Shown here piece after piece: positions 1 to 64,000 of a stretch of 64,000 nucleotides of DNA. The notes below the pieces were generated by a model, which searched no databases, was not told where the DNA came from, and saw only the letters and a program-made list of their open reading frames with translations. The first letter of the stretch is position 1; every line of letters starts with the position of its first letter. The translations under genes and the position numbers were made by a program. Source of the stretch: an uncultured archaeon (GTDB taxonomy: Archaea > Thermoplasmatota > Penumbrarchaeia > JASLWR01); NCBI GenBank assembly GCA_964430885.1, contig CAYSHM010000016.1, forward strand, positions 1 through 64,000. Reading direction: 5' to 3'.

Positions 1-1375
1 CATCAAAATAAATCTCAATACCATAACTTGATGCATTTATCATGTTTCCTATGATGTTGAACTGATCGAAAGCCACATAGGCATTGTCGTAGATGTCATA
101 TACATATTCATAATAAAGATAAACGCCCTCGGCACAATTGTAAATATTGTTATTGGTAATTGTCACATTTCCAATTGTACTTCTAGCATTATTGTAGAAG
201 TAGTAACCAAAATATGCATAAGCAACATATATACCATCAGCTCGAACATCAAATTCATTATTATCAATGGTCAAGTTGCCTACCTTGATCTGGGCATCAT
301 CGTAATAATATTCCCAATAGGTGTAATCATCAATGCCGACACCCATACTACCGGATTCTTCGGAAACCACGGTGTTGTTGAAGATATGTAGATCTCCAAA
401 AATTCCAGATGATGTACCATACCAGTACTCGGCATCATAGTAATCAATATCCAGTCCTTCGTGGTTCTGACCATACACCTCATTGTCATTGACTATCATA
501 TCGCCAACAGTTACTTGAACATCCGTAAGATAGCTGAAATAGCCGTAAAAGTCAAAACCATAGTTCCCCTTGTGGACTATATTCTCGGATATGGTAATAT
601 CACCCATAGTAATGCTCCCACCGTCAAGATTATCAACACCCAGATCCGAAAAGGCCAGACCCTGACCGCTTGTACCGTTCTGGAAAACCGTATTGCCTGT
701 CAAAGTGATATCCCCGAAAACAATGTCATAGGGACCTCCATCATTATAATCCAGATCTATGTTGAAATAGAAACCCGCTCGGTTATTGGTAATGGTGATA
801 AAGTTATTGTCCAAGAGCATATCTCCGAAAGTAACATCACCTACCCAGGAGCTTTCATCGATATAATAATAAACACCGTAATCTACCACTGACATAGTAC
901 AGTCCTTCACGGTCCATTTAAGTACCCACCTGAACTCAACACCACGGTTGCAGTCAGATATATCACAGTTCTCCACCTCTGCATTAGAGGCGTTCTCGAT
1001 ATAAATTGCCTTATTCGTGGAAAAAAGTATACAGTCTTTAATGATGAAATGGTCCGTCGTGTTCACAATATAGATACAGCTGTTGTTGCCGGTTCCGTTT
1101 ATGTCCCATCCCTCGATAAAATAAGGGTCCTGGGCGGTCCCTGAACCTGATGTCACACCATTGGATGCGTTCAGGGCGTCATTACCCTCTATATGAATGA
1201 TCTCTCGGGGAGTACCCCGGGTTCTGCTCTCTGCCTTGACGGCTCTCAATTCCTTAATGGAAATCTTCTTATCCGTATCGAATCTATCTACCATCGCTAA
1301 AGACATGAAACTGCTGAAGACCAGCAGCATTACCAAAGCGATGGACAAAATCATCTTCCTATTCTTGATAAACAC
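1..1375 (-). CDS. Secreted right-handed beta-helix (NosD/pectin-lyase-like) surface protein, N-terminal part; runs off the left edge; paralog of 1568-5125
   Basis: Not in the ORF track because its stop lies outside the window. The translated ends read IKNRKMILSIALVMLLVFSSFMS...TRGTPREIIHIEGNDALNASNGVTSGSGTAQDPYFIEGWDI and ...YGIEIYFD at the edge, collinear with the next gene. Start is GTG 1375 or ATG 1354. Confidence 0.85.
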   Translation of the reverse strand, partial: MFIKNRKMILSIALVMLLVFSSFMSLAMVDRFDTDKKISIKELRAVKAESRTRGTPREIIHIEGNDALNASNGVTSGSGTAQDPYFIEGWDINGTGNNSCIYIVNTTDHFIIKDCILFSTNKAIYIENASNAEVENCDISDCNRGVEFRWVLKWTVKDCTMSVVDYGVYYYIDESSWVGDVTFGDMLLDNNFITITNNRAGFYFNIDLDYNDGGPYDIVFGDITLTGNTVFQNGTSGQGLAFSDLGVDNLDGGSITMGDITISENIVHKGNYGFDFYGYFSYLTDVQVTVGDMIVNDNEVYGQNHEGLDIDYYDAEYWYGTSSGIFGDLHIFNNTVVSEESGSMGVGIDDYTYWEYYYDDAQIKVGNLTIDNNEFDVRADGIYVAYAYFGYYFYNNARSTIGNVTITNNNIYNCAEGVYLYYEYVYDIYDNAYVAFDQFNIIGNMINASSYGIEIYFD

Positions 1376-1420
1376 TCCTTCTTTTTAAATATCCAAACAA
1401 AAATTTGTTCCAATACAATA

Positions 1421-1456
1421 GAAAACTCATCATATTTAAATTGATAGAAAACCTTG
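1421..1456 (-). promoter_or_regulatory. Archaeal TATA-box promoter of the left beta-helix gene
   Basis: Minus-strand CAAGGTTTTCTATCAATTTAAATATGATGAG matches CAAGAAATTCTATTACTTTAAATATAATGGG upstream of the paralog (5181-5213). Confidence 0.55.
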
Positions 1457-1567
1457 AAAAAAAATACCAACAATATCATCGTATGGTTTTTGTACCAGGG
1501 ATAAATATAAATTAAACTTTGAGATCAAATAAAACTTAAACTTCCCATTATAGTTGTGAATTGATTT

Positions 1568-4500
1568 TCAAATATCATTATCTTCGTCATCAAAAATATC
1601 TAAGAAATCATCCAAATCATCGAATTCATCTTTTAGGCCATCATTGGAGGTTTCATCATCAATCTCGGCTTCAATATCCTGATCTTGCGATTTATTTTCA
1701 GGGCCCATTGAATCAAATATGTCATCTTGGATCTGTAGATCAATTTCCATACCCGTCTCGTCTTCCGTGGCATCTCCCTCAATCCCTGCATCCTTTTGCT
1801 CCTCAAGATAATCATCATCCGATCTTTCTTCCCCATCCCCCTGTTCCGCACAATCCTTCTCTTCCACCGCTGATTCTGCCAATTCCACCTCATGGTCCAC
1901 TTCATCCAAATCCTCTGCTACATATTCCTCATCCTCAGATTCATCTTCCAGAGTTTCAGTAACATCCTTTTCTTCCTCGCCCCCTTCTTCCACTTCAAGC
2001 TGTCCTCCTTCTACACCCCTCTTCCTGACCATGAAGATCACAACTGCGGCAATGATAATGATGATTACTACAATAATAACCAAAAGCCAAATCAGGCCGG
2101 ACCCTCCGCTTTCTTTCTTTTCTTCATCGATCACCATATTGGATGGCTGTTCACCCAAATCCCCATTACTGTCAAGGGATGTTGTATAGAGCATATCAGT
2201 AAAACCGCTCTTGGTTATTTTTACCGTCACTTCACCTACAGAGGCAGGAGGTACGGTTATCACTGCGATTCCCTGATCATCCGTTTTCCCCCTGAAAATC
2301 CGACCGTCAATTATCAGCATTACAGCTGCATCTCTCACGGGGCCGCTTTGCTCATCCAAAACAGGACCTATGGACACATTGATATCTTCTTCAACAGTTA
2401 TTATTTCCTGAAGTTCTATAGCTAAATACCTATCCTCGGTGAGGTTCACTACCACAGTTCTGTTCTCATAACCAACCATTGATACATCCAAAGTATATAC
2501 TCCCACTACGAGGGCCTTCATATGCAATGTTCCATTGTCCAGAACTACGGGTTCATCGTTCACCTTGATCGCCGCATCTCTGGGAGCAACGGTCACGGTG
2601 AGATTGTATTTCTTAATAATTACCACTTCTTCTTCTTTAACAGTAATTTCAACATGATCAAAAGCATAATTTCCAGCATTATCGGTTACTTTGAGAGTGA
2701 CATTGTAATTGCCCGAATACTGGAAAAGAAAGTCCGGCTCAGGGCCATAGAGAAAAATAGTACCATTCCCATATTGGAAGCTCCATGTATAGTTGAGCCC
2801 ACCCACATTATCAGTTGAACTCGTTCCATCGAAGAATACTGTATCCCCCATTTCAACGGTCTGGTCTTCCCCGGCTTGAGCAATAGGGGACGTTACATCC
2901 CTTACAAATATGAAAGCTGTATCAGTGTCGTAATGACCCCCTGCATCAGTTACTTTCAACCAGACCATATATTCTCCAGGCTCTACAAAGGTATATTCAA
3001 CAACTTCTCCCATGTATTCAACGTCTTCTACGGTCCAGGTGAAGTTCACAAGTTCACCATTGTCCCATGACTGGGACGCATTGAGCTCCACGACCGTATC
3101 CTCGTCAACTGTCCGATTGCCCCCAATATCAGCAGAAGGTTTTGTCAGATCCCTAACTGTTACCAAAATGATGCCCTCGGCGGTGTTGCCGGCCTTATCG
3201 GTAATATTGAGGACCGCCTCATATACTCCTGGGTCCGTAAAGGTATGGTTCGCTATATCTGAATAATAGTTCACACCCTCCACAGTCCAGGTATGGTTGA
3301 CTATCCAGGACCCATAGTCCCAGCTCTTGCTACCGTTCAGCTTTAAGGTCGTATCCTCGTCTATTGTAACATCGTCACCTATTATCACAAAGGGAGCCCA
3401 GGTATCTATGGTGACCGTTCTCATCACGGTGAAGTTCATGTTGGTGAATTTATCGAAAGCATCGGCATTGAATCGGTAGGTGCCGTCCTGAAGATTGGTA
3501 AAGTTGTACTTGTAGTTCTCCTCAAATCCAGACACTTCGCGGATCTTCTCTGTTTCGTCGTAAAGATTTATCTGAATTTCAAAATAATAAGGGTCGGAAA
3601 CTGAGACATTCACTAATATGTAATTCCGGTTGAAGAATGAATTGTTCTCAAATGTATCTTGTTCAAAGAAAACAGCAGGCGGTTCCTCATCCTTTACCAG
3701 AGGCAGCCTATCCCCTCCTGAAGGTATGCCTCCATTGGAGTTGTAGGGAATGTTTCGGTCGCCGAATCCGTCGTAATTAGTGTCCTGGCCCGTATAATCA
3801 TGCCAAAAATTTCCTCCCAAGAAAGGACCCATGGCTATATTGCGGCCCATGGACATACCCACATGCCAATCATTGTTCACCCCTCCGTTCTCCACATTAC
3901 CCGTATTTTCAAAATAATTGTTATAGACAAGGATGTTATCGGATCCGCTAAGATCTATTCCCACTTGGTTTTCCGTTATCATGTTCGAATCCACAGTAAT
4001 GTTCCCTGAATCATAGATCCAAATCCCTTTACTGCATTCCATGATGATATTATCCGAAATGGATGTTTCACTGTTGTTCAAGGTTGAATTCGCCGATTCA
4101 TCATATTGCTGATAAAGATAAATTCCTGCGTCCGAACAGTTTTCAATTGAATTCCCGGATATCAATAGATCGCCAGTTGTCATGGTAGAAAAATCCTGCG
4201 TCTCGCCGTAGTAGGAAAAATTGATGCCGTGTCCGCTGATGTTAGCGATGGAATTGTCCAGAATATTTATTTCTCCAAAAGTAATATTCCCTGAATCCAT
4301 AGAGTGCATTGAAGAAATGAAATTGAGGGCATCCGAACCTGTGTTATTGATTTCATTATCAACAATATTCAAGTTCCCGAAAGTAACATTACTTGAATTC
4401 TCGGTTAGAGGGTCAAGTGTCAAATCTATGCCATTCCCACCACAGTTATAGATGGCATTTCCGGTTAGTAATATATTACCAAATACAATCTCATAAGGCC

Positions 4501-5125
4501 CGCTTTGGTCGAAATCCAAATTGAAATACAATCCCGAACCATTGGCAGATATTGTTATATTATTGCTCTCCAGGGTCATATTTTGAAAGGTCAGATTACC
4601 AGTTATTGGGTCCACTTCAAAATCAAAATAGACTCCATAATGATCAGCGGTAATTTCACAGGCCCTAACTGACCAGCCAAACACTTCTCTCAACTCAACA
4701 CCACAGGCGCAGTCTGAAATTGAACAGCCCTCTACAGCTGGATTGGTAGCATTCTCAACATATATCGCAGAATCCGCGTCAATGAGAATACAGTCCTTAA
4801 TGACAAAATGGGCGGTGCTATTTTTAATTGAAATACAACTACTGCTGCCGGTTCCGTCAATATCCCATCCCTGGATAATAAAGGGATCCTGTACACTCCC
4901 GGATCCAGATACCACTCCGTTGGAAGCATTGAAAGCTCCGTCACCTACTATCTCTATGGTCTCGCGGATAGTTCCACGGGTTGTCGAGAAAGCGTTAATC
5001 TTACCTTGAGTCATCGCGCTAATATTCTCATTGGCCCTGAGTCTCCTTATCTTACCCATTGACATGAAACTGCTCAGGACCAGTAGCAGTACCAATGCAG
5101 AGGTTAACAGCATTCTTCCCTTCAT
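1568..5125 (-). CDS. Single-pass surface protein: signal peptide, beta-helix (NosD-like), Ig-like, three PKD domains, PEGA-like, TM helix, very acidic cytoplasmic tail
   Basis: 1185-aa ORF with GGAG RBS, GI.l repeats and GGNFWHDY motif, PKD motifs (LNGSKSWD...NHTW...FTDPGVY..LNITD), TM LIWLLVIIVVIIIIIAAVVIFMVRKR and a D/E-rich tail. Confidence 0.85.
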   Translation of the reverse strand: MKGRMLLTSALVLLLVLSSFMSMGKIRRLRANENISAMTQGKINAFSTTRGTIRETIEIVGDGAFNASNGVVSGSGSVQDPFIIQGWDIDGTGSSSCISIKNSTAHFVIKDCILIDADSAIYVENATNPAVEGCSISDCACGVELREVFGWSVRACEITADHYGVYFDFEVDPITGNLTFQNMTLESNNITISANGSGLYFNLDFDQSGPYEIVFGNILLTGNAIYNCGGNGIDLTLDPLTENSSNVTFGNLNIVDNEINNTGSDALNFISSMHSMDSGNITFGEINILDNSIANISGHGINFSYYGETQDFSTMTTGDLLISGNSIENCSDAGIYLYQQYDESANSTLNNSETSISDNIIMECSKGIWIYDSGNITVDSNMITENQVGIDLSGSDNILVYNNYFENTGNVENGGVNNDWHVGMSMGRNIAMGPFLGGNFWHDYTGQDTNYDGFGDRNIPYNSNGGIPSGGDRLPLVKDEEPPAVFFEQDTFENNSFFNRNYILVNVSVSDPYYFEIQINLYDETEKIREVSGFEENYKYNFTNLQDGTYRFNADAFDKFTNMNFTVMRTVTIDTWAPFVIIGDDVTIDEDTTLKLNGSKSWDYGSWIVNHTWTVEGVNYYSDIANHTFTDPGVYEAVLNITDKAGNTAEGIILVTVRDLTKPSADIGGNRTVDEDTVVELNASQSWDNGELVNFTWTVEDVEYMGEVVEYTFVEPGEYMVWLKVTDAGGHYDTDTAFIFVRDVTSPIAQAGEDQTVEMGDTVFFDGTSSTDNVGGLNYTWSFQYGNGTIFLYGPEPDFLFQYSGNYNVTLKVTDNAGNYAFDHVEITVKEEEVVIIKKYNLTVTVAPRDAAIKVNDEPVVLDNGTLHMKALVVGVYTLDVSMVGYENRTVVVNLTEDRYLAIELQEIITVEEDINVSIGPVLDEQSGPVRDAAVMLIIDGRIFRGKTDDQGIAVITVPPASVGEVTVKITKSGFTDMLYTTSLDSNGDLGEQPSNMVIDEEKKESGGSGLIWLLVIIVVIIIIIAAVVIFMVRKRGVEGGQLEVEEGGEEEKDVTETLEDESEDEEYVAEDLDEVDHEVELAESAVEEKDCAEQGDGEERSDDDYLEEQKDAGIEGDATEDETGMEIDLQIQDDIFDSMGPENKSQDQDIEAEIDDETSNDGLKDEFDDLDDFLDIFDDEDNDI

Positions 5126-5180
5126 GATATTTACTCCTGTTATTATAATTTAAATAAGGATGAATCACTTATTCCCACAA

Positions 5181-5213
5181 AGCCCATTATATTTAAAGTA
5201 ATAGAATTTCTTG
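5181..5213 (-). promoter_or_regulatory. Archaeal TATA-box promoter of 1568-5125
   Basis: TTTAAATA box in a context conserved with 1421-1456. Confidence 0.55.
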
Positions 5214-5438
5214 AATTGTCATGTGGATTTCTTTTTAATTTTGGTCAACGCTCAAGAGGGATATAAAGGCTTACTTCTTAATAATAACCCGCTCTTTCAC
5301 TTTCACCCCCCTCTTGAAACACCTTTTATAACGCAGTTATTCTGTGCCCTGAATAACTGTGGTTCTAGCCTATAAATAAGAAATCAGCAGTTGACCCGGT
5401 ACACCTAATTCAGCAATTCAACTTGTTATATATACGGC

Positions 5439-7457
5439 GTGAAAACGATGAAGGGATCAAAAAGTAAGTTCAATCTGAAAGCGGATTTCTCACCTGCGGG
5501 GGATCAGCCTAGAGCCATCAAGGAACTGGAGGACGGCGTAGGCCGAAAATTCGATATGCAGACGCTCCAGGGCGTCACGGGAAGCGGAAAGACCTTCATG
5601 GCAGCCAACTTAATTCAGAAACTGCAGAAGCCAACCCTTGTGATTTCCCACAACAAGACCCTGGCCGCACAGCTCTGCGCCGAGTACAAGAGATTCTTCC
5701 CCGATAACTCTGTCGAATATTTCGTGAGCTATTATGATTACTACCAGCCGGAAGCCTACCTCCCAGGCCGGGACATGTACATAGAGAAGGACGCAGATAT
5801 AAACGAGGAGATCGAACGCCTCAGGCATGCTGCAACCCGCTCTCTAATGGACAGGAAGGACGTTATAGTGGTGGCCAGCGTATCATGCATATACGGCCTG
5901 GGCAGTCCCGAGGAATACGCCAATAGAGGCCTATACCTGGAAGTTGGGCAGGAGATGAAAAGAACAGACCTCATGGGTCGTCTGATCGAGATACAGTATG
6001 AACGGAACGACTTCGATTTCGCCAGGGGCAAGTTCAGAGTAAGGGGAAACAAGATAGATATTAACCCTGCATTCGGCGGGCTGGCATTCAGAATATTCAT
6101 GGAAGGGGATATGGTCACAGATCTCAAGGAGATCGACCCCCTGACCGGCAGGACAAAGGAGGAGCGCAGCCGTATGATAATCTACCCTGCAACGCATTTT
6201 GTCATGCCCCTTGAGCAGATGGAGAGGGCTGCCGACTCCATAAGCCTTGAGCTAGAGGAACGGCTTGAGGAGCTCAGAAGTGAGGGAAAAGAACTGGAAG
6301 CCGCCCGGCTCAGGCAGAGAACTCGTCATGATCTGGAAATGATAAGGGAGGTCAACTACTGCAAGGGTATCGAGAACTACTCCAGACATTTTGACGGGAG
6401 AGAACCTGGGGAGCCTCCTTTCACTCTATTGGACTATTTCCCGGATGATTTTCTAATGATAATTGACGAATCCCATGTGACACTTCCCCAGATAAGAGCC
6501 ATGTACGGCGGGGACCGGTCCAGAAAGGAGAATCTGGTGGACTATGGTTTCAGACTCCCGTCCGCCAAGGACAACAGACCCCTCCAGTTCCACGAGTTCC
6601 GGGAGCACATGAACAATGTGATATTCACAACTGCCACACCTGGATCTTTTGAGAACGAGAATTCTAGGAATACTGTGGAGGTCATCATCAGACCTACAGG
6701 TCTTGTGGACCCTGATATCGACATCAGGCCTACCGGAACCCAGGTGGACGATCTGATGAACGAGATCCAAAAGCATACCCAGCGGAGGGAACGTGTGCTG
6801 GTCACCACCCTCACCAAGAGGATGGCCGAGGACCTTTCTGAATATCTGGCCGAGCACGGCATCAAGGCTGACTATATGCACTCCGACACCAGTACCATGG
6901 ACCGTATCGAGATCCTGCGGAAGCTCCGGCTTGGTGAGATCAATGTTCTAGTTGGCATTAACCTTTTGAGAGAAGGACTGGACCTTCCGGAGGTCACACT
7001 GGTCGCAATACTGGACGCTGACAAGGAAGGTTTCCTGCGGAACGAGACCACGCTTATTCAGACCATGGGGAGAGCAGCCCGAAATGTGAAGGGCAAGGTT
7101 ATTCTCTATGCCGACAGCATCACCGGTTCAATAATGGAAGCGGTGAAGAAAACAAGAGAGCGGAGAAAGATACAGGTGGAATACAACCGATCCCATGGGA
7201 TTTACCCAGCCACCATAACCAAGGAGGTCACGGACATAACCGATGGTATGGACAGGAACGAGTCCAAAGGTAAAGGCAGGAAGAAAGGAAAGAAGGGTGG
7301 CATCAGGGAACGGCTCGATCTGGATGACATACCTCTGCTGTTAATTGAATTGGAGGAGGAGATGAAAAGGGCTGCCGAGAACCTTGAATTCGAGAAAGCG
7401 GCCATGCTCAGGGACAGAATATTTCAGCTGAAAAGGGATTCGGACCTAATACAATAA
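5439..7457 (+). CDS. uvrB: Excinuclease ABC subunit B
   Basis: GDQP, GVTGSGKT, HNKTLAAQL, YYDYYQPEAY, DESH and a C-terminal UVR domain; start GTG 5439 or ATG 5448. Confidence 0.98.
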   Translation: MKTMKGSKSKFNLKADFSPAGDQPRAIKELEDGVGRKFDMQTLQGVTGSGKTFMAANLIQKLQKPTLVISHNKTLAAQLCAEYKRFFPDNSVEYFVSYYDYYQPEAYLPGRDMYIEKDADINEEIERLRHAATRSLMDRKDVIVVASVSCIYGLGSPEEYANRGLYLEVGQEMKRTDLMGRLIEIQYERNDFDFARGKFRVRGNKIDINPAFGGLAFRIFMEGDMVTDLKEIDPLTGRTKEERSRMIIYPATHFVMPLEQMERAADSISLELEERLEELRSEGKELEAARLRQRTRHDLEMIREVNYCKGIENYSRHFDGREPGEPPFTLLDYFPDDFLMIIDESHVTLPQIRAMYGGDRSRKENLVDYGFRLPSAKDNRPLQFHEFREHMNNVIFTTATPGSFENENSRNTVEVIIRPTGLVDPDIDIRPTGTQVDDLMNEIQKHTQRRERVLVTTLTKRMAEDLSEYLAEHGIKADYMHSDTSTMDRIEILRKLRLGEINVLVGINLLREGLDLPEVTLVAILDADKEGFLRNETTLIQTMGRAARNVKGKVILYADSITGSIMEAVKKTRERRKIQVEYNRSHGIYPATITKEVTDITDGMDRNESKGKGRKKGKKGGIRERLDLDDIPLLLIELEEEMKRAAENLEFEKAAMLRDRIFQLKRDSDLIQ

Positions 7458-7502
7458 CTGATCACTGAAATCAATGACGAATCAATAACGGAGATGAAAT
7501 AA

Positions 7503-10331
7503 TTGGACCATCGAAAAATTATCATCAAAGGAGCCAAGGTTCACAACCTCAAGAATATCGACATAAGCATACCCAGGGATAAGTTCGTTGTGATCACAGG
7601 GGTGAGCGGCAGCGGTAAATCTAGCCTGGCATTCGACACGATGTTCGCAGAAGGACAGCGACGATACGTTGAATCCCTTTCAGCCTACGCTAGACAGTTC
7701 CTCATGCAGATGGACAAACCCGATGTGGAAAGCATTGAGGGACTCTCCCCTGCAATAGCCATTGAACAGAAAAAACCAGCCCACAATCCCCGCTCCATTG
7801 TTGCCACCATCACAGAAATATACGATTATCTGAGAGTAATGTTCGCCAGGGCCGGGGAGGTGTTCTGCTACAGCTGTGGAAACAGAATACAGGCTCAATC
7901 CGTTGACCAGATAGTGAACAGGATATCAGTGGAGTTGGATGAACAGGATATCGACATCTACGGACCTGTGGTAATAGGCCGAAAGGGCGAGTATATTAAG
8001 CTCATGGACGACCTGCTGAAACAGGGCTTCGACGAGGGAAGGGTAGATGGAAAGGAGGTATCATTCGCCGATGACAATATTACTCTGGAGAGATATAAAC
8101 AGCACACTATAGAGGCATTGGTGGATAGGATGAAGGTCACAAAGAGCGATAGGTCTAGATTGACCCAGAGCCTGGAAATGGCCCTTGAGCTTGGCCAGGG
8201 GACGGTTAACATAGTCAATGGGAAGGGCGATAGGATGTTCAGCGAGAAGGCCGTGTGCATGGAGTGCGACATCAACTATCCCGAGCTCTCGCCCAGGATG
8301 TTCTCCTTCAACAGCCCTTACGGCGCATGCTCTAGATGCAACGGACTTGGGCATACCATGGACATTAACCCCGATCTGGTGGTTCCCGACAGGAGCATAT
8401 CAATAGAGAACGGAGCTATCCTTCCCATACCCAACAGCACCAGTTCATTCACCTTCAGGGCTCTAAGGAATGTAGCGGACCATTACGGCATGAGATTGGA
8501 TATACCCTTTGACAAGCTCAGCGATGAAGAGCAGAATCTTATTTTGTATGGTACCGGAAGGGAAACCGTCAAATTCACCTTTTCTGGTAAAAAAGAGGGC
8601 CGCAAGTACCACTGGGAGTTCAACAGGCCCTACGAGGGAGTAATTCCTACTCTGGAAAGAAGGATGAAGGAGACCAGTTCCAGGCAGATACGTGAGAAGA
8701 TCAACGAATACATGGGTGAACATAACTGCCCTGAGTGCAGCGGTAAACGTATAAGGAAAGAGAGCAGGTCAGTGCTCATCGATAAGATGAATATCGCAGA
8801 CATAACGGAAATGACCGTCGAAGAGGCTTCCACCTTTTTCCATAATCTCAATTTCACCAACAGCCGGAAGATCATTGTGGAACCCATCCTGAAGGAGATA
8901 AAAAGCAGGCTGAAGTTCCTGGCCGATGTTGGCCTTGACTATCTGAACCTTAACAGGTCGGCCGATACACTGTCCAGCGGCGAAGCTCAGAGGATACAGC
9001 TGGCCACCCAGATAGGATCCAAACTCTGCGGTGTCCTATATATTCTGGACGAACCCAGCATTGGTCTGCACCAGAGGGATATTCACCGACTACTGAACAT
9101 ACTCAAGGAGATGCGAGATCTAGGCAATACCCTGATAGTAGTTGAGCACGACGAGGATACCATAAGGGCGGCGGATCATATAATCGACATGGGACCAGGA
9201 GCAGGGGAGCACGGCGGAGAAGTAGTTACTGCCGGAACCCTTGAAGAGATACTGAAGGACAAGAAGTCAGTTACAGGAGCATTTTTAACCGGGAGACGGA
9301 AGATCGAGGTTCCTGGCGAAAGACGGGAAGGGAACGGGAAAATGCTGAGCGTGAAAGGGGCAAGGGAGCACAACCTCAAGGGTATAGACGTGGATTTCCC
9401 CCTGGAGAAGTTCATATGCGTAACGGGGGTATCGGGATCTGGAAAAAGTACGCTTGTCAACGATATAACCTACAGATACCTTGCACGGCAGTTCTACAGG
9501 GCAAGAGCGGTTCCAGGCCGGCATGACTCTATTGAGGGAATGGATAACATTGACAAGGTTATAATAATAGACCAGTCGCCCATAGGAAGGACTCCCCGCT
9601 CAAACCCCGCCACCTACACCAAGCTCTTCGACCCTATAAGGGACCTGTTCGCCAAGGTGCCCGAATCCCTGAAACGGGGCTACAAGAAGGGCAGATACAG
9701 CTTCAACGTCAAGGGAGGACGCTGCGAAGCCTGCAGAGGTGCTGGAAGCAAGCTCATAGAGATGCATTTTCTACCTGACGTTTACGTGAAATGCGACGTG
9801 TGCAAGGGCAAGAGATACAACAGGGACACCCTGGAAATACGCTACAAGGGAAGGAACATATCCGAGGTGCTTCAGATGACGGTTGAGGAAGGCTTTGAGT
9901 TCTTTGAGAACCTTCCCAAGATCAAACGCAAGCTCAAGACTCTCGTGGATGTGGGTCTGGGGTATATACGGCTGGGCCAGCCTGCCACAACGCTGTCCGG
10001 CGGCGAGGCTCAGAGGGTGAAACTGTCCAGGGAGCTCAGCAAGCGAAGCACCGGCAGCACTTTCTACGTACTGGACGAACCCACTACCGGGCTTCATTTT
10101 GCCGATATACAGAAATTGATCATTGTGCTCAATAGGCTTGTGGATTCGGGCAATACAGTACTTGTGATAGAGCACAACATGGACGTCATCAAGAGTGCTG
10201 ACCATATAATCGATCTGGGGCCTGAGGGGGGCGACAGGGGTGGTACGGTAATAGCCACAGGAACTCCGGAAGTTATAGCTGCCACCAAGGGCTCTCATAC
10301 CGGGATACATCTGAAAGAAGTGCTGAACTAA
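7503..10331 (+). CDS. uvrA: Excinuclease ABC subunit A
   Basis: Two ABC modules ([29 protein letters not shown]), zinc fingers and [11 protein letters not shown]. Confidence 0.98.
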
Positions 10332-10339
10332 GACCAATA

Positions 10340-12247
10340 ATGAGGCATTTGCAAATGAATATCACCAAGAAGAGATTGAAGGACATACCCCAGAAAACAG
10401 GAGTATACCTTTTCAGGGATTCCCAGCGGAAGGTGCTTTATGTCGGGAAGGCGGTGGACCTCCAGAGCAGGGTAAACCAGCATCTCTTCGCAAAGGACGA
10501 TTACTACAAGGAGCTGATGATAAGAGAGCGGTCCAGTGATATAGAGTACATTCTTACGTCCGGGGAAGCTGAGGCGCTCATCCTGGAGAACAACCTTATA
10601 AAACAGTACAAACCACCCTACAATGTCAGGCTGAAGGACGACAAATCCTACCCTTATATCAGGATAACTGTAAAGGATAAATTTTCCAGGGTTGAGCTGA
10701 CCAGGAAGGTAAACAAGAAGGATGGGGCGGATTATTACGGGCCTTATTACGATTCGGGGTCCGCCAAGAGAAGCGTTAAACTTGTGAAAAGGCTCTTCAG
10801 GATCAGAAGATGCACAGGAGCTGTGGAGGGTAAAGTTTCGGGTCGGAGAAAAAAGGGGAATAACGGATGTCTGAACCGTCAGATGGAACTGTGTTCGTCC
10901 CCCTGCAGCGGCGGAATATCTGAAAAGGATTACAGGGCCAATGTGAAAAGAGTTAAATGGTTCCTGAAGGGTAAGACCAAAAAGATCGTGAAGAAGCTGA
11001 AAAAGGAGATGGATAAGGCCGCATCCGAGATGAAATTCGAGAGAGCAGGGGAACTGAGAGACCTCATCGCCGACATAGGCCGAATATCAGAAACCCAGAG
11101 GGTAGCTAACAAGCGTCTAGGGGATATGGACATTATGGGATGCTCGGTCATCGGTAATGAAGGATGCATACAGGTTCTCCAGGTCAGGAGAGGCAATCTT
11201 GTCAAGGGTAAGAGGTTCTTGTTTCCTGACATTCACGGAATGGATCAGTCGGAACTTATAACAAGCTTTCTTGAACAGCTTTTCATCGGTAAGATCGACA
11301 TTCCCCAGAGGGTCCTTGTGAGCCATCCCTTGACCGAGAACAGGTTCATTAATAAATGGCTGAAGGAGAGCGGTGCGGTATGCAGGATAACACAGCCTAA
11401 TAAGAAAGAGGAGAGGGAACTGGTGAACCTTGCAGAGAGAAACGCAAGGGAAAAACTTGACAAACTGATAGAGAACAAGGGTTATTCCCAGGGACTGGTA
11501 GAACTTAAAGAGACACTAGGGCTTTCGGAAGTTCCTCTGAGAATAGAGGGAATGGATATCTCCAACATCTCAGGTTCCCTGGCGGTTGGGTCCCTGGTAT
11601 GTTTTGAGGATGGGAAACCGGAGAAGAGCAGATACAGACGATACAGGATAAAGACCGTGCAGGGCATTGACGATTATGCCATGATACGTGAGGTTGTCAG
11701 AAGAAGGTATTCAGGACTCCTAGTAAGTCAGCAGGGAAATGGGAAGAAAATGGAGGATAATGAAGGGAATGGGGAAGGATTGGATGCGCCCGGGTTGCTG
11801 CTCATAGATGGTGGTAAAGGACATCTATCATCTGCACTCTCCGAGCTTCAGTGCATGGAACTGGATAGCATTATTCCTTTGATATCCATTGCCAAAAGGG
11901 ATGAGGAGATATTTGTCCCAGGCAATTCGACCCCGATGAAATGGAAGAAAGGATCCGAGGGTTTGGAACTGCTTAAAAAGATACGGGATGAGGCCCATAG
12001 GTTCGCTATTGCATATCACCGTCTTGTCCGCAAGAAAAGAACACGGGAATCGATTCTGGATGACATACCTGGAATAGGAAAAAAGAGAAAAAGAAACCTC
12101 CTTAGGAAGTTCGGCAGTATTGACAAGATTCGCAGGGCAAGCCTTGAGGAACTCTGTAAGGTTAAGTTAATAGACAGGAAGACATCTGAATCCATAATAA
12201 AATTCTTCAAGATCAAGGATATCGTCAAGGATCTTGAAAATGATTAA
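10340..12247 (+). CDS. uvrC: Excinuclease ABC subunit C
   Basis: GIY-YIG (GVY...YVGKA), four-Cys cluster, UVR, RNase H-like (DIS, IDGGKGH, RDEAHRFA) and HhH. Confidence 0.97.
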   Translation: MRHLQMNITKKRLKDIPQKTGVYLFRDSQRKVLYVGKAVDLQSRVNQHLFAKDDYYKELMIRERSSDIEYILTSGEAEALILENNLIKQYKPPYNVRLKDDKSYPYIRITVKDKFSRVELTRKVNKKDGADYYGPYYDSGSAKRSVKLVKRLFRIRRCTGAVEGKVSGRRKKGNNGCLNRQMELCSSPCSGGISEKDYRANVKRVKWFLKGKTKKIVKKLKKEMDKAASEMKFERAGELRDLIADIGRISETQRVANKRLGDMDIMGCSVIGNEGCIQVLQVRRGNLVKGKRFLFPDIHGMDQSELITSFLEQLFIGKIDIPQRVLVSHPLTENRFINKWLKESGAVCRITQPNKKEERELVNLAERNAREKLDKLIENKGYSQGLVELKETLGLSEVPLRIEGMDISNISGSLAVGSLVCFEDGKPEKSRYRRYRIKTVQGIDDYAMIREVVRRRYSGLLVSQQGNGKKMEDNEGNGEGLDAPGLLLIDGGKGHLSSALSELQCMELDSIIPLISIAKRDEEIFVPGNSTPMKWKKGSEGLELLKKIRDEAHRFAIAYHRLVRKKRTRESILDDIPGIGKKRKRNLLRKFGSIDKIRRASLEELCKVKLIDRKTSESIIKFFKIKDIVKDLEND

Positions 12248-12379
12248 GCCTGTATTATTCCCCCAATCATTTTGCATCGCGCAATATTTTAATAGAATCA
12301 TATGATTTCATCAGCACAGGGATTAACACATGGATGATCTGATTCGGAATATCCATTCAAATATTCAGAAGGTACTGTA

Positions 12380-12964
12380 ATGTCAGATATTGATCATAAT
12401 AAAGCTTTAAAAATGCTTCTTGAAGGTAATAAAAGATATGCTGAAGGGGAACTCACCCATCCCAATCAAACACCCGAAAGGCGTAAGGAATTATTATCGG
12501 GACAGGATCCTTTTGCAGTCGTCATCGCATGCTCAGATTCCAGAGTGCCTGTAGAATCCATTTTTGACGTGGGGATAGGCGACATATTCGTAATAAGAAC
12601 GGCTGGAAACATCCTGGACGCTGTTGGTATCGGCAGTGTTCAATATGCTGTTGAGCATCTGGGTGTTCAGCTAGTGTTTGTCCTGGGGCACACAAGCTGC
12701 GGTGCTGTCGGTGCGACCCTGTCCGGCGGTGACACTGAAGGCTATTTGAGGAGTGTTGTGGAATTTCTGAAACCTGCTGCAGCCAGGGGCAGAGAAATGC
12801 CGGGTGATGCATATATGAATTCCATTAAGGCCAATGTTGAGCTTATGAAGGAGAGGCTGAAGAACGGCGGAGAATCATTCAGGAAAGCCCTTGAAGGGAG
12901 AAAGCTGAGAGTGGCTGGCGCGGTTTACAACATGGAAAGCGGCCTTGTGGAAATGCTGGAATGA
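12380..12964 (+). CDS. Beta-class carbonic anhydrase
   Basis: CSDSRV and HTSCGAV zinc ligands; L.EGN.RY N-terminus. Confidence 0.95.
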   Translation: MSDIDHNKALKMLLEGNKRYAEGELTHPNQTPERRKELLSGQDPFAVVIACSDSRVPVESIFDVGIGDIFVIRTAGNILDAVGIGSVQYAVEHLGVQLVFVLGHTSCGAVGATLSGGDTEGYLRSVVEFLKPAAARGREMPGDAYMNSIKANVELMKERLKNGGESFRKALEGRKLRVAGAVYNMESGLVEMLE

Positions 12965-12988
12965 ATGATATGATCTGGAGGTATAGTC

Positions 12989-13858
12989 GTGGATCATTTT
13001 GAATATGGTTTTCTCACCAAGGATAATACAAAGTTATACGGTCAAGGGTGGAAACCGAAGAAGGGGAAGGAGATAAAAGGAGTCGTATTTCTGAACCACG
13101 GCCTGGGAGATCACAGCGGAAGATACCTCTATCTGGCAGAAGCACTCACTGAAACTGGTTACATTCTTATTTCATACGATATGCGGGGTCATGGTAAAAG
13201 CCCGGGAAAAAGAGGGTATTCACCGGGTTATGAGATCCTGATGGACGACATATCCCGCTTCATCAAAGCAAGCAATAAATGGATAAGATCGGTATACCCT
13301 AAGAAATTTTCTAAATTCCCCCACTTCCTTTACGGTCACAGCATGGGGGGGAACCTGATATTAAATTACTGCTTGAGGCGTAAAAAGAACATAAAAAGGT
13401 TCAAAGCAGTCATCATAACAAGTCCGTATCTTCTTCTCGAGCTAAAGGTCAGCCGTACTACAATGGTTACTGCAAAGCTTCTTGGAAAATTGCTGCCGAA
13501 AGCAACTGTGAAAAAGAAGATACATCCCAATAAAATATCCCGGTATCCAGTCCAGCAGAAGGCCTACGGGAACGACCCTATGGTTCACGGGAACATCAAT
13601 CCTAGGGCATTTATCGACCTTGAGAATGCCGCAGAGTATGCCCTGAAAAATGCTAATAAATTCTCAAAACCGCTACTTATCATGCACGGCGGCGCTGATG
13701 AGATCACATCGCCTGAAGGCAGTAGGGAGTTCGCAAGAATGATGAAAAATAACGTCACCCTTAAGATCTGGAAGGATTCTCTGCATGAGACCCATAACGA
13801 CCTGGATAGGGAGAAGGTTTTCGAATATATTTTTGAATGGCTGAACGAACGAATTTAA
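12989..13858 (+). CDS. Alpha/beta hydrolase, lysophospholipase/monoacylglycerol lipase family
   Basis: HGLGDHSGRY, DMRGHGKS, GHSMGG nucleophile, HGGADEIT and HETHND. Confidence 0.9.
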   Translation: MDHFEYGFLTKDNTKLYGQGWKPKKGKEIKGVVFLNHGLGDHSGRYLYLAEALTETGYILISYDMRGHGKSPGKRGYSPGYEILMDDISRFIKASNKWIRSVYPKKFSKFPHFLYGHSMGGNLILNYCLRRKKNIKRFKAVIITSPYLLLELKVSRTTMVTAKLLGKLLPKATVKKKIHPNKISRYPVQQKAYGNDPMVHGNINPRAFIDLENAAEYALKNANKFSKPLLIMHGGADEITSPEGSREFARMMKNNVTLKIWKDSLHETHNDLDREKVFEYIFEWLNERI

Positions 13859-14026
13859 GCTGTTTTCTGTACCTGACTCCCGCATAATAACAATTGAGCG
13901 ATATAAGGGGTCATTTAAATATAGGAGAAGGGTTTATTTTAAGATATTACACCGCTATAGATTCTTGATGATTCTATAGCAATTAATTGAAATGTACGAT
14001 CCAAAATCCCAACCAAGGTAGATAAA

Positions 14027-15820
14027 ATGAAATTTGAAACCATCCCCCAGATGTTCTATGAAATGAGCGATAAACACACCAAGGAGTCAACACTCTTTGA
14101 GAAGAAAGATGGAAAATGGAAAGGTTTGAAATACTCTCAGGTGAAGAAGAAGGTAGAGGATTTCGGAGGCGGGCTTGTGAGCCTAGGAGTTGAGAAGGGG
14201 GACAAGGTCGCTATTTTTTCTTCAAATAACCGTAAATGGGCCGTATCCGATTATGCCATTGCAGCCATCGGGGCAGTATCGGTTACCATATATCCCTCAC
14301 TCATCGAGAACCAGATAGAGTACATCCTCAAGCACTCGGATGCGAAATTCGTGATCTCCGAGAACAGGGAGCTTACTGAAAGGATCAACAATATCAAGGA
14401 CAATCTTCCCAATCTAAAAGGAATAATATCCATGTCAGGTCAAAAAAGGTCCAGCGGGGACATATATACCTTCGAGGATGTGGAAAAAAGAGGTGAAAAA
14501 TACACCAAGGAGAAAAACCTTGATATCAAGAATATAGCCCTGTCGGTGAAGGCTGAGGATCTCCATACCCTTGTATATACCAGCGGCACCACGGGAGAGC
14601 CCAAGGGAGTAATGCTTCTTAACAAGAATATCGTTGCCAATATTATACAGGGAAAGGCCGCTATACCCGTGGATACCAGTGATAAGTTCCTGTCATTTCT
14701 ACCATTGAGCCATTGTTTTGAAAGAACGGTGGGACATTATGTACCCTTCGCTTCAGGATCATCCATCTATTATGTAGAGGACATGGAAAAGATAGCTGAC
14801 AATCTGGCTGAAGTTAAACCCACTGTCATGAGCACAGTACCCCGGCTGTTCGAGAAGATGAGGATTGCAATACTTGCTAAAATGAAGGAGGAAAGCGCCA
14901 TAAAGAGAGGCATATTCAACTGGTCCCTGGGTGTAGGCACCAAATCCTGTGCCTACCTTTTCAAGGGCGAGAAACCCAAGGGAATGCTGGGGATGAAGCA
15001 CAAGATGGCAAATAAACTGGTTTTCTCTAAGCTCAGGCAGAAGGTTGGGGGTAATTTGCGTTTCTTCGTATCCGGTGGTGCAGCCCTGTCCGAGGACGTG
15101 GGGAATTTCTTCGGATCCATGAGCATTCCGATACTGGAGGGTTACGGCCTTACAGAGACCAGCCCGGTCATCACCTGCAACCGAGAGGATTCCATCAAGA
15201 TCGGGACCGTGGGCAAACCCCTTAACGGTGTGGAGGTCAGGATAGCAAAGGACGGAGAGGTGCTGTGCCGGGGCGACAATGTCATGGCTGGTTACTACAA
15301 GAACCCGGAAGCCACAAAAGAAGTTATTGACGATGAGGGATGGTTCTACACAGGGGATATCGGACTTATTGACAAGGACGGATGTCTGAAGATCACGGAC
15401 CGTAAAAAGAACATCATTGTCACAGCATACGGAAAGAACGTTGTGCCCGTACCTCTAGAAACTGCTATCACAGATTCGCCTCTTGTTGATCAGTGCATAG
15501 TGCTGGGCAATGAGAAGCCCTTTGTAGCCGGAATAATCGTACCCTGTTTCGAAGCGCTCAAGGAGATATGTAAGGAAAAGGGCATCAAGACCAAGGACAA
15601 GAAGAAACTGGCTGCAGACAAGAAGGTGAAGGCCATATACAAGGATGTAGTGGAGTGCGCAATGCAGGGATTCGCCAAGTACGAGAAGGTAAAGGACTTC
15701 ATCCTTACTCCTGAGGAGTGGACCATAGAGAACGGTATGCTTACACCAACACTCAAGACCAGAAGGCGAAAGATAATGGCCCGGTACAAGGAAAATATTG
15801 CCAAATTATACTCCAAATAA
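14027..15820 (+). CDS. Long-chain fatty-acid--CoA ligase (AMP-forming)
   Basis: YTSGTTGEPKG, GYGLTETSP, TGDIG, DRKKN and LTPTLK.RR. Confidence 0.93.
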   Translation: MKFETIPQMFYEMSDKHTKESTLFEKKDGKWKGLKYSQVKKKVEDFGGGLVSLGVEKGDKVAIFSSNNRKWAVSDYAIAAIGAVSVTIYPSLIENQIEYILKHSDAKFVISENRELTERINNIKDNLPNLKGIISMSGQKRSSGDIYTFEDVEKRGEKYTKEKNLDIKNIALSVKAEDLHTLVYTSGTTGEPKGVMLLNKNIVANIIQGKAAIPVDTSDKFLSFLPLSHCFERTVGHYVPFASGSSIYYVEDMEKIADNLAEVKPTVMSTVPRLFEKMRIAILAKMKEESAIKRGIFNWSLGVGTKSCAYLFKGEKPKGMLGMKHKMANKLVFSKLRQKVGGNLRFFVSGGAALSEDVGNFFGSMSIPILEGYGLTETSPVITCNREDSIKIGTVGKPLNGVEVRIAKDGEVLCRGDNVMAGYYKNPEATKEVIDDEGWFYTGDIGLIDKDGCLKITDRKKNIIVTAYGKNVVPVPLETAITDSPLVDQCIVLGNEKPFVAGIIVPCFEALKEICKEKGIKTKDKKKLAADKKVKAIYKDVVECAMQGFAKYEKVKDFILTPEEWTIENGMLTPTLKTRRRKIMARYKENIAKLYSK

Positions 15821-15937
15821 TTCTATTAAATATTTTGTATAATAGAATAAAAAGAAGCCGAAAGGGAACATCCCTTCCAGCCATTGAAGGTCACATCTGA
15901 CCATAACAGAACATAATTTTCTTGAAAAAACATAAAT

Positions 15938-18892
15938 TCATTCGTCCATGGGCGGCGCGGGTTCGAGAGGCTCTTCAGATAACTCATCAATTTCTTCCGA
16001 CTCCGGGATTTCGTCATCTGAGACCAGCAGTTCGTCCTCGTCATCTGCCAGTGCTTCCCTGAGGTTCTCAAGCTCCTCGGTTCCGTATTCTTCCTCATAA
16101 AGGCTCTCGAACATATCATCGGAAAGCTGCTCGGCTACTATTTCGTCGATAGCTGCCCTGAGTTCATCATCGCCCATATCCTCCATGCCCTCGATAACGA
16201 GCTCATGCTCGGCAGCATATGCTTCCAGTTCTTCCTTGGACATGCTGTCCCAGTCATATTCATCTGCAATATCGTCAACTGAAGGTTCAGGTTCTTCTTC
16301 CTTTTTCCTCAAGGCGCCTACTATAACCAGTAAGCCCACTATAATTAGGACAGCGGCGATCGCCCAGATCCACCAGGGAGTTCCATCATCATCTTCCTCG
16401 CCTATTGCCTGTTTTGCGAAATCAGGTATGGTCTCACCTTCGGTCCATTTGATCTCAATATCATCCTTTGAAGCAGTGTAATCAATACCGTCAACAGAAG
16501 CGTTCTTGGGTATCTCAAAGGTCACATAACCCTGACTGTCGGTCTTGGCCGAGTAAGGCACACCACCCAGAGTGAATTCCACACTGGCATTTGTGATTGG
16601 ATTGCCATCCTCATCCTTTATTGGGCCTACCTTATGGTTCTTCTTCGTCTCCGGGATAGGCGGTTCTTCAGGTTCATCTTCCAGATCAAAACTCACTGCT
16701 TTTTCAGCTGTCAGATTGAAGGTTAATTCTTCAGAAACATATCCGTCTTTGGTTATGTTCAGAGTATGATTTCCTTCGGTCAGGTTCAGGTCCAGAGTAC
16801 CGTTCACCAGAGTGATCACATTCCCGTCCAGCTTAACTACTGCATCAGCTGGTGTAACAGTGATTGTAAGTTTGTATTCAGGAGTCGGGATGACCCTGAT
16901 CTCTACAGTTATAACAATAATGTCTGTTGCGTAGTTACCCGCCTCATCGGTGATGTTCAGGGTAACATTGTATACACCAGGAATGTAAAATGTATAGTTG
17001 ACCATAATACCATCAAGAGTGATATTCTGACCGTCATACACGAAGCTCCAGGTGTAATTCACAATGCCCTTGTCATCAGTGCTCAAGTTAGCGTTGAAGG
17101 CCAGCTCATCTCCTTCATTAACGGTGGTATCATTCCCTGCTTCAGCCGCGGGATCTGTTGTATCCGGCAATTCCATGATGTCAATGGTTTCATTGGCCAA
17201 TGCTGCAGAGTTGTTGTAATTATCCATTGCCTCGATGTAGAACTCCACTATCCCAGTCATGTTCTGGGCAGGTAATTCATAGGACCATACAAGGTCATCC
17301 AGGGTGTCCATTGTTGTGTTGAAGTCATTGCCCCAAACATCCGTGTAGAAGAGATAGACCTGAGCAACCCCGCTGTCATCGGTCACATTGACGAACACTT
17401 CCATAGTATCCTCGATATAAACCGCATCAGCAAAGGTGAGATTGTCCAGTACCGGTGCATTCACATCAGTGATGTTGACCCAAAGGCTGTCAGTATCATC
17501 AAGGCCTTCTGCATCGGTGACTGTCAGGATTACTTCATAACTGCCAGGTATATCAAATAAGAATTCCATGGAATCTCCGTAGAACTCGAGGTTGCCGCCG
17601 TCAAAGCTGAACTGCCAGGTGTAATTGACAATTCCTATGTTATCGCTGCTGCCTGATGCATTGAGTTCCACCAGTTCACCAAGGGTTTCATCCACATCAT
17701 TGCCTGCAACAGCCACAGGAGCGTCATTGTCCTCAACAACTAACTCCAAAATATCAGTGGAATTAAGGTTCCCATGTGTATCATTGACAAATATTTGATA
17801 GCTCAGATTATCCAGGCTATTCAGAGGTATCTGTATTTCATGGGCCCAAAGATCGGATGTAGCGTTGTATTCAAGGGAAGCGTTCATCAATGCTCTTTCC
17901 AAGTACCCGAACCAGTAATGGACCCAAGCCTCATCGATATCCGAAACATCTGTAAAGTTAACCTTGAAATGGAAAGGATCACCTGTAAATACTTCCAGGT
18001 CACTGCGGTCATCTATCTCGGGAGGTGCTTCATCAGGTACGACCTCGAACTGGAAATATGGGTAGCTGCTGCCCTCGTTTATGGCCCATTTGGTGGTAAA
18101 ATCCCAATCAACATAGGTGGCTTGCTGTTTCATCTCTACGGTGGTCTTGCCCGTTCCGCCGTCGCTGCTGCCCTGGTTGGAGGTCTGGGTGTTCCAGTAA
18201 CAGCTCTTTGCCACACCATAGTTCTGGGCGAAAAGCCCGCCATCGGTGGCCGAAGTGAAAACGAATCCGTACGAATACGAATAGTTCACATCTGCAAAGG
18301 GGTGACCAATGAGACCTCCAAAGAAGTCCCCGGTCTCGCCGATCATGCATGATGATGAGCAGTTCTCAACTGATTTCCATGTATCTCCAGCCAATCCGCC
18401 GACATAGAGGTCAGATCCTATCACAGTACCGTTAGTACGGCATGTATGTATCCATGTGTTGGATTCTCCAACCAGGGCTCCCACATGACCGTTGCCTGTC
18501 ACAGATGCTCCTTCCAGAATAACATTGGATATGCTGCCTGTTCCCTCTGTCTTGCCGAACAGTCCTACCTTGTCCATTCCAGGTCGGTTAATAACTAAGC
18601 CTGTAATAGTATGCCCCTGGCCGTTGAATGAACCGGTGAAAGACGCTGATTCATTCCCTATTGGGTTGAAACCCGCTCCACCGTTCCAGCCTGCGGTAGC
18701 AGAGGCATCGATGTCCATATTGAGGACAAAATCACCTGCCAAATTATTGTTCATGTTCTGAAGATCGTTCAATGTAGTTATTACAATGGGCGCACGCTCT
18801 CCGCTTTCAGTGGGCTGGGCCCAGGATATTCCCGACAGAACACACAGGAACATCATTCCAATCAAAAAGATTACTGCAGCTTTTTTTTTCAT
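15938..18892 (-). CDS. Single-pass surface protein: GLUG/adhesin-like beta-solenoid, Ig-like and two PKD domains, PEGA-like, TM helix, acidic tail with helix-extension-helix-like motif
   Basis: LQNM...L..DIDAS.T..WN.G.GF.PIG, VGGLAG repeats, PKD motifs and TM WWIWAIAAVLIIVGLLVIVGALRKK. Confidence 0.85.
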   Translation of the reverse strand: MKKKAAVIFLIGMMFLCVLSGISWAQPTESGERAPIVITTLNDLQNMNNNLAGDFVLNMDIDASATAGWNGGAGFNPIGNESASFTGSFNGQGHTITGLVINRPGMDKVGLFGKTEGTGSISNVILEGASVTGNGHVGALVGESNTWIHTCRTNGTVIGSDLYVGGLAGDTWKSVENCSSSCMIGETGDFFGGLIGHPFADVNYSYSYGFVFTSATDGGLFAQNYGVAKSCYWNTQTSNQGSSDGGTGKTTVEMKQQATYVDWDFTTKWAINEGSSYPYFQFEVVPDEAPPEIDDRSDLEVFTGDPFHFKVNFTDVSDIDEAWVHYWFGYLERALMNASLEYNATSDLWAHEIQIPLNSLDNLSYQIFVNDTHGNLNSTDILELVVEDNDAPVAVAGNDVDETLGELVELNASGSSDNIGIVNYTWQFSFDGGNLEFYGDSMEFLFDIPGSYEVILTVTDAEGLDDTDSLWVNITDVNAPVLDNLTFADAVYIEDTMEVFVNVTDDSGVAQVYLFYTDVWGNDFNTTMDTLDDLVWSYELPAQNMTGIVEFYIEAMDNYNNSAALANETIDIMELPDTTDPAAEAGNDTTVNEGDELAFNANLSTDDKGIVNYTWSFVYDGQNITLDGIMVNYTFYIPGVYNVTLNITDEAGNYATDIIVITVEIRVIPTPEYKLTITVTPADAVVKLDGNVITLVNGTLDLNLTEGNHTLNITKDGYVSEELTFNLTAEKAVSFDLEDEPEEPPIPETKKNHKVGPIKDEDGNPITNASVEFTLGGVPYSAKTDSQGYVTFEIPKNASVDGIDYTASKDDIEIKWTEGETIPDFAKQAIGEEDDDGTPWWIWAIAAVLIIVGLLVIVGALRKKEEEPEPSVDDIADEYDWDSMSKEELEAYAAEHELVIEGMEDMGDDELRAAIDEIVAEQLSDDMFESLYEEEYGTEELENLREALADDEDELLVSDDEIPESEEIDELSEEPLEPAPPMDE

Positions 18893-19110
18893 GAAAATAT
18901 CACCTTAATTAGTTTTAGTTCCCTGAGGGAAAAAAATACCCAATGATAAATGTTTGCATTGGAATTGAAAAATGGCAATTTGAAAGGTATTGGGCCAATA
19001 ACCTGAAATTGTCCAATTTTAGGAATAAATTGTCTCAATTATCTTCATCTGAAAATGGATAGGTCTTATTGCGCTTCTGAATTCTCATAAAGGTTCTAGG
19101 ATATATCATC

Positions 19111-19719
19111 TTAGATCTGTTCACTGACAATATCATCAATGGTTGCCCTCAGATCAGCATCGGTCATCTCTTTCATATTGGGTATATCAAGTTCATTCTC
19201 CAGAACATATCTTTCCAGTCCTTCCCTGCTCCTGCTGTCCCAGTCATATTCGACCATTAGAGCCTGAAGCTCCAGATCACTATCTGCCTTATCCATCTGG
19301 GCCTTCTTTGCCTTTAAAAGGATCAGTATCACTGTGATAATGACCACTAATACAATTGCCATTATAAGGCTTAGCCAAACAATCGGGCTAGAACTGTTAT
19401 CCGTATTCTGTTCTGTAAAAACAGGTATGTTCTGGCCCTCTACCCATCTTATCCCAATATCATCCTTGATCGCAGTATATTCGATCCCATCAACTGAAGT
19501 GTTAGCGGCTATCTTGAAATACGCATAACCCTGAGAATCGGTCATATTGATGTAGATATAACCTTCTATAGTGAATGACACCTCAACATCTTCCACTGCA
19601 TCCTGATCACTGTTAAGAACGCGACCCACCCGGTGGTCTATCTGAGCACCGGAGACACTTGAAGCCATTATAATAAGAATAAAACCGAACAAATAAAGAA
19701 AAGCTGCCCTTGTATTCAT
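19111..19719 (-). CDS. Small single-pass membrane protein, paralog of the C-terminal part of 15938-18892
   Basis: Signal peptide, TDSQGY..F.I..N.SVDGI.YTA.KDDI.I.W.EG domain, TM helix and YDWDS.S.E.LE.Y tail, all shared with the neighbour. Confidence 0.75.
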   Translation of the reverse strand: MNTRAAFLYLFGFILIIMASSVSGAQIDHRVGRVLNSDQDAVEDVEVSFTIEGYIYINMTDSQGYAYFKIAANTSVDGIEYTAIKDDIGIRWVEGQNIPVFTEQNTDNSSSPIVWLSLIMAIVLVVIITVILILLKAKKAQMDKADSDLELQALMVEYDWDSRSREGLERYVLENELDIPNMKEMTDADLRATIDDIVSEQI

Positions 19720-19724
19720 GATAA

Positions 19725-20417
19725 TTACTTCTCCTTTCCCTCATCAAAGGGATAGGTTCTCTTGAGCTTCTGAATTCTCTCAATTGTCCATGAATCCTCG
19801 ATTCTATGAAGGAAATCCCCAATATGTTCCCTGTACTCAGGGAAATGCCTTCCGAAACCCTCGATAATATCAAAAGCACCGTTTATTTCCTTGATATCTT
19901 CGGGTTCGGGATGTTTTGGTTCATGATGTTCGCATGAGCAATCAACATGAGAGCAATCCTCCTCTTCAAGTGCTGAAAGCATCTCTCTGGACCTCTGGAG
20001 TATGTCATCCTCGTCGTCGTTCTGCTGCATCTGAAGGAAGAACTGGAATCCTGCGAATAGGTTTGCAGTAATGGTATTGGAGAGTTCCTTCAGGACCACT
20101 TCTTTGTAGTCGTCCAGATCCATATCCTGAAGATAGGAATAATATTCAACTACCGGAGGGATGGTATTCTTTACTCGGAGGGCTGCTGATGTGAATTCGT
20201 CCATATCATTCAGTTTGGCCATTATACTCTCCGTTGCCATCTCAACTATCTCATGTGCGTGCTCCATAAGTTTTTCAGTGGAAACATCCTCACCCACAAC
20301 CTGATCGATTATAGGTACATAATCCAGATCCTCCATTAGCTCTTCAAGGAGGACACCGAAACTGTCCTGATACACTGCTGAATAATTCTCAAATCCTGAT
20401 TTCGCTTCTTCATCCAT
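19725..20417 (-). CDS. Hypothetical acidic helical protein with a Cys/His cluster
   Basis: 230-aa ORF with GGAGG RBS and CSHVDCSCEHHE; 5 bp upstream of 19719. Confidence 0.7.
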   Translation of the reverse strand: MDEEAKSGFENYSAVYQDSFGVLLEELMEDLDYVPIIDQVVGEDVSTEKLMEHAHEIVEMATESIMAKLNDMDEFTSAALRVKNTIPPVVEYYSYLQDMDLDDYKEVVLKELSNTITANLFAGFQFFLQMQQNDDEDDILQRSREMLSALEEEDCSHVDCSCEHHEPKHPEPEDIKEINGAFDIIEGFGRHFPEYREHIGDFLHRIEDSWTIERIQKLKRTYPFDEGKEK

Positions 20418-20633
20418 ATTATCTCCTCCGCTTTTGAAATAGGCTTTCAGCTACACCGAAATCAGCTGATAGCTTTTATAGATTCACGTGGATTTTCCTG
20501 CGGTTATCAAAACCCACAGCTGTAACAAATATGTTTACTTTCACCCTTCTCCTGACACCTCTTATATAGTAAAATTTCTATGCTAAATACATCTGAAAAA
20601 TGTACATTATTGTACGATTTAGGAGGAAGAAAA

Positions 20634-21104
20634 TTGAGTGAAATTGATGAGATCATTGTTGAACCCCAGCTTGTACTGGGAATGACCAAGGAAGGAAAGT
20701 ACACCGATATTGCAAAGTATCTTCCGATGCTGTTTCATTATGCCCTTGAGAAAGAGGCTCAATTCACCGGTGCACCCTTATTCCTGTGCCATGAGACATC
20801 AAAGGAAGAGGTCGAAGAAGCTGATAAGAAAGGGTGCGCAAAGATAGAACTGGCCATTCCAATAGCCCACAGCATAGAGGAGAGCGAAGATATGAAGTGC
20901 TATACCCTGCCAGGAGGCAGCATGGCCAAGATAGTTCACAAGGGTCCCTATGAGGCATGTGAACCCACATACAACCAGCTCTTTGCCTGGCTCATGAAGA
21001 ACGGAAAGGGAATCAAGGGGCCGCTCCGGGAAGTATATCTGAACGACCCGAAAGAAATACCCCCTGAAGAGATCCTTACGGAGATATATGCACCCCTGGA
21101 TTGA
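20634..21104 (+). CDS. GyrI-like small-molecule-binding domain protein
   Basis: H.GPY......Y..L..W and GP.REVYL.DP motifs; TTG start after AGGAGG. Confidence 0.88.
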   Translation: MSEIDEIIVEPQLVLGMTKEGKYTDIAKYLPMLFHYALEKEAQFTGAPLFLCHETSKEEVEEADKKGCAKIELAIPIAHSIEESEDMKCYTLPGGSMAKIVHKGPYEACEPTYNQLFAWLMKNGKGIKGPLREVYLNDPKEIPPEEILTEIYAPLD

Positions 21105-21173
21105 TTCTAAATTTTTTTTCAGGGGATATTTGTGCCATATTTCTATAAATAAATAAAATGTATTTGATATTCC

Positions 21174-21335
21174 ATGTGCGGGGAACACAAGAAACTCTGC
21201 GACTGTAAGAAGATGCTAAAGAAGGACCTGGGAGCCTATATCCGGTTGGTGGACGAACCTGCTTTTATCTGCAGGAAATGCGGCCGTGTAGCAAACGACG
21301 AGAAGAACCTGTGCAAGTCCAGGGAATTGTACTGA
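21174..21335 (+). CDS. Small Cys-rich putative metal-binding protein (53 aa)
   Basis: Translated by hand as MCGEHKKLCDCKKMLKKDLGAYIRLVDEPAFICRKCGRVANDEKNLCKSRELY; TATAAATA lies ~30 bp upstream; below the ORF-track cutoff. Confidence 0.75.
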   Translation: MCGEHKKLCDCKKMLKKDLGAYIRLVDEPAFICRKCGRVANDEKNLCKSRELY

Positions 21336-21481
21336 TAATTATCCTCTTAACGGGGCACTCCCAATTGCCCAAAATAATCTGCTTTGCATACCATTTTTTC
21401 TGCAACAAATCCCTTTTTTGACCAAAGGTAACCAAGAAAATCACCTTCTTTAAATAGGTGTAGATTTGTCTTCACGGGACT

Positions 21482-22042
21482 ATGAATGAAATTATCAGTC
21501 TAAGGCCGAAAAGAGTTTTCCTGACCTCGGGAATGGGCAGACACAGGGAAAAGCTTGCGAGTTTTGAACTTGCACTCCGCAATGCAGGTATTGAGAAGTT
21601 CAACCTTGTGAAGGTATCATCCATTTACCCTCCAGGCGCTACAATAATTACCAAGGAAGAAGGTGTCAAATATCTTGAACCCGGACAGATAGTATTCTGC
21701 GTCATGAGCAAGGCCGAATCCAACGAACCGGGAAGAAGAATTGCTGCATCCATCGGCATGGCCATACCCCAGAACGGTAAATTCTACGGTTATTTGTCCG
21801 AGCATCATTCCTACGGCCAGCAAGCAAAGGATGCTGGTGATTATGCCGAGGACATGGCCGCAGAGATGCTTGCTTCCACCTTAGGAATACAGTTCGATGT
21901 AGATTCGGCATATGATGAGAAGAGAGACCTATTCAAAATGGACGGCAGGATCATCCATACCCAGAACATAACCTCTTTCACCCAGGCGAATGATGACGGT
22001 AAATGGACCACTGCGGTTGCGGCCGCGGTCTTTGTTCCGTGA
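21482..22042 (+). CDS. pdaD: Pyruvoyl-dependent arginine decarboxylase
   Basis: SFELALRNAGIEKFNLVKVS-SI self-cleavage site, GYLSEH and WTTAVAAAVF. Confidence 0.93.
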   Translation: MNEIISLRPKRVFLTSGMGRHREKLASFELALRNAGIEKFNLVKVSSIYPPGATIITKEEGVKYLEPGQIVFCVMSKAESNEPGRRIAASIGMAIPQNGKFYGYLSEHHSYGQQAKDAGDYAEDMAAEMLASTLGIQFDVDSAYDEKRDLFKMDGRIIHTQNITSFTQANDDGKWTTAVAAAVFVP

Positions 22043-22056
22043 GAGGGGTGAGATAC

Positions 22057-23109
22057 TTGTCCGAAATACCCTCAAGAGAAGATTTTTTAAAAAACCCCAT
22101 CAAAATGCTGGACCTGTCGAAAAAGCTCTCATTGGGTGAACTCGTTTCCCAGTTCAAAAGCACTTCCTTTCAGGCTAGAAACCTGGCCAACTGCGTCAGC
22201 ATCTACAGGAAGATGACGGAGAAGGATGATTCACATACGATATTTCTTGGAATGGCAGGGTCTATGATAGCCGCCGGCCTCAGAAAGGTATTAACAGAAC
22301 TTATAAGGAAAGGTCTCGTGGACGTTATCGTCACTACGGGCGCAGTGGTGTACCAGGACTATTACCAGGCCAAGGGACACCATCATTACCGCGGAAATGT
22401 CCATTCCGACGACGTTAGGCTGCACGAGATAATGATAGACCGGATATACGATACCTACGTGGACGAGGAGAAGTTCAGGGAAACGGACATTTCCATAGGC
22501 AAGCTTCTCAGGTCCTTCGGCGGAGGCCGTTATTCCACCAGGGAGTTCATGGCCATTCTGGGAGAGAGATGTACTCACGACGAGGATTCCATACTGGGCG
22601 CCGCCTTTGAAGAGAAAGTTCCCATCTACTGTCCGGGAATTGCCGATTCTTCAATAGGAATAGGTCTTGCCGCATCCTACAGCAGGCAGAGGAAGGAAGG
22701 GATCCCCAAAAAGGACATATTCGTTCTTGATACTATCAGGGACAACTACGAGATGGCTCAGATAATGAATAGGTCCAAATCTACTGGAGCAGTATATCTA
22801 GGAGGAGGGTTCCCCAAGAACTATATCAACGACGCCGTGGTCATGTCGGATATGATATTCGGTGATCAGCCCGGTCATGAATATGCATTCCAGATCACAA
22901 TGGACAGGGTCGAATGGGGAGGGCTTTCCGGATCCACCTTGGGAGAAGCACAATCATGGGGTAAGATAGATGCCGATGCAACACACCAGATGGTATATGT
23001 TGAGCTGTCCATAGGTCTGCCTCTGATCGCAGGAGCTGTGCTGGAGGGACGGAACTGGAAGAAGCGTAATGGCCCGAAATTCCAGTGGGACGGCGACAGG
23101 CTGGTATAG
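22057..23109 (+). CDS. Deoxyhypusine synthase family protein
   Basis: SFQARNL, DRIYDT, DSSIG, GGG.PKN and GGLSGST..EA.SWGK with the catalytic Lys; start moved to TTG after the GGGGTG RBS. Confidence 0.9.
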   Translation: MSEIPSREDFLKNPIKMLDLSKKLSLGELVSQFKSTSFQARNLANCVSIYRKMTEKDDSHTIFLGMAGSMIAAGLRKVLTELIRKGLVDVIVTTGAVVYQDYYQAKGHHHYRGNVHSDDVRLHEIMIDRIYDTYVDEEKFRETDISIGKLLRSFGGGRYSTREFMAILGERCTHDEDSILGAAFEEKVPIYCPGIADSSIGIGLAASYSRQRKEGIPKKDIFVLDTIRDNYEMAQIMNRSKSTGAVYLGGGFPKNYINDAVVMSDMIFGDQPGHEYAFQITMDRVEWGGLSGSTLGEAQSWGKIDADATHQMVYVELSIGLPLIAGAVLEGRNWKKRNGPKFQWDGDRLV

Positions 23110-23182
23110 TTGATATCACCCCATTTTGCAACTGGGGAGGAAACACCACTTATGTAAATTCTTCGGCCTATTAGCATTTATT

Positions 23183-23842
23183 CTATTTCGGTTCGAAACC
23201 TATTCTATGAAAGGGCTGAACTACGGCAGTATCAATATTATTTACATGAGCATTGATCCGCCTTATAAAACCTGTTAAAAGACCTATAACTATTCCCTCC
23301 CTAACACTAATCTCTTCATCCTTGATCAGAGCTTTTATTATTCCATAATGAATATCCTTGACCTGGTTGTGTTTGTCAATAGCCTTCAGCGCCAGCTTGC
23401 CGCTTTCCCCCATGAAAGCCTCAATTGAGAACTTGAAATTCTTCCTGATAATATCATGCATGGACTTGACATCCTTCAAATATTCGTTATCATTCAATTC
23501 AAGCTCGTAATCGTACACCAGCTGAGCTATGTTCTTGGCATTGTCGCCGATGCGTTCATAATCAATAACTATTGAGATGATTACAAGCGAACTGCTTATG
23601 TCCGGGGCCATATTCACCGCCAAATATTCAACAACCCTGCTCCGTATCTTTCTCTGGTAACTATCGATTTTTTCCTCGTTCGCCAATACCTTTCTGGCTT
23701 TGGATGCATCATGTTCAAAGAAAGAATTCATTGCCAAAAGATAGGTTGCCTCTGTCAATTCATGCAGTGCATTCAGATCATCGAATATTCCCCGCAGAAA
23801 AGCGGGTTTTTTCAGTGTTTCGTACAGTTTTCTAAAAGGCAA
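23183..23842 (-). CDS. phoU: PhoU-family phosphate uptake regulator
   Basis: EEKID and DYERIGDNAKNIA; TTG start 5 bp after the Na/Pi transporter stop, with GAGGTGA RBS. Confidence 0.85.
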   Translation of the reverse strand: MPFRKLYETLKKPAFLRGIFDDLNALHELTEATYLLAMNSFFEHDASKARKVLANEEKIDSYQRKIRSRVVEYLAVNMAPDISSSLVIISIVIDYERIGDNAKNIAQLVYDYELELNDNEYLKDVKSMHDIIRKNFKFSIEAFMGESGKLALKAIDKHNQVKDIHYGIIKALIKDEEISVREGIVIGLLTGFIRRINAHVNNIDTAVVQPFHRIGFEPK

Positions 23843-23847
23843 TCTTA

Positions 23848-25023
23848 TCACCTCAATATAAATATCAAACATAAGGGCAGTATAAAGAATACGAGCCCGA
23901 TAAATACTAATATCAGCCATTTTCGTTCAACGGCGTTTTCAGCAAGGGTCTCGGCCATGGTCATCGGGATCCTCCTCAGAGGATAGAATACCATTATCCC
24001 GAATATATTGAATATCAAATGAACTAGTGCCACAGTGACGGCCGCCTTATGGCCTGTAGAGCAGGCTAGAGCAGCCATGAAAGTAGTTATAGTGGTCCCA
24101 ATATTTGCTCCAAGTGAATATGCATATACCCTATCCAGTTTTACCATGCCTGCACCTGCAAGGGGTACCACAAAACTAGTGGTCACACTTGAACTCTGCA
24201 CCACGGATGTCAATCCAACTCCCACACCGAAAGCGGAGGCATTGGACCGGAAAAGAAAGGTATCTATTACCCTCTGCATTCTTCCCCCGGATAGCTTTCT
24301 CACTGTAGAGGTTATCGTTCTGAGTGAAATCACAAGCATCACAATTGCAAGGGCCATGGCCAGGATTCCTGAAAATAATCCCTCTCCGCCGGCTAGCTCA
24401 ATAATCCCATGATGAATAAGGTCCTTCAGGGGTGTGATAATTATTTCCAGCGGTTTCACAAGACATAGGTCGCTACCCAGTCCCAAACCCTTACTGAAGA
24501 AAGACGAAATATAATGGATCAAACCGGTCCCCATGGTTATCCTGGTTATCTGCTCTACACCGAAAAATAGAAAAGCAGCGCAGAGATTGAACATATCATG
24601 AACAGTTGCTGCCGTAAATGCCCTTTTGAACTCCTGTTTTCTTGAAATATGGCCAAGACTCACAAGGGTGTTTGTTATAGTGGTACCCACGTTAGCCCCT
24701 ATGATCATTGGTATTGCGTATTCGATCGGCAAAGTGCCGGATGCGACCATACCTACGGTGATAGAGGTGGTTGTGGAGGAGCTTTGGATTATTGCGGTTG
24801 CAACAATACCGATAAATAGACCGGATAAGGGATTCTTCACGGTTTGAAGCAATCCTTCTGAAAAACCCTCGCCCATATCCTTGAAACCGGATCCCAGGAG
24901 CTTTATGGAAATTATGAAAACATAGATTGAAAGAAATACCAGAAACAAACGCAGTATAGAGGCCTTCTTGGCTCTGCCGGGGTCACTTGTCCTGTAAAGG
25001 GATGGGGACCTCCTTCTTTTCAT
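23848..25023 (-). CDS. Na+/phosphate symporter (NptA/SLC34-like)
   Basis: Duplicated QSSS and GAN(V/I)GTT motifs. Confidence 0.93.
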   Translation of the reverse strand: MKRRRSPSLYRTSDPGRAKKASILRLFLVFLSIYVFIISIKLLGSGFKDMGEGFSEGLLQTVKNPLSGLFIGIVATAIIQSSSTTTSITVGMVASGTLPIEYAIPMIIGANVGTTITNTLVSLGHISRKQEFKRAFTAATVHDMFNLCAAFLFFGVEQITRITMGTGLIHYISSFFSKGLGLGSDLCLVKPLEIIITPLKDLIHHGIIELAGGEGLFSGILAMALAIVMLVISLRTITSTVRKLSGGRMQRVIDTFLFRSNASAFGVGVGLTSVVQSSSVTTSFVVPLAGAGMVKLDRVYAYSLGANIGTTITTFMAALACSTGHKAAVTVALVHLIFNIFGIMVFYPLRRIPMTMAETLAENAVERKWLILVFIGLVFFILPLCLIFILR

Positions 25024-25114
25024 TGCTGCACCATTTTATTTCGATGAAACAAATATTCATGGAAAATCTGAGAAAATCTTGACCGAAAAAACTATTTGAG
25101 ACTATTTCAAGAAA

Positions 25115-26167
25115 TCACATCTTCGCCAATTCGCCCTTTAGTGTGTCAATGACCTTAACGGGTGATGGATCCTGATCATAATATCCTGCAAGATATAACG
25201 AAAATATATCGCCCATATAGATCCCTGAAATGAGAGCTTCCTTGTGGTCCGCTCCAGGCAATTCCAGCACCTCTGCGAAAAGACCTCTGCTTTTCAGCAC
25301 CTCTACCGTCAGCCTTATCCTCTCGGCGGTCCTCCTGTTTATATTATCATGGCTGAGGAATATTGTAGTGTATTTATTCCGCAGCGGTGTTCCGCTCCAA
25401 CCCACGAGCTCGTTGTGGTTCATCTCGGGAATGCCACCCCAGTGAGTAAGGGTCTTGGAGTTCTCGTTTATCTGGGTCATCCAGCGCCTTGCAACAACCT
25501 CAAGTTCCGGCGGCGCGTATATCATCAGAAGACCATCCTTCAATTCATTGACGAGCTGGGCCAAAATATTGGGCTCCACATGGGCTTGCTCCAGAAACTC
25601 AATCCCTAAACAAGCGGCCCGTTCCAAGGCAGAATCCACCATATCCTCCATAGATGTACTGACTAGACCCAATAAATGCAACACCTTTGCTATGGGCGTT
25701 ATCAGAAAACCAAGGGCGCTGCGGGGAGGCCAGCCTGAGGGGATGACCATATGGTCAATATCCGCCCCCCTGCACTTGGCTATTACCTTCCCGCCGGATG
25801 ATATCCCGTATGCCCCTGACCCTCTGTCCAATGCCTGCTCCAAACATGATATCGTTTCCTCGGTATTGCCCGAATAACTTGCGGCAAAGAGCAGGGTATC
25901 CCTACCTACCCATGCAGGGAGCGAATAGTCCCTGACGACCTGAAAAGGTATATCCAGTTCCTCTCTGAAATAGGCCGCCATAACATCCCCGGATATTGCT
26001 GAACCACCCATGCCGCACAGGGCGATATTGGTAAAGGTTCTGTTCGACAGTTTATCTGAAACGGTCATTTTTGAAGAAAGCTCCTTTCCTTCTTGAAGCT
26101 GCGATTTGAAAGCTTCTACCTTCCCCAACATATCCTGCGGGTCGTTATTCTTCACCTTATCCAGCAT
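25115..26167 (-). CDS. Bifunctional phosphoglucose/phosphomannose isomerase
   Basis: GMGGSAISG, SYSGNTEET, SSGG, PR, QINENSK and PEMNHNE. Confidence 0.93.
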   Translation of the reverse strand: MLDKVKNNDPQDMLGKVEAFKSQLQEGKELSSKMTVSDKLSNRTFTNIALCGMGGSAISGDVMAAYFREELDIPFQVVRDYSLPAWVGRDTLLFAASYSGNTEETISCLEQALDRGSGAYGISSGGKVIAKCRGADIDHMVIPSGWPPRSALGFLITPIAKVLHLLGLVSTSMEDMVDSALERAACLGIEFLEQAHVEPNILAQLVNELKDGLLMIYAPPELEVVARRWMTQINENSKTLTHWGGIPEMNHNELVGWSGTPLRNKYTTIFLSHDNINRRTAERIRLTVEVLKSRGLFAEVLELPGADHKEALISGIYMGDIFSLYLAGYYDQDPSPVKVIDTLKGELAKM

Positions 26168-26406
26168 TGTTCATCACCTTGGATCTGAGAATCTATTAAA
26201 ACATATAGAATGGTAACATGAAAAACAGATTCAAAAACATAAAATCTCTTGAAGCTTAAAAATGTGCGCCAAATATTTTTCCATTTTTCGAATACCTCTG
26301 CCAATAACATCTTTCGAGACGGGTAATAACACCCAAGGAAAAATTTATAACTATAATGGCTATTTAACCCGTTTATTGTATTTTTATTAATCAGGTGGTT
26401 GTATCT

Positions 26407-26628
26407 ATGCCCATGCCTCAAGAAGAATTGAATAAAATGCTTAACACCAAGATCACCTTGCTTTTGAAGGATAGACGAATAATCATAGGAAGATTGTCCG
26501 GTTTTGACGACTACATGAACATGGTGCTTGAAGATACCGAAGAAGAGAAGGAAGGGCAGAGAAGAAGATTGGGAATGATAGTACTTCGGGGCAACAACGT
26601 TGTCAGGATTTCCCCCTTTAAAGAGTGA
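26407..26628 (+). CDS. Sm-like archaeal protein (Lsm/SmAP)
   Basis: Sm1 G.L.GFDDYMNMVL and Sm2 LRGNNV motifs. Confidence 0.95.
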   Translation: MPMPQEELNKMLNTKITLLLKDRRIIIGRLSGFDDYMNMVLEDTEEEKEGQRRRLGMIVLRGNNVVRISPFKE

Positions 26629-26759
26629 TGCGGATCATCAATTCCTTCAAAGCCTTTCAAGCTGCTTAATTGACCCCTCCAGCTCATATTTATTGAGCAT
26701 TGTATCAGTTATGAACAAAACCACTTAATATCTCAATATTTTTTATAGGTGATCATTCT

Positions 26760-27794
26760 ATGAAATGCGTTGTTTGCGGAATGCTGGAAGCCGTCACCGG
26801 CAGTATGTGCGGTGAATGCTACGGCCGCCGAAGCAAGCTCATATCTCTTGAGAGGAGCATGAACTTCACCTACTGTCCAACCTGTTCATCGGATTATAAC
26901 AGGGGGGGCTGGTGCTATTTTGATAAGATGGACGATAGGATCGATGAGAGGATAATGGAGAAACTAGAGGTTGACCAGAATTTTAACACCAACAACATAG
27001 AGCTGGCCCACAGGATATTTGATAAACACCGACGAGAGGTGAAGGTGAAGGTTACGGGGTCCGTGGGCCGGGCCCAATTGAATGAGGCGGAGTCCACAAC
27101 TGTCTTCATCAAGAGCGAACAATGTCTGAGATGTTCCAGAAAAGCAGGCGGCTACTTTGAATCCATTGTCCAGATCAGACACGACAAGGACGCTCGTTCC
27201 CTAAGAAGACTGACAGAGATCATTCAGTTCATTCAGGATGAAATCCAAAGACAGGGTGTCAAAGATCGTTCTTCATTCATATCAGAAATCGAGGAAGTTA
27301 GAGGGGGGGTAGACCTGTATCTCAGCAAGATATCCGATGCCAGAAGGATAGCTTCAGCTCTTTCGATTGATATGGGTGTTCCCATCAAGGAATCAAGTTC
27401 AGTTGTGAGCAAACGGGATGGTAGGGATATCAGGAGAGTAACCTTTGCCCTCAGGATCCCTCTTTTCGAAAAGGAAGATTACATTCACCATGACAACCGT
27501 GTTTGGAAGGTGGTCTCCGCAACAAGCAAGAACGTGCACCTCATGGAGCTGCGGACTGGCAGCCATGACAGGTTCTACAGAAAGGACGTCGAAGGCTGCG
27601 AGGTCCTAGGTAGTAAGGACTCCATCATGCGGGCAGTGGTCATTTCACGGGACAAGAACGGCCGGGAACTGAAACTCATGCATCCTGTCAGCTACGCCAC
27701 TGTGGATGTTGTAATACCTTCCCAAATAGAGATAGATGACAAAGCCGGCGAGGTATCGGTAGTGGTCTACGGGGCGGAGATATTTCTCGTATAA
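26760..27794 (+). CDS. nmd3: NMD3-family ribosome biogenesis protein
   Basis: Four CxxC pairs, GYFESIVQIR and GGVDLY. Confidence 0.88.
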   Translation: MKCVVCGMLEAVTGSMCGECYGRRSKLISLERSMNFTYCPTCSSDYNRGGWCYFDKMDDRIDERIMEKLEVDQNFNTNNIELAHRIFDKHRREVKVKVTGSVGRAQLNEAESTTVFIKSEQCLRCSRKAGGYFESIVQIRHDKDARSLRRLTEIIQFIQDEIQRQGVKDRSSFISEIEEVRGGVDLYLSKISDARRIASALSIDMGVPIKESSSVVSKRDGRDIRRVTFALRIPLFEKEDYIHHDNRVWKVVSATSKNVHLMELRTGSHDRFYRKDVEGCEVLGSKDSIMRAVVISRDKNGRELKLMHPVSYATVDVVIPSQIEIDDKAGEVSVVVYGAEIFLV

Positions 27795-27861
27795 CAGATG
27801 AGAATCACGATTCATTACAATAAGGACCCTAGTTTTAAGGTATGTTTGACCTGTAGTATGA

Positions 27862-28587
27862 ATGGTGTTGATAATGGATGGCAGGGGTTATGCATTTTTA
27901 GAGGATTCTGTGGAGTTCGTCACAAAGAACATCCTTCATCATTGCGAGGTTTCGGGCAGGTCCACTTCCGAAATAAGATTGATAGCCGTGACCAAGACCC
28001 ATCCAGTGAGGACAATCGATAAGCTTTATTCATTGGGACTCAGGGATTTCGGGGAATCCTATGTCGAAGAGTTCAGGGAGAAGTACCATGAAATAGCTCC
28101 CAGAAGGATCAACTGGCACTACATCGGGCATCTTGCTAGAAAAAGGACAAACAAGGTAGTGGGCAGGGCCGAATATATTCATTCCGTGGACTCGCTCAGA
28201 CTGGCCAAGAAGATACAGTTCACTTGCCAGCAGAAGGATACCTCCCAGAAGATACTTCTACAGATCAACACTTCCGGTGAGGAGACTAAACATGGTTTCA
28301 ATGCTGACATATGGAAAAGAGACGACATCCTCAAAGAACTGAAAGCACTGGACCGGGTCATTATAAAGGGGCTTATGACCATGGCTCCCCATACCGATGA
28401 TGAGAAGGTGCTTCGGCAATGTTTCAAGCGACTGCAGGAAACAAGGGGCCGACTGGAAGAATCTACGGGTATTAGCCTCCCTGAACTGTCCATGGGTATG
28501 ACCAACGATTACGGTATTGCCATAGAGGAAGGCGCTACTATGCTGAGGGTTGGGACCGGGCTTTTGGGGCAGAGGAACTATGGGTAG
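27862..28587 (+). CDS. yggS: PLP homeostasis protein YggS family
   Basis: IAVTKT, FGESY, WHYIGHL, GLMTM and LSMGMTNDY..AIEEGAT.LRVGT; start may be ATG 27874. Confidence 0.93.
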   Translation: MVLIMDGRGYAFLEDSVEFVTKNILHHCEVSGRSTSEIRLIAVTKTHPVRTIDKLYSLGLRDFGESYVEEFREKYHEIAPRRINWHYIGHLARKRTNKVVGRAEYIHSVDSLRLAKKIQFTCQQKDTSQKILLQINTSGEETKHGFNADIWKRDDILKELKALDRVIIKGLMTMAPHTDDEKVLRQCFKRLQETRGRLEESTGISLPELSMGMTNDYGIAIEEGATMLRVGTGLLGQRNYG

Positions 28588-28596
28588 AAAGCAGGA

Positions 28597-29472
28597 TCAT
28601 ATAAAACCGAATATCATTAGTATATAAAAAACCACAACTCCGCAGAAAATGAAATATACAAGAGGATTCCAGGCCAATATCTTGTAGCCGTCCAACCCCA
28701 GAAACTTTATAGGCAGAAGATTGAAGGCCGCGAAGATGGAATTCACGATAAAGCCGTATGCCATTACGGTCCATAATATTTTCATACCAAGACCGGTATC
28801 AGGAACATCCAGGTATCCCAGAAGGAATGTCATCCCAAGGAAAAGTGTGGCCCAAAATGCGTTAATGGCCGGCCCCGCCAGAGATGTGATGCCGTTCTCC
28901 CTTTTTGTTAGCCGGCCCCTTATGTAAACCGCTCCCGGAGCAGCTATCAACACCCCGAAAAAAGAGACAACAATGGCCATGAAAAGACCTGTTGTGCTGT
29001 ACCTGAACTCGGCCCAGTATCCCATTCTCTGGGCCATGAACTTGTGACCCAGCTCGTGAGTGAAAAAGCCGGTTATCACTGCCACAAGTGCACCGGATAG
29101 AATAATTGGAAGGCGGTCACCACTGAACATATTGGAGGTGAAACCACCGTTGAGGAAAATGGTGAAGGCCGCGGTAAGGGCCAGACCGGCTATCAATAGG
29201 TGTCTCTTCTCGGTATCGGAGAATCTGAAACTACCCCTATCCGCCAGACCATCATATCTGCCGAAACCGCTATGGCCTTTAACCCTGTTTGAACCAAAAA
29301 CACTGTGCCCTCCCGGGTCACCTATTCGAATAACGAACTTCTTGGAAAAGGTTTTCCCATATGTTTTCCCTTCCCTGCCGGGATCATTGGCCGAGTACTC
29401 CCTAGGCTCCCTGTTCCGCCATTCTCCCTCGATGAACTCATCATCTGTTTCATCATAGTATTTTCCTTTCAA
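28597..29472 (-). CDS. M50 (site-2 protease family) intramembrane zinc metalloprotease
   Basis: HELGH within a TM segment, SLAGP..N and FNLLP....LDG.K. Confidence 0.9.
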   Translation of the reverse strand: MKGKYYDETDDEFIEGEWRNREPREYSANDPGREGKTYGKTFSKKFVIRIGDPGGHSVFGSNRVKGHSGFGRYDGLADRGSFRFSDTEKRHLLIAGLALTAAFTIFLNGGFTSNMFSGDRLPIILSGALVAVITGFFTHELGHKFMAQRMGYWAEFRYSTTGLFMAIVVSFFGVLIAAPGAVYIRGRLTKRENGITSLAGPAINAFWATLFLGMTFLLGYLDVPDTGLGMKILWTVMAYGFIVNSIFAAFNLLPIKFLGLDGYKILAWNPLVYFIFCGVVVFYILMIFGFI

Positions 29473-29567
29473 TTATGCACCACTTCCAGAAAAACAAAGA
29501 CTCTAATCATTTTTATTTACAGCGTACCGGATTATCCGAAAAAACAAAAAAGGACCGCAGTCTAGTT

Positions 29568-32500
29568 TCATCCGTTTATCTGTCCTTGGGTACCGCAATG
29601 GTTGCAGGTCACAAGAGCTGGATATCCCTCTATCACCGCTGTGTACTGGTCTTTGCAGCTGTGGCACTGCAGGGTCAAGCTTTCAATCGGGGGCGTCTGG
29701 TCTGATGGACCAGGGGGTTGCTCAGCTGAAGCGGCCTGGGGACCTGCGATCTTCTCAAGGTCCCCGAAAATATCATCCATACTTGGGGATTCAGAGGATG
29801 TTGATCCGCTTTCAACACCTGCAGGAGCAAGGGGCGATCCTGCTGCCGGCGGAGGTTGCAGGGACCTTCCCGGTTCTCCTTCAGTACCCTTCTCTGGAAC
29901 CACTTCATCGGGGGCCGGGGGAAGAGCCATTCTATTCAGGTCCTGGTCCCCACCAGCGCTTGAAAAAGTTGGCAGCAGGTATTCAGGTTCCGGTGCTGGA
30001 GTCGAGGGGGGCGAGAGCCGAGGCAGAGCGGACTCTGGACCTGCACCCGATGGCGGCGGAGGGAGCTGTTTTGGCGGGGGCGAGGATGGAGGGGCATTCA
30101 CATTCGAAGACGGGAGATTATTTTGCTGTGAGGGGGTGTTGGCGGGGTAAATTCCTGCCGGACTGCCGTAACCCGGTCGGGTACTAGGAGAAGCATGGGG
30201 CTGCTGAGCAGGCCCTCCTCTGTAAACAGGGGCAGGATAATAAGGATACCGGAGCGGAGGCGGCGCCTGACCGGGCTGTGACGGGGGACCTCCAGACGGA
30301 GTGTTCTTCGGGGTTTCCTCATCCTTTTTCCTCCTGCGTATCAGGATAAATACGATAATCAGAATCAGGAGTAACAGAAGTATCAGCAGCAATATCCACC
30401 ACCAGCTCCAGCCGTTCCCGCCCACGTTAATAACGTTGTCTAATCCGCCGTCATCGTCACCCGAAGTAGGCTTAGACTTCTTTCCCCCCTCGACATCCAC
30501 CTTTATATCGTCGCTTACGTTGTTTCCGTCAATATCGGTCACATAGAGAGTGATGGTATGATTGCCTGGATCCAGCATCGATGTAAAGGACATATTGGAA
30601 CTGAGAAATCCACTGATATTGGAACGCCACGAATAGTTCAGGGCATCCCCGTCCAGATCGGTGGAAGCTGAAGCATCGAAAGCAACCTCCTGGTCATGCT
30701 TGAACTGCACCCTTTTTCCGGCAGGCAGGGTGATTACTGCTTCCGGGACCGAAGTTACATTGATCCTGTAAGGGTCGGAGATCACGGATCCCGTACCTGC
30801 CACATCACCTGCCGAGAAGCGTATATAATTGCTCCGTCCCCACTCATATTCCTCGGCAACATAGATCTTCAGGGGATCTCCCATGATGATATCCAAAGGG
30901 TTCGGGATCTGCCATTCACCAAAGGACCCGTTCTCAGACCCCTCGGTGGATATGGAATATTTCAATCTGCCAGGGTCAACACCAGAGTACCTATCAGATA
31001 TCTCAATGGAAACCTGGACCTCTGGGGGATCATCCATGTTCTCTATTGAAAAATCTCCGAAAACAACAGGTGACTGGTCTATCCGGACATTCATTTCCTC
31101 GCTCAGTAAAGGGCCGTTCCCTGCAAGATCGGTTACCCTCCACCTGACATAATTCAAAGGTCCTTCCGAAAGGGTCACCAAAGCTTCAGCACTGACCTTT
31201 GAGGGATTATCTGCAATACCGGTATCCAAAATCTCTATCTCCACTCCCTCAGCCGTCCAATCCGAAAAGTGAGAAGTTCCACTAAGCTTGTAGGAATATG
31301 AAATACGGTCCAGGGCCAGACCGAATCCGCCTTTATCCTCGAAAACCGCACTTACCTTAACCCCTGAATTCCTGAACCATGGGCCCTCTGCTGGAAGTAG
31401 GGAGGAAATTAAAGGAGGTTTTGAATCAATATTGAACTGGAAATGGCTGGTGTTGCCCCATTGGTTGTATACATCGCAGGCCGTGATATGGAAATAATAT
31501 GTGCCTTCCTTCAGACCGGAGAACTCCCTGGGTGAAGTAAAATTGATCTCTGCACTGGCAGGGTTGGTGATGTCCTTGTAAGGTTCAGATAGGGGACTCT
31601 TGTCCACATGATAGGAATACCCTTTGATGCCGGTTACCTCCCCGGGATGCTCCCAATTGAAAATGGGATCAGTGCTGTTGTAATACATTTCAGGGTCGGG
31701 ATGAGTGGGCGAAGATATGCTGATGAAGCCTGGACCCAGATAATCAAGGTAAATTGTATCATTGAATATTTCAGATACTATTCCGGCGTTGTCCCTGAAC
31801 CTGACACCAATTGTCTTGAGACCGTCTTCCGGTGATAAAGAAATACCCTTTTCTTCCTTATAGGGCTCCCACTGCTGAGCTATGCCCTGATCGTTCATCA
31901 CCTGCATCTCGTCCACACCAGAAGCGTTGTCCTCGGCGTATATCCTCAGTGTCACAAGCTGGCTGTTGGTGCTCTCGGGGTCGAACTGACCTCCCTCTAT
32001 TGTTATGTTCCCAACGGGTTTGGCAGTATCGATCTTGAAGCTCTTCAGTGAGGAATAATTGGACATTGCGTGGTATGCATCCTTTGTCTTCACCCTCCAG
32101 TAGTACTGCCCGTCGTCAAGATCAACAGGAACCTTGTGCTCAGGCAGTGTAGAGTTGACCCAAGAGGAATTGTATATCTGGTCATGCATTCCTGTATCGT
32201 TGTATATCTCCAGTATGAAATCAGACTGGTGATCCCCTGCATCAGGATCTGTGAAGTTCCATTTCAGTGTGGGTGTCGAATCCCCGTGCCAGACTGAAGA
32301 TTGAGGAAAATAGGGTTCAGGGTCGCTTATAAGGTCGTACTCGATAATTATTCTCTCAATGAACGGGGTAACACTGTCATCGGAAGTTGTCATGGTAGCA
32401 TTCCACATAAGACGGGAACCCCTATCTGTAAAAAGAAAATCCGTGTTGTTCTCCATGGTGATCCAGTTCTCACCGTCCACGGTAAGATTGTAGATTATGT

Positions 32501-33626
32501 CAGTTCCAGCAGGTTTGTTCTCATACCATATGATCTTGGCGGCCCCTATGGCAGGCCAATCCATATACATGGGAAGGGACTGTATGGTGCCGTTGGTGAA
32601 ACCCATCTGGTTGCCCCATGTGTAGGCAACATTATCCATTGCATAGGTGTCCTGCCATCCCCTGCTTGTGAACAGTCTGTTATGGAAATAATCGTAACTT
32701 GCATCCACCACGTAGTTACTGCTGATGAAAACCTCATTGGTATAAGCATGGACCGTCCCGCTGTCAGCATCCACTCGGTGGGTGATGTGAGCCTGACTGT
32801 AATCAACGCAGTAAAAGTAATGGCCAACAGCAAAACATGTGCCGTACCCTCCCTTATTGGGAAGACCGCTCACAGTTCGTATCAGGTTCTCGTTCATATC
32901 CCATATCTTTAGAGTTGTATCACACCAGGTATATATGTATGTACCGTCACAGGCCACTCCCTGCTGCTGAGGACCTCTCCAACCCCAGTTTGTAGTACGG
33001 GCGTGATTGATATTGCTGTTCACTGCCTGCTTATCCGCCAGACGTACCTTACGAAGGTTGTTGCTGGACTCTGAAGAGGTATAAAGATGACCATTGGCCA
33101 CGAACATCTGGGTTGAATGCTGTGATTCAGGTACATTCATGTTATCAATGTTGGGCTGACCATTAAAATAATCGTTCCAGCTGGCGAATATCTCCACTGT
33201 GGTACCGCCTCCCCCATTGAGATGATAGTAACGTCCGTTCTCGTCCACAGCCATGGAATTGAAACCGCCGTGACCCACAAAATGGTCGTGATTGGTGACC
33301 TGGCGGATATTGCTCTTGGGGGTGCCGCTTCCCATGAGGGTCACCTTTCCGTTGAAGGTATCTACTATGACCGAAGTGTTGCTCATGGATACATTGTCAA
33401 GCGAAACGAACTCCTCTACCAGACGGTTGATGTAGCGGGTATCTTCACTCTCATGATCACCGGAGGGGGATGATATGTTAATGACATCTGCATATGAATT
33501 TTCCGTATCAGGGTGAATATGAAAGGGCTGATGAGGAAAAAGGAAAAATAATGCTAACAGCAAACAAACCAATGCTGGGGAGAATCTGTTCTTGCGGGGT
33601 GGTATATTGATCATATCGCTCATCAA
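29568..33626 (-). CDS. Array surface receptor 1: olfactomedin-like head, Ig/FN3-like stalk, PKD, TM, Pro-rich tail, C-terminal zinc ribbon
   Basis: 1352-aa ORF with N-terminal hydrophobic segment, WWWILLLILLLLLILIIVFILIRRRKK and CHSC...CNHCG; paralogous to the four upstream genes. Confidence 0.85.
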   Translation of the reverse strand: MMSDMINIPPRKNRFSPALVCLLLALFFLFPHQPFHIHPDTENSYADVINISSPSGDHESEDTRYINRLVEEFVSLDNVSMSNTSVIVDTFNGKVTLMGSGTPKSNIRQVTNHDHFVGHGGFNSMAVDENGRYYHLNGGGGTTVEIFASWNDYFNGQPNIDNMNVPESQHSTQMFVANGHLYTSSESSNNLRKVRLADKQAVNSNINHARTTNWGWRGPQQQGVACDGTYIYTWCDTTLKIWDMNENLIRTVSGLPNKGGYGTCFAVGHYFYCVDYSQAHITHRVDADSGTVHAYTNEVFISSNYVVDASYDYFHNRLFTSRGWQDTYAMDNVAYTWGNQMGFTNGTIQSLPMYMDWPAIGAAKIIWYENKPAGTDIIYNLTVDGENWITMENNTDFLFTDRGSRLMWNATMTTSDDSVTPFIERIIIEYDLISDPEPYFPQSSVWHGDSTPTLKWNFTDPDAGDHQSDFILEIYNDTGMHDQIYNSSWVNSTLPEHKVPVDLDDGQYYWRVKTKDAYHAMSNYSSLKSFKIDTAKPVGNITIEGGQFDPESTNSQLVTLRIYAEDNASGVDEMQVMNDQGIAQQWEPYKEEKGISLSPEDGLKTIGVRFRDNAGIVSEIFNDTIYLDYLGPGFISISSPTHPDPEMYYNSTDPIFNWEHPGEVTGIKGYSYHVDKSPLSEPYKDITNPASAEINFTSPREFSGLKEGTYYFHITACDVYNQWGNTSHFQFNIDSKPPLISSLLPAEGPWFRNSGVKVSAVFEDKGGFGLALDRISYSYKLSGTSHFSDWTAEGVEIEILDTGIADNPSKVSAEALVTLSEGPLNYVRWRVTDLAGNGPLLSEEMNVRIDQSPVVFGDFSIENMDDPPEVQVSIEISDRYSGVDPGRLKYSISTEGSENGSFGEWQIPNPLDIIMGDPLKIYVAEEYEWGRSNYIRFSAGDVAGTGSVISDPYRINVTSVPEAVITLPAGKRVQFKHDQEVAFDASASTDLDGDALNYSWRSNISGFLSSNMSFTSMLDPGNHTITLYVTDIDGNNVSDDIKVDVEGGKKSKPTSGDDDGGLDNVINVGGNGWSWWWILLLILLLLLILIIVFILIRRRKKDEETPKNTPSGGPPSQPGQAPPPLRYPYYPAPVYRGGPAQQPHASPSTRPGYGSPAGIYPANTPSQQNNLPSSNVNAPPSSPPPKQLPPPPSGAGPESALPRLSPPSTPAPEPEYLLPTFSSAGGDQDLNRMALPPAPDEVVPEKGTEGEPGRSLQPPPAAGSPLAPAGVESGSTSSESPSMDDIFGDLEKIAGPQAASAEQPPGPSDQTPPIESLTLQCHSCKDQYTAVIEGYPALVTCNHCGTQGQING

Positions 33627-33819
33627 CCTGGGTTTTATTGGATCGACCTATCGCAATGATGGTGGGAAAGCAGGAAATCATCTAACGTAAAGTACCTGCT
33701 TGAGGGACCCATCTTTAATTGATTAATTGTTGTTATTAATATAAAACTATTATCGAATGAAATACAAGTGCACTTCTTCAAAATCCCCCATGAATTCAGA
33801 GATTTTCACAGTAGAAGGG

Positions 33820-36800
33820 TCATGCATTTATCTGGCCCTGGGTCCCACAGTGGGCACAGGTAACCAGAGCGGGGCCGCTCTCAATTTGAGCAGTGTACTG
33901 GCCTCCGCAGTTATGGCACTGAAGGGTCAACTGGGTTACTTGAACATCTTCTTCAGGCAATTGGACTTCCGTCTCTTCTGATGGCATATCCTTTTCAGGG
34001 ATCTCATCAGGAGCTGGAGGCAGGGCCTTGAGGCTCAGGTCCTGTACGGGACCTGCTGAAGTTGATTGGGGAAGAACATAGCTGGGAGGCGGTGATGCCG
34101 GAGGGGGCGGTAATAGCCTCTTAGGCCTATCCTGAACAGATGAGGCAGGTCCTGCAGATGGTACACCAGGTCCCGACGTTTCCGGAGGTGCAGGTGCATT
34201 ATAATCAGGACCCTGAGAAGCTGGAGCGGGCGGTCCCGGTTGGGCTCCGTAACCTGGAGCTTGATAATATGAACTCTGTGCTTGTGTATTGTATGTAGGA
34301 TAGCCCTGCTGGGGATAGGGATACGAGGGTTGGCCTGAAGGGGGGGGCTGACCATAGGAGCTTTGAGGATATTCTGCCGAGGGCACATCTGCCTTTGTCG
34401 GCGCAGTATCGTCTGCTCCTTCCTCCTTCTTCCTTCTCCTGACCACCAGCAGAACTACCAACAATATCACCAGCAAAAGACAGACCACAATAACTATCAG
34501 CCACCACCAGCTGCTGCCGGAAGAAGCCGATGAGGAATCCAGTGAGGAATCATCGTCATCCGAACTCCCTCCTCCTGAACTCCCTTTGCCAGTGACGGTG
34601 ATGTAGGCCTTCTTGCTCTCGTTCAGCTCATGACCGTCATCCACATAGAGATAGACCACATAATCACCGGGAAGGTCCAGAGTTGTGTTCATGGTAATGT
34701 TCCAACCCTGGAACGCAACAGTTTTCTGAGTGCGGTTCTTTATAAGCCAATAGAACGATAGAACATCTCCCTCGGGATCGCTGGACCCCGACCCATCGAG
34801 AAGCAGCAGGGTGCCGCCTTTCACCTCCTGGTCATCCCTGGGGCTGGTCATCACCGGTAAGGGGGCAGAGTTAACCCATACCCTGTGTGCTTCAGATTCC
34901 ACCAGCGGATTTCCCACCACATCTTTTGCCCTCCATTTGATATAGTTTTCCTTTCCCGGGTCAAAATCAATATCGAGACTTACCAGAATGGAATTCTGTT
35001 TCATGCGGTTCCCCAGTGGCATCCAATCCTTGAAATTCTCCGAACCGTTGCCTTTATCCGAAACCGAATACTCTATAGACTCCCCTAGGACCCCGCTGGC
35101 ATTATCCGCGACAGTGATGCCGCATGAAACCGTCATGTCATTGGTATACTCGTGGAATTCTGGAAAATGCTCCGTGAAATATACCGGGGATGCATCGATG
35201 GACACTGAACGTTCTTCTGTTATTACGGGACCGTTGCCAGATAGATCCGTAACTCTCCAGCGGAAAGCGTTGTTTACACCCTCCTGAAATTCTATTGCAG
35301 TGACTGCCTTAACCTTCACGGGGTTGCCTGCAATACCGGTATCCAATACTTCCATCTCTATATCTGCACCGCTCCAATCAGTCCATTCACTGCTCCCGTT
35401 GACCCTGAAGGAATACTCCAATGTTCCCAGGTCCAAACCGTAACCCTCAACATCCTTGAATATTACCGAGGTATCAACATTTGCTGTCTTGAGCCATACT
35501 TCCTCTTCCGGCATCATCTCATCGACAATAGGCGGGGTAGCGTCAATATTGAATTGATAATGACTAGTGTTGCTCCACTGGTCGTAAACGTCGCAGGCAG
35601 TTATATGGAAGTAATAGGTACCATCCTGAAGTCCCGGGAACTCCCCGGGAAAAGTTGTATTCTGGGCAGCACTCTCAGGCCCGCTGATATCCCTGTAAGG
35701 TTCCGTGGAGGGGGACCCATCCACAAGATATGCATATCCTTTGATACCTGTAACCTCGAATGGGGGCTCCCAGGTAAATATGGGATCCGTGCTGCTGTAG
35801 TACATCTCCGAGTCAGGATGCGACGGGGATGAGATATTTACATCCCCCGGACCAAGATAGTCCAAGTAGATGGAGTCCTGGAATACATCGGACAGAATAC
35901 CCGCATGGTCCCTAAAACGTATTCCCAGTGTCTTTAGGCCATCAAATGTTGACAGGGCCACCCGTTTCTCGGTCTTATAAGGTTCCCACTGCTGGGTCTC
36001 CCCCGAATCGTCTATGATCTGCATCTGGTGCACCCCTGAACCGTTGTCCAAGGCAAATATGGCAAGGTTTACAAGCTGATCGTTCACGCTGAATAAATCC
36101 CCCTCAATAGTAATATTGCCTATCGGTTTGGATACATCTATCTTCATTCTCTTGAGCCCGGAATAATTGGATTCCACATGGAACATATCCTTTGTTTTTA
36201 CGCGCCAGTAATAGGTGCCGTCATCTAGATCCTCGGTTATCCTGTGCTGACCGAAAGTGGAGTTCTGCCAGCTGGAGTTGTATACCTGGTCCTGAAGCAG
36301 AGTATCATTGAATATCTCTATGAGATAGTCAGACTGATGATCTCCTGCATCCGGGTCTGTGAAGTTCCACTGCAGAAGAGGTGTGGAATTGCCCTGCCAT
36401 TCCGATGTCGGGGGGAGATGGGGCACAGGATCGCTGAAAAGATCGTACTCAATAACCACTTTTTCAATGTAGGGTGAAACCTCCGGGTCGGTGGTCGTGA
36501 GGGAGGCATTCCATATCAGTTTGGAACCCCTGTGCTGAAAGATATGGTTGGTATTGTTCTCCATGGTGACCCAGTTCTCACCGTCCACGGTCATGTTGTA
36601 CACGATATCCGTTCCGGCCGGTTTCTTTTCATACCATGTTATCTTCGCTGCGCCTATGGTGGGCTGCTCCATGAAAAGGGCTTTTGACTGAATAAAACCC
36701 AGGCTGTCATGATCCCCGGTACCGCCGAAAGTATAGCAGAAATTATCTATGGTCCAGGTCTTATCAGGGTTCCCTGAATTACCATTGGTCATTATCAGAC

Positions 36801-37740
36801 TGTTTCCAAAATAATCATAATTGAAGCAGGTAAGATATGTGAAGCCCTGCATTACAACATCATTATAGTTCTCGATGTTTCCCGTATCCCCGTCCACTCG
36901 TCTTACAACGTTCCCTACTGAGTAATCAACAGGATAGAAATAGTGGCCTGCAGAAAAACAGGTACTGAGACTGTTCTGGGCTTCCGGAAGGTTGACCTGA
37001 CGCACCAGGTTCTCCTGCATATCATATATCCTCAATAGGTTTCCGCTGTAGGTGTAAATATAAGTACCGTCCGTGGTCAGTCCACACTGAGACCCACCTC
37101 CCCAAGCCCAGGATGTGGCACCCTGGCCGCTGAGCGAGCACTGTACTTTCGTATTGTCCGCCAACCGGTACTTGTCCACAGTATTCGAATTGGAAAAATA
37201 GAGATGCCCGTTCACATATATCATCTGACCGTAATTGGAAGGATTGAAGGGCAGGTTGAAGGAACCTATCTGGTTACCGTTGTTCATGAAGGAGTTCAGG
37301 GAGGAATATATATTGATCTGGTTGGAACTATACTGGTTCCTGATATAGAATTTTCCGTCCTGGGCCACGCACCTTCCGGTGAATCTGTTGTAGTTCCGGG
37401 TTCGATCAGGAGTGGAGAGGTCCCTGATCTCCGATCGGGGATTTTCGCCGCCGCCCGAGAGATAGGTACGTCCAGTATATGTGTTGATCAAAGCAGTAGT
37501 ATTGGAATAATCAATATTGGTGTAATTATTGAACTCCTCCGCAAAGCGGTTGGCGTACCTCGTGGAAGCATAGGTACTGATATCGGTCTTCGAGCTGAAT
37601 CCCTGGATCCGTGAAAACTTCGGGACGGTGTCTTTTATTGAGAAAAAACATACGGTTACCATCAAAGCTGAAATAATTAAGGTTAATAAAACCCTGGCAG
37701 CTCCATCATTCACCAAAATTCGGTTTCTATCTTCGGTCAT
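33820..37740 (-). CDS. Array surface receptor 2: olfactomedin-like head, stalk, PKD, TM, Pro/Gln/Tyr-rich tail, zinc ribbon
   Basis: Start reassigned to ATG 37740 (GGAG RBS); head homologous to receptor 1; CHNC...CAHCG. Confidence 0.85.
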   Translation of the reverse strand: MTEDRNRILVNDGAARVLLTLIISALMVTVCFFSIKDTVPKFSRIQGFSSKTDISTYASTRYANRFAEEFNNYTNIDYSNTTALINTYTGRTYLSGGGENPRSEIRDLSTPDRTRNYNRFTGRCVAQDGKFYIRNQYSSNQINIYSSLNSFMNNGNQIGSFNLPFNPSNYGQMIYVNGHLYFSNSNTVDKYRLADNTKVQCSLSGQGATSWAWGGGSQCGLTTDGTYIYTYSGNLLRIYDMQENLVRQVNLPEAQNSLSTCFSAGHYFYPVDYSVGNVVRRVDGDTGNIENYNDVVMQGFTYLTCFNYDYFGNSLIMTNGNSGNPDKTWTIDNFCYTFGGTGDHDSLGFIQSKALFMEQPTIGAAKITWYEKKPAGTDIVYNMTVDGENWVTMENNTNHIFQHRGSKLIWNASLTTTDPEVSPYIEKVVIEYDLFSDPVPHLPPTSEWQGNSTPLLQWNFTDPDAGDHQSDYLIEIFNDTLLQDQVYNSSWQNSTFGQHRITEDLDDGTYYWRVKTKDMFHVESNYSGLKRMKIDVSKPIGNITIEGDLFSVNDQLVNLAIFALDNGSGVHQMQIIDDSGETQQWEPYKTEKRVALSTFDGLKTLGIRFRDHAGILSDVFQDSIYLDYLGPGDVNISSPSHPDSEMYYSSTDPIFTWEPPFEVTGIKGYAYLVDGSPSTEPYRDISGPESAAQNTTFPGEFPGLQDGTYYFHITACDVYDQWSNTSHYQFNIDATPPIVDEMMPEEEVWLKTANVDTSVIFKDVEGYGLDLGTLEYSFRVNGSSEWTDWSGADIEMEVLDTGIAGNPVKVKAVTAIEFQEGVNNAFRWRVTDLSGNGPVITEERSVSIDASPVYFTEHFPEFHEYTNDMTVSCGITVADNASGVLGESIEYSVSDKGNGSENFKDWMPLGNRMKQNSILVSLDIDFDPGKENYIKWRAKDVVGNPLVESEAHRVWVNSAPLPVMTSPRDDQEVKGGTLLLLDGSGSSDPEGDVLSFYWLIKNRTQKTVAFQGWNITMNTTLDLPGDYVVYLYVDDGHELNESKKAYITVTGKGSSGGGSSDDDDSSLDSSSASSGSSWWWLIVIVVCLLLVILLVVLLVVRRRKKEEGADDTAPTKADVPSAEYPQSSYGQPPPSGQPSYPYPQQGYPTYNTQAQSSYYQAPGYGAQPGPPAPASQGPDYNAPAPPETSGPGVPSAGPASSVQDRPKRLLPPPPASPPPSYVLPQSTSAGPVQDLSLKALPPAPDEIPEKDMPSEETEVQLPEEDVQVTQLTLQCHNCGGQYTAQIESGPALVTCAHCGTQGQINA

Positions 37741-37924
37741 GGAATTCAGCTCCTGCAGGAAACAGCATATACACGGCAGAACTGCCAAAGATACCTGATT
37801 GAGATATATCATTGACAGAAAACAAATCCTGCCTTAGAACCTTACAATATTCTCCCTTGCAATAAAGGATTTTCGGAGGAAATCTCCACTATTTATCCTG
37901 GTCCGCTAATCAGGCAATAGGACC

Positions 37925-40900
37925 CTAACCCTGTATCTGCCCCTGGGTTCCGCAGCTGGTACAGGTCACAAGGGCCGGATAGCTCTCGACCACCGCCGTG
38001 TACTGGCCACCGCAGTTATGACACTGAAGGGTCAGCTCGTTTGAACCAGGCGGAGCCTCGGGAGAGCTAGGGGCAAGTTCTCCCGCAGTTTCTGGCGGAG
38101 TTTCCGGGGGAACAAGTCCCTGAAAGATGGAATCCACGGTAAGATCCGGCGATCCGGGCGCTTCACTATCAGTTCCCGGTGCAGGGGAGGGTTCTGAGGA
38201 TGTTTCCCCCAGGTCGGTTCCCGTTTCAGCCGGAGGTTCAGGTGCAGGAGGCAGGGACAGGAGGTTCAGGTCCTGCTGGCCTCCATCCGTCGAGAATGTG
38301 GGAAGCTCGTAGGATGGCGCGGTGCTCTCTGGAGGGAGTGGTGCCGTATCAGGCTGTTCTTCCGGCCCGGATGGAGGCGGTGCTCCCGGGGGCAGGGCAG
38401 GCCGATCTGCAGGTCCCGCGGTGGAGGCTGGCAGGGTAGAAGATTGAATACTGCCGTAGGCCGGCCCTCCATACCCTGGAGCGGGTTTTCCTGCCCGTGA
38501 AGGAGGTTGAGGCGGAGGCGTCCCTGTATTGTAGCGAGGCTGCGGATATGCACCCTGTTTCTGTCCAGGATAGGGGGCGTAAGGTCTCCCCTTGGGGTAC
38601 TGGGGCGGCATACCGCCGGGTCCAGGTCTGGGACCCTGACCGGGACGCTGTTGGTACCCCGGGCGTCCGGAGGCACCTATTCCGGGAGCGGTCTTGGTGG
38701 GTGTTGGGGTTTCCTCGTCCTCCTTCCTCCGTCTTACCGCAATTATGATCAGAAGCAGTACTATCAGAAGAACTCCAACTATAAGGACCAAAAGCCACCA
38801 CCAGTCCTTGATGAACGAGGAGGAGGACGCGGATTCCAGCGGTTCCTCTCCGGTCTCCGAGGGGCCAGACACAGGGGTGCCGGATCCAGTTATCCTTATG
38901 TTAACCTTCTGGCTAACGTTCTGCTGGTGACCATCATCTACATATAGATATACTATGTAATCTCCTGCTGTTTTCAGAGAAGTGTTCAGAACGGCGGTAT
39001 AGGCCTCGAAAACCTCTGTTTTTGTCTCCTTTGTCTTGACAACCCAGTAGAAGCCTAGTTCATCACCGTCAGGGTCGGAAGAACTTGCAGCGTTAAACAG
39101 GATGTTCTTGTCCGCATCATAGGATTCGCCGTCCCTGGGACTTTTCAGCACGGCTACAGGCGGGGAGTTGACCCAGACCATGTAGGGATCGGTGGTAACT
39201 ATCTCATTGCCCACCACATCAGTAGCTCTCCATTTGATATAGTTGTCCTTTCCCGGTTCAAATTCCAGGTCCAGACTGACCAGTATCACTTCCTGCTGCA
39301 TTCGGCTTCCCGATTCGAACCATTCCTTGAACTCATTCTCATCATCGCCGGAATCAGATATTGAGTACTCTATGGATTCGCCCATGACACCGCTGCCGTA
39401 ATCGGATATTCGGACCCCACAGGTAACCTCGAGATCATTGGTGTATTCACCCTCCTTGGGGAAATGCGAAGAGAAGACGACAGGGGTCCGGTCTATCAGT
39501 ATGGTCCTCTCACTGCTCTCCAGCGGGCCGTTGCCTGCCAGATCGGTGATTCGCCAGTGCACCTGGTTGTTAATACCTTCCTCAAGCTCCACAGACACCA
39601 CTGCCTTCACCTGTGTAGGATTGTTCCCTAAACCCTTCTTCAGGACCTCAAATTCGATGCCCGCATCGGTCCAGGGAGAGAAAGAACTGCTGCTGTTGAG
39701 CTTTACCGAATACTGAATGGTATCAAGGTCCAGACCGAAACCGTTCTTGTCCTCGAATATCACCGAGGTCTCTACATTCTCGCTCCTGAACCAGGCATCC
39801 ATTTCAGGGAGGAGAGAGGAAACCGATGGAATGGTTGAATCAATGTTGAACTGGAAATGTGAAGTATTGCTCCACTGGTCATAGACATCACAAGCGGCGA
39901 TATGGAAATAATATGTACCGTCCTTCAAACCCTTGAACTCTCCCGGTGACGTTGTGGTCTGGGTAGCACTGGCCGGATTTGTCACATCCTTGTATGGTTC
40001 CGAGGTGGGGCCCACATCCACCATATATGCATAACCCTTCACCGCTGTAACCTCGAAGGGCACCTCCCAGCTGAAAACCGGATCCTTGCTGCTGTAGTAC
40101 CACTCAGGATCTGGATGAGTAGTGGAGCTTATTGATATGTCTCCAGGGCCCTTGTAATCAAGATAGACCTCGTCCTGGAATATATCCGATATTATCCCCG
40201 CCCGGTCCTTGAACCTAATACCCACTGTTTTAAGGCCGTCTGTGGGGGAAAGCGCTATGCGTTTTTCAAGCTTGTAGGGCTCCCATGCCTGAGGGCTGCC
40301 AGTATCACTTATGATCTGCATCTCATATACGCCGGAACCGTTATCCACGGCGTTTATTGTGATATCCACAAGCTGATCGTTCACACTGTATACATCCTCC
40401 TCTATGGTTATATTCCCCACTGGTTTCGTGATATCTATCTTCATCCTCTTGGGATGGGAGAAATTGGACTTTGCATGGTACATGTCCGTTGTCCGCGCCC
40501 TCCAGAAATAGGTGCCGTCCTCAAGCTCCTGGGTTATCACATGCTCCCCCAAACTTGAGTTCTGCCAGCTGGAATTGTAGACCAACTCCTGCATCTGGGA
40601 GTCCTTGAAGATCTCCACAAGATAATCGGACTGATGATCAACACTATCCGGATCGGTGAAGTTCCATGTCAATTCTGGAGTTGAAGAGCCCTGCCAGACC
40701 TTGGAGGAAGGGAGATGGGGTTCAGGTTCCTTGACCCGGTCGATCTCAATAACCACCTTGGAAATATAGGGCTGTTTATCCTCATCGTCGGTGGTGAAGG
40801 TTGCATTCCAGATGAGCCTTGACCCCTGATGCTGGAATATGGTATTGGTATGGTTCTCCATTGTGACCCAATGCTCGCCGTCCGCGGTCATGTTGTATAC

Positions 40901-41911
40901 AATGTCAGTACCAGCAGGTTTATATTCGTACCAGGTCATTCGAACAGCACCGATGGTAGGCCATTTAATATACAATGGAAGTGACTGAAAATATCCACGA
41001 TGGGTGGCCTGGGCTGAAACATGATAACCGATGAAACCCCTGTAATTGTGATTGGAGCTGCCGTCAGCGGCGGTTCCTGCACCATTATACTGTACACTGC
41101 CATGGCAGGGATGGTTCTCAACCATATGGGCCCTTGTATTTATACCGAAAAGATAGGGGTTCAGAGGGCGTGCGCCGTGTTCCCTGCAGTGGGTATAACA
41201 TTGCCGTTCAGAGATGGTTCCATAATCATGATAGAAGTAGAGCTTGCCGTTTACCACTGCACTGTTACCGAACTGCTGATATCCTGGAGTTTGACCATTG
41301 GCGTAGGCCAGAATGCAGTAATGCTGCTGGCTCTTGGGCCGGGTATTAACACTGGACCACCCTCCTGTGCTGGTATATGCGTTACTAGCATCTTTGTCCC
41401 CAACCCATCTCTCCAGCTGTTCGTAGGGGGCGTTGTACCCGTAGTGGTTGAAATCCGGGGCACCCATGAACTGGGCACCGTACATATTGGCCATCTCCTC
41501 GGCCTCGTCCCAGGTCATGAGACCGAAATTATAGGTGTACCAGTCTGAATGGTCTCCGCATCCACCAGTGCATTGAGCGTCATGCTGAAAAACCAAGGAA
41601 TTATGGGTGTCACCGGAGAGAATAGCTCGATGGTCGAAAGTATTGACCAGGCAGGTGGTATTCTCCCGGTCCACATAGGTGAGGTTCTTGAACTCCTCAA
41701 CTATCCTCAGCCCGTACCGGCTCCCTTCCATCTCCTGGGCACCGGGTTGATCATCAGGTCCCAGAAGTATCTCCAGCCGTTCTGTTGACATCTTTGGTTC
41801 AGGAGAAATCTGCATATTGATCGGTGAAAAAAACTGGACCGTCATAAATACAAGAATAATGGATACCGACAGGAAAATCTTTTTCCCCGGCCTGTTACTG
41901 GACATGTTCAT
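37925..41911 (-). CDS. Array surface receptor 3: tandem C-type-lectin-like head, stalk, PKD, TM, Pro-rich tail, zinc ribbon
   Basis: Stalk highly similar to receptor 2 but head unrelated (YTYNFGLMTWDEAEEMANMYGA; LYFYHDYGTISERQCYTHCREHGA); CHNC...CTSCG. Confidence 0.85.
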   Translation of the reverse strand: MNMSSNRPGKKIFLSVSIILVFMTVQFFSPINMQISPEPKMSTERLEILLGPDDQPGAQEMEGSRYGLRIVEEFKNLTYVDRENTTCLVNTFDHRAILSGDTHNSLVFQHDAQCTGGCGDHSDWYTYNFGLMTWDEAEEMANMYGAQFMGAPDFNHYGYNAPYEQLERWVGDKDASNAYTSTGGWSSVNTRPKSQQHYCILAYANGQTPGYQQFGNSAVVNGKLYFYHDYGTISERQCYTHCREHGARPLNPYLFGINTRAHMVENHPCHGSVQYNGAGTAADGSSNHNYRGFIGYHVSAQATHRGYFQSLPLYIKWPTIGAVRMTWYEYKPAGTDIVYNMTADGEHWVTMENHTNTIFQHQGSRLIWNATFTTDDEDKQPYISKVVIEIDRVKEPEPHLPSSKVWQGSSTPELTWNFTDPDSVDHQSDYLVEIFKDSQMQELVYNSSWQNSSLGEHVITQELEDGTYFWRARTTDMYHAKSNFSHPKRMKIDITKPVGNITIEEDVYSVNDQLVDITINAVDNGSGVYEMQIISDTGSPQAWEPYKLEKRIALSPTDGLKTVGIRFKDRAGIISDIFQDEVYLDYKGPGDISISSTTHPDPEWYYSSKDPVFSWEVPFEVTAVKGYAYMVDVGPTSEPYKDVTNPASATQTTTSPGEFKGLKDGTYYFHIAACDVYDQWSNTSHFQFNIDSTIPSVSSLLPEMDAWFRSENVETSVIFEDKNGFGLDLDTIQYSVKLNSSSSFSPWTDAGIEFEVLKKGLGNNPTQVKAVVSVELEEGINNQVHWRITDLAGNGPLESSERTILIDRTPVVFSSHFPKEGEYTNDLEVTCGVRISDYGSGVMGESIEYSISDSGDDENEFKEWFESGSRMQQEVILVSLDLEFEPGKDNYIKWRATDVVGNEIVTTDPYMVWVNSPPVAVLKSPRDGESYDADKNILFNAASSSDPDGDELGFYWVVKTKETKTEVFEAYTAVLNTSLKTAGDYIVYLYVDDGHQQNVSQKVNIRITGSGTPVSGPSETGEEPLESASSSSFIKDWWWLLVLIVGVLLIVLLLIIIAVRRRKEDEETPTPTKTAPGIGASGRPGYQQRPGQGPRPGPGGMPPQYPKGRPYAPYPGQKQGAYPQPRYNTGTPPPQPPSRAGKPAPGYGGPAYGSIQSSTLPASTAGPADRPALPPGAPPPSGPEEQPDTAPLPPESTAPSYELPTFSTDGGQQDLNLLSLPPAPEPPAETGTDLGETSSEPSPAPGTDSEAPGSPDLTVDSIFQGLVPPETPPETAGELAPSSPEAPPGSNELTLQCHNCGGQYTAVVESYPALVTCTSCGTQGQIQG

Positions 41912-42071
41912 ATCCTTTTCCTCCAAGGATGTTCCGTATCATTCTGGATGGATGCAGAGAATTCAAGTGCGGATGCGGTTCAAGATCTCGATCATATCTA
42001 TATTTACACTTCGCGCATAATTATTCCCATGGACCACCGTTTAGCCGACTAAGTATAAGCTCTCAATATAT

Positions 42072-42095
42072 TATTTTATTTGCCTAAATAAAATA
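42072..42095. promoter_or_regulatory. Perfect 10-bp inverted repeat (TATTTTATTT-GCCT-AAATAAAATA) upstream of receptor 3
   Basis: Read directly; intergenic and next to AT-rich TATA-like sequence; function unknown. Confidence 0.35.
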
Positions 42096-42152
42096 CTTCA
42101 AGCATAATAGAGACAGGCTCATACCTGTTACAGCTCCGCAGTCCATAAGAGA

Positions 42153-42860
42153 TTACAGGGATCCTATCATTCCCTGGGCTCCGCAAAAGGGGCACTGGAC
42201 AACTGAAGGAAAGGATTCGATGATCGCTCGGTACTCCCGGCTGCAGGAATGACACTGGAGGGTTTTAGGTTCATCCTCTTTAGGCTCCGGTGGTTCTTCG
42301 TTCATGGGAACTGAAGGTGAAGGTTTGGGAGACGAGGGGGGCGGCGGAGAGTCTGACATGGTATCTATAAGACCTGAAAATACCGTATCCAGCGAAGGAG
42401 AGGATTTTTCCTTTTCCTCTTCTTTCTTTTCTTCCTCGGGGGCCCCTTCTTGTGCTTCTTCCATCCCCGGCGGGGGAGGCGGGGAAGCCTTCTTGAGCTC
42501 TTTTGTATGTTCATGGAGACCGCCGTCAACCTCATCCGGAGCTGGCGGCAGGGCCATCCTGTTCAGATCCTGTTCGCCCTCGGCAGTTGAGAACGAAGGA
42601 AGCTGATACTGGGGTGGGGCTTCCTTGGGCGGCGGAAGCTGTTGTGTTTCGGAAGGCGGAGCCGGAGGCTGAATACCGTGTCGCTTGGATGCCGGAGAAG
42701 GCCGAGGACCTGCATGCTGGGGCAGGGCGGGATACTGGGGCGCAGGCCCGGGCAGGCCCGGTCTTTGGGATTGGTTCATGTTGTACCTATGAGGATATAC
42801 GCTCTGCTGCTGGGCGGGGCCGCCCTGATACTGCGGGGGACTCTGCGGCTGATGGGGGTA
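42153..42860. repeat. Near-identical copy 1 of the tail-coding segment shared with receptor 5
   Basis: Long nearly identical DNA runs with 46361-47050, e.g. CTCATCCGGAGCTGGCGGCAGGGCCATCCTGTTCAGATCCTGTTCGCCCTCGGCAGTTGAGAACGA. Confidence 0.85.
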
Positions 42861-45800
42861 AGGGTATTGAGGGCGCCGTATTGGGGGCTGAGGCGCCTGT
42901 TTAGGTTCGGCAGCATCCTCTCCCTCCCCTTTCTTCTTTCTCCGTCTAACTACAAGCAGCATTATCAGAAGCAGAAGAAGCAGTATTATCACGGCAATTA
43001 TGATCCACCACCACCATGAACTACCTCCACCGCTACCTATAACTCCAGTCCCAGTCCCGGTGGCATCGTCGTCATCGTCATCCTTCCCAAAAGAAGATAA
43101 CCGCTTGATGTCCACAAGTACATCGTCCGATGCCGTGTTGTTATCGGGGTCAGCAATGGTGAGGGTTATTGTGTGATTACCGGGGGTAAGCTGCAGTATC
43201 ACTGTTGAATTACTCCCTATTACCCCCGAGATATTAGAGCTCCAAGCATATGTAAGGTTGTCGCCGTCCAGATCGAAAGACCCTGAACCGTCGAACTCCA
43301 CCACCTGGTCCTCCCGGAACTCGGTACGGCGGTCCTCGGGCCGGGTTATCTTTGCAGTGGGGGCCGATGTTACGTTTATCCTGTAACCAGGTGTAATCAC
43401 GTCATCCCAGCCCACAGCATCATTTGCCATGAACCTGACGTAGTTATCACGGCCCCATTCCAGAGGAAGGTTGCAGTATATGACAAAGGGATTTCCGGTT
43501 ATGATGTTCATTGGTTCGGGAGAGATCCAGTCACTGTATCTTCCCTCTAGGTCTCCTTCAGAGGTGAAGGAATAGTAAATGCTCTCAATATCAACTCCCG
43601 AATCCTGGTCTGACACCCGTATGGAGCACTCAACCTCCGGAAGATCGTCCATATCCTCTATGATGAACTCCCCGAACTCCACTGGCGACACGTCCACCCT
43701 GAGATTGAAGGTCTTGGAATGGACAACCGGGTTACCTGCAATATCCGTACCCCTGAACTGTATGTAGTTCTCCACCCCGGGTTCGAACTTGAAGGTCGCC
43801 GTAACCTGGACTCTACCCTCCTCCACCGTGGTGAGATTGCCGGAGGGTATATCCATCCAAGGAGAGAACTTATCGTCGCCCTCAGTTGACATCCGAACCT
43901 GAAAACTATCCATATCTATCCCGCTCTCACCTCTGTCCCATACCTCGATTGTTGTGGGAATCTCCCTGTAGAGATACCATATCCTTCTGGTGAGCAGTTC
44001 ATCCGAGAACTCCGCAGGAGACGTATCCACCTTCAGACGCCAAGGTTCCGATTCCGAATAATCGTTGCCAGCCACATCCATGGCCTTCCATTTGATATAG
44101 TTATCATCACCCTCCTCAAGCTTGCACTTTGCCTCCACGGTCATCACAATACTGTCCTCCGGGACCCAGACAGGGACCCAAGAACCGAATTGGTGGGGAC
44201 CTGACGTTGATATGGAATAGAATACACTGGAACCGTCAACACCTATCCCTCCGAAATCCTGAATATCCACACTGCAGTCGATGGCGCTCTCATTGAGCCA
44301 GGTCTCATCCGAGGGCGTGAAGTTGCTGAAGAAAACCCCTGTCAGATCCACCTGTATCCCCGCTGAGAAAGCGTATCCAATATTACCCACCTTATCCTCG
44401 CACCAGACAAAGATTGAGTTGTAACCCTCACTCAGACCTCTGATCTCTCCCTCCGTTAGATCGGTAAAGGAGCCATTGGGAGTGAAGGAATTATCGCGGT
44501 TGGAATAATAGTAGCCTTTGAGACCCGAGGCATTGTCCTGAACCTCCTGCCAGGTTATATTAATACTTCTGTGTTTTGTAAAGGGAGACTGCTTCCCGTA
44601 AGCATAAGTCTTTATCTCCCCGGGAGGAAGGGGCGCCTCGGAGTCTATCTTGAGGGGGGTAGTGATGTTGGTTGTGCTGTAGCCGTCAGCAGGGATACTG
44701 ACTATTGTGACATAGAGCTCCTCGTAAGGATCCATTACATCCCTGGCCATCATGCTTATGAACATATTCTCCCCTCTGCTTTGGTTATCCCACCAGATGT
44801 TGCCGCCTGCATCGGCCACCTTCACGTCGAAATATTTCTCTGCAGGATACAGCAGCTGTGCATCCTGGTAATGAACTGTGAGACCCGTCAGGTTCAGCAT
44901 CTCTGCTCCCCTGACCCAGTCTCCTTGCTCCAGCTCTCCCTGGTATTCCCCGGTGATCTTCAGCTCACCCTTGAAGTCCAGGTCGTTCTCCACACGACAG
45001 AGCCACGGAAACCTGTTTTGAAATGACTCCCCGTCATTTGCAGTTACATTGGCAAAGCAGTCCACCCAGCCTTCGTGGGGGAAGGAAAAATTATAATTCA
45101 CTGTGAAATTCAGCCACCACTTGTCCGCTCCGTTATTCGTGATATCACACATATTCGTGATGAGCTCCATGTATGAGTTCTCATCCTGGAGTTTGAAGAA
45201 TTCGTCCCTGGTCCAGTTGTAGCAGAGGGTCGCGTTGGTGGTATTGTAGTCCAAGTGCACCTTCAGCTCTGCAATATCATTCAGCTGGCGGGGGGAGGTG
45301 ACGTTCACCGATAAGGTGTAGGGCCTGTATCGGGCATAGCATGTTCCGTTGTCCGTATCCCCTGCCCTTACAGATTCAACGCTGGGCACAGGTCTCAGAC
45401 CCTCCATGGCCTGCTGTATCTCCGACTGGGAAAGCTCTCTGCCGAAAACCGCCACCTCGTCTATTATCCGTGTATTCTGGCACTGGCCGTCCACGTTATC
45501 ACCGCCTATACACATCAGCGGACCATTACGATTGTCATTTCCTCCAGTCCTTGGAGTGGTTGGAACATTCTCAGTACCCTGGGAATTCTGGTTGCCATCG
45601 ACATACATCCTGAGAGTGTTCTGATTGCAGGTAATGGCTATATGATGCCATTGGTTGTCTACAATGTTTATATTGGTGTTGGTGTTGTAATTGCTGTTGT
45701 CATTGTCGCTTCCACCCCAAAACCTTATACTGCTGCCGCTGGTCTGAATGGAATAACCGTTACGAGGATTGCAGCAGCCACCGAGCATCACCAGACCGCC

Positions 45801-46238
45801 CAGACCGCCTCCGTTCACCTTGATCCATGCCATGAAGGTATATTCAGTATCCTGATGAAGATTGTTCTGGGGGTCCTGCAGGGATACATGGGCCTGCCAA
45901 TTTGCCGGGAAAGACATGGCATAGTTGCCGTGCCTGGAAGTACCAGTATAGGCTGCCTGCCCGTTCCTAGCTCCGTCGTTGCCTCCGCTTGTGGAAAGGT
46001 CGAATACACTGTTGCCGCTGCCCTCCTCGAAATTGTAGTAGAGACAGTCTGGCTGCAGTGACCTGGTAGCTGAAACCTTTTGCTCGAAGAGATCATTGGC
46101 GCTTAGGTCCTTCACCTCTGTCCTGAGGGTTTCAACCGACCCGCTCTCAAGGAGGGGAATAACTGTCAATCCCAGAAGGAGAATTATTACACCCAGAATC
46201 GGAATGGTTAAAAAACCGTTGCCTCGTTCATTCAACAT
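42153..46238 (-). CDS. Array surface receptor 4: LamG/concanavalin-A-like head, type-B stalk, PKD, TM, Pro-rich tail, zinc ribbon
   Basis: YYNFEEGSG...D.S, YTFMAWIK, DNQWHHIAIT, MYVDG and IIDEVAVFGRELS..EI; start likely ATG 46238 after GGGGTG. Confidence 0.87.
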   Translation of the reverse strand: MLNERGNGFLTIPILGVIILLLGLTVIPLLESGSVETLRTEVKDLSANDLFEQKVSATRSLQPDCLYYNFEEGSGNSVFDLSTSGGNDGARNGQAAYTGTSRHGNYAMSFPANWQAHVSLQDPQNNLHQDTEYTFMAWIKVNGGGLGGLVMLGGCCNPRNGYSIQTSGSSIRFWGGSDNDNSNYNTNTNINIVDNQWHHIAITCNQNTLRMYVDGNQNSQGTENVPTTPRTGGNDNRNGPLMCIGGDNVDGQCQNTRIIDEVAVFGRELSQSEIQQAMEGLRPVPSVESVRAGDTDNGTCYARYRPYTLSVNVTSPRQLNDIAELKVHLDYNTTNATLCYNWTRDEFFKLQDENSYMELITNMCDITNNGADKWWLNFTVNYNFSFPHEGWVDCFANVTANDGESFQNRFPWLCRVENDLDFKGELKITGEYQGELEQGDWVRGAEMLNLTGLTVHYQDAQLLYPAEKYFDVKVADAGGNIWWDNQSRGENMFISMMARDVMDPYEELYVTIVSIPADGYSTTNITTPLKIDSEAPLPPGEIKTYAYGKQSPFTKHRSINITWQEVQDNASGLKGYYYSNRDNSFTPNGSFTDLTEGEIRGLSEGYNSIFVWCEDKVGNIGYAFSAGIQVDLTGVFFSNFTPSDETWLNESAIDCSVDIQDFGGIGVDGSSVFYSISTSGPHQFGSWVPVWVPEDSIVMTVEAKCKLEEGDDNYIKWKAMDVAGNDYSESEPWRLKVDTSPAEFSDELLTRRIWYLYREIPTTIEVWDRGESGIDMDSFQVRMSTEGDDKFSPWMDIPSGNLTTVEEGRVQVTATFKFEPGVENYIQFRGTDIAGNPVVHSKTFNLRVDVSPVEFGEFIIEDMDDLPEVECSIRVSDQDSGVDIESIYYSFTSEGDLEGRYSDWISPEPMNIITGNPFVIYCNLPLEWGRDNYVRFMANDAVGWDDVITPGYRINVTSAPTAKITRPEDRRTEFREDQVVEFDGSGSFDLDGDNLTYAWSSNISGVIGSNSTVILQLTPGNHTITLTIADPDNNTASDDVLVDIKRLSSFGKDDDDDDATGTGTGVIGSGGGSSWWWWIIIAVIILLLLLLIMLLVVRRRKKKGEGEDAAEPKQAPQPPIRRPQYPYPHQPQSPPQYQGGPAQQQSVYPHRYNMNQSQRPGLPGPAPQYPALPQHAGPRPSPASKRHGIQPPAPPSETQQLPPPKEAPPQYQLPSFSTAEGEQDLNRMALPPAPDEVDGGLHEHTKELKKASPPPPPGMEEAQEGAPEEEKKEEEKEKSSPSLDTVFSGLIDTMSDSPPPPSSPKPSPSVPMNEEPPEPKEDEPKTLQCHSCSREYRAIIESFPSVVQCPFCGAQGMIGSL

Positions 46239-46360
46239 ATGCACACCCCACAAGATGAAAGCCATATAGTGCTGGGAATGCATAATAATATTTTCCGCTT
46301 AAACTACGAAAAATCCAACGGGGGTGAGCAGTATTACAGGAAGTAGTTCCTAGGCTAACA

Positions 46361-47050
46361 TTAAAGTGATTCTATCATGCCCTGGGCTCCGCAGTAGGGA
46401 CACTGGACAACGGAAGGGAATGATTCGATGATGGCCTGGTATTCCCTGCTGCATGAATGGCACTGGAGGGTTTTGGGTTCATCCACTTTGGGCTCAGGAG
46501 GTTCTTCTTCCCGGGGAACTGTTGGTGAAGGTTCGGGAGATGAGGGCGGGGGTGGAAAGTCTGACGCGGCTTCGGTAAGACCTGAAAAGACCGAATCCAG
46601 TGAAGGGGAGGATTTTTCCTTTTCCTCTTCTTTCTCTTCTTCCTCGGGGGACCCTTCTTGTGCTTCTTCCATCCCCGGCGGGGGAAGTGGGGAAGCCTTC
46701 TTGAGCTCTTTAGTATGTTCATGGGGACCGCTGTCAACCTCATCCGGAGCTGGCGGCAGGGCCATCCTGTTCAGATCCTGTTCGCCCTCGGCAGTTGAGA
46801 ACGAGGGAAGCTGATACTGGGGTGGGGCTTCCTTGGGCGGCGGAAGCTGTTGTGATTCGGAAGGCGGAGCTGGAGGCGGAATACCGTGTCGCTTGGATGT
46901 CGGAGAAGGCTGGGGACCTGCATGCTGGGGAAGGGCGGGATACTGGGGTGCAAGCCCGGGCAGGCCCGGTCTTTGGGGTTGATTCATGTTGTACCTGGGC
47001 GGATATACGCTCTGCTGCGGGGCAGGGCCGCCCTGATACTGCGGGGGCCT
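46361..47050. repeat. Near-identical copy 2 of the tail-coding segment shared with receptor 4
   Basis: See 42153-42860. Confidence 0.85.
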
Positions 47051-50000
47051 CTGCTGCTGTTGATAGGGATAAGGATAGGCCGGTTTCCTTTGCTGCGGGG
47101 AAGGGGTACTAACTGGTTTTTCATCCTCTTCCGACTTCTTCTTTCTTCTCCGGAGTATCAGGAATATCAGGAGCAGTATCAGGAGAAAAACCACAGCGGC
47201 TATCACTATCCACCACCACATACAGCCTTCACCGGAGCTTATACCGCCTGTTTCGGTTTCTGTGGTATCGTCATCCTCCTTCTTGGCAGCGGTCTTGGAC
47301 TTAATATCCACAAGGATATCCTTTTGGGCAGTGTTGTTGTCAGCATCTGTTACGGTCAATGTGATTGTATGGTTCCCTGGTTCCAGATAGATGAACAAAG
47401 TAGAATTATTTCCCAGAAAACCTGAGATATTGGATGACCATACAAAGGTAAGGTCATCCCCGTCGAGATCGGAGGAGCCCGAACCGTCCAGCTCAACTAT
47501 CTGGTCATCACGGAACTCGGTTCGACGGTTCTCGGGTCTGGAGATCCTGGCTACCGGTTCCGAGGTGACGTTCATTCTGTAACTGGGAGATATTACCTCC
47601 TCCCATCCAACCACATCATCGGCCTTGAACCTAACATAGTTCTGCCTGCCCCATTCCAAAGTAAGGGTGCAGTATACCATGAACGGATTGCCAGTTATGA
47701 TGTTCATGGGGGATGGAGCCTGCCATTCACCGTATTTTTCCTCTATGTCGCCTTCGGTTGACACGGAATAGAAAATACTGTCCACGTCCACACCCGAATC
47801 CCTATCCGAGAGGCGAATGGAGCATTCCACCTCGGGAAGCTCGTCGGTATCCTCTATGATGAAATCGCCGAACTCCACGCCGGCAGTATCGATCCTGAGA
47901 TTGAAACGTTTGGAATAGACCATGGGATTGCCTGCGGTATCTGTGCATCTGAACTGAATGAAATTTTCCGACCCGGGAAGATACCTGAAGGAGGCGGTCA
48001 CCTGCCACCTGCCTTTCTCACCGGCGGTGATGTTGTCAGGGGATACAGCCATCCAGGGACCTAGATCATTCTCTCCGGTGACAGAATAACGCACCTCTAC
48101 ACTGTTCTGATCGACCCCGCTGTCCCCTGTATCCCATACCTCTATTGTGGAAGGGATCTCCCGGTAGAGATACCAGCTTCTGATGGATGTCAGTGTTTCG
48201 CTGAACTCAACAGGGGAAGTATCTATGAGTATACGTCGGGGTTCCGATTCCACAAAATCGTTCTCCGCGAGGTCCATTGCCTTCCACTTGATGTAGTTGT
48301 CATCCCCTTCGTCGAACTTGCATTTGGACTCCACCCTGAGGAGAATGCCGTCCTCCGGGACCCAGACCGGCACCCATGAACTGAACTGGCGGGGGCCTGC
48401 CGTGGAGATGCTGTAGAATATACTTGAGCCGTCAACGCCTGTTCCTCCATGATCGCTTATCTCAACGGAACAGTCCAGTGTGCTCTGGTTCTGCCAGATG
48501 CTGTCCGAGGGGGTGAAGTTGCTGAAGGATACCCCTGTGAGGTCAACCTGTATAGGAACAGAAAAGGCGGGACCTATGTTTCCTACCATGTCCTCGCACC
48601 AGACGAATATATTGTTGAACCCTTCGTTCAAACCTCTTATCTCACCCTCTGTAAGGTCGGTGAATGTCCCGTTGGAAGTGAAGGAGTTGTCATGATCTGA
48701 ATAATAGTACCCCTTGAGACCTGAGGCATTGTCCGCTGAATCCTTCCAGGTGATATTGATGGTGGGATATTTTGTGAAAGGTGAGGTCTTACCGTAGGCA
48801 TAGGTCTTGATCTCATCCGGCGGAAGGGGGGCCTGGGCATCGATCTTCAGGGGGAAGGTCAGATTGCTGGTGCATATCCCGCTGTCCATTATGTTCTCTA
48901 CCGTTATCAGGATCTCCTCGTCAGGGTCAATAACGTTCCTTGTGGTTATGTTGATGAAAATGCTCTCCCCTGAGCTCTGATTATCCCACCACTTGTTCCC
49001 TGCACGATCCATTACTCGAACATCGAAAAAATCATCTTCCGGAATGAGGTTAGGCGCCCCCTGATAATGAACCGTCAGATCCTCAACGGTGATGGATTCA
49101 TTTCCTCTGACCCAGTCTCCTGCTTCAAGTTCACCCTGGTATCGGGCGGTGAGTTTGGGCGTGCCAGAGAACTCAAGATCGTTCTCCACCCTGAACAGCC
49201 ATGGGAACCTCACCAGATTGAACCGGCCAGTGCCCGAAGTAGTGTTCACGAAACAGTCCACCATCCCCTCGTGGGGAAAGGTGAAATTGATATGGAAGGT
49301 AAAGTTCAGCCACCAGTTCTCAACAAAATCCGTGGTAATATTGCAGTGGTCCGTTATGAGCTGAACATGACCGTCATGGTCCTGAAGCTTGAAGAAAGTA
49401 TCATTGGTCCAGTTGTAGCAGAAGGTGGCATTGGTTGTGTTGTAATCCAGATAAAGCCTTATCTCAGACGCGTCGTTGAGGTTCTTGGAGGAAGTGACAT
49501 TGACCAGCATGGTATACTCCCTGCTCCGGGCATAACAGATATTCTCTGGATCGCCCCTTGACAGGGCTACATTGTCGGTGTAGGCGTTGAGATCTATCTC
49601 CAGCCAACTTGCCACAGGCAGACCTCCCGGGCTCTGGCCTATGGTTAGAAGCGTCTCCGAACCTGTAGGTATGGTAGTAATCCTTGCATGTGATGCCGAT
49701 GAACCCGTGAAGAAGGGACGATTCATTTGGTGCACCATTGGGTGGCCTACTGCCGCAACATAATTGGCGCCGTCGTTTCCGTTCTGGGTCCTAACTCCGA
49801 AGGGACCTGGGACCCCTCTGGACCATCTTCTCTGATAGTTGGTCCCGACCATGTCGATGAGTATCCCGCCGTGAGCAACATAATCCTCCATTACCGAAAC
49901 CATTGACTCCATCTTGTTCAGGTACTGGTCCGGCTGGTATTCGGATATAATTATCAATCTGTACTGGGCCACATCGAAATGAGAATCCTGAACATTATTG

Positions 50001-50401
50001 GCGCTGATCTGAGTAAAGGGTATACCCCGGTTGTTCATCTCGCTCCTCCAGCCATCAGACCAACCGCTGTGATCCCAGATCAAAAGGATCGGGCCGTTGT
50101 CAGCGTGGGTGGGCCAAAGCCAATCGAAAGTGTTGATGATGAAGAAGCGGGAATGCTGTCCGTTCCCGTAACCGTAGCTCGCTATTGTCCCGGTGACAAA
50201 ATAGATGCCCTTCCCAGGACTACGGGTCTCGTAGGGTGATTGGGCCGTGGTGGGTCTGGAAAGCTTGACACTGTCCACAGTTGAATCGGGTGTGGTGCTT
50301 TCCGAGTAATAAAAGGATATTAACCCCAAAGGGACACTGAACAGCATTACAAGAGCGGTCATTACAATAATGAACTTCAAACTGCATGGGTTTTTCGGCA
50401 T
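46361..50401 (-). CDS. Array surface receptor 5: class-I GATase/flavodoxin-like alpha/beta head, type-B stalk, PKD, TM, Pro-rich tail, zinc ribbon
   Basis: Head ILLIWD...FDVAQYRLIIIS...MEDYVAHGGILI...HPMV; stalk collinear with receptor 4; CHSC...CPYCG. Confidence 0.85.
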   Translation of the reverse strand: MPKNPCSLKFIIVMTALVMLFSVPLGLISFYYSESTTPDSTVDSVKLSRPTTAQSPYETRSPGKGIYFVTGTIASYGYGNGQHSRFFIINTFDWLWPTHADNGPILLIWDHSGWSDGWRSEMNNRGIPFTQISANNVQDSHFDVAQYRLIIISEYQPDQYLNKMESMVSVMEDYVAHGGILIDMVGTNYQRRWSRGVPGPFGVRTQNGNDGANYVAAVGHPMVHQMNRPFFTGSSASHARITTIPTGSETLLTIGQSPGGLPVASWLEIDLNAYTDNVALSRGDPENICYARSREYTMLVNVTSSKNLNDASEIRLYLDYNTTNATFCYNWTNDTFFKLQDHDGHVQLITDHCNITTDFVENWWLNFTFHINFTFPHEGMVDCFVNTTSGTGRFNLVRFPWLFRVENDLEFSGTPKLTARYQGELEAGDWVRGNESITVEDLTVHYQGAPNLIPEDDFFDVRVMDRAGNKWWDNQSSGESIFINITTRNVIDPDEEILITVENIMDSGICTSNLTFPLKIDAQAPLPPDEIKTYAYGKTSPFTKYPTINITWKDSADNASGLKGYYYSDHDNSFTSNGTFTDLTEGEIRGLNEGFNNIFVWCEDMVGNIGPAFSVPIQVDLTGVSFSNFTPSDSIWQNQSTLDCSVEISDHGGTGVDGSSIFYSISTAGPRQFSSWVPVWVPEDGILLRVESKCKFDEGDDNYIKWKAMDLAENDFVESEPRRILIDTSPVEFSETLTSIRSWYLYREIPSTIEVWDTGDSGVDQNSVEVRYSVTGENDLGPWMAVSPDNITAGEKGRWQVTASFRYLPGSENFIQFRCTDTAGNPMVYSKRFNLRIDTAGVEFGDFIIEDTDELPEVECSIRLSDRDSGVDVDSIFYSVSTEGDIEEKYGEWQAPSPMNIITGNPFMVYCTLTLEWGRQNYVRFKADDVVGWEEVISPSYRMNVTSEPVARISRPENRRTEFRDDQIVELDGSGSSDLDGDDLTFVWSSNISGFLGNNSTLFIYLEPGNHTITLTVTDADNNTAQKDILVDIKSKTAAKKEDDDTTETETGGISSGEGCMWWWIVIAAVVFLLILLLIFLILRRRKKKSEEDEKPVSTPSPQQRKPAYPYPYQQQQRPPQYQGGPAPQQSVYPPRYNMNQPQRPGLPGLAPQYPALPQHAGPQPSPTSKRHGIPPPAPPSESQQLPPPKEAPPQYQLPSFSTAEGEQDLNRMALPPAPDEVDSGPHEHTKELKKASPLPPPGMEEAQEGSPEEEEKEEEKEKSSPSLDSVFSGLTEAASDFPPPPSSPEPSPTVPREEEPPEPKVDEPKTLQCHSCSREYQAIIESFPSVVQCPYCGAQGMIESL

Positions 50402-50787
50402 ACTGGAACCACCTTATAGGGAAATCATCTGGAACTATCATTGTGTGATCCATTAATGGTATTGGACAGCAGGAATAAAAGGGCGCTGCATCCGGAAATA
50501 TAGGTGTGCAAAGCATATTTAAAATTATTAGAGGTTTTATTCCATATCAAGACACAGATATGTAAATGGGTTTTTGGGTATTTCGATAGATTTTTCAAGC
50601 ATTATATCTAGAGGATATTTTAGGTCAAAGTCAATGAGGATCAGGTAAAAAGGCTGAAGTTCCCCATCTGCCAGGAATAATGGGACTTTAAAATATTTAT
50701 AGAACATATGTATTATGCAACTGGTTCCTGATTTATACCCTGAAAATTATGGAATTACGAATGTAGTCTCCTTGTGGAGGGGTTGGA

Positions 50788-52044
50788 TTGAATATTATCT
50801 TAATTATACTGATACTGACACTTATCGCCACACTGTATATGGCATGGACCATCGGCGCAAATGATGTTGCCAATGCCATGGGTACCAGTGTGGGAAGCGG
50901 TGCTCTATCATTAAAAAAGGCTCTTGTGATCGCGGCTGTATTCGAATTTTTAGGTGCGGTACTGGTGGGAAGACACGTTACGAAGACCATCAGCGAAGGC
51001 ATAATTGACCCCGCTCTTTTCGCAGATTCCAGCGAGATACTCATGATAGGTATGCTCTGCGTGCTCATCGGTTCAGCCGTATGGGTGACCTTTGCCACCT
51101 ATTACGGCCTGCCAGTATCCACAGGGCATAGTCTCATCGGCGGCATACTGGGCTTTGCGTGCGGGATCGTACTCCTAGGCAAGATGGGATTCGGCGATGT
51201 GCAGTTCGATACCATTGGCAATATCGCCTTGTCCTGGGTAATATCACCCATTGTCGGAGGATTGATCGCCTATTTTTTATTCCTTCTTATAGTAAAGACC
51301 ATCCATCATTCAAGGATACCGGCCAAAAGGGCAAGGATGATCGGACCCTACTTGGCCGGAATGGTGATTTTTATTCTTCTGATCTCCATAACCTACAAAG
51401 GTTTAAGGGCCATCTCCTTCGACCCTACCCTTCCCGAGGCATTGGCTCTATCAGGGGTCGTTGCATCAATGACAACTCTGGTCTGTTTCATATATTTCAA
51501 TTTCATATCCAAGAACAGACGTAAGAACAATTTTGATCAGGTCGAGAGTATGTTCGGCGGTCTTCTGGTAGTTACTGCCTGCTACATAGCCTTTGCCCAC
51601 GGCGCCTCTGACGTATCCCATGCCATCGGTCCGGCGGTTGCCATATTCAAGCTTGAGAACGGCCCGTTCAACTTTTCCATGTCAACAATAATGATCTCCT
51701 TCCTTGGCCTAGGTGCCGTCGGCATCGTCATAGGACTGTCCACATGGGGCCATAGAGTAATGACGACAATGGGTGAAAAGATCACACATCTGACACCAAC
51801 CCAGGGATTTGCAGCGACATTCGGCGGAGCTACAACAGTTCTTTTCTGCGCTAGAATGGGTCTGCCGATATCCACCTCCCAGGTTCTGGTGGGATCTGTT
51901 GTGGGCGTAGCGCTTGTGGGAGGCAGCGGCAAGGTGGATTACAAACTTTTCAAGAAGATTGTGGTATCATGGGTACTGACATTGCCAGTAGCTGGCGTTA
52001 TGGTTTTCCTCTTGTTCCTGGGCGCCTACTTCTTTTTCCTATGA
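50788..52044 (+). CDS. PiT-family inorganic phosphate transporter, copy 1 (degenerate second signature)
   Basis: GANDVANAMGT, PVSTGH, HGASDVSHAIGP and PISTSQ. Confidence 0.92.
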   Translation: MNIILIILILTLIATLYMAWTIGANDVANAMGTSVGSGALSLKKALVIAAVFEFLGAVLVGRHVTKTISEGIIDPALFADSSEILMIGMLCVLIGSAVWVTFATYYGLPVSTGHSLIGGILGFACGIVLLGKMGFGDVQFDTIGNIALSWVISPIVGGLIAYFLFLLIVKTIHHSRIPAKRARMIGPYLAGMVIFILLISITYKGLRAISFDPTLPEALALSGVVASMTTLVCFIYFNFISKNRRKNNFDQVESMFGGLLVVTACYIAFAHGASDVSHAIGPAVAIFKLENGPFNFSMSTIMISFLGLGAVGIVIGLSTWGHRVMTTMGEKITHLTPTQGFAATFGGATTVLFCARMGLPISTSQVLVGSVVGVALVGGSGKVDYKLFKKIVVSWVLTLPVAGVMVFLLFLGAYFFFL

Positions 52045-52283
52045 TATTATGTTGAAGTTATATTGGAGCTTACGGGCGTTCAATTATTAGACATCATACC
52101 CATAAGATAAGTAAATAATTACTACTGATATTAATAGGCTAATACTTGTTGGCCACATATACTGATATAAATAATACCTTAATTTTTTATAATATTGCTG
52201 CTTAATTGAAATGATTCTGCCCATGTTACGAATGGATGGGATATTATTAATGAATAAATTGAATTAAAGAGGAGTAACTAGAT

Positions 52284-53537
52284 TTGGAACTGATAACCAT
52301 CTTTCTGATACTTGCAATACTTGCGTCCCTGTATATGGCATGGACCATCGGCGCCAATGACGTGGCCAATGCCATGGGAACATCGGTTGGAAGCGGGGCA
52401 ATATCTCTTAAAAAAGCCGTGATAATCGCAGGGATTTTCGATTTCTTAGGGGCCCTGCTTGTAGGAGGGAATGTCTCAGCTACCATTAAAGGAGAGATTT
52501 TCGACCCTTCATCCTTTTCCAACCAGAACTATATTGCCATCGGTATGTTCGCGGCGCTCTTGGGCACAGCATTGTTCATAACTTTGGCCACCTACCTGAA
52601 TCTCCCTGTTTCAACCAGCCATGGGATAGTAGGAGGCATTGTAGGATTTTCCATCACATCCGCCTTTCAGGGACATATGTCCTTTTCCGCGATCAATTAT
52701 CAGAAGATTATCGAGATAGTGATTAGCTGGCTGGTATCTCCAGTGGCAGGAGGGGTATTTGCTTTTATCACATTCTTCATTGTGAGGAAGTACATATTTC
52801 ATTCAGACAATCCGAAAAAAGCTATTAAGAACATAGTACCCATTTTCGTAGCAGTGGTATTCTTTATCCTGGCTCTTTCTGTGATCTATAAGGGATTGAA
52901 AAACATTGGCCTATATGAACTGGATATAATCACTGCTCTGGAAATAGCCTTGATAGCGGGAATCATATCCTGGCTTCTCTCCATGGTACTGGTAAGAATG
53001 ATCAAACAGAGGAAAGGCGAAAGCGAGAATGACCTCGTGGACAGGATATTCGGATATCTATTGATACTGACCGCCTGCTATATCGCCTTTGCACATGGTG
53101 CTAATGACGTCGCAAATGCCATAGGTCCCCTTGCAGCGGTGTTCTCCATCTCAAAACAGGGCTTTGTTGACCCCTCATCATCCATCCCGTTATGGGTTCT
53201 CCTTCTGGGAGGTTTTGCCATAATAATTGGAATATCCACATGGGGGTACAAGGTGATAGAGACCGTCGGAAGCAAGATCACAAATATTACTCCCTCAAGG
53301 GGTTTTGCCGCAACCTTCGGGGCTGCCACTTCAGTTCTAATATGCTCGAAATTGGGACTTCCCGTATCCACATCCCATTGTGCAGTGGGCGGTGTCATTG
53401 GAGTTGGATTCATCAAGGGTGCGGGTGCAATAGATTTCAAAGTGGTAAGAAAGATCGCGCTATCATGGATAATAACCATCCCGGCAGCAGCACTGCTAAC
53501 CGTTATTATCTACATGCTCCTGTGCCTTCTTCTATAA
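52284..53537 (+). CDS. PiT-family inorganic phosphate transporter, copy 2
   Basis: GANDVANAMGT, HGANDVANAIGP and PVSTSH twice. Confidence 0.95.
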   Translation: MELITIFLILAILASLYMAWTIGANDVANAMGTSVGSGAISLKKAVIIAGIFDFLGALLVGGNVSATIKGEIFDPSSFSNQNYIAIGMFAALLGTALFITLATYLNLPVSTSHGIVGGIVGFSITSAFQGHMSFSAINYQKIIEIVISWLVSPVAGGVFAFITFFIVRKYIFHSDNPKKAIKNIVPIFVAVVFFILALSVIYKGLKNIGLYELDIITALEIALIAGIISWLLSMVLVRMIKQRKGESENDLVDRIFGYLLILTACYIAFAHGANDVANAIGPLAAVFSISKQGFVDPSSSIPLWVLLLGGFAIIIGISTWGYKVIETVGSKITNITPSRGFAATFGAATSVLICSKLGLPVSTSHCAVGGVIGVGFIKGAGAIDFKVVRKIALSWIITIPAAALLTVIIYMLLCLLL

Positions 53538-53586
53538 AGATAATAATATCCAATACTGTAATTATTCCAACAACGGCCCGGAACAA

Positions 53587-54327
53587 TCACTGCTGCTGGA
53601 TAATGATCCTTATCCGTCCCTCTACATTCTCAGCGTGATCGGCTATCCTATCGGCGTATTCAATTATCTTCAGCATGTGATATATCGCTATCATGTCATG
53701 GTCCTTGAGGTTGTATATCATTTTCCGGAGCTTCACCTTTATCTTGTCAGCCTCATGCTCGGCTATGCCTACCCTGTGCAGTTTCTCCAATACCTTATCG
53801 ACATCCTTTTTCCGGAAAATCCGTTTTACAAGGGTTTCAAGGTCCTTAATAACATCCAGAAGAAGGCCAACTGAACATTCCACTATCTGCAGATGTTTCT
53901 TGAACTCGGCCTTTATCTCGCTGGGGAAAACCGTATTCCGGGCCACAAGCAGATCTGCCAGATGCTCTGCGCTGTCTGCTACCGCATCTAGTTCAGATAG
54001 GAATGTATGCATATCGTCCTTTGTAAGGGCCGAGAAGAAACGTCTAGGGGATTTATCCCGGATAATGGATTTTATATTGTCCGCCTTGAACTCAGCCAAT
54101 CTCACCTTGGGATGAAGTTCCTCTGCTTTATCAAAATCCTCGTTCATGAAAGCTAGGAATAATTTTTTTGTGAGAATAACTGTTTTGTTCACTGCCTTAG
54201 CGTGCTCGTAAATTGCCTTTGTTGGCGGCAATTTTGTAACGTATTCATAGGGTTTGTAATACAGCTTATAGGTATCTGTGTTCTCCCATTTCAATTCCAA
54301 TTTATCCTTCGTGCTCTTTTTGCCCAT
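53587..54327 (-). CDS. DUF47 / PhoU-like PiT accessory protein
   Basis: E..AD.IK and D.(V/I)AD.AE motifs each occur twice; convergent with the PiT pair. Confidence 0.85.
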   Translation of the reverse strand: MGKKSTKDKLELKWENTDTYKLYYKPYEYVTKLPPTKAIYEHAKAVNKTVILTKKLFLAFMNEDFDKAEELHPKVRLAEFKADNIKSIIRDKSPRRFFSALTKDDMHTFLSELDAVADSAEHLADLLVARNTVFPSEIKAEFKKHLQIVECSVGLLLDVIKDLETLVKRIFRKKDVDKVLEKLHRVGIAEHEADKIKVKLRKMIYNLKDHDMIAIYHMLKIIEYADRIADHAENVEGRIRIIIQQQ

Positions 54328-54603
54328 TTCAACACCAACCTATTATCAATGATTCATATGTAAAAGTCTTCAATAAAAAATGATCTGATAATATAGAATT
54401 CGTTAACTATCTGGTCTAGATACCATATGGTATTAGTTTTTTTTTATTTATTGTTCATTCAGGAATAAACCAAGGAAAAATTCCATTTCAACCCTGCGGC
54501 GATAATAGGAAAAGGTGTATGTTCCTGTGGTTTTTTACCTTTTTCAGCATCCATTCTTGCCTTGATCTCCATCGCTCTTGACAATAAGAAACTTCCACCG
54601 AAA

Positions 54604-54652
54604 TCTATATAATTCAACATTGATATACGAGTGCGATTCGTATTGATATACG
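54604..54652 (+). promoter_or_regulatory. TATA-like box followed by an 11-bp direct repeat (ATTGATATACG x2) upstream of the acyl-CoA dehydrogenase
   Basis: TCTATATAA at 54604-54612; repeats at 54619-54629 and 54642-54652. Confidence 0.4.
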
Positions 54653-54675
54653 GCTTATTTTGTATGGTGATAATT

Positions 54676-55815
<1,140 letters not shown>

Positions 55816-55834
55816 TACTGCAGTTTTATTTAAT

Positions 55835-55864
55835 GGGGCTGTTCATGCGGCCCCTTTTCCTTTA
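55835..55864 (+). terminator. Hairpin plus T-tract after the acyl-CoA dehydrogenase
   Basis: GGGGCTG-TTCATG-CGGCCCC followed by TTTTCCTTT. Confidence 0.5.
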
Positions 55865-55894
55865 CTCTCATAATATTTTTCAAAGGTGATATTC

Positions 55895-56296
55895 TTGGAT
55901 AGAAAGATAAGGGTTCTAGTTGCCAAACCCGGCCTGGACGGCCACGACAGAGGAGCCAAGATAGTGGCCAGAGGTTTGAGGGACGCCGGCATGGAGGTCA
56001 TCTATACAGGCCTTCACCAGACCGCCGAGCGCATTGTTGAGGCAGCCATCCAGGAGGATGTGGACGTCATAGGGCTCTCCATACTGTCAGGAGCACATAT
56101 GACCATATTCCCTGATGTGTTGGAGCTACTCAAAAAGAACGAGGCCGAGGACATACTGCTCACTGGCGGGGGTATAATCCCTGAGGAGGACCGGAACCGG
56201 CTTGTTAAGATGGGCTGCGGCGAACTCTTCGGCCCTGGGACACCTCTTGATGATATTATAGAGTACATCAGGGGTGCAGTGACGGAAAAGGAATGA
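55895..56296 (+). CDS. Acyl-CoA mutase small subunit, cobalamin-binding domain
   Basis: [26 protein letters not shown] and FGPGT. Confidence 0.95.
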
Positions 56297-56302
56297 ATTG
56301 AC

Positions 56303-57262
56303 ATGGATCCTCTGGTAGAAAGGCTTCTCTGCAAGGACAGAAGGGCTGCGGCCCGGATCATAACCCTTGTGGAGAACTCATCGGTGCGGGCCAAGAAGTT
56401 ATTGGCCGAACTTTTCCCCTATACTGGTAATGCTCACATCATCGGGATAACCGGCCCCCCCGGCACAGGCAAATCCACACTTGTTGACAAGCTCACCCTG
56501 GAATGCAGGAGCAGGGGGATGACGGTAGGAATAATAGCGGTGGATCCCACTTCTCCTTTTACCGGCGGCGCACTTTTAGGGGACCGAATACGCATGGGGG
56601 CGGTTTCCATGGACCCTGAGGTCTTCATTCGCTCTATGGGCACCAGAGGAAATCTAGGCGGGCTATCCCGGGCCACCAACGATGCCATTAAGGTGCTGGA
56701 TGCTCTCGGTAAAGATATTATCTTTGTTGAGACCGTTGGTGCAGGGCAGTCCGAGGTGGACATCGTCAAGACGGCCCATACCTCGGTTGTGGTGGAGGTA
56801 CCTGGGCTGGGTGATGACATCCAGGCTATCAAGGCAGGTATACTCGAGATAGGCGATATATTCGTGGTTAACAAATCCGACATGGTGGGTGTTGAGAGGG
56901 CGGTTCGTGAACTGGAGACCATGCTTGATCTGACTAATTCGTATAAAATTGAAGGTGCATGGAGACCTCCTGTTCTCAAGACGGCCGCCAAGAAGAACGA
57001 AGGTATTTCGGAGATGGTTGACTCCCTTGAGGAGCATTTACAGCATCTGAAGAAGAGCGGTGAGTGGTCCAAGGTGCTATATCAGCTTACCAAGAGCGAG
57101 TTTCTGGAGATAATGAACCAGGAGATAACCCAACTCGTGGTGGATCTGGCCGGAAAGGGGAAGGATATAGACGGCCTAATAGAGGAAATAATCGAGAGAA
57201 AGACCGACCCCTATACGGCATCAGAGAAGATACTGGCGCCCCTGAGAAAGAGGATGGCCTAG
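56303..57262 (+). CDS. meaB: Mutase-associated GTPase MeaB/ArgK
   Basis: [38 protein letters not shown] and VNKSD. Confidence 0.95.
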
Positions 57263-58929
57263 AATATTATCGGTTCATTATATTCTCCGAACACGTCCCG
57301 AAGCACTCCTGTTATCTCTCCTAAAGTGGCGTAGGCCCTTGCACAGTCCAGTATGGCGGGCATGGTGTTCACCGTACCTTCAGCGACCTTTCTGAGATGT
57401 TCCAGGCATTTATTGACCTCATCATTATCCCGATCAGCCCTGAGCTTGTTGAGCCTCTGTATCTGTTTCTTCTCACCTTCAGGATCCATCTGGAGCAGTG
57501 GTATCTCTATGGGTTCGTCCAGAGTGAAATCGTTGACACCGATCATTATCCGGGTCTTGTCATCAATTTCTTTCTGGTAGCGTGCCGCCGCATCGGCGAT
57601 CTCCATCTGGAAGAAACCCCGTTCCAGTGACGGTATAACACCTCCAAGGCTCTCCACCTTGTCGAAGTACTCGTAGCATTCCCTCTCCATCTTATCGGTG
57701 AGCCACTCTATGTAGTATGACCCGCCTAATGGATCGATTGTATTGGGCACACCGCTCTCATGGGCGATTATCTGCTGTGTCCTAAGGGCAAGGCGGACGG
57801 CCTTCTCCGAGGGAAGGGCCAAAGCCTCGTCCATGGAGTTCGTATGCAGTGACTGCGTTCCGCCCATAACTGCTGCAAGTGCCTGGATGGTCACACGGAC
57901 CAGGTTTACCTCGGGCTGCTGGGCCGTCAATGAACACCCTGCCGTCTGAGTATGGAAACGCATCCACCATGATCGGGGATTCTTGGCACCGAAGGTCTCC
58001 TTCATCTCACGGGCCCATATTCTTCTGGCAGCCCGGTACTTGGCTATCTCCTCGAAGAGGTCGTTATGTGCGTTGAAGAAGAAACTGAGGCGCGGTGCGA
58101 ACTCGTCTACATCCAGGCCCCGCTCTATACCGTGGCGCACGTACTCGAGACCGTCGCCCAGGGTAAATGCCAGCTCCTGTACCGCCGTGGATCCTGCTTC
58201 CCGGATATGGTATCCCGAGATGGATACTGTGTTCCAAAGAGGTACATGCTTTGATCCGAACTCGAAGGTGTCCACTATGAGCCTCATGGATGGTTTGGGC
58301 GGGAATATGAAGGATTTCTGAGCTATGTATTCCTTGAGAATGTCGTTCTGTATGGTGCCCCGGAGCCTGTTCATGGGCACGCCTTTCTTCTCGGCCATGG
58401 CGAGATAGAAGGCCCATACGACCGATGCGGGACCGTTTATTGTCATGGAGGTACTGACCTTGTTGGGATCGATCCCCTCGAAGAGGATCTCCATATCCTT
58501 CAGGGAAGAAATGGCCACACCGCATTTGCCGAACTCGCCCTTGCACAGGGGATGGTCCGTGTCGTAGCCGTATAGAGTTGGATAATCGAAGGCGATGGAA
58601 AGACCGGTCTCACCGTGTCCAATAAGGAACTTGAAACGCTGGTTTGTTTCTTCCGCGGTACCGAAACCTGCGAACTGCCTCATTGTCCATAAACGCCCCC
58701 GGTGCATTGTGGGCTGGACCCCTCTTGTGAATGGGAAACGGCTGGGGAAGTTCAGTTTTTCAAGGTAATCCCAGTCTTCAATATCATCGGGTCCGTATAT
58801 TCGGTCTACTGGCATGGATGAAGTGGTTATGAACTCCTCCTGTCTTTCGGGCCATTTATCGAGTACTGGCTGGAGTGTCTTCTCTTCCCATTCCTTCCTG
58901 GCCTTCTTTATTTTTTCCTTGTCATCCAT
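57259..58929 (-). CDS. B12-dependent acyl-CoA mutase large subunit (isobutyryl-CoA-mutase-type residues)
   Basis: [37 protein letters not shown] and GGTQSLHTN. Confidence 0.95.
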
Positions 58930-58934
58930 GCTGA

Positions 58935-59468
58935 TCACCGTTCTATACCTTCCCTTGCGTCTATTCCCTTCATGTAGGGGTGCTTGACCTCGCTTATGAC
59001 CGATACCAGATCGGCAATGTCGATTATGGCCGGAGGAGCGTATCGCCCAGTGAGCACCAGCTCAGTATGTTCCGGGCGCGAGCGTATCATCTCAAGGACT
59101 GGTTCTATATCCAGTAATTTGTAGTCCAGGGCGATGTTCAGCTCATCCAGCACTACCATGTCGTAATCCCCGGAAGATATCACTTCCTTCGCTCTTTGGA
59201 ATCCTTCCTCCGCCCAATCTATATCCACCTGTGCCGGATTGGCCTTGTTCACAAAATCGGGCCTTCCGTACTGTTCGATGGTTACATTGGGGAGATGCTC
59301 TATTGAGTTCAGTTCTCCGTAATTTATCTCACCCTTCATGAACTGGACTATTATAACATCCTGGCCCTTGCCGGAAGCTCTCAGGGCCTGCCCAAGGCTG
59401 GCAGTTGTCTTTCCCTTTCCGGTGCCTGTGTATACCTGTACGAGTCCGACCCTCGATCTCTTGGCCAA
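58935..59468 (-). CDS. cobO: Cob(I)alamin adenosyltransferase
   Basis: [31 protein letters not shown] and KHP...G; TTG start after GGAGG. Confidence 0.93.
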
Positions 59469-59559
59469 AATAGGTCCTCCTTGGGTAGTTAATCGGATAA
59501 TCGTGTTATAATCCTTTCGGAAACATATTCCAGCGGAGAAATGGGAGGTTTTCAATGGA

Positions 59560-60165
59560 TCAGCCAAGCTCGTTCTCCTTCAGCGTCTCGTAACCCTCCT
59601 TGAAAAGGAACAGAGAAATAACGATGCCTGCAATAGGGTCTCCCCGCCACCATCCTAGAATATAGTTTGCACCAAGGCCGGCAAATAAAGCAACTGAAAG
59701 GAAGAAACAAGCAAGGGTTTGTTTTGAATCCGCCATCATACTTGCGCTTTTCAGTGATTTCCCGGTTCGGTACTTCACATAGAAAAGGAGAGGCATTGTG
59801 ATCATGGAAACCCCTGCAATGACCAGCCCCCAAATACTGGGGTCCGGTTCCTCGTGGAGATACAATTTCCTAACGGATTCGAATACCACATACACACCAA
59901 GTAGAAAAAATGAGATGCCGACCAATTTCACTGCCTTCTTCTCAACCTTTTCCTCTTCCTCGGGAGATATTTTACCGTGCTTTCGGAATCTCCATATCAG
60001 AACACTTCCAGATATAGACTCCACGAAGCTGTCGGAACCGAAACCGATAAGGGCTGAGCTTCCGGCAAAAAAACCCAGTAAAATTGATAAGATGCCTTCT
60101 ACAACATTGTAGCCAACAGTAATATATGACAGTAATAGGGACCTGCGGTAAAGTTTCTCGTTCAT
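59560..60165 (-). CDS. Cation-efflux (CDF-like) transporter, transmembrane domain only
   Basis: Six TM helices, GSSALIGFG.DS.VE, ADSKQT and W..DPIAG. Confidence 0.8.
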   Translation of the reverse strand: MNEKLYRRSLLLSYITVGYNVVEGILSILLGFFAGSSALIGFGSDSFVESISGSVLIWRFRKHGKISPEEEEKVEKKAVKLVGISFFLLGVYVVFESVRKLYLHEEPDPSIWGLVIAGVSMITMPLLFYVKYRTGKSLKSASMMADSKQTLACFFLSVALFAGLGANYILGWWRGDPIAGIVISLFLFKEGYETLKENELG

Positions 60166-60307
60166 GCGACCAGTCAGCCTTTATCTTATATTGGATATTG
60201 AATAACACTGAACACTATTAAAAACCAAGGTACCAAAATAATTACAAATCACCGCAAAACTATATTAATGGTCAATAATCTATTCGTTCTAAACCGGAGG
60301 TTTTATT

Positions 60308-62485
60308 GTGAAAAAAGTAAACAGAACACTAGTGATCCTTGCAATTGCATTACTGATTGTAACCTTCGCAATACCTGCTGTCACGGCATTTGCGAACGAC
60401 GGAATGAAAGTTATCATCACCCTGGACAAGGGAGAAGATTACAAAGGAGGGGACGAAGGGACTGTGAAAGTTCACGTTTTCAACAAGGGCGAATATGTTG
60501 ACCCCGATGATGCACCGAAATGCGCCCTGGAGCCAGAATACGGGGGCGTACCAGAGAATGCCCGGGATATAGATCTTGAGAAAGATGCAACAGGTATTTA
60601 CAGCGGAACATTCGACATATTCACAAGCGATGTGGATGACAACGATATGATGTCTCTAAACACTGAAGCAACCTACGGTAAGACCGATGAGAATGATACA
60701 ATTTACAACACTGATGAAACAAGCGAATATTTAAGCCTGGACAAGGGCACAACCGAGGACGAAGAGGTTTCCGTCAATTTCAAGGGAGTACCCGATGCTG
60801 CATCCCCGGGAGAAACCATAACCATCACCGTTGAGGTCCGTAAGGGCGGGGTGCTCACCGATGCCGAGGACCTAACCGTGGAATATGAGTTCGAACTTGA
60901 AGGCAGCGAATCAAAGAACCTTCCCTACAACAAGATAAGCACCGGAGTCTATGAACTGGAACTGGAGATACCCGGTACCAGCAAGGAAAGCTTCGATGTT
61001 GAGCTAAAGGCCGAGGCTACCATCGGAGAGGATACTGACTGGGATTGGGAGTTCACCAGAGTGGACCTTCTTTCTGTTTGGTACCACAAGGTGACCATAG
61101 GCAAGACCATAACCAAGTTCGACATCTACGTTTGCGGTCCTGATGGAAAGGCCATTGAGAACGCCGAGATCAATTTTGACTGGATGGGAGATAAAGGTGA
61201 CGGTGATAAAGAATCCAGTCTCACCGACAGCGAAGGAAAGGCCACCTTCCAGCTTTCCCATGACGAGAAGACGGGCGACATCGAGGTAGAAGGAACCGTC
61301 CTGGCAGACGGCAAGACCCAGCATTTTGAAGGATGGATCGAGGTCCAGGAGATAGATGACGATGATGACGAGAGCTGGAAAGAGGAAGAGCCCTACGGCT
61401 ACGGCCTGGAGGTCATAATGTCAAGGGATTCAGTATCAGGTTCAGGTTCCCAGGAGATACAATGCATAGCCTATCTCGACGGCCAGAGGGTATCGGACAA
61501 GGAGATCCACTACTACATATACGACCAGGAGAGGATCATCGCGCATGGTACTGTGACCACTGATATAAACGGAGAGTTCACCATAAGCTTCAGCTATACC
61601 AAGGGCGGCGATGATTCCCTGAACATAGATTTCGAGATTGCAAATGAGGAGTTCTACAGTTTCTTCGGGGACCGGGAGGACACACTTGATGGTATGGAAT
61701 ATGCTTCCACTGGTGATTGGCTGTGGGTGGAAGAGGATGAGGACGAAGGAAATCCCGAGTTCGATGCCACCTCTGTAAAGATCAGCGTTGGCAACATGAA
61801 ACACGGGGGGCTCACAGATGTTACCATCACAGGACTTCCGGAGGATTTCATGCCCTTTGTTATATGGGTTCCGACCAAGGTATCCTCCTGGGAAGGTCTT
61901 GAGGAATGGGGCAAGGATTTCCCCTGGGATACATGGGGAGGTGACAGTCTTATGACCCAGAACGTGGAGGTCAGCGATGGAAAGGTCACCTGTAAAATCA
62001 TGGTGCCCGAGTTCCTGCCTAAGACGGATTATACTGTTATCGCAGGTTATCTGGACCTTGAGAAGATGGACGACCCGAATGCCAACTTCGATGATGTTTT
62101 CAATCTGAACAAGGTAACGGTGAAACCGGGACAGTCGGGATCTTCAACAACCGGGGGCGGTACCGATGACAGCGGTTCCTCCTCAAGCAATATGGCGCTC
62201 ATTCTGATAATATCCGGTGTTGTGCTGGTCATAATCATCATTGTTGTTGTGCTGATACTGGTCACTAGGGGGAAGAAGAAAGGCGGAGAGAAGGAAGATG
62301 AAGAGGCTGAGATCCACCAGGATGATGGGATGGAGCCAGTGGGTGACGCACCTCCCGCTTACCATCAGCCTCCGGTCCAGGGTGATGCAGGCGATACCCC
62401 GAGACCCCCCATGGTCCCGGCCCAGCAGGAGGCACCATACGACGAAGGCAGCTCATATCAATCCGACAGCACTGGTGATTGGTGA
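60308..62485 (+). CDS. Acidic single-pass surface protein with Ig-like domains and Pro-rich tail
   Basis: Signal peptide, repeated TG(I/V)Y strands and TD..G.(A/F)T motifs, TM LILIISGVVLVIIIIVVVLILV followed by RGKKK. Confidence 0.8.
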   Translation: MKKVNRTLVILAIALLIVTFAIPAVTAFANDGMKVIITLDKGEDYKGGDEGTVKVHVFNKGEYVDPDDAPKCALEPEYGGVPENARDIDLEKDATGIYSGTFDIFTSDVDDNDMMSLNTEATYGKTDENDTIYNTDETSEYLSLDKGTTEDEEVSVNFKGVPDAASPGETITITVEVRKGGVLTDAEDLTVEYEFELEGSESKNLPYNKISTGVYELELEIPGTSKESFDVELKAEATIGEDTDWDWEFTRVDLLSVWYHKVTIGKTITKFDIYVCGPDGKAIENAEINFDWMGDKGDGDKESSLTDSEGKATFQLSHDEKTGDIEVEGTVLADGKTQHFEGWIEVQEIDDDDDESWKEEEPYGYGLEVIMSRDSVSGSGSQEIQCIAYLDGQRVSDKEIHYYIYDQERIIAHGTVTTDINGEFTISFSYTKGGDDSLNIDFEIANEEFYSFFGDREDTLDGMEYASTGDWLWVEEDEDEGNPEFDATSVKISVGNMKHGGLTDVTITGLPEDFMPFVIWVPTKVSSWEGLEEWGKDFPWDTWGGDSLMTQNVEVSDGKVTCKIMVPEFLPKTDYTVIAGYLDLEKMDDPNANFDDVFNLNKVTVKPGQSGSSTTGGGTDDSGSSSSNMALILIISGVVLVIIIIVVVLILVTRGKKKGGEKEDEEAEIHQDDGMEPVGDAPPAYHQPPVQGDAGDTPRPPMVPAQQEAPYDEGSSYQSDSTGDW

Positions 62486-62489
62486 GGTG

Positions 62490-64000
62490 ATGAAATGCAA
62501 AGCATTTATTATGGCTATCATCATGATGGGCGTGGTTTTCACAACAGGTTGTTTTGATGACGGCGATGAGGTGGACCTCAGCGATATGGACGAACATGTA
62601 AACCTGGACCCAGTTGACCAGACCGGTGCCAGGGAGTTCTTTTCGAATGAGAGGTATGTATTCGGCCTTGAGGAGATCACACCTGCGGATTTCAAGGGCG
62701 ACATTCCAGGCTGGTTCAGCTCGGCCAGTGAGCGGGGAATAGGTGTTATCGGCATAGACCTCATGGATATCGAGGCCGGCACCATAGCAATGAATACCTC
62801 CAGCCTGTTCTACTGCGGTTTTAAATTGGATGACGAATACGGGGACATATACCCCGAAATACTGAAGGAAGGAAAGAAGAACAATATATCGGTCATCATA
62901 ATGATCGAGAGCGCGGCCCATATTGTGGAGGACTTCTTTGATTACTCCGACGACATCAGCCAGGGCAAGCTGGTGCCCAAGACCATAAAGGGCTGGATAC
63001 GGGACATATCAGCTGCTGCAGCCGAGTCCGGCATGAAGGTGGGGGTCACAGAGGAGGCTTTTCCGCCCAAATACATGGACGCAATAGCCGAGGCCTGCAA
63101 TGATTTCGGGGTGACCTACATCCATTTCTTCGAGGACCTGGACGGCAGGGCCGACATGTACCTGTCCGAGGATTACGCCTACTATCCAATGGATGCAAGG
63201 GAGGACCAGGCGGATATTGACTACATGCTGGAGCTCACAGAACTAGGGGCATACTACGGTCTTCTGGGGCACCTGAACATCATGTTCGGCAGTGCGAGCT
63301 ACCAAAACGCTGAATCAGGGGTGCTTACTGCAGGAGGATGGGGGCTGGGCCCCAAGACCCATCAGAACATAGCACTCATGAGGGCAATACAGTTCTCACC
63401 GAGATTCTACTTCTTCGTCGTAGCCACCGGGGACGACGGCCTCATATTCCAGGATGAACCTGATTATGTGAACAACTATGATTTCGATGATGAACTGCTG
63501 CCTCTTCTGGAGAGTTACGGAAGAAAGGAAAACGATGCTGTGAAACCCGTAGCCAACCTGATACTGGACAAACCTCCACTTGATACGGATAACGACGATT
63601 TCTTCTTCCAGGGGCTTTTAAGTTCAGTATGCTCCATTACCAATGCCATGCTTGCAGCGGGATATGATATAATCGTGACCAAATCCGAACCCTATGCAGA
63701 TGCCGACCTGTATTACGTATTCACCGACGGTATGGCCTGGGATTCCGGAGACGACCTGCCTGCCGAACTTGCAGACCTTGTTGACGGGAACAAACCAGTT
63801 TACTACCAGGTAGCCGGAAGCCTCGGGAAGAAGACCAACTGGAAGAAGGTAACGGATAAATTGGGTATAAGCGGTTCAAAGTGCATAGGCTCCGAGACTG
63901 ACAAATCCACCCACGAGAAGATACCTCTTACAGCGAAATATGCTTTCCCTGACGGGATCAGTGAGATAAATTATGCCGGCTACAGCATGGAGGTCTGGTT
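62490..64000 (+). CDS. Putative lipoprotein with glycoside-hydrolase-like TIM barrel; runs off the right edge
   Basis: Not in the track (no stop in the window). MKCKAFIMAIIMMGVVFTTG-C lipobox 4 bp after the previous stop; YPEILKEGKKNNISVIIMIE and a later NAMLAAGYDI...ADLYYVF segment resemble a GH barrel plus a GATase-like domain. Confidence 0.7.
   Translation, partial: MKCKAFIMAIIMMGVVFTTGCFDDGDEVDLSDMDEHVNLDPVDQTGAREFFSNERYVFGLEEITPADFKGDIPGWFSSASERGIGVIGIDLMDIEAGTIAMNTSSLFYCGFKLDDEYGDIYPEILKEGKKNNISVIIMIESAAHIVEDFFDYSDDISQGKLVPKTIKGWIRDISAAAAESGMKVGVTEEAFPPKYMDAIAEACNDFGVTYIHFFEDLDGRADMYLSEDYAYYPMDAREDQADIDYMLELTELGAYYGLLGHLNIMFGSASYQNAESGVLTAGGWGLGPKTHQNIALMRAIQFSPRFYFFVVATGDDGLIFQDEPDYVNNYDFDDELLPLLESYGRKENDAVKPVANLILDKPPLDTDNDDFFFQGLLSSVCSITNAMLAAGYDIIVTKSEPYADADLYYVFTDGMAWDSGDDLPAELADLVDGNKPVYYQVAGSLGKKTNWKKVTDKLGISGSKCIGSETDKSTHEKIPLTAKYAFPDGISEINYAGYSMEVW

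Follow-up and report, generated by a model that had tools for sequence, protein, structure and literature searches.

A candidate family of archaeal surface receptors or adhesins with different heads on a common stalk and tail in a Thermoplasmatota genome

Modular multigene families of adhesins and receptors shaped by gene conversion are known, for instance, among variable-tip bacterial adhesins and animal receptor arrays. Olfactomedin (OLF), LamG, NIDO, and endostatin-like domain families are interaction modules, and OLF (PF02191) is found in metazoan receptors and matrix proteins such as latrophilin/ADGRL, noelin, myocilin, and gliomedin. On the cytoplasmic side of the membrane, ZitP of Caulobacter is a bitopic protein with a membrane-tethered zinc finger, and the partners of GltJ/ZitP-type proteins are MglA/AglZ or PopZ. 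GltJ, a component of the Agl-Glt focal-adhesion machinery in Myxococcus xanthus, is likewise described as bitopic, with an N-terminal cytoplasmic zinc ribbon plus a GYF domain (PMC11135422). The locus described here shares features with each of these systems. Topical literature searches found no published description of such an archaeal receptor family and no counterpart to its design, in line with the original prediction that no archaeal system built this way had been described.

Architecture of the array and its gene family

The window, a 64,000-nucleotide stretch of contig CAYSHM010000016.1, contains five minus-strand open reading frames (ORFs) of 1330–1376 aa: P0001 (29568..33626; 1352 aa), P0002 (33820..37812; 1330 aa), P0003 (37925..41926; 1333 aa), P0004 (42153..46283; 1376 aa), and P0005 (46361..50401; 1346 aa). 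ORF calling and alignment bore out the proposal that these are co-oriented paralogs, and Pfam searches and alignment likewise agreed with a modular design in which differing heads are carried by a common stalk, transmembrane helix (TM), and tail. From the N-terminus, all five have a hydrophobic leader, a head of about 200–300 residues, an Ig-like stalk, and PKD, then an acidic/Gly/Ser linker leading to the WWW-TM-RRRK anchor, and behind it a Pro-rich tail with a putative terminal zinc ribbon of four Cys; the Ig-like/PKD stalk covers roughly 750 residues. The K319L-like_PKD family matched P0001 (residues 970–1045; 31.2 bits) and P0002 (27.3 bits) above its cut-off of 27, and the PKD family matched P0005 at 24.0 bits (cut-off 23.5); the PKD matches of P0003 (22.4 bits) and P0004 (22.6 bits) were sub-threshold, and an Ig_Rha78A_N match (29.0 bits) lay in the P0003 stalk. 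Contigs from four public DNA runs of one study, two of which may be the source, spanned the array without rearrangement.

The five genes are true paralogs, but the array of five is not the unit that had been proposed: its members represent two stalk subfamilies and are part of a family of 15 to 24 or more copies per genome. P0001, P0002, and P0003 (subfamily A) are mutually 41–46% identical, whereas P0004 and P0005 (subfamily B) share only 28–30% identity with P0001, and an alignment spanning both subfamilies is limited to roughly the last 530 residues. The source genome (G000) holds at least 17 family ORFs, 13 complete and four cut by contig ends, with a total of 19,733 aa corresponding to about 1.9% of 3.13 Mb. 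Together with three further genomes of the same Thermoplasmatota family (G001, G002, and G003), 75 family ORFs were obtained after dropping two duplicate fragments, and these sort into 21 head sequence groups. These copy numbers are lower bounds, as the ORFs were drawn solely from regions that the search listed and some source-genome members are cut by contig ends.

A hydropathy peak of 3.7–4.0 marks a single C-terminal helix (W-W-W), which is followed by RRRK(K). In the window genes, N-x-S/T sequons number 15–25 per ectodomain and 0–1 per tail. Given this distribution and the basic cluster after the helix, a type-I single-pass topology (N-out, C-in) is supported, and the tail, with a positive-inside flank and the sequons on the N-terminal side, is predicted to be cytoplasmic, as first suggested. 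If the leader were uncleaved, the protein would be anchored in the membrane at both ends. The anchor and tail occupy, all on the minus strand, 29571..30413 in P0001 (TM 30339–30395, motif 29913–29981, zinc ribbon 29571–29675), 33823..34515 in P0002 (TM 34441–34497, motif 34012–34080, zinc ribbon 33823–33927), 37928..38809 in P0003 (TM 38735–38791, motif 38243–38311, zinc ribbon 37928–38032), 42156..43022 in P0004 (TM 42948–43004, motif 42540–42608, zinc ribbon 42156–42269), and 46364..47227 in P0005 (TM 47153–47209, motif 46748–46816, zinc ribbon 46364–46477).

The tails contain 19–22% Pro and terminate in LQCHxC...CxxCGxxGxI. Their most invariant element is a 24-residue linear motif, Y.LP.F.T..G.QDLN..ALPPAP, present in 14 of the 16 source-genome family ORFs with an intact C-terminus; searched against every ORF of this genome that is 100 aa or longer (5084 ORFs), the pattern matched 14, each of them a family member. 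A second short tail motif reads S-L/M-D-D/S-I/V-F-G.L. The spacing CxxC-x17-CxxC is found in all five window genes, with Pfam zinc-ribbon matches that are all below cut-off (best 18.9 bits vs. 30.8). The putative zinc ribbon that was expected to be a shared module is common to the five window genes, but it occurs in only nine of the 16 source-genome members with an intact C-terminus. Among the 71 such ORFs of the four genomes, 55 had the motif, 50 the ribbon, 42 both, and eight neither; with 21 of 71 lacking the ribbon and eight of 71 lacking ribbon and motif, the ribbon appears dispensable for family membership. Across the source genome, 48 ORFs end in a CxxC...CxxC pattern, including giant proteins of 1454–3282 aa.

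Identity of the heads

The head boundaries proposed earlier agree with the breakdown of homology between the paralogs, with heads ending at residues 340, 366, 305, 300, and 275 in P0001 to P0005, respectively, and four of the five heads could be assigned an identity. They do not share one common fold: a predicted OLF beta-propeller, a LamG concanavalin-like domain, and a GATase1-like alpha/beta domain are represented. Of the four unrelated folds in the original prediction, at least these three are structurally unrelated, and the fourth (P0003) is unrelated in sequence.

The P0001 head (32600..33325, minus strand) is a divergent OLF domain, with a PF02191 match at residues 127–320 (24.2 bits vs. 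a cut-off of 23.9; model positions 25–233 of 246) and, in a genome-level search, 27.9 bits at 32646–33248. The P0002 head (36700..37450, minus strand) is of a paralogous type, 34–35% identical to that of P0001 (BLAST E 1e-59 to 3e-61), with no OLF match in Pfam by itself; its orthologs in G001, G002, and G003 are 61–69% identical. P0001 passes the Pfam cut-off for olfactomedin weakly, P0002 is its clear homolog, and both heads are very divergent OLF members (24–28 bits). Elsewhere in the family, strong OLF heads of G001, G002, and G003 reached 134–146 bits on PF02191 and E of about 1e-30 against noelin, myocilin, and latrophilin-3 chains. In hhalign, a profile of the P0001/P0002-type heads aligned with a profile of these strong OLF heads at 94.8% probability (E 5e-8, 193 columns). 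Searched against PDB sequences, the former profile matched a designed propeller only (E 2e-4), and no OLF chain. OLF was present in four of 301 sampled Thermoplasmatota genomes, all four from this one family.

The LamG head of P0004 (45390..46055, minus strand) was borne out as a concanavalin-like Laminin_G_3 domain (PF13385; residues 131–290; 77.9 bits vs. a cut-off of 27.6), and a paralog (L004:4450-8655) matched the same family at 55.5 bits. The C-type lectin proposed for P0003 (41000..41610, minus strand), on the other hand, found no Lectin_C/CTLD match in Pfam or PDB even at E ≤ 10: none of seven head sequences matched Lectin_C or another CTLD family at this threshold, and sequence and profile searches of PDB returned no CTLD chain. 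A W..Y.F / TW.EAE / RWVG.KD pattern in these heads, which we take to be CTLD-like, serves as a lead only. The AlphaFold (AF2) model of the P0003 head was unusable (pLDDT 35.4), and this head has no family or structure match; the Cys-containing module of about 200 aa recurs, at 47–58% identity, as the C-terminal domain of bacterial (Myxococcota) Cys-rich repeat proteins.

For the P0005 head (49590..50220, minus strand), the AF2 model obtained with a 47-row alignment (pLDDT 84.7, pTM 0.85) indicates a flavodoxin-like alpha/beta domain of the class-I glutamine-amidotransferase (GATase1) or ThuA-like type. All 13 Foldseek matches at E ≤ 1e-3 were GATase1-type proteins, although with TM of only 0.34–0.54; the best (E 2e-4 to 1e-3) were SpuA, GMP-synthase GATase subunits, and peptidase E. 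Among the alignment columns that are invariant or nearly so (W, V, G, G, P, G, G, H), there is a near-invariant His but no Cys nucleophile, so that the complete catalytic Cys-His-Glu triad is missing. Relatives of this head (155 out of 1.84 billion representatives at E ≤ 1e-3) belong to proteins of very different lengths, are found alongside dockerin, beta-helix, and MAM-like domains in secreted multidomain proteins, and gave sub-threshold ThuA matches in three of ten scanned. This head may be no binding module at all.

Other heads in the family include NIDO, lamin-tail, endostatin-like, and strong olfactomedin domains. Both OLF-type and propeller-type heads are found on both stalk subfamilies, and in stalk relatives elsewhere in the class the heads are of different kinds (FG-GAP, Kelch-like, NIDO-like) and the tails are short. 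Judged from their distribution in sequence, the heads are mobile modules, some of them probably acquired horizontally.

Conflicting histories of heads and stalks

We compared source-genome members with members of the same head group in the other genomes. In the nearest of 42 pairs, heads were 61–74% identical, stalks 41–50%, and tails 20–35%. Head orthologs at this identity across three genera point to an old and conserved repertoire, and the heads appear to be under purifying selection. Stalks showed a different pattern: all six complete subfamily-A stalks of the source genome form one clade (SH-aLRT 99) despite four head groups, and all seven complete subfamily-B stalks form another (SH-aLRT 100) despite six head groups. 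Head-wise orthology of the stalks was rejected by AU tests, with stalks and tails clustering by genome. Forcing the stalks of P0003-type heads into one clade cost 410 log-likelihood units (p-AU 8e-7), and forcing those of P0001-type heads cost 152 (p-AU 8e-108). The trees were quick IQ-TREE runs (LG+G4) with SH-aLRT support only, and the constraints were picked after the tree was seen, with head groups defined beforehand.

Sliding windows place the identity switch at the head/stalk junction. Residues 51–250 of P0005 are 10–22% identical to its neighbor P0004 and 64–80% to its G001 ortholog, whereas residues 1151–1250 are 92–94% identical to P0004 and 30–42% to the G001 ortholog. Within the P0004 and P0005 tails, a candidate gene-conversion tract (42453..42752, partner around 46652–46960) has 94–96% DNA identity vs. 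57–77% elsewhere in the 3.1-kb collinear region; exact matches reach at most 72 nt (at 42525 and 46733), and contigs are broken at the two tail sites by a 203-nt unitig of about twofold depth.

Head orthology set against clustering of stalks and tails by genome points either to concerted evolution of the chassis (stalk, TM, and tail) or to an exchange of heads. The heads are thus swappable in the evolutionary sense, as the original prediction had it, given that trees, AU tests, and sliding windows agree on conflicting head and stalk histories. Rapid turnover of heads was not supported, since the same head types are orthologous across three genera. Local head order was also partly kept (H07 then H06 in G000, G001, and G003; H00-H08-H12-H05 in G001 and G003), suggesting that rearrangement is infrequent.

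Proposed function and comparison with known systems

We lean, by a modest degree, towards type-I glycoprotein receptors or adhesins with one binding head per uniform chassis and a common cytoplasmic partner. The host would be a wall-less marine Thermoplasmatota archaeon exposing these proteins as N-out, C-in glycoproteins. Each head would sit at the tip of an Ig-like/PKD stalk and bind its own external ligand, which could be glycans, proteins, particles, or partner cells, while the tail would be a disordered Pro/Gln/Gly-rich segment with linear motifs, usually ending in a zinc ribbon. Stalk, TM, and tail may be held uniform within each lineage through paralog recombination, by gene conversion or head replacement; a uniform chassis would place all heads at equal height and wire them to the same cytoplasmic docking sites. 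The motif and zinc ribbon of every receptor would then engage one common putative partner for anchoring, clustering, or signalling. We infer ligand binding, the tail partner, and any signalling from the organization described above. The locus was found in no RNA run, which is neutral on these points.

A structural coat could also account for proteins that make up such a share of the genome: in a wall-less cell, they might substitute for a glycocalyx or S-layer, with the tail tying the coat to membrane or cytoskeleton and the heads as decoration without ligand-specific function. The high copy number, the density of N-glycosylation sequons in the ectodomains, and the many other large single-pass surface proteins of the source genome that also end in a zinc ribbon are consistent with this. 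We nevertheless consider a coat unlikely, given that the heads are the best conserved part between genera (61–74% vs. 41–50% for stalks), which is unexpected for decoration, that OLF, LamG, NIDO, and endostatin-like domains are established interaction modules, and that 21 distinct head groups kept as orthologs argue for distinct functions. Quite improbable, in our view, is substrate capture by a heterotroph, in which heads, some of them enzymes, would act at the cell surface by binding or processing polymers as food (glycans, peptides) and the tail would only sort or anchor. Laminin_G_3 does lie within the concanavalin-like lectin/glucanase superfamily, and the amidotransferase/ThuA-like head of P0005 has relatives in secreted multidomain proteins; however, this head lacks a conserved Cys nucleophile, a scan of 31 head sequences found neither glycoside-hydrolase nor peptidase families, and OLF, NIDO, and endostatin-like domains are not known to be enzymatic.

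The neighborhood of the array raises regulated intramembrane proteolysis, in which ligand binding would trigger TM cleavage and free the zinc-ribbon tail as a cytoplasmic regulator. The putative protease, a single-copy, M50-like (site-2-protease-like) HExxH membrane protein (28597–29472, minus strand), is encoded immediately downstream of the array in the same orientation, and its G002 ortholog lies directly downstream of another family member. The G001 and G003 orthologs, by contrast, are on contigs without a listed family member, so adjacency holds in two of four genomes. The Peptidase_M50 match is below cut-off (21.3 bits vs. 27.2), the zinc ribbon gave no sign of nucleic-acid binding, and 21 of 71 members lack the ribbon altogether, making this mechanism very improbable.

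Returning to receptors or adhesins with a common partner, a wider version is a "cassette-and-chassis" system in which dozens of ancient heads, partly of bacterial origin or of eukaryote-matrix type (OLF, LamG, NIDO, endostatin-like), would be mounted on a stalk and tail homogenized by gene conversion and coupled through the tail motif and zinc ribbon to a single cytoplasmic machine. Such a system would parallel, in archaea, the wiring of focal adhesions or adhesion receptors and would serve wall-less cells in surface attachment, gliding, or cell-cell contact; we regard this as speculative and doubtful. The head inventory of a genome could predict attachment targets of uncultured marine Thermoplasmatota, as a "contact repertoire", and the invariant tail motif offers a concrete handle, as peptide bait, toward the putative partner of the zinc-ribbon tails.

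Like metazoan olfactomedin proteins, the archaeal family has a true OLF domain, and, as in latrophilin, this domain lies distally on an ectodomain that is anchored in the membrane. The archaeal proteins differ in being single-pass with an Ig/PKD stalk, without the GAIN/7TM part and without a coiled coil. Domains usually regarded as animal modules (olfactomedin, NIDO, LamG, endostatin-like) appear here in a putative archaeal membrane-receptor context. The likeness to GltJ and ZitP is one of functional analogy only, a single-pass protein whose cytoplasmic zinc ribbon and linear motifs or proline-rich recognition recruit partners, as the archaeal tail would; in GltJ the ribbon is N-terminal and accompanied by GYF, whereas the archaeal ribbon is at the extreme C-terminus and the tail itself is proline-rich. 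A GYF search of the source genome gave no match, and neither did its controls. Like the adhesin and receptor families shaped by gene conversion, the archaeal family is organized in tandem arrays, combines a conserved chassis with a distal domain that varies, and shows signs of paralog recombination. In contrast to those families, the archaeal heads are conserved across genera rather than hypervariable, and the chassis is homogenized instead, an unusual form of concerted evolution in which the homogenized part is the conserved chassis and not the variable tip.

Architecture and orientation of the array proteins

The five-gene array (29568-50401, minus strand) consists of ORFs of 1330-1376 codons arranged head to tail, with intergenic gaps of 77-226 bases and no alignable common element among the five upstream regions. 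Alignment of the five paralogs (P0001-P0005) bore out the module order of the original prediction: a hydrophobic N-terminal leader precedes a head region of ~200-300 residues, unalignable between most paralogs, followed by a long, beta-rich ectodomain with weak Ig-like family matches (Ig_Rha78A_N, Big_3_3, Big_13, and Y_Y_Y; Pfam), a PKD domain reaching the Pfam cut-off in three of the five proteins, an Asp/Gly/Ser linker, a membrane helix with two to four Trp at its start and RRRK(K) after it, and a tail of 206-269 residues (19-22% proline) that ends in LQCHxC-x17-CxxCGxxGxI. P0001-P0003 share 41-46% identity with one another, P0004 and P0005 are 28-30% identical to P0001, and alignment between the two sets is limited to approximately the last 530 residues. 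Judged from these alignments, the five genes are not equivalent and fall into two stalk subfamilies, A (P0001-P0003) and B (P0004 and P0005).

Given that hydropathy (Kyte-Doolittle, 19-residue window) shows a single strong C-terminal peak in each array protein (3.7-4.0), with a basic cluster after it, and that N-x-S/T sequons number 15-25 per ectodomain versus 0-1 per tail, the predicted topology fits an N-out/C-in orientation. Residues ~60-105 of P0001-P0003 form a neck, T/S-R-Y..-..-E-D-F.N....D..NT.....T..G...L.G, that stands before every subfamily-A head, whatever the head type. In the manner of an insert, the subfamily-A head therefore sits between two conserved stretches, this neck before it and the stalk behind it.

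The most invariant element of the tail was the linear motif P.Y.LP.F.T..G.QDLN..ALPPAP rather than the zinc ribbon. Across the whole source genome, the motif pattern matched 14 ORFs, all 14 of them family members, and a second motif, S-L/M-D-D/S-I/V-F-G.L, followed the first in most members. The motif was present in 55, and the ribbon in 50, of the 71 family ORFs whose C-terminus is intact; 42 ORFs had both and eight had neither. Full-length tail matches were confined to the source genome and three others of the same taxonomic family (G001-G003) among 37 genomes of the class; in the remaining genomes, the match covered the membrane helix and proline-rich start alone. A pattern scan of public genomes with the tail alignment (A3) returned 18 pattern matches and zero confirmed relatives. 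GYF and GYF_2 searches of the source genome gave no match, with controls equally silent.

Against curated zinc-ribbon families, the terminal ribbon gave sub-cut-off matches throughout. A comparison with the curated families of NCBIfam yielded sub-threshold matches only. On its own, the ribbon also terminates other giant proteins of these genomes, and the surface proteins of the source organism seem to use it as a general tail module. We counted 48 ORFs of ≥100 aa with a terminal CxxC...CxxCG pattern in the source genome, many of them giant single-pass proteins (1454-3282 aa) with the variant K.KCPKC...RP....C..CG..G.L. Open frames of 7028-7295 aa on G002 contig 42, G003 contig 3, and G001 contig 92 likewise terminate in a family-type zinc ribbon.

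Heads of the window genes

The P0001 head passed the Pfam cut-off for OLF weakly (24.2 bits in the protein scan, 27.9 bits in the genome search), and the P0002 head is its clear homolog (E about 1e-60). A head group on subfamily-B stalks of G001-G003 scored 134-146 bits on PF02191 and matched noelin, myocilin, and latrophilin-3 chains at E about 1e-30; by these matches, it is unambiguously assigned to the olfactomedin domain. Because the profile of P0001/P0002-type heads matches these strong OLF heads (94.8% probability over 193 columns), we accept the P0001 and P0002 heads as predicted divergent OLF domains. The P0004 head matched Laminin_G_3 (77.9 bits; Pfam).

For the P0005 head, PDB sequence searches returned nothing and no family matched; ESM Atlas matches at 0.89-0.90 served as leads only. 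When 1.84 billion representatives were searched by profile, 155 relatives emerged in proteins of 118 to 5709 residues, and ThuA matches, all sub-threshold, were found in three of ten scanned relatives. The AlphaFold model, built from an alignment that included 47 of the 155 relatives, had a pLDDT of 84.7, and Foldseek placed it, with modest TM-scores, among class-I glutamine-amidotransferase-like proteins. Since no Cys is conserved in P0005-type heads (47-row alignment), this head is probably not an amidotransferase.

The P0003 head had been called a C-type lectin, an assignment that found no backing: PDB sequences (single-sequence and profile), Pfam at E≤10, and the ESM Atlas all yielded zero matches, and the AlphaFold model, from a 4-row alignment, reached a pLDDT of only 35.4. 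With hhalign, the match to endostatin-like heads was confined to the shared N-terminal neck (47 columns), with none in the head. A metagenome scan with P0003 gave just two matches, both at the level of the membrane helix, and no locus from a close strain. In Myxococcota MAGs, proteins with Cys-rich repeats carry the P0003-type module as their C-terminal domain; the 47-58% identity of these copies to the archaeal head suggests transfer between domains of life. The Myxococcota carriers (records L064-L067 and proteins P0022-P0025) have Dicty_CTDC-like repeats, and one Polyangiaceae genome holds the module twice.

Family size and the histories of heads and chassis

The source genome (3.13 Mb in 44 contigs, 91.6% complete; the window is part of contig 16) had an SSU rRNA scoring 1504 bits on the archaeal model, which also matches bacterial controls. 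The observation of five array paralogs held and widened considerably: this genome has 17 family ORFs, 13 complete and four truncated at contig ends, spread over contigs 4, 16, 21, 31, 34, and 44, and the four genomes together have at least 75 distinct ones after two duplicate fragments were dropped, copy numbers being lower bounds because ORFs were taken from listed regions. Large tandem arrays also occur in G001-G003; G003, for example, has seven array genes on contig 10 and nine or more on contig 1. One G003 array member is divided between two ORFs (443 and 949 aa; 6586-10830 of locus L018, contig 10), and an in-frame TAG lies inside a match there (71671-73857 of contig 10); the arrays therefore hold at least one broken copy.

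At a threshold of ≥120 BLAST bits and ≥60% coverage, the 65 complete heads fell into 21 groups. Other heads named by Pfam were NIDO, a lamin-tail domain, Endostatin/NC10 (70 bits), and a PQQ-like propeller, and ten of the 21 groups had no family match in the scanned representative. OLF and a second, propeller-like type were each found on both stalk subfamilies. In other families of the class, the relatives of the stalk had short charged tails and other heads (FG-GAP, Kelch-like, and NIDO-like).

Head and chassis (stalk, membrane helix, and tail) differed in their relationships. For each of the window heads, orthologs in other genera were 61-74% identical, versus 41-50% for the attached stalks and 20-35% for the tails, and sliding windows located the switch in identity at the head/stalk junction. 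Within the source genome, P0004 and P0005 have unrelated heads on stalks that are 65% and tails that are 79% identical; their tail DNA is 94-96% identical across ~300 bases versus 57-77% elsewhere, and assemblies of four runs break at this tract on a double-depth unitig. In maximum-likelihood stalk trees, the six complete subfamily-A members of the source genome formed one clade (SH-aLRT 99), as did its seven subfamily-B members (SH-aLRT 100), and stalks of G001 and G003, which belong to the same genus, paired by head type within their own clade. AU tests rejected joining the stalks of P0003-type heads (delta lnL 410) or of P0001-type heads (152), under constraints picked after the tree was seen for head groups defined earlier.

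Independent lineage-specific expansions were considered as the cause of this genome-wise clustering of stalks and ruled out, since heads from different genomes are orthologs, with 61-74% identity. This leaves concerted chassis evolution or repeated head replacement, both of which involve exchange of modules. A diversity-generating or antigenic-variation system was rejected because heads are conserved between genera. Gene order held within one genus and, in part, across genera, and the B-B-A-A-A arrangement of the window was not seen in G001-G003.

Genomic neighborhood and comparison with known systems

A search of RNA runs turned up no carrier of the array locus, which bears on expression neither way. 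Directly downstream of the array lies a single-copy gene for an M50-like membrane protease (28597-29472, minus strand); the protein has the HExxH motif and matches Peptidase_M50 at a sub-threshold score. Its ortholog in G002 is directly downstream of a family member, and those in G001 and G003 are on contigs without a listed family member. Two tandem PHO4-family phosphate transporter paralogs (50788-53537, plus strand) lie immediately upstream of the array, and a complete uvrB-uvrA-uvrC row for bacterial-type nucleotide excision repair (5439-12247, plus strand) stands in this archaeal genome. The window encodes two further large single-pass surface proteins outside the array, one with NosD/beta-helix and PKD matches (1568-5125, minus strand) and one with PKD, PEGA, and CarboxypepD_reg matches (15938-18892, minus strand); their strongly acidic cytoplasmic tails, without a zinc ribbon, set them apart as another tail class of this genome.

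Paper searches on olfactomedin in archaea and prokaryotes, on the host order, and on Thermoplasmatota surface and adhesion proteins turned up no account of the family. PMC11135422 describes GltJ as a membrane protein that builds a bacterial focal adhesion through its cytosolic zinc ribbon, its linker, which the ribbon binds, and proline-rich recognition; the likeness of the family tails to GltJ would be a functional analogy alone. The interpretation proposed for the array was upheld in part, as to modular heads on a common chassis and module exchange, and found no support for the C-type lectin. This kind of system, a modular adhesin/receptor family, is already known. As far as we searched, its combination here is new, with eukaryote-matrix-type and bacteria-shared heads, a lineage-homogenized chassis, and a zinc ribbon paired with a cytoplasmic motif specific to the family.

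What the first reader, a model, noticed from the sequence alone, without database searches (positions are those of the whole stretch)
32600..37450. Olfactomedin-like beta-propeller domains in an archaeon (receptors 1 and 2)
Seen: receptor 2 reads QINIYSSLNSFMNN...FNLP...YGQMIYVNGHLYF..SNTVDKYRL...SWAWGGGSQCGLTTDG...NSLSTCF....FYPV....VDGDTG....YLTCFNYDYFGNSL, and receptor 1 is collinear with it. Against human myocilin recalled from memory (QVFEYDLISQFMQG..HILP...GAVVYSGSLYF...SRTVIRYEL...YSWGGYTDIDLAVDE...SVANAF....LYTV....YDTGTG...YSSMIDYNPLEKKL) the motifs match in order over ~200 aa. Established: OLF is a five-bladed propeller known mainly from animals (myocilin, latrophilins, gliomedin). 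The acidic DIDLAVDE metal-site stretch is replaced here by SQCGLTTDG or QQQGVACDG. Inference: either a prokaryotic ancestor of OLF or a horizontally acquired domain.
Basis: partly seen in the sequence, partly recalled or inferred. Interest (0 to 1): 0.85.

Follow-up and report, generated by a model that had tools for sequence, protein, structure and literature searches.

The report
Olfactomedin-type propeller heads on archaeal surface proteins
Two neighbouring giant surface proteins of a marine archaeon carry at their outer tip a five-bladed propeller related to the animal olfactomedin domain, a fold that the papers read here describe only from multicellular animals.

Summary
Two minus-strand genes, R1 (29568-33626) and R2 (33820-37812), encode ~1350-aa single-pass surface proteins. 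Their N-terminal heads (R1 aa 95-350, R2 aa 115-375) are 35-37% identical. R1's head passes Pfam's olfactomedin (OLF) cut-off (28.9 bits against 23.9). R2's does not and is assigned through R1. AlphaFold models of both heads match solved OLF domains best (Z 20.7-22.4 and 18.8-20.4). Glutaminyl cyclase (Z 14-15) and NHL (Z 13) follow. In a Foldseek-independent scan of 48,161 chains, the four OLF representatives rank 1-4.

The OLF calcium-binding residues and the clasp disulfide are replaced, as in gliomedin.

The heads sit on an Ig-like/PKD stalk, followed by a membrane helix, a proline-rich tail and a zinc ribbon. Three adjacent paralogs share this chassis but carry other heads (one is laminin-G).

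Between genera the head is the best-conserved part (71-79% against 51-58% for the stalk). I read it as a ligand-binding module; that is inference.

The family is rare: 5 of 401 genomes sampled in the phylum. Distant bacterial relatives exist, including one from a Fimbriimonadaceae genome.

Whether OLF began in prokaryotes or in animals is unresolved, because no animal sequences could be put in a tree.

The parts
29568..33626 (-). R1: 1352-aa type-I surface protein (receptor 1)
   Evidence: ORF. N-terminal hydrophobic segment, ~1045-aa ectodomain with 25 N-x-S/T sequons, one membrane helix, 251-aa tail with 21.5% Pro and 0 sequons.
32577..33344 (-). R1 OLF-like five-bladed propeller head (aa 95-350; aligned core aa ~100-338 = 32613-33329)
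   Evidence: PF02191 28.9 bits against cut-off 23.9. Model pLDDT 75.7, pTM 0.80, 20 strands. OLF Z 20.7-22.4.
33333..33440 (-). Conserved pre-head segment of R1 (aa ~63-98), shared with R2 and R3 although the heads differ
   Evidence: 39-48% identity among R1-R3 in alignment columns 101-150, while the head columns that follow are 8-29% for R1-R3. Sequences.
32292..32576 (-). Conserved post-head beta-rich segment of R1 (aa 351-445), start of the shared chassis
   Evidence: 56-64% identity among R1-R3. Strands predicted in the equivalent part of the R2 model, at modest confidence.
30324..30404 (-). R1 membrane helix (aa 1075-1101), WWW ... RRRKK
   Evidence: Hydropathy and motif.
29595..29666 (-). 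R1 C-terminal CxxC...CxxC zinc-ribbon-like motif (aa 1321-1344)
   Evidence: Four Cys invariant in R1-R5. Weak Pfam zinc-ribbon hits on R2 and R3.
33820..37812 (-). R2: 1330-aa paralog (receptor 2)
   Evidence: ORF. Topology.
36688..37470 (-). R2 OLF-like propeller head (aa 115-375; aligned core aa ~129-366 = 36715-37428)
   Evidence: 37% identical to R1's head, E 3.8e-45. Model gives OLF Z 18.8-20.4 against glutaminyl cyclase 14.0. No Pfam OLF hit of its own.
34426..34509 (-). R2 membrane helix (aa 1102-1129)
33847..33918 (-). R2 C-terminal zinc-ribbon-like motif (aa 1299-1322)
37925..41926 (-). R3: paralog with the same chassis and an unassigned head
   Evidence: Stalk 63-65% identical to R1 and R2, head 14-21%. 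No family found for the head.
42153..46283 (-). R4: paralog of a second subfamily with a laminin-G-type head (aa 131-290 = 45414-45893)
   Evidence: Laminin_G_3 77.9 bits against cut-off 27.6.
46361..50401 (-). R5: close paralog of R4 with another unassigned head
   Evidence: R4-R5 are 57-92% identical beyond the heads. No family found for the head.

Best explanation
R1 and R2 are single-pass, probably glycosylated, cell-surface proteins of a Thermoplasmatota archaeon. The membrane-distal head of each is a divergent member of the olfactomedin (OLF, PF02191) five-bladed beta-propeller family.

The head lacks the buried Ca2+/Na+ site and the clasp disulfide of myocilin and olfactomedin-1, as gliomedin does. 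It sits on a ~700-aa Ig-like/PKD stalk. A membrane helix, a proline-rich cytoplasmic tail and a C-terminal zinc ribbon follow.

The five tandem genes form a set in which one chassis presents different heads: OLF-like twice, laminin-G once, and two unassigned.

Shown here: homology of R1 to OLF by sequence, the OLF-type fold of both heads by prediction, the topology, the swapped heads, and the conservation pattern.

Inferred: the head is the ligand-binding or adhesion module. It would recognise one conserved extracellular partner (protein or glycan) through a propeller face, as OLF domains of latrophilin do. The tail would couple the protein to something inside the cell.
For: Sequence:
- PF02191 is over its cut-off in R1 and in 4 of 4 R1-type heads. 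OLF is the only Pfam family hit by more than 2 of the 9 heads: 6 of 9.
- The archaeal-only profile A2 finds 8 latrophilin OLF sequences as single long stretches (profile 43-222), E 2.4e-4 to 8.4e-3.
- hhalign of A2 against two strong OLF proteins (Pfam 89.6 and 93.6 bits) gives probability 96.9%, E 1.7e-10, over 189 columns.
- hhalign of A2 against five bacterial OLF-like proteins gives 98.0%, E 1.5e-13, over 211 columns.
- The W-G-G loop, an F and a Y...L motif are invariant or nearly so across all 13 aligned proteins.

Structure:
- R1 model: Foldseek rows above rank 41 are all OLF.
- VIA-align gives OLF Z 20.7-22.4, rmsd 2.5-3.6 A over 224-238 residues. The next classes score 15.3 (glutaminyl cyclase), 15.2 (YjiK) and 13.5 (NHL).
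- In 48,161 chains searched without Foldseek, the four OLF representatives take ranks 1-4.
- R2 model: OLF 18.8-20.4 against 14.0.

Extracellular head: 15-25 sequons in the ectodomains against 0-1 in the tails, and a positive-inside RRRKK after the helix.

Modular set: stalks of R1-R3 are 62-65% identical while their heads are 14-37%. R4's head is Laminin_G_3.

Constraint on the head: between genera, heads are 71-79% identical and stalks 51-58%. Against five database orthologs of R1, heads are 77-82% and stalks 43-48%.

The same head sits on a different, cadherin-like/Big_7 stalk in another family of the class.
Against: - R1 clears the Pfam cut-off only narrowly (24.2 against 23.9 on the whole protein). 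R2's head gives no OLF hit at all.
- With the archaeal-only profile, no protein identifiable as a canonical animal OLF reached E<=1e-3 in the library of 1.84 billion representatives. Only five small single-stretch proteins did, beside the family itself.
- Propellers cross-hit. The same profile gives 94.4% probability (E 8.5e-8, 130 columns) to a DUF6923 repeat protein. It also gives many multi-stretch WD40 hits.
- The language-model search gave no OLF cluster for R1.
- The models rest on 9 sequences (pLDDT 75.7 and 61.6). AlphaFold may have learnt the OLF fold from solved structures.
- Three features typical of myocilin and olfactomedin-1 are missing: the Ca site, the disulfide, and in R2 the loop lysine.
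- No ligand, no expression data and no localisation are available, so the binding role is inference.
Confidence: 0.75

Rival explanations
1. The heads are generic five-bladed propellers of another prokaryotic lineage (glutaminyl-cyclase, YjiK or DUF6923 type). They resemble OLF only by convergence or by blade-level similarity common to all propellers.
For: hhalign to a DUF6923 protein gives 94.4% over 130 columns. Glutaminyl cyclases and YjiK are the next structural class at Z 14-15. R2 has no OLF Pfam hit. The atlas rows for R1 include SGL, Glu_cyclase_2 and DUF6923 clusters at scores of 0.86-0.87, which the tool treats as leads only.
Against: OLF stands 6-7 Z units above that class in three searches. 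The alignments to OLF run over the whole domain (189-211 columns) and include the non-repetitive W-G-G loop. The DUF6923 alignment has a gap across that loop. No Glu_cyclase_2 or DUF6923 hit appeared for any head at E<=10.
Confidence: 0.1
2. The domain was acquired recently from an animal by horizontal transfer into this archaeal lineage.
For: The papers read here place OLF in multicellular animals (PMC4488277, abstract and introduction passages). The archaeal distribution is narrow: 5 of 401 genomes sampled.
Against: - Identity to solved animal OLF domains is only 13-18%.
- The closest relatives outside the archaeal family are a 468-aa protein of unknown origin (E 1.4e-39) and small proteins, some with bacterial PEP-CTERM anchors. 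One of these comes from a Fimbriimonadaceae genome.
- The R1/R2 duplication predates the split of three genera.
- Head GC (0.476-0.492) equals stalk GC and that of neighbouring genes, 0.49 +/- 0.03.
Confidence: 0.03
3. The head is an enzyme (for example a cyclase, lactonase or glycosidase-type propeller) displayed on the cell surface, not a binding module.
For: Many five- and six-bladed propellers in the structural list are enzymes. Invariant polar residues (Q, D, T, H, C) exist in the family. High conservation of the head fits an active site as well as a binding site.
Against: The nearest structural and sequence relatives (OLF) are non-catalytic binding domains. [quoted passage not shown] The metal site is absent here. 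The paralog R4 carries a laminin-G/concanavalin-type fold at the same position.
Confidence: 0.1

Closest known systems
Gliomedin olfactomedin domain (PDB 4D77, 4XAV, 5YBY)
   Same: Five-bladed OLF propeller. Best Foldseek E-values (8e-11), Z 21.4-21.7. Like the archaeal heads it has no Ca2+ site and no N/C disulfide (PMC4488277, abstract and passages). It lies in the extracellular part of a membrane-anchored protein.
   Different: It is an animal protein. About 14-15% identity. Gliomedin keeps Asn/Asn/Ser at the metal position and binds Na+, where the archaeal heads have Gly/Thr/Ser (R1) or Gly/Thr/Asn (R2).
Latrophilin (ADGRL1/3) olfactomedin domain (PDB 5AFB, 5CMN, 6SKA)
   Same: Highest Z (22.4), and the only natural PDB hits of the archaeal-only sequence profile. 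An OLF domain near the N-terminus of a large cell-surface receptor. The papers read here say it mediates binding to FLRT (PMC10084454 passage).
   Different: Seven-helix adhesion GPCR chassis, a Ca2+ site, and animals only. The archaeal chassis is a single helix with a proline-rich tail and a zinc ribbon.
Olfactomedin-1/noelin and myocilin OLF domains (PDB 6QHJ, 6QM3, 4WXQ)
   Same: Fold (Z 20.7-21.9). Collinear profile alignment including the W-G-G loop. R1 keeps an aromatic residue and a lysine at the positions of the Tyr347/Lys399 pair.
   Different: The Ca2+/Na+ ligands Asp356, Glu404 and Asp453 (PMC6857237) correspond to Gly223, Thr263 and Ser310 in R1, and to Gly244, Thr284 and Asn331 in R2. 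Cys409 of the disulfide corresponds to Gly.
Bacterial OLF-like secreted proteins (P0046/P0099 type; P0099 from an uncultured Fimbriimonadaceae bacterium)
   Same: Prokaryotic, with an N-terminal signal-like segment and one OLF-like propeller. PF02191 scores 30.2 and 38.4 bits. hhalign to the archaeal heads gives 98.0%.
   Different: About 300 aa with a single domain. P0046 has a PEP-CTERM anchor by Pfam. 18-23% identity to R1's head. Found in 1 of 301 genomes sampled in that phylum.
Glutaminyl cyclase-type five-bladed propellers (PDB 2IWA, 3MBR)
   Same: Five blades and a similar size. The next structural class after OLF (Z 14-15).
   Different: Enzymes. 6-7 Z units lower than OLF. No sequence match at E<=10.

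Membership tests
Olfactomedin domain (Pfam PF02191) | Score at or above the curated cut-off of 23.9 bits: R1 | tested here: met
   24.2 bits on the whole protein, 27.9 in six frames, 28.9 on the head alone. 4 of 4 R1-type heads score 28.4-30.8 bits.
Olfactomedin domain (Pfam PF02191) | Score at or above the curated cut-off: R2 | tested here: not met
   No OLF row for R2 at E<=1 or for its head at E<=10. 1 of 4 R2-type heads scores 18.6 bits. R2 is linked through R1 (E 1e-62) and through its model.
Olfactomedin domain (Pfam PF02191) | Five-bladed beta-propeller of ~250 aa closest to solved OLF structures | tested here: met
   Predicted models only. 20 strands. OLF Z 20.7-22.4 for R1 and 18.8-20.4 for R2, next class 14-15.
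Olfactomedin domain (Pfam PF02191) | Collinear conserved core including the W-G-G loop between blades B and C | tested here: met
   W and the second G are invariant in all 13 aligned archaeal, bacterial and strong-OLF proteins. They align to the same loop of noelin.
Olfactomedin domain (Pfam PF02191) | Buried Ca2+/Na+ site formed by Asp, Glu/Asn and Asp side chains (present in olfactomedin-1, myocilin and latrophilin; absent in gliomedin) | tested here: not met
   By the profile alignment, Asp356/Glu404/Asp453 correspond to Gly223/Thr263/Ser310 in R1 and Gly244/Thr284/Asn331 in R2. Ligand list from PMC6857237.
Olfactomedin domain (Pfam PF02191) | Disulfide between an N-terminal Cys and a blade-D Cys (Cys227-Cys409 in olfactomedin-1; absent in gliomedin) | tested here: not met
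   The Cys409 position is Gly268 in R1 and Gly289 in R2.
Olfactomedin domain (Pfam PF02191) | Extracellular domain of a multidomain protein | tested here: met
   Predicted topology only: the head lies N-terminal of the single helix, sequons are confined to the ectodomain, and the positive-inside rule holds.
Olfactomedin domain (Pfam PF02191) | Occurrence in multicellular animals, as stated in PMC4488277 | tested here: not met
   The closest named relatives of R1 are from Candidatus Thermoplasmatota archaeon assemblies. The flanking genes are ordinary archaeal genes.
Glutaminyl cyclase-type propeller (Pfam PF05096) | Closest solved structures are glutaminyl cyclases | tested here: not met
   Z 15.1-15.3 (R1) and 14.0 (R2), against 20.7-22.4 and 18.8-20.4 for OLF.
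Glutaminyl cyclase-type propeller (Pfam PF05096) | Sequence match to the family model | tested here: inconclusive
   No row at E<=10 for 8 heads or at E<=1 for 9 heads. HMMER's filters drop most weak matches.
WD40 repeat (Pfam PF00400) | Several WD40 units scoring over 27 bits | tested here: not met
   Best 11.4 bits, E 0.55, on one head. The WD40 rows arise from one blade of the head matched many times to repetitive proteins (0-2 stretches pass on their own).
DUF6923 repeat propellers (Pfam PF21959) | Full-length profile match | tested here: inconclusive
   hhalign gives 94.4% but over only 130 of 260 columns, with a gap over the W-G-G loop. No Pfam row for the heads.

The most novel reading that the evidence does not exclude
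The olfactomedin propeller is a prokaryotic invention. It arose as an exchangeable ligand-binding head of archaeal and bacterial surface proteins and entered the animal stem lineage by transfer, as has been proposed for the teneurin shell. The metal-free, disulfide-free archaeal and bacterial forms, like gliomedin, would then show the ancestral state. The buried calcium site of myocilin would be a later animal addition.
Probability: 0.25. Interest if true: 0.8.

Novelty: new variant of a known kind. Interest (0 to 1): 0.6.

Why it matters
The OLF papers read here treat the domain as a feature of multicellular animals (PMC4488277). Its functions there, including that of glaucoma-associated myocilin, are still poorly defined.

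An archaeal and bacterial branch widens the family to all three domains of life and makes the domain's origin a testable question.

It also offers small, metal-free, disulfide-free propellers that may be easier to express and mutate than myocilin's aggregation-prone domain.

For archaeal biology, the locus shows a modular surface-protein system: one chassis, interchangeable heads, and about twenty genes in the genome with the same zinc-ribbon tail. In it the head, not the stalk, is the conserved part. That points to specific and stable extracellular partners in a marine archaeon that has not been cultured.

Tried and rejected
- Single-sequence phmmer of R1's head against PDB gave only WD40 and designed-repeat rows. 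These arise from one blade matched repeatedly, so I rejected them as an artefact.
- The same artefact heads the list (Cake and Scone designs) and fills most of the 81 rows.
- Language-model atlas search with R1's head: recognition below the tool's threshold and no OLF cluster. No support either way.
- Word-index searches to enlarge the bacterial group and to fetch named animal OLF proteins returned 3 proteins and 1 protein. No animal OLF sequence was therefore available as a stored protein.
A single protein was used instead.
- Viral contigs: 42 pattern matches, none a relative.
- Metagenome contigs: only 2 loci. Their downstream ORFs are not related heads.
- Sequencing runs: no RNA holder listed.
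- The heads of R3 and R5 gave no family in Pfam, NCBIfam or PDB sequence searches.
- Model coordinates are not readable in the script box. I could not test whether the invariant Cys next to the former metal site forms a disulfide, or which face of the propeller carries the conserved residues.
- Literature: seven searches found no paper describing an archaeal or bacterial olfactomedin domain or this receptor family. The library lacks most subscription journals, and supplements (for example S1 Fig of PMC4488277) could not be seen.


Full report
**What is there**

The window holds five tandem minus-strand genes of 1330-1376 codons: R1 29568-33626, R2 33820-37812, R3 37925-41926, R4 42153-46283 and R5 46361-50401.

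Each protein has:
- an N-terminal hydrophobic segment;
- an ectodomain of 1010-1048 aa with 15-25 N-x-S/T sequons;
- one very hydrophobic helix bracketed by WWW and RRRKK;
- a 201-265-aa tail with 19-22% proline and 0-1 sequons;
- a C-terminal CxxC...CxxC motif whose four cysteines are invariant in all five.

The N-terminal head is therefore predicted to be extracellular and membrane-distal.

Pfam finds PKD and Ig-like domains in the stalks. The flanking genes are ordinary: NMD3, phosphoglucose isomerase, an alanine-racemase-fold protein, two PHO4 phosphate transporters, a PhoU-like protein and acyl-CoA dehydrogenase.

The closest named relatives of R1 come from assemblies labelled Candidatus Thermoplasmatota archaeon. 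The genome held has 3.13 Mb and is 91.6% complete.

**Are the heads olfactomedin-like? Sequence evidence**

R1's head (aa 95-350) and R2's head (aa 115-375) are 35-37% identical, E 1e-62. They are the only two copies in the genome.

Pfam's OLF model (PF02191, cut-off 23.9 bits) scores:
- R1 at 24.2 bits on the whole protein, covering profile positions 25-233 of 246;
- 27.9 bits in a six-frame search;
- 28.9 bits, E 1.1e-6, on the head alone.

All four R1-type heads (window and three related genomes) pass at 28.4-30.8 bits. R2's head gives nothing at E<=10. One of four R2-type heads gives 18.6 bits, and the head of a more distant genome (G162) gives 17.9. OLF is hit by 6 of the 9 heads; no other Pfam family is hit by more than 2.

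A profile built from the nine archaeal heads alone (A2) was searched against PDB sequences. Its only natural single-stretch matches are eight latrophilin OLF sequences, E 2.4e-4 to 8.4e-3, over profile positions 43-222. The rows above them are designed repeat proteins matched blade by blade.

Profile-profile comparison of A2 gave:
- 96.9% probability (E 1.7e-10, 189 columns) with two proteins that are strong OLF members (89.6 and 93.6 bits). One of them is surrounded by eukaryotic OLF clusters in the atlas, 28 of 30 hits.
- 98.0% (E 1.5e-13, 211 columns) with five small OLF-like proteins (P0046, P0099, P0023, P0081, P0090); P0046 carries a bacterial PEP-CTERM anchor and P0099 lies in a bacterial genome.

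As a caution, the same profile also gives 94.4% to a DUF6923 repeat protein. That alignment covers only 130 columns and has a gap over the W-G-G loop.

**Structure evidence**

An AlphaFold2 model of R1's head was built from 9 sequences without templates. It has pLDDT 75.7, pTM 0.80, and twenty strands plus one short helix, which fits five four-stranded blades.
- Foldseek against PDB lists only OLF domains above rank 41, where the first glutaminyl cyclase appears.
- VIA-align gives OLF domains Z 20.7-22.4 (rmsd 2.5-3.6 A over 224-238 residues, 13-15% identity). Calcium-site myocilin mutants score 16.9-18.1, glutaminyl cyclases and YjiK 14.0-15.3, and NHL domains 13.5.
- A search of 48,161 representative chains that does not depend on Foldseek puts the four OLF representatives at ranks 1-4 (Z 21.3-21.9), followed by glutaminyl cyclase at 15.1.

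A longer model of R2 (aa 62-505) has pLDDT 61.6 overall and about 70-88 in the propeller. It gives the same order: OLF 18.8-20.4, glutaminyl cyclase 14.0.

**How the heads differ from animal OLF**

I used the HMMER alignment of the broader profile to noelin chains, the multiple alignment, and the ligand list of the 1.25 A olfactomedin-1 structure (PMC6857237, passages read).

| Olfactomedin-1 residue | Role | R1 | R2 |
|---|---|---|---|
| Asp356 | Ca2+/Na+ ligand | Gly223 | Gly244 |
| Glu404 | Ca2+ ligand | Thr263 | Thr284 |
| Asp453 | Ca2+/Na+ ligand | Ser310 | Asn331 |
| Cys409 | disulfide | Gly268 | Gly289 |
| Tyr347 | loop pair | Trp214 | Trp235 |
| Lys399 | loop pair | Lys258 | Gln279 |

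Gliomedin likewise lacks the Ca2+ site and the disulfide, and is described as closest to primitive OLFs (PMC4488277, abstract and passages).

A cysteine next to the former metal site (Cys264 in R1, Cys285 in R2) is invariant in all nine archaeal heads. Its partner, if any, could not be determined because model coordinates cannot be read.

This mapping depends on a profile that includes the two strong OLF proteins, so it is an alignment-based inference.

**Distribution and relatives**

- In 401 genomes sampled across the phylum, the head was found in 5. These are all 4 genomes of the window's own family, each with an R1-type and an R2-type copy, and 1 genome of another family in the same class.
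- In the library of 1.84 billion representatives, the archaeal profile found 81 proteins at E<=1e-3.
  - Five of them score E<=1e-30. Four are large proteins: the window's own, two close relatives and P0009. The fifth is P0010, a 468-aa protein of unknown origin with a bacterial-looking signal peptide.
  - Five small proteins match in a single stretch over most of the profile. One further single-stretch row (P0072) covers profile 124-207 and was not examined. One four-stretch row is the DUF6923 protein P0043.
  - The remaining 69 rows are multi-stretch. I checked only the top one (P0011) in Pfam; it is a WD40 repeat protein. I infer the same blade-repeat artefact for the rest.
- JGI metagenome contigs gave 2 loci and viral contigs gave none.
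- One bacterial relative (P0099, PF02191 38.4 bits) lies in an uncultured Fimbriimonadaceae genome. It was the only hit among 301 genomes sampled in that phylum.
- P0009 and the G162 protein carry the same head on a different, cadherin-like/Big_7 stalk, with the same kind of helix, proline-rich tail and zinc ribbon.
- An unrooted tree of 18 heads separates the archaeal heads plus P0010 from the bacterial and strong-OLF groups (support 95/96). R1-type heads sit on a long branch within the archaeal side. No animal sequences could be included.
- Head GC (0.476-0.492) equals stalk GC (0.482-0.495) and that of 16 other genes (0.49 +/- 0.03).

**What the locus says about function**

Within the genome, the stalks of R1, R2 and R3 are 62-65% identical, while their heads are 37% (R1-R2) or unrelated (14-21%). 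A short conserved segment also precedes the head in all three. R4 and R5 form a second subfamily, and R4's head is a laminin-G/concanavalin-type domain at 77.9 bits. The array is therefore one chassis presenting different heads.

Between genera the pattern reverses. Heads are 71-79% identical while stalks are 51-58%. Against five database orthologs of R1, heads are 77-82% and stalks 43-48%.

The head is thus the most constrained part. The stalks of neighbouring paralogs resemble each other more than they resemble their orthologs' stalks. That fits concerted evolution or recent head replacement.

My reading is that the OLF-like propeller is the ligand-recognition module for a conserved extracellular partner. 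It is held away from the membrane by the stalk, and the tail couples it to the cell interior. This is inference from position, from the relatives' roles and from the conservation pattern. No ligand, expression or localisation data exist, and no RNA run was listed.

**Verdict**

This is a divergent, metal-free branch of a known fold, in a new domain of life and a new protein architecture.

The collection's precomputed Pfam column already lists PF02191 for some members. Seven literature searches found no description of it. The origin question remains open.

Noticed in passing
whole genome G000 (e.g. contigs C4, C34, C5, C18); window 29571-29750 and equivalents: A profile of the last 60 aa of R1-R5 (the zinc-ribbon tail) finds 22 places in the genome at E<=0.01, 13 of them at E<1e-6. 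17 lie in open frames of 940-3282 aa. The genome seems to hold a large family of giant surface proteins sharing one cytoplasmic tail.
   Followed up: partly
window 30405-32576, 34510-36687 and the R3 equivalent: The stalks of the tandem paralogs R1-R3 are more alike within this genome (62-65%) than R1 or R2 stalks are to their orthologs in other genera (51-58%). The heads show the opposite. This suggests gene conversion among stalks or recent head exchange.
   Followed up: partly
window 40937-41776 (-), R3 head: R3's head has no match in Pfam, NCBIfam or PDB sequences. By eye and from recall only, its middle part resembles a C-type-lectin-like pattern. This is untested.
   Followed up: partly
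window 49502-50284 (-), R5 head: R5's head has no match in Pfam, NCBIfam or PDB sequences.
   Followed up: partly
window 45414-45893 (-), R4 head: R4's head is a Laminin_G_3/concanavalin-type domain (77.9 bits against cut-off 27.6). This is another fold best known from animal extracellular proteins, sitting at the same position as the OLF-like heads.
   Followed up: no
P0009; L008 (G162:C195): In another family of the same class, the OLF-like head follows an extra ~130-aa N-terminal domain. It sits on a cadherin-like/Big_7 stalk, yet the protein ends in the same kind of helix, proline-rich tail and zinc ribbon.
   Followed up: partly
P0010 (468 aa, origin unknown): This is the closest non-archaeal-type relative of the heads (E 1.4e-39). 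It has a bacterial-looking signal peptide and a C-terminal region with paired repeats that look dockerin-like by recall. Pfam gave no family at E<=0.01.
   Followed up: no
window 50788-54327: Two tandem PHO4-family phosphate transporters and a PhoU-like (DUF47) gene lie directly beside the receptor array.
   Followed up: no
window 32577-37470: The stretch is held by 4 runs of one marine-metagenome study, 2 of which may be the source of the assembly. No RNA run was listed.
   Followed up: no
G170:C67 (L007, L011): In one related genome the R1-type and R2-type genes are also adjacent on one strand but in the opposite order. In two others they lie on different contigs.
   Followed up: no
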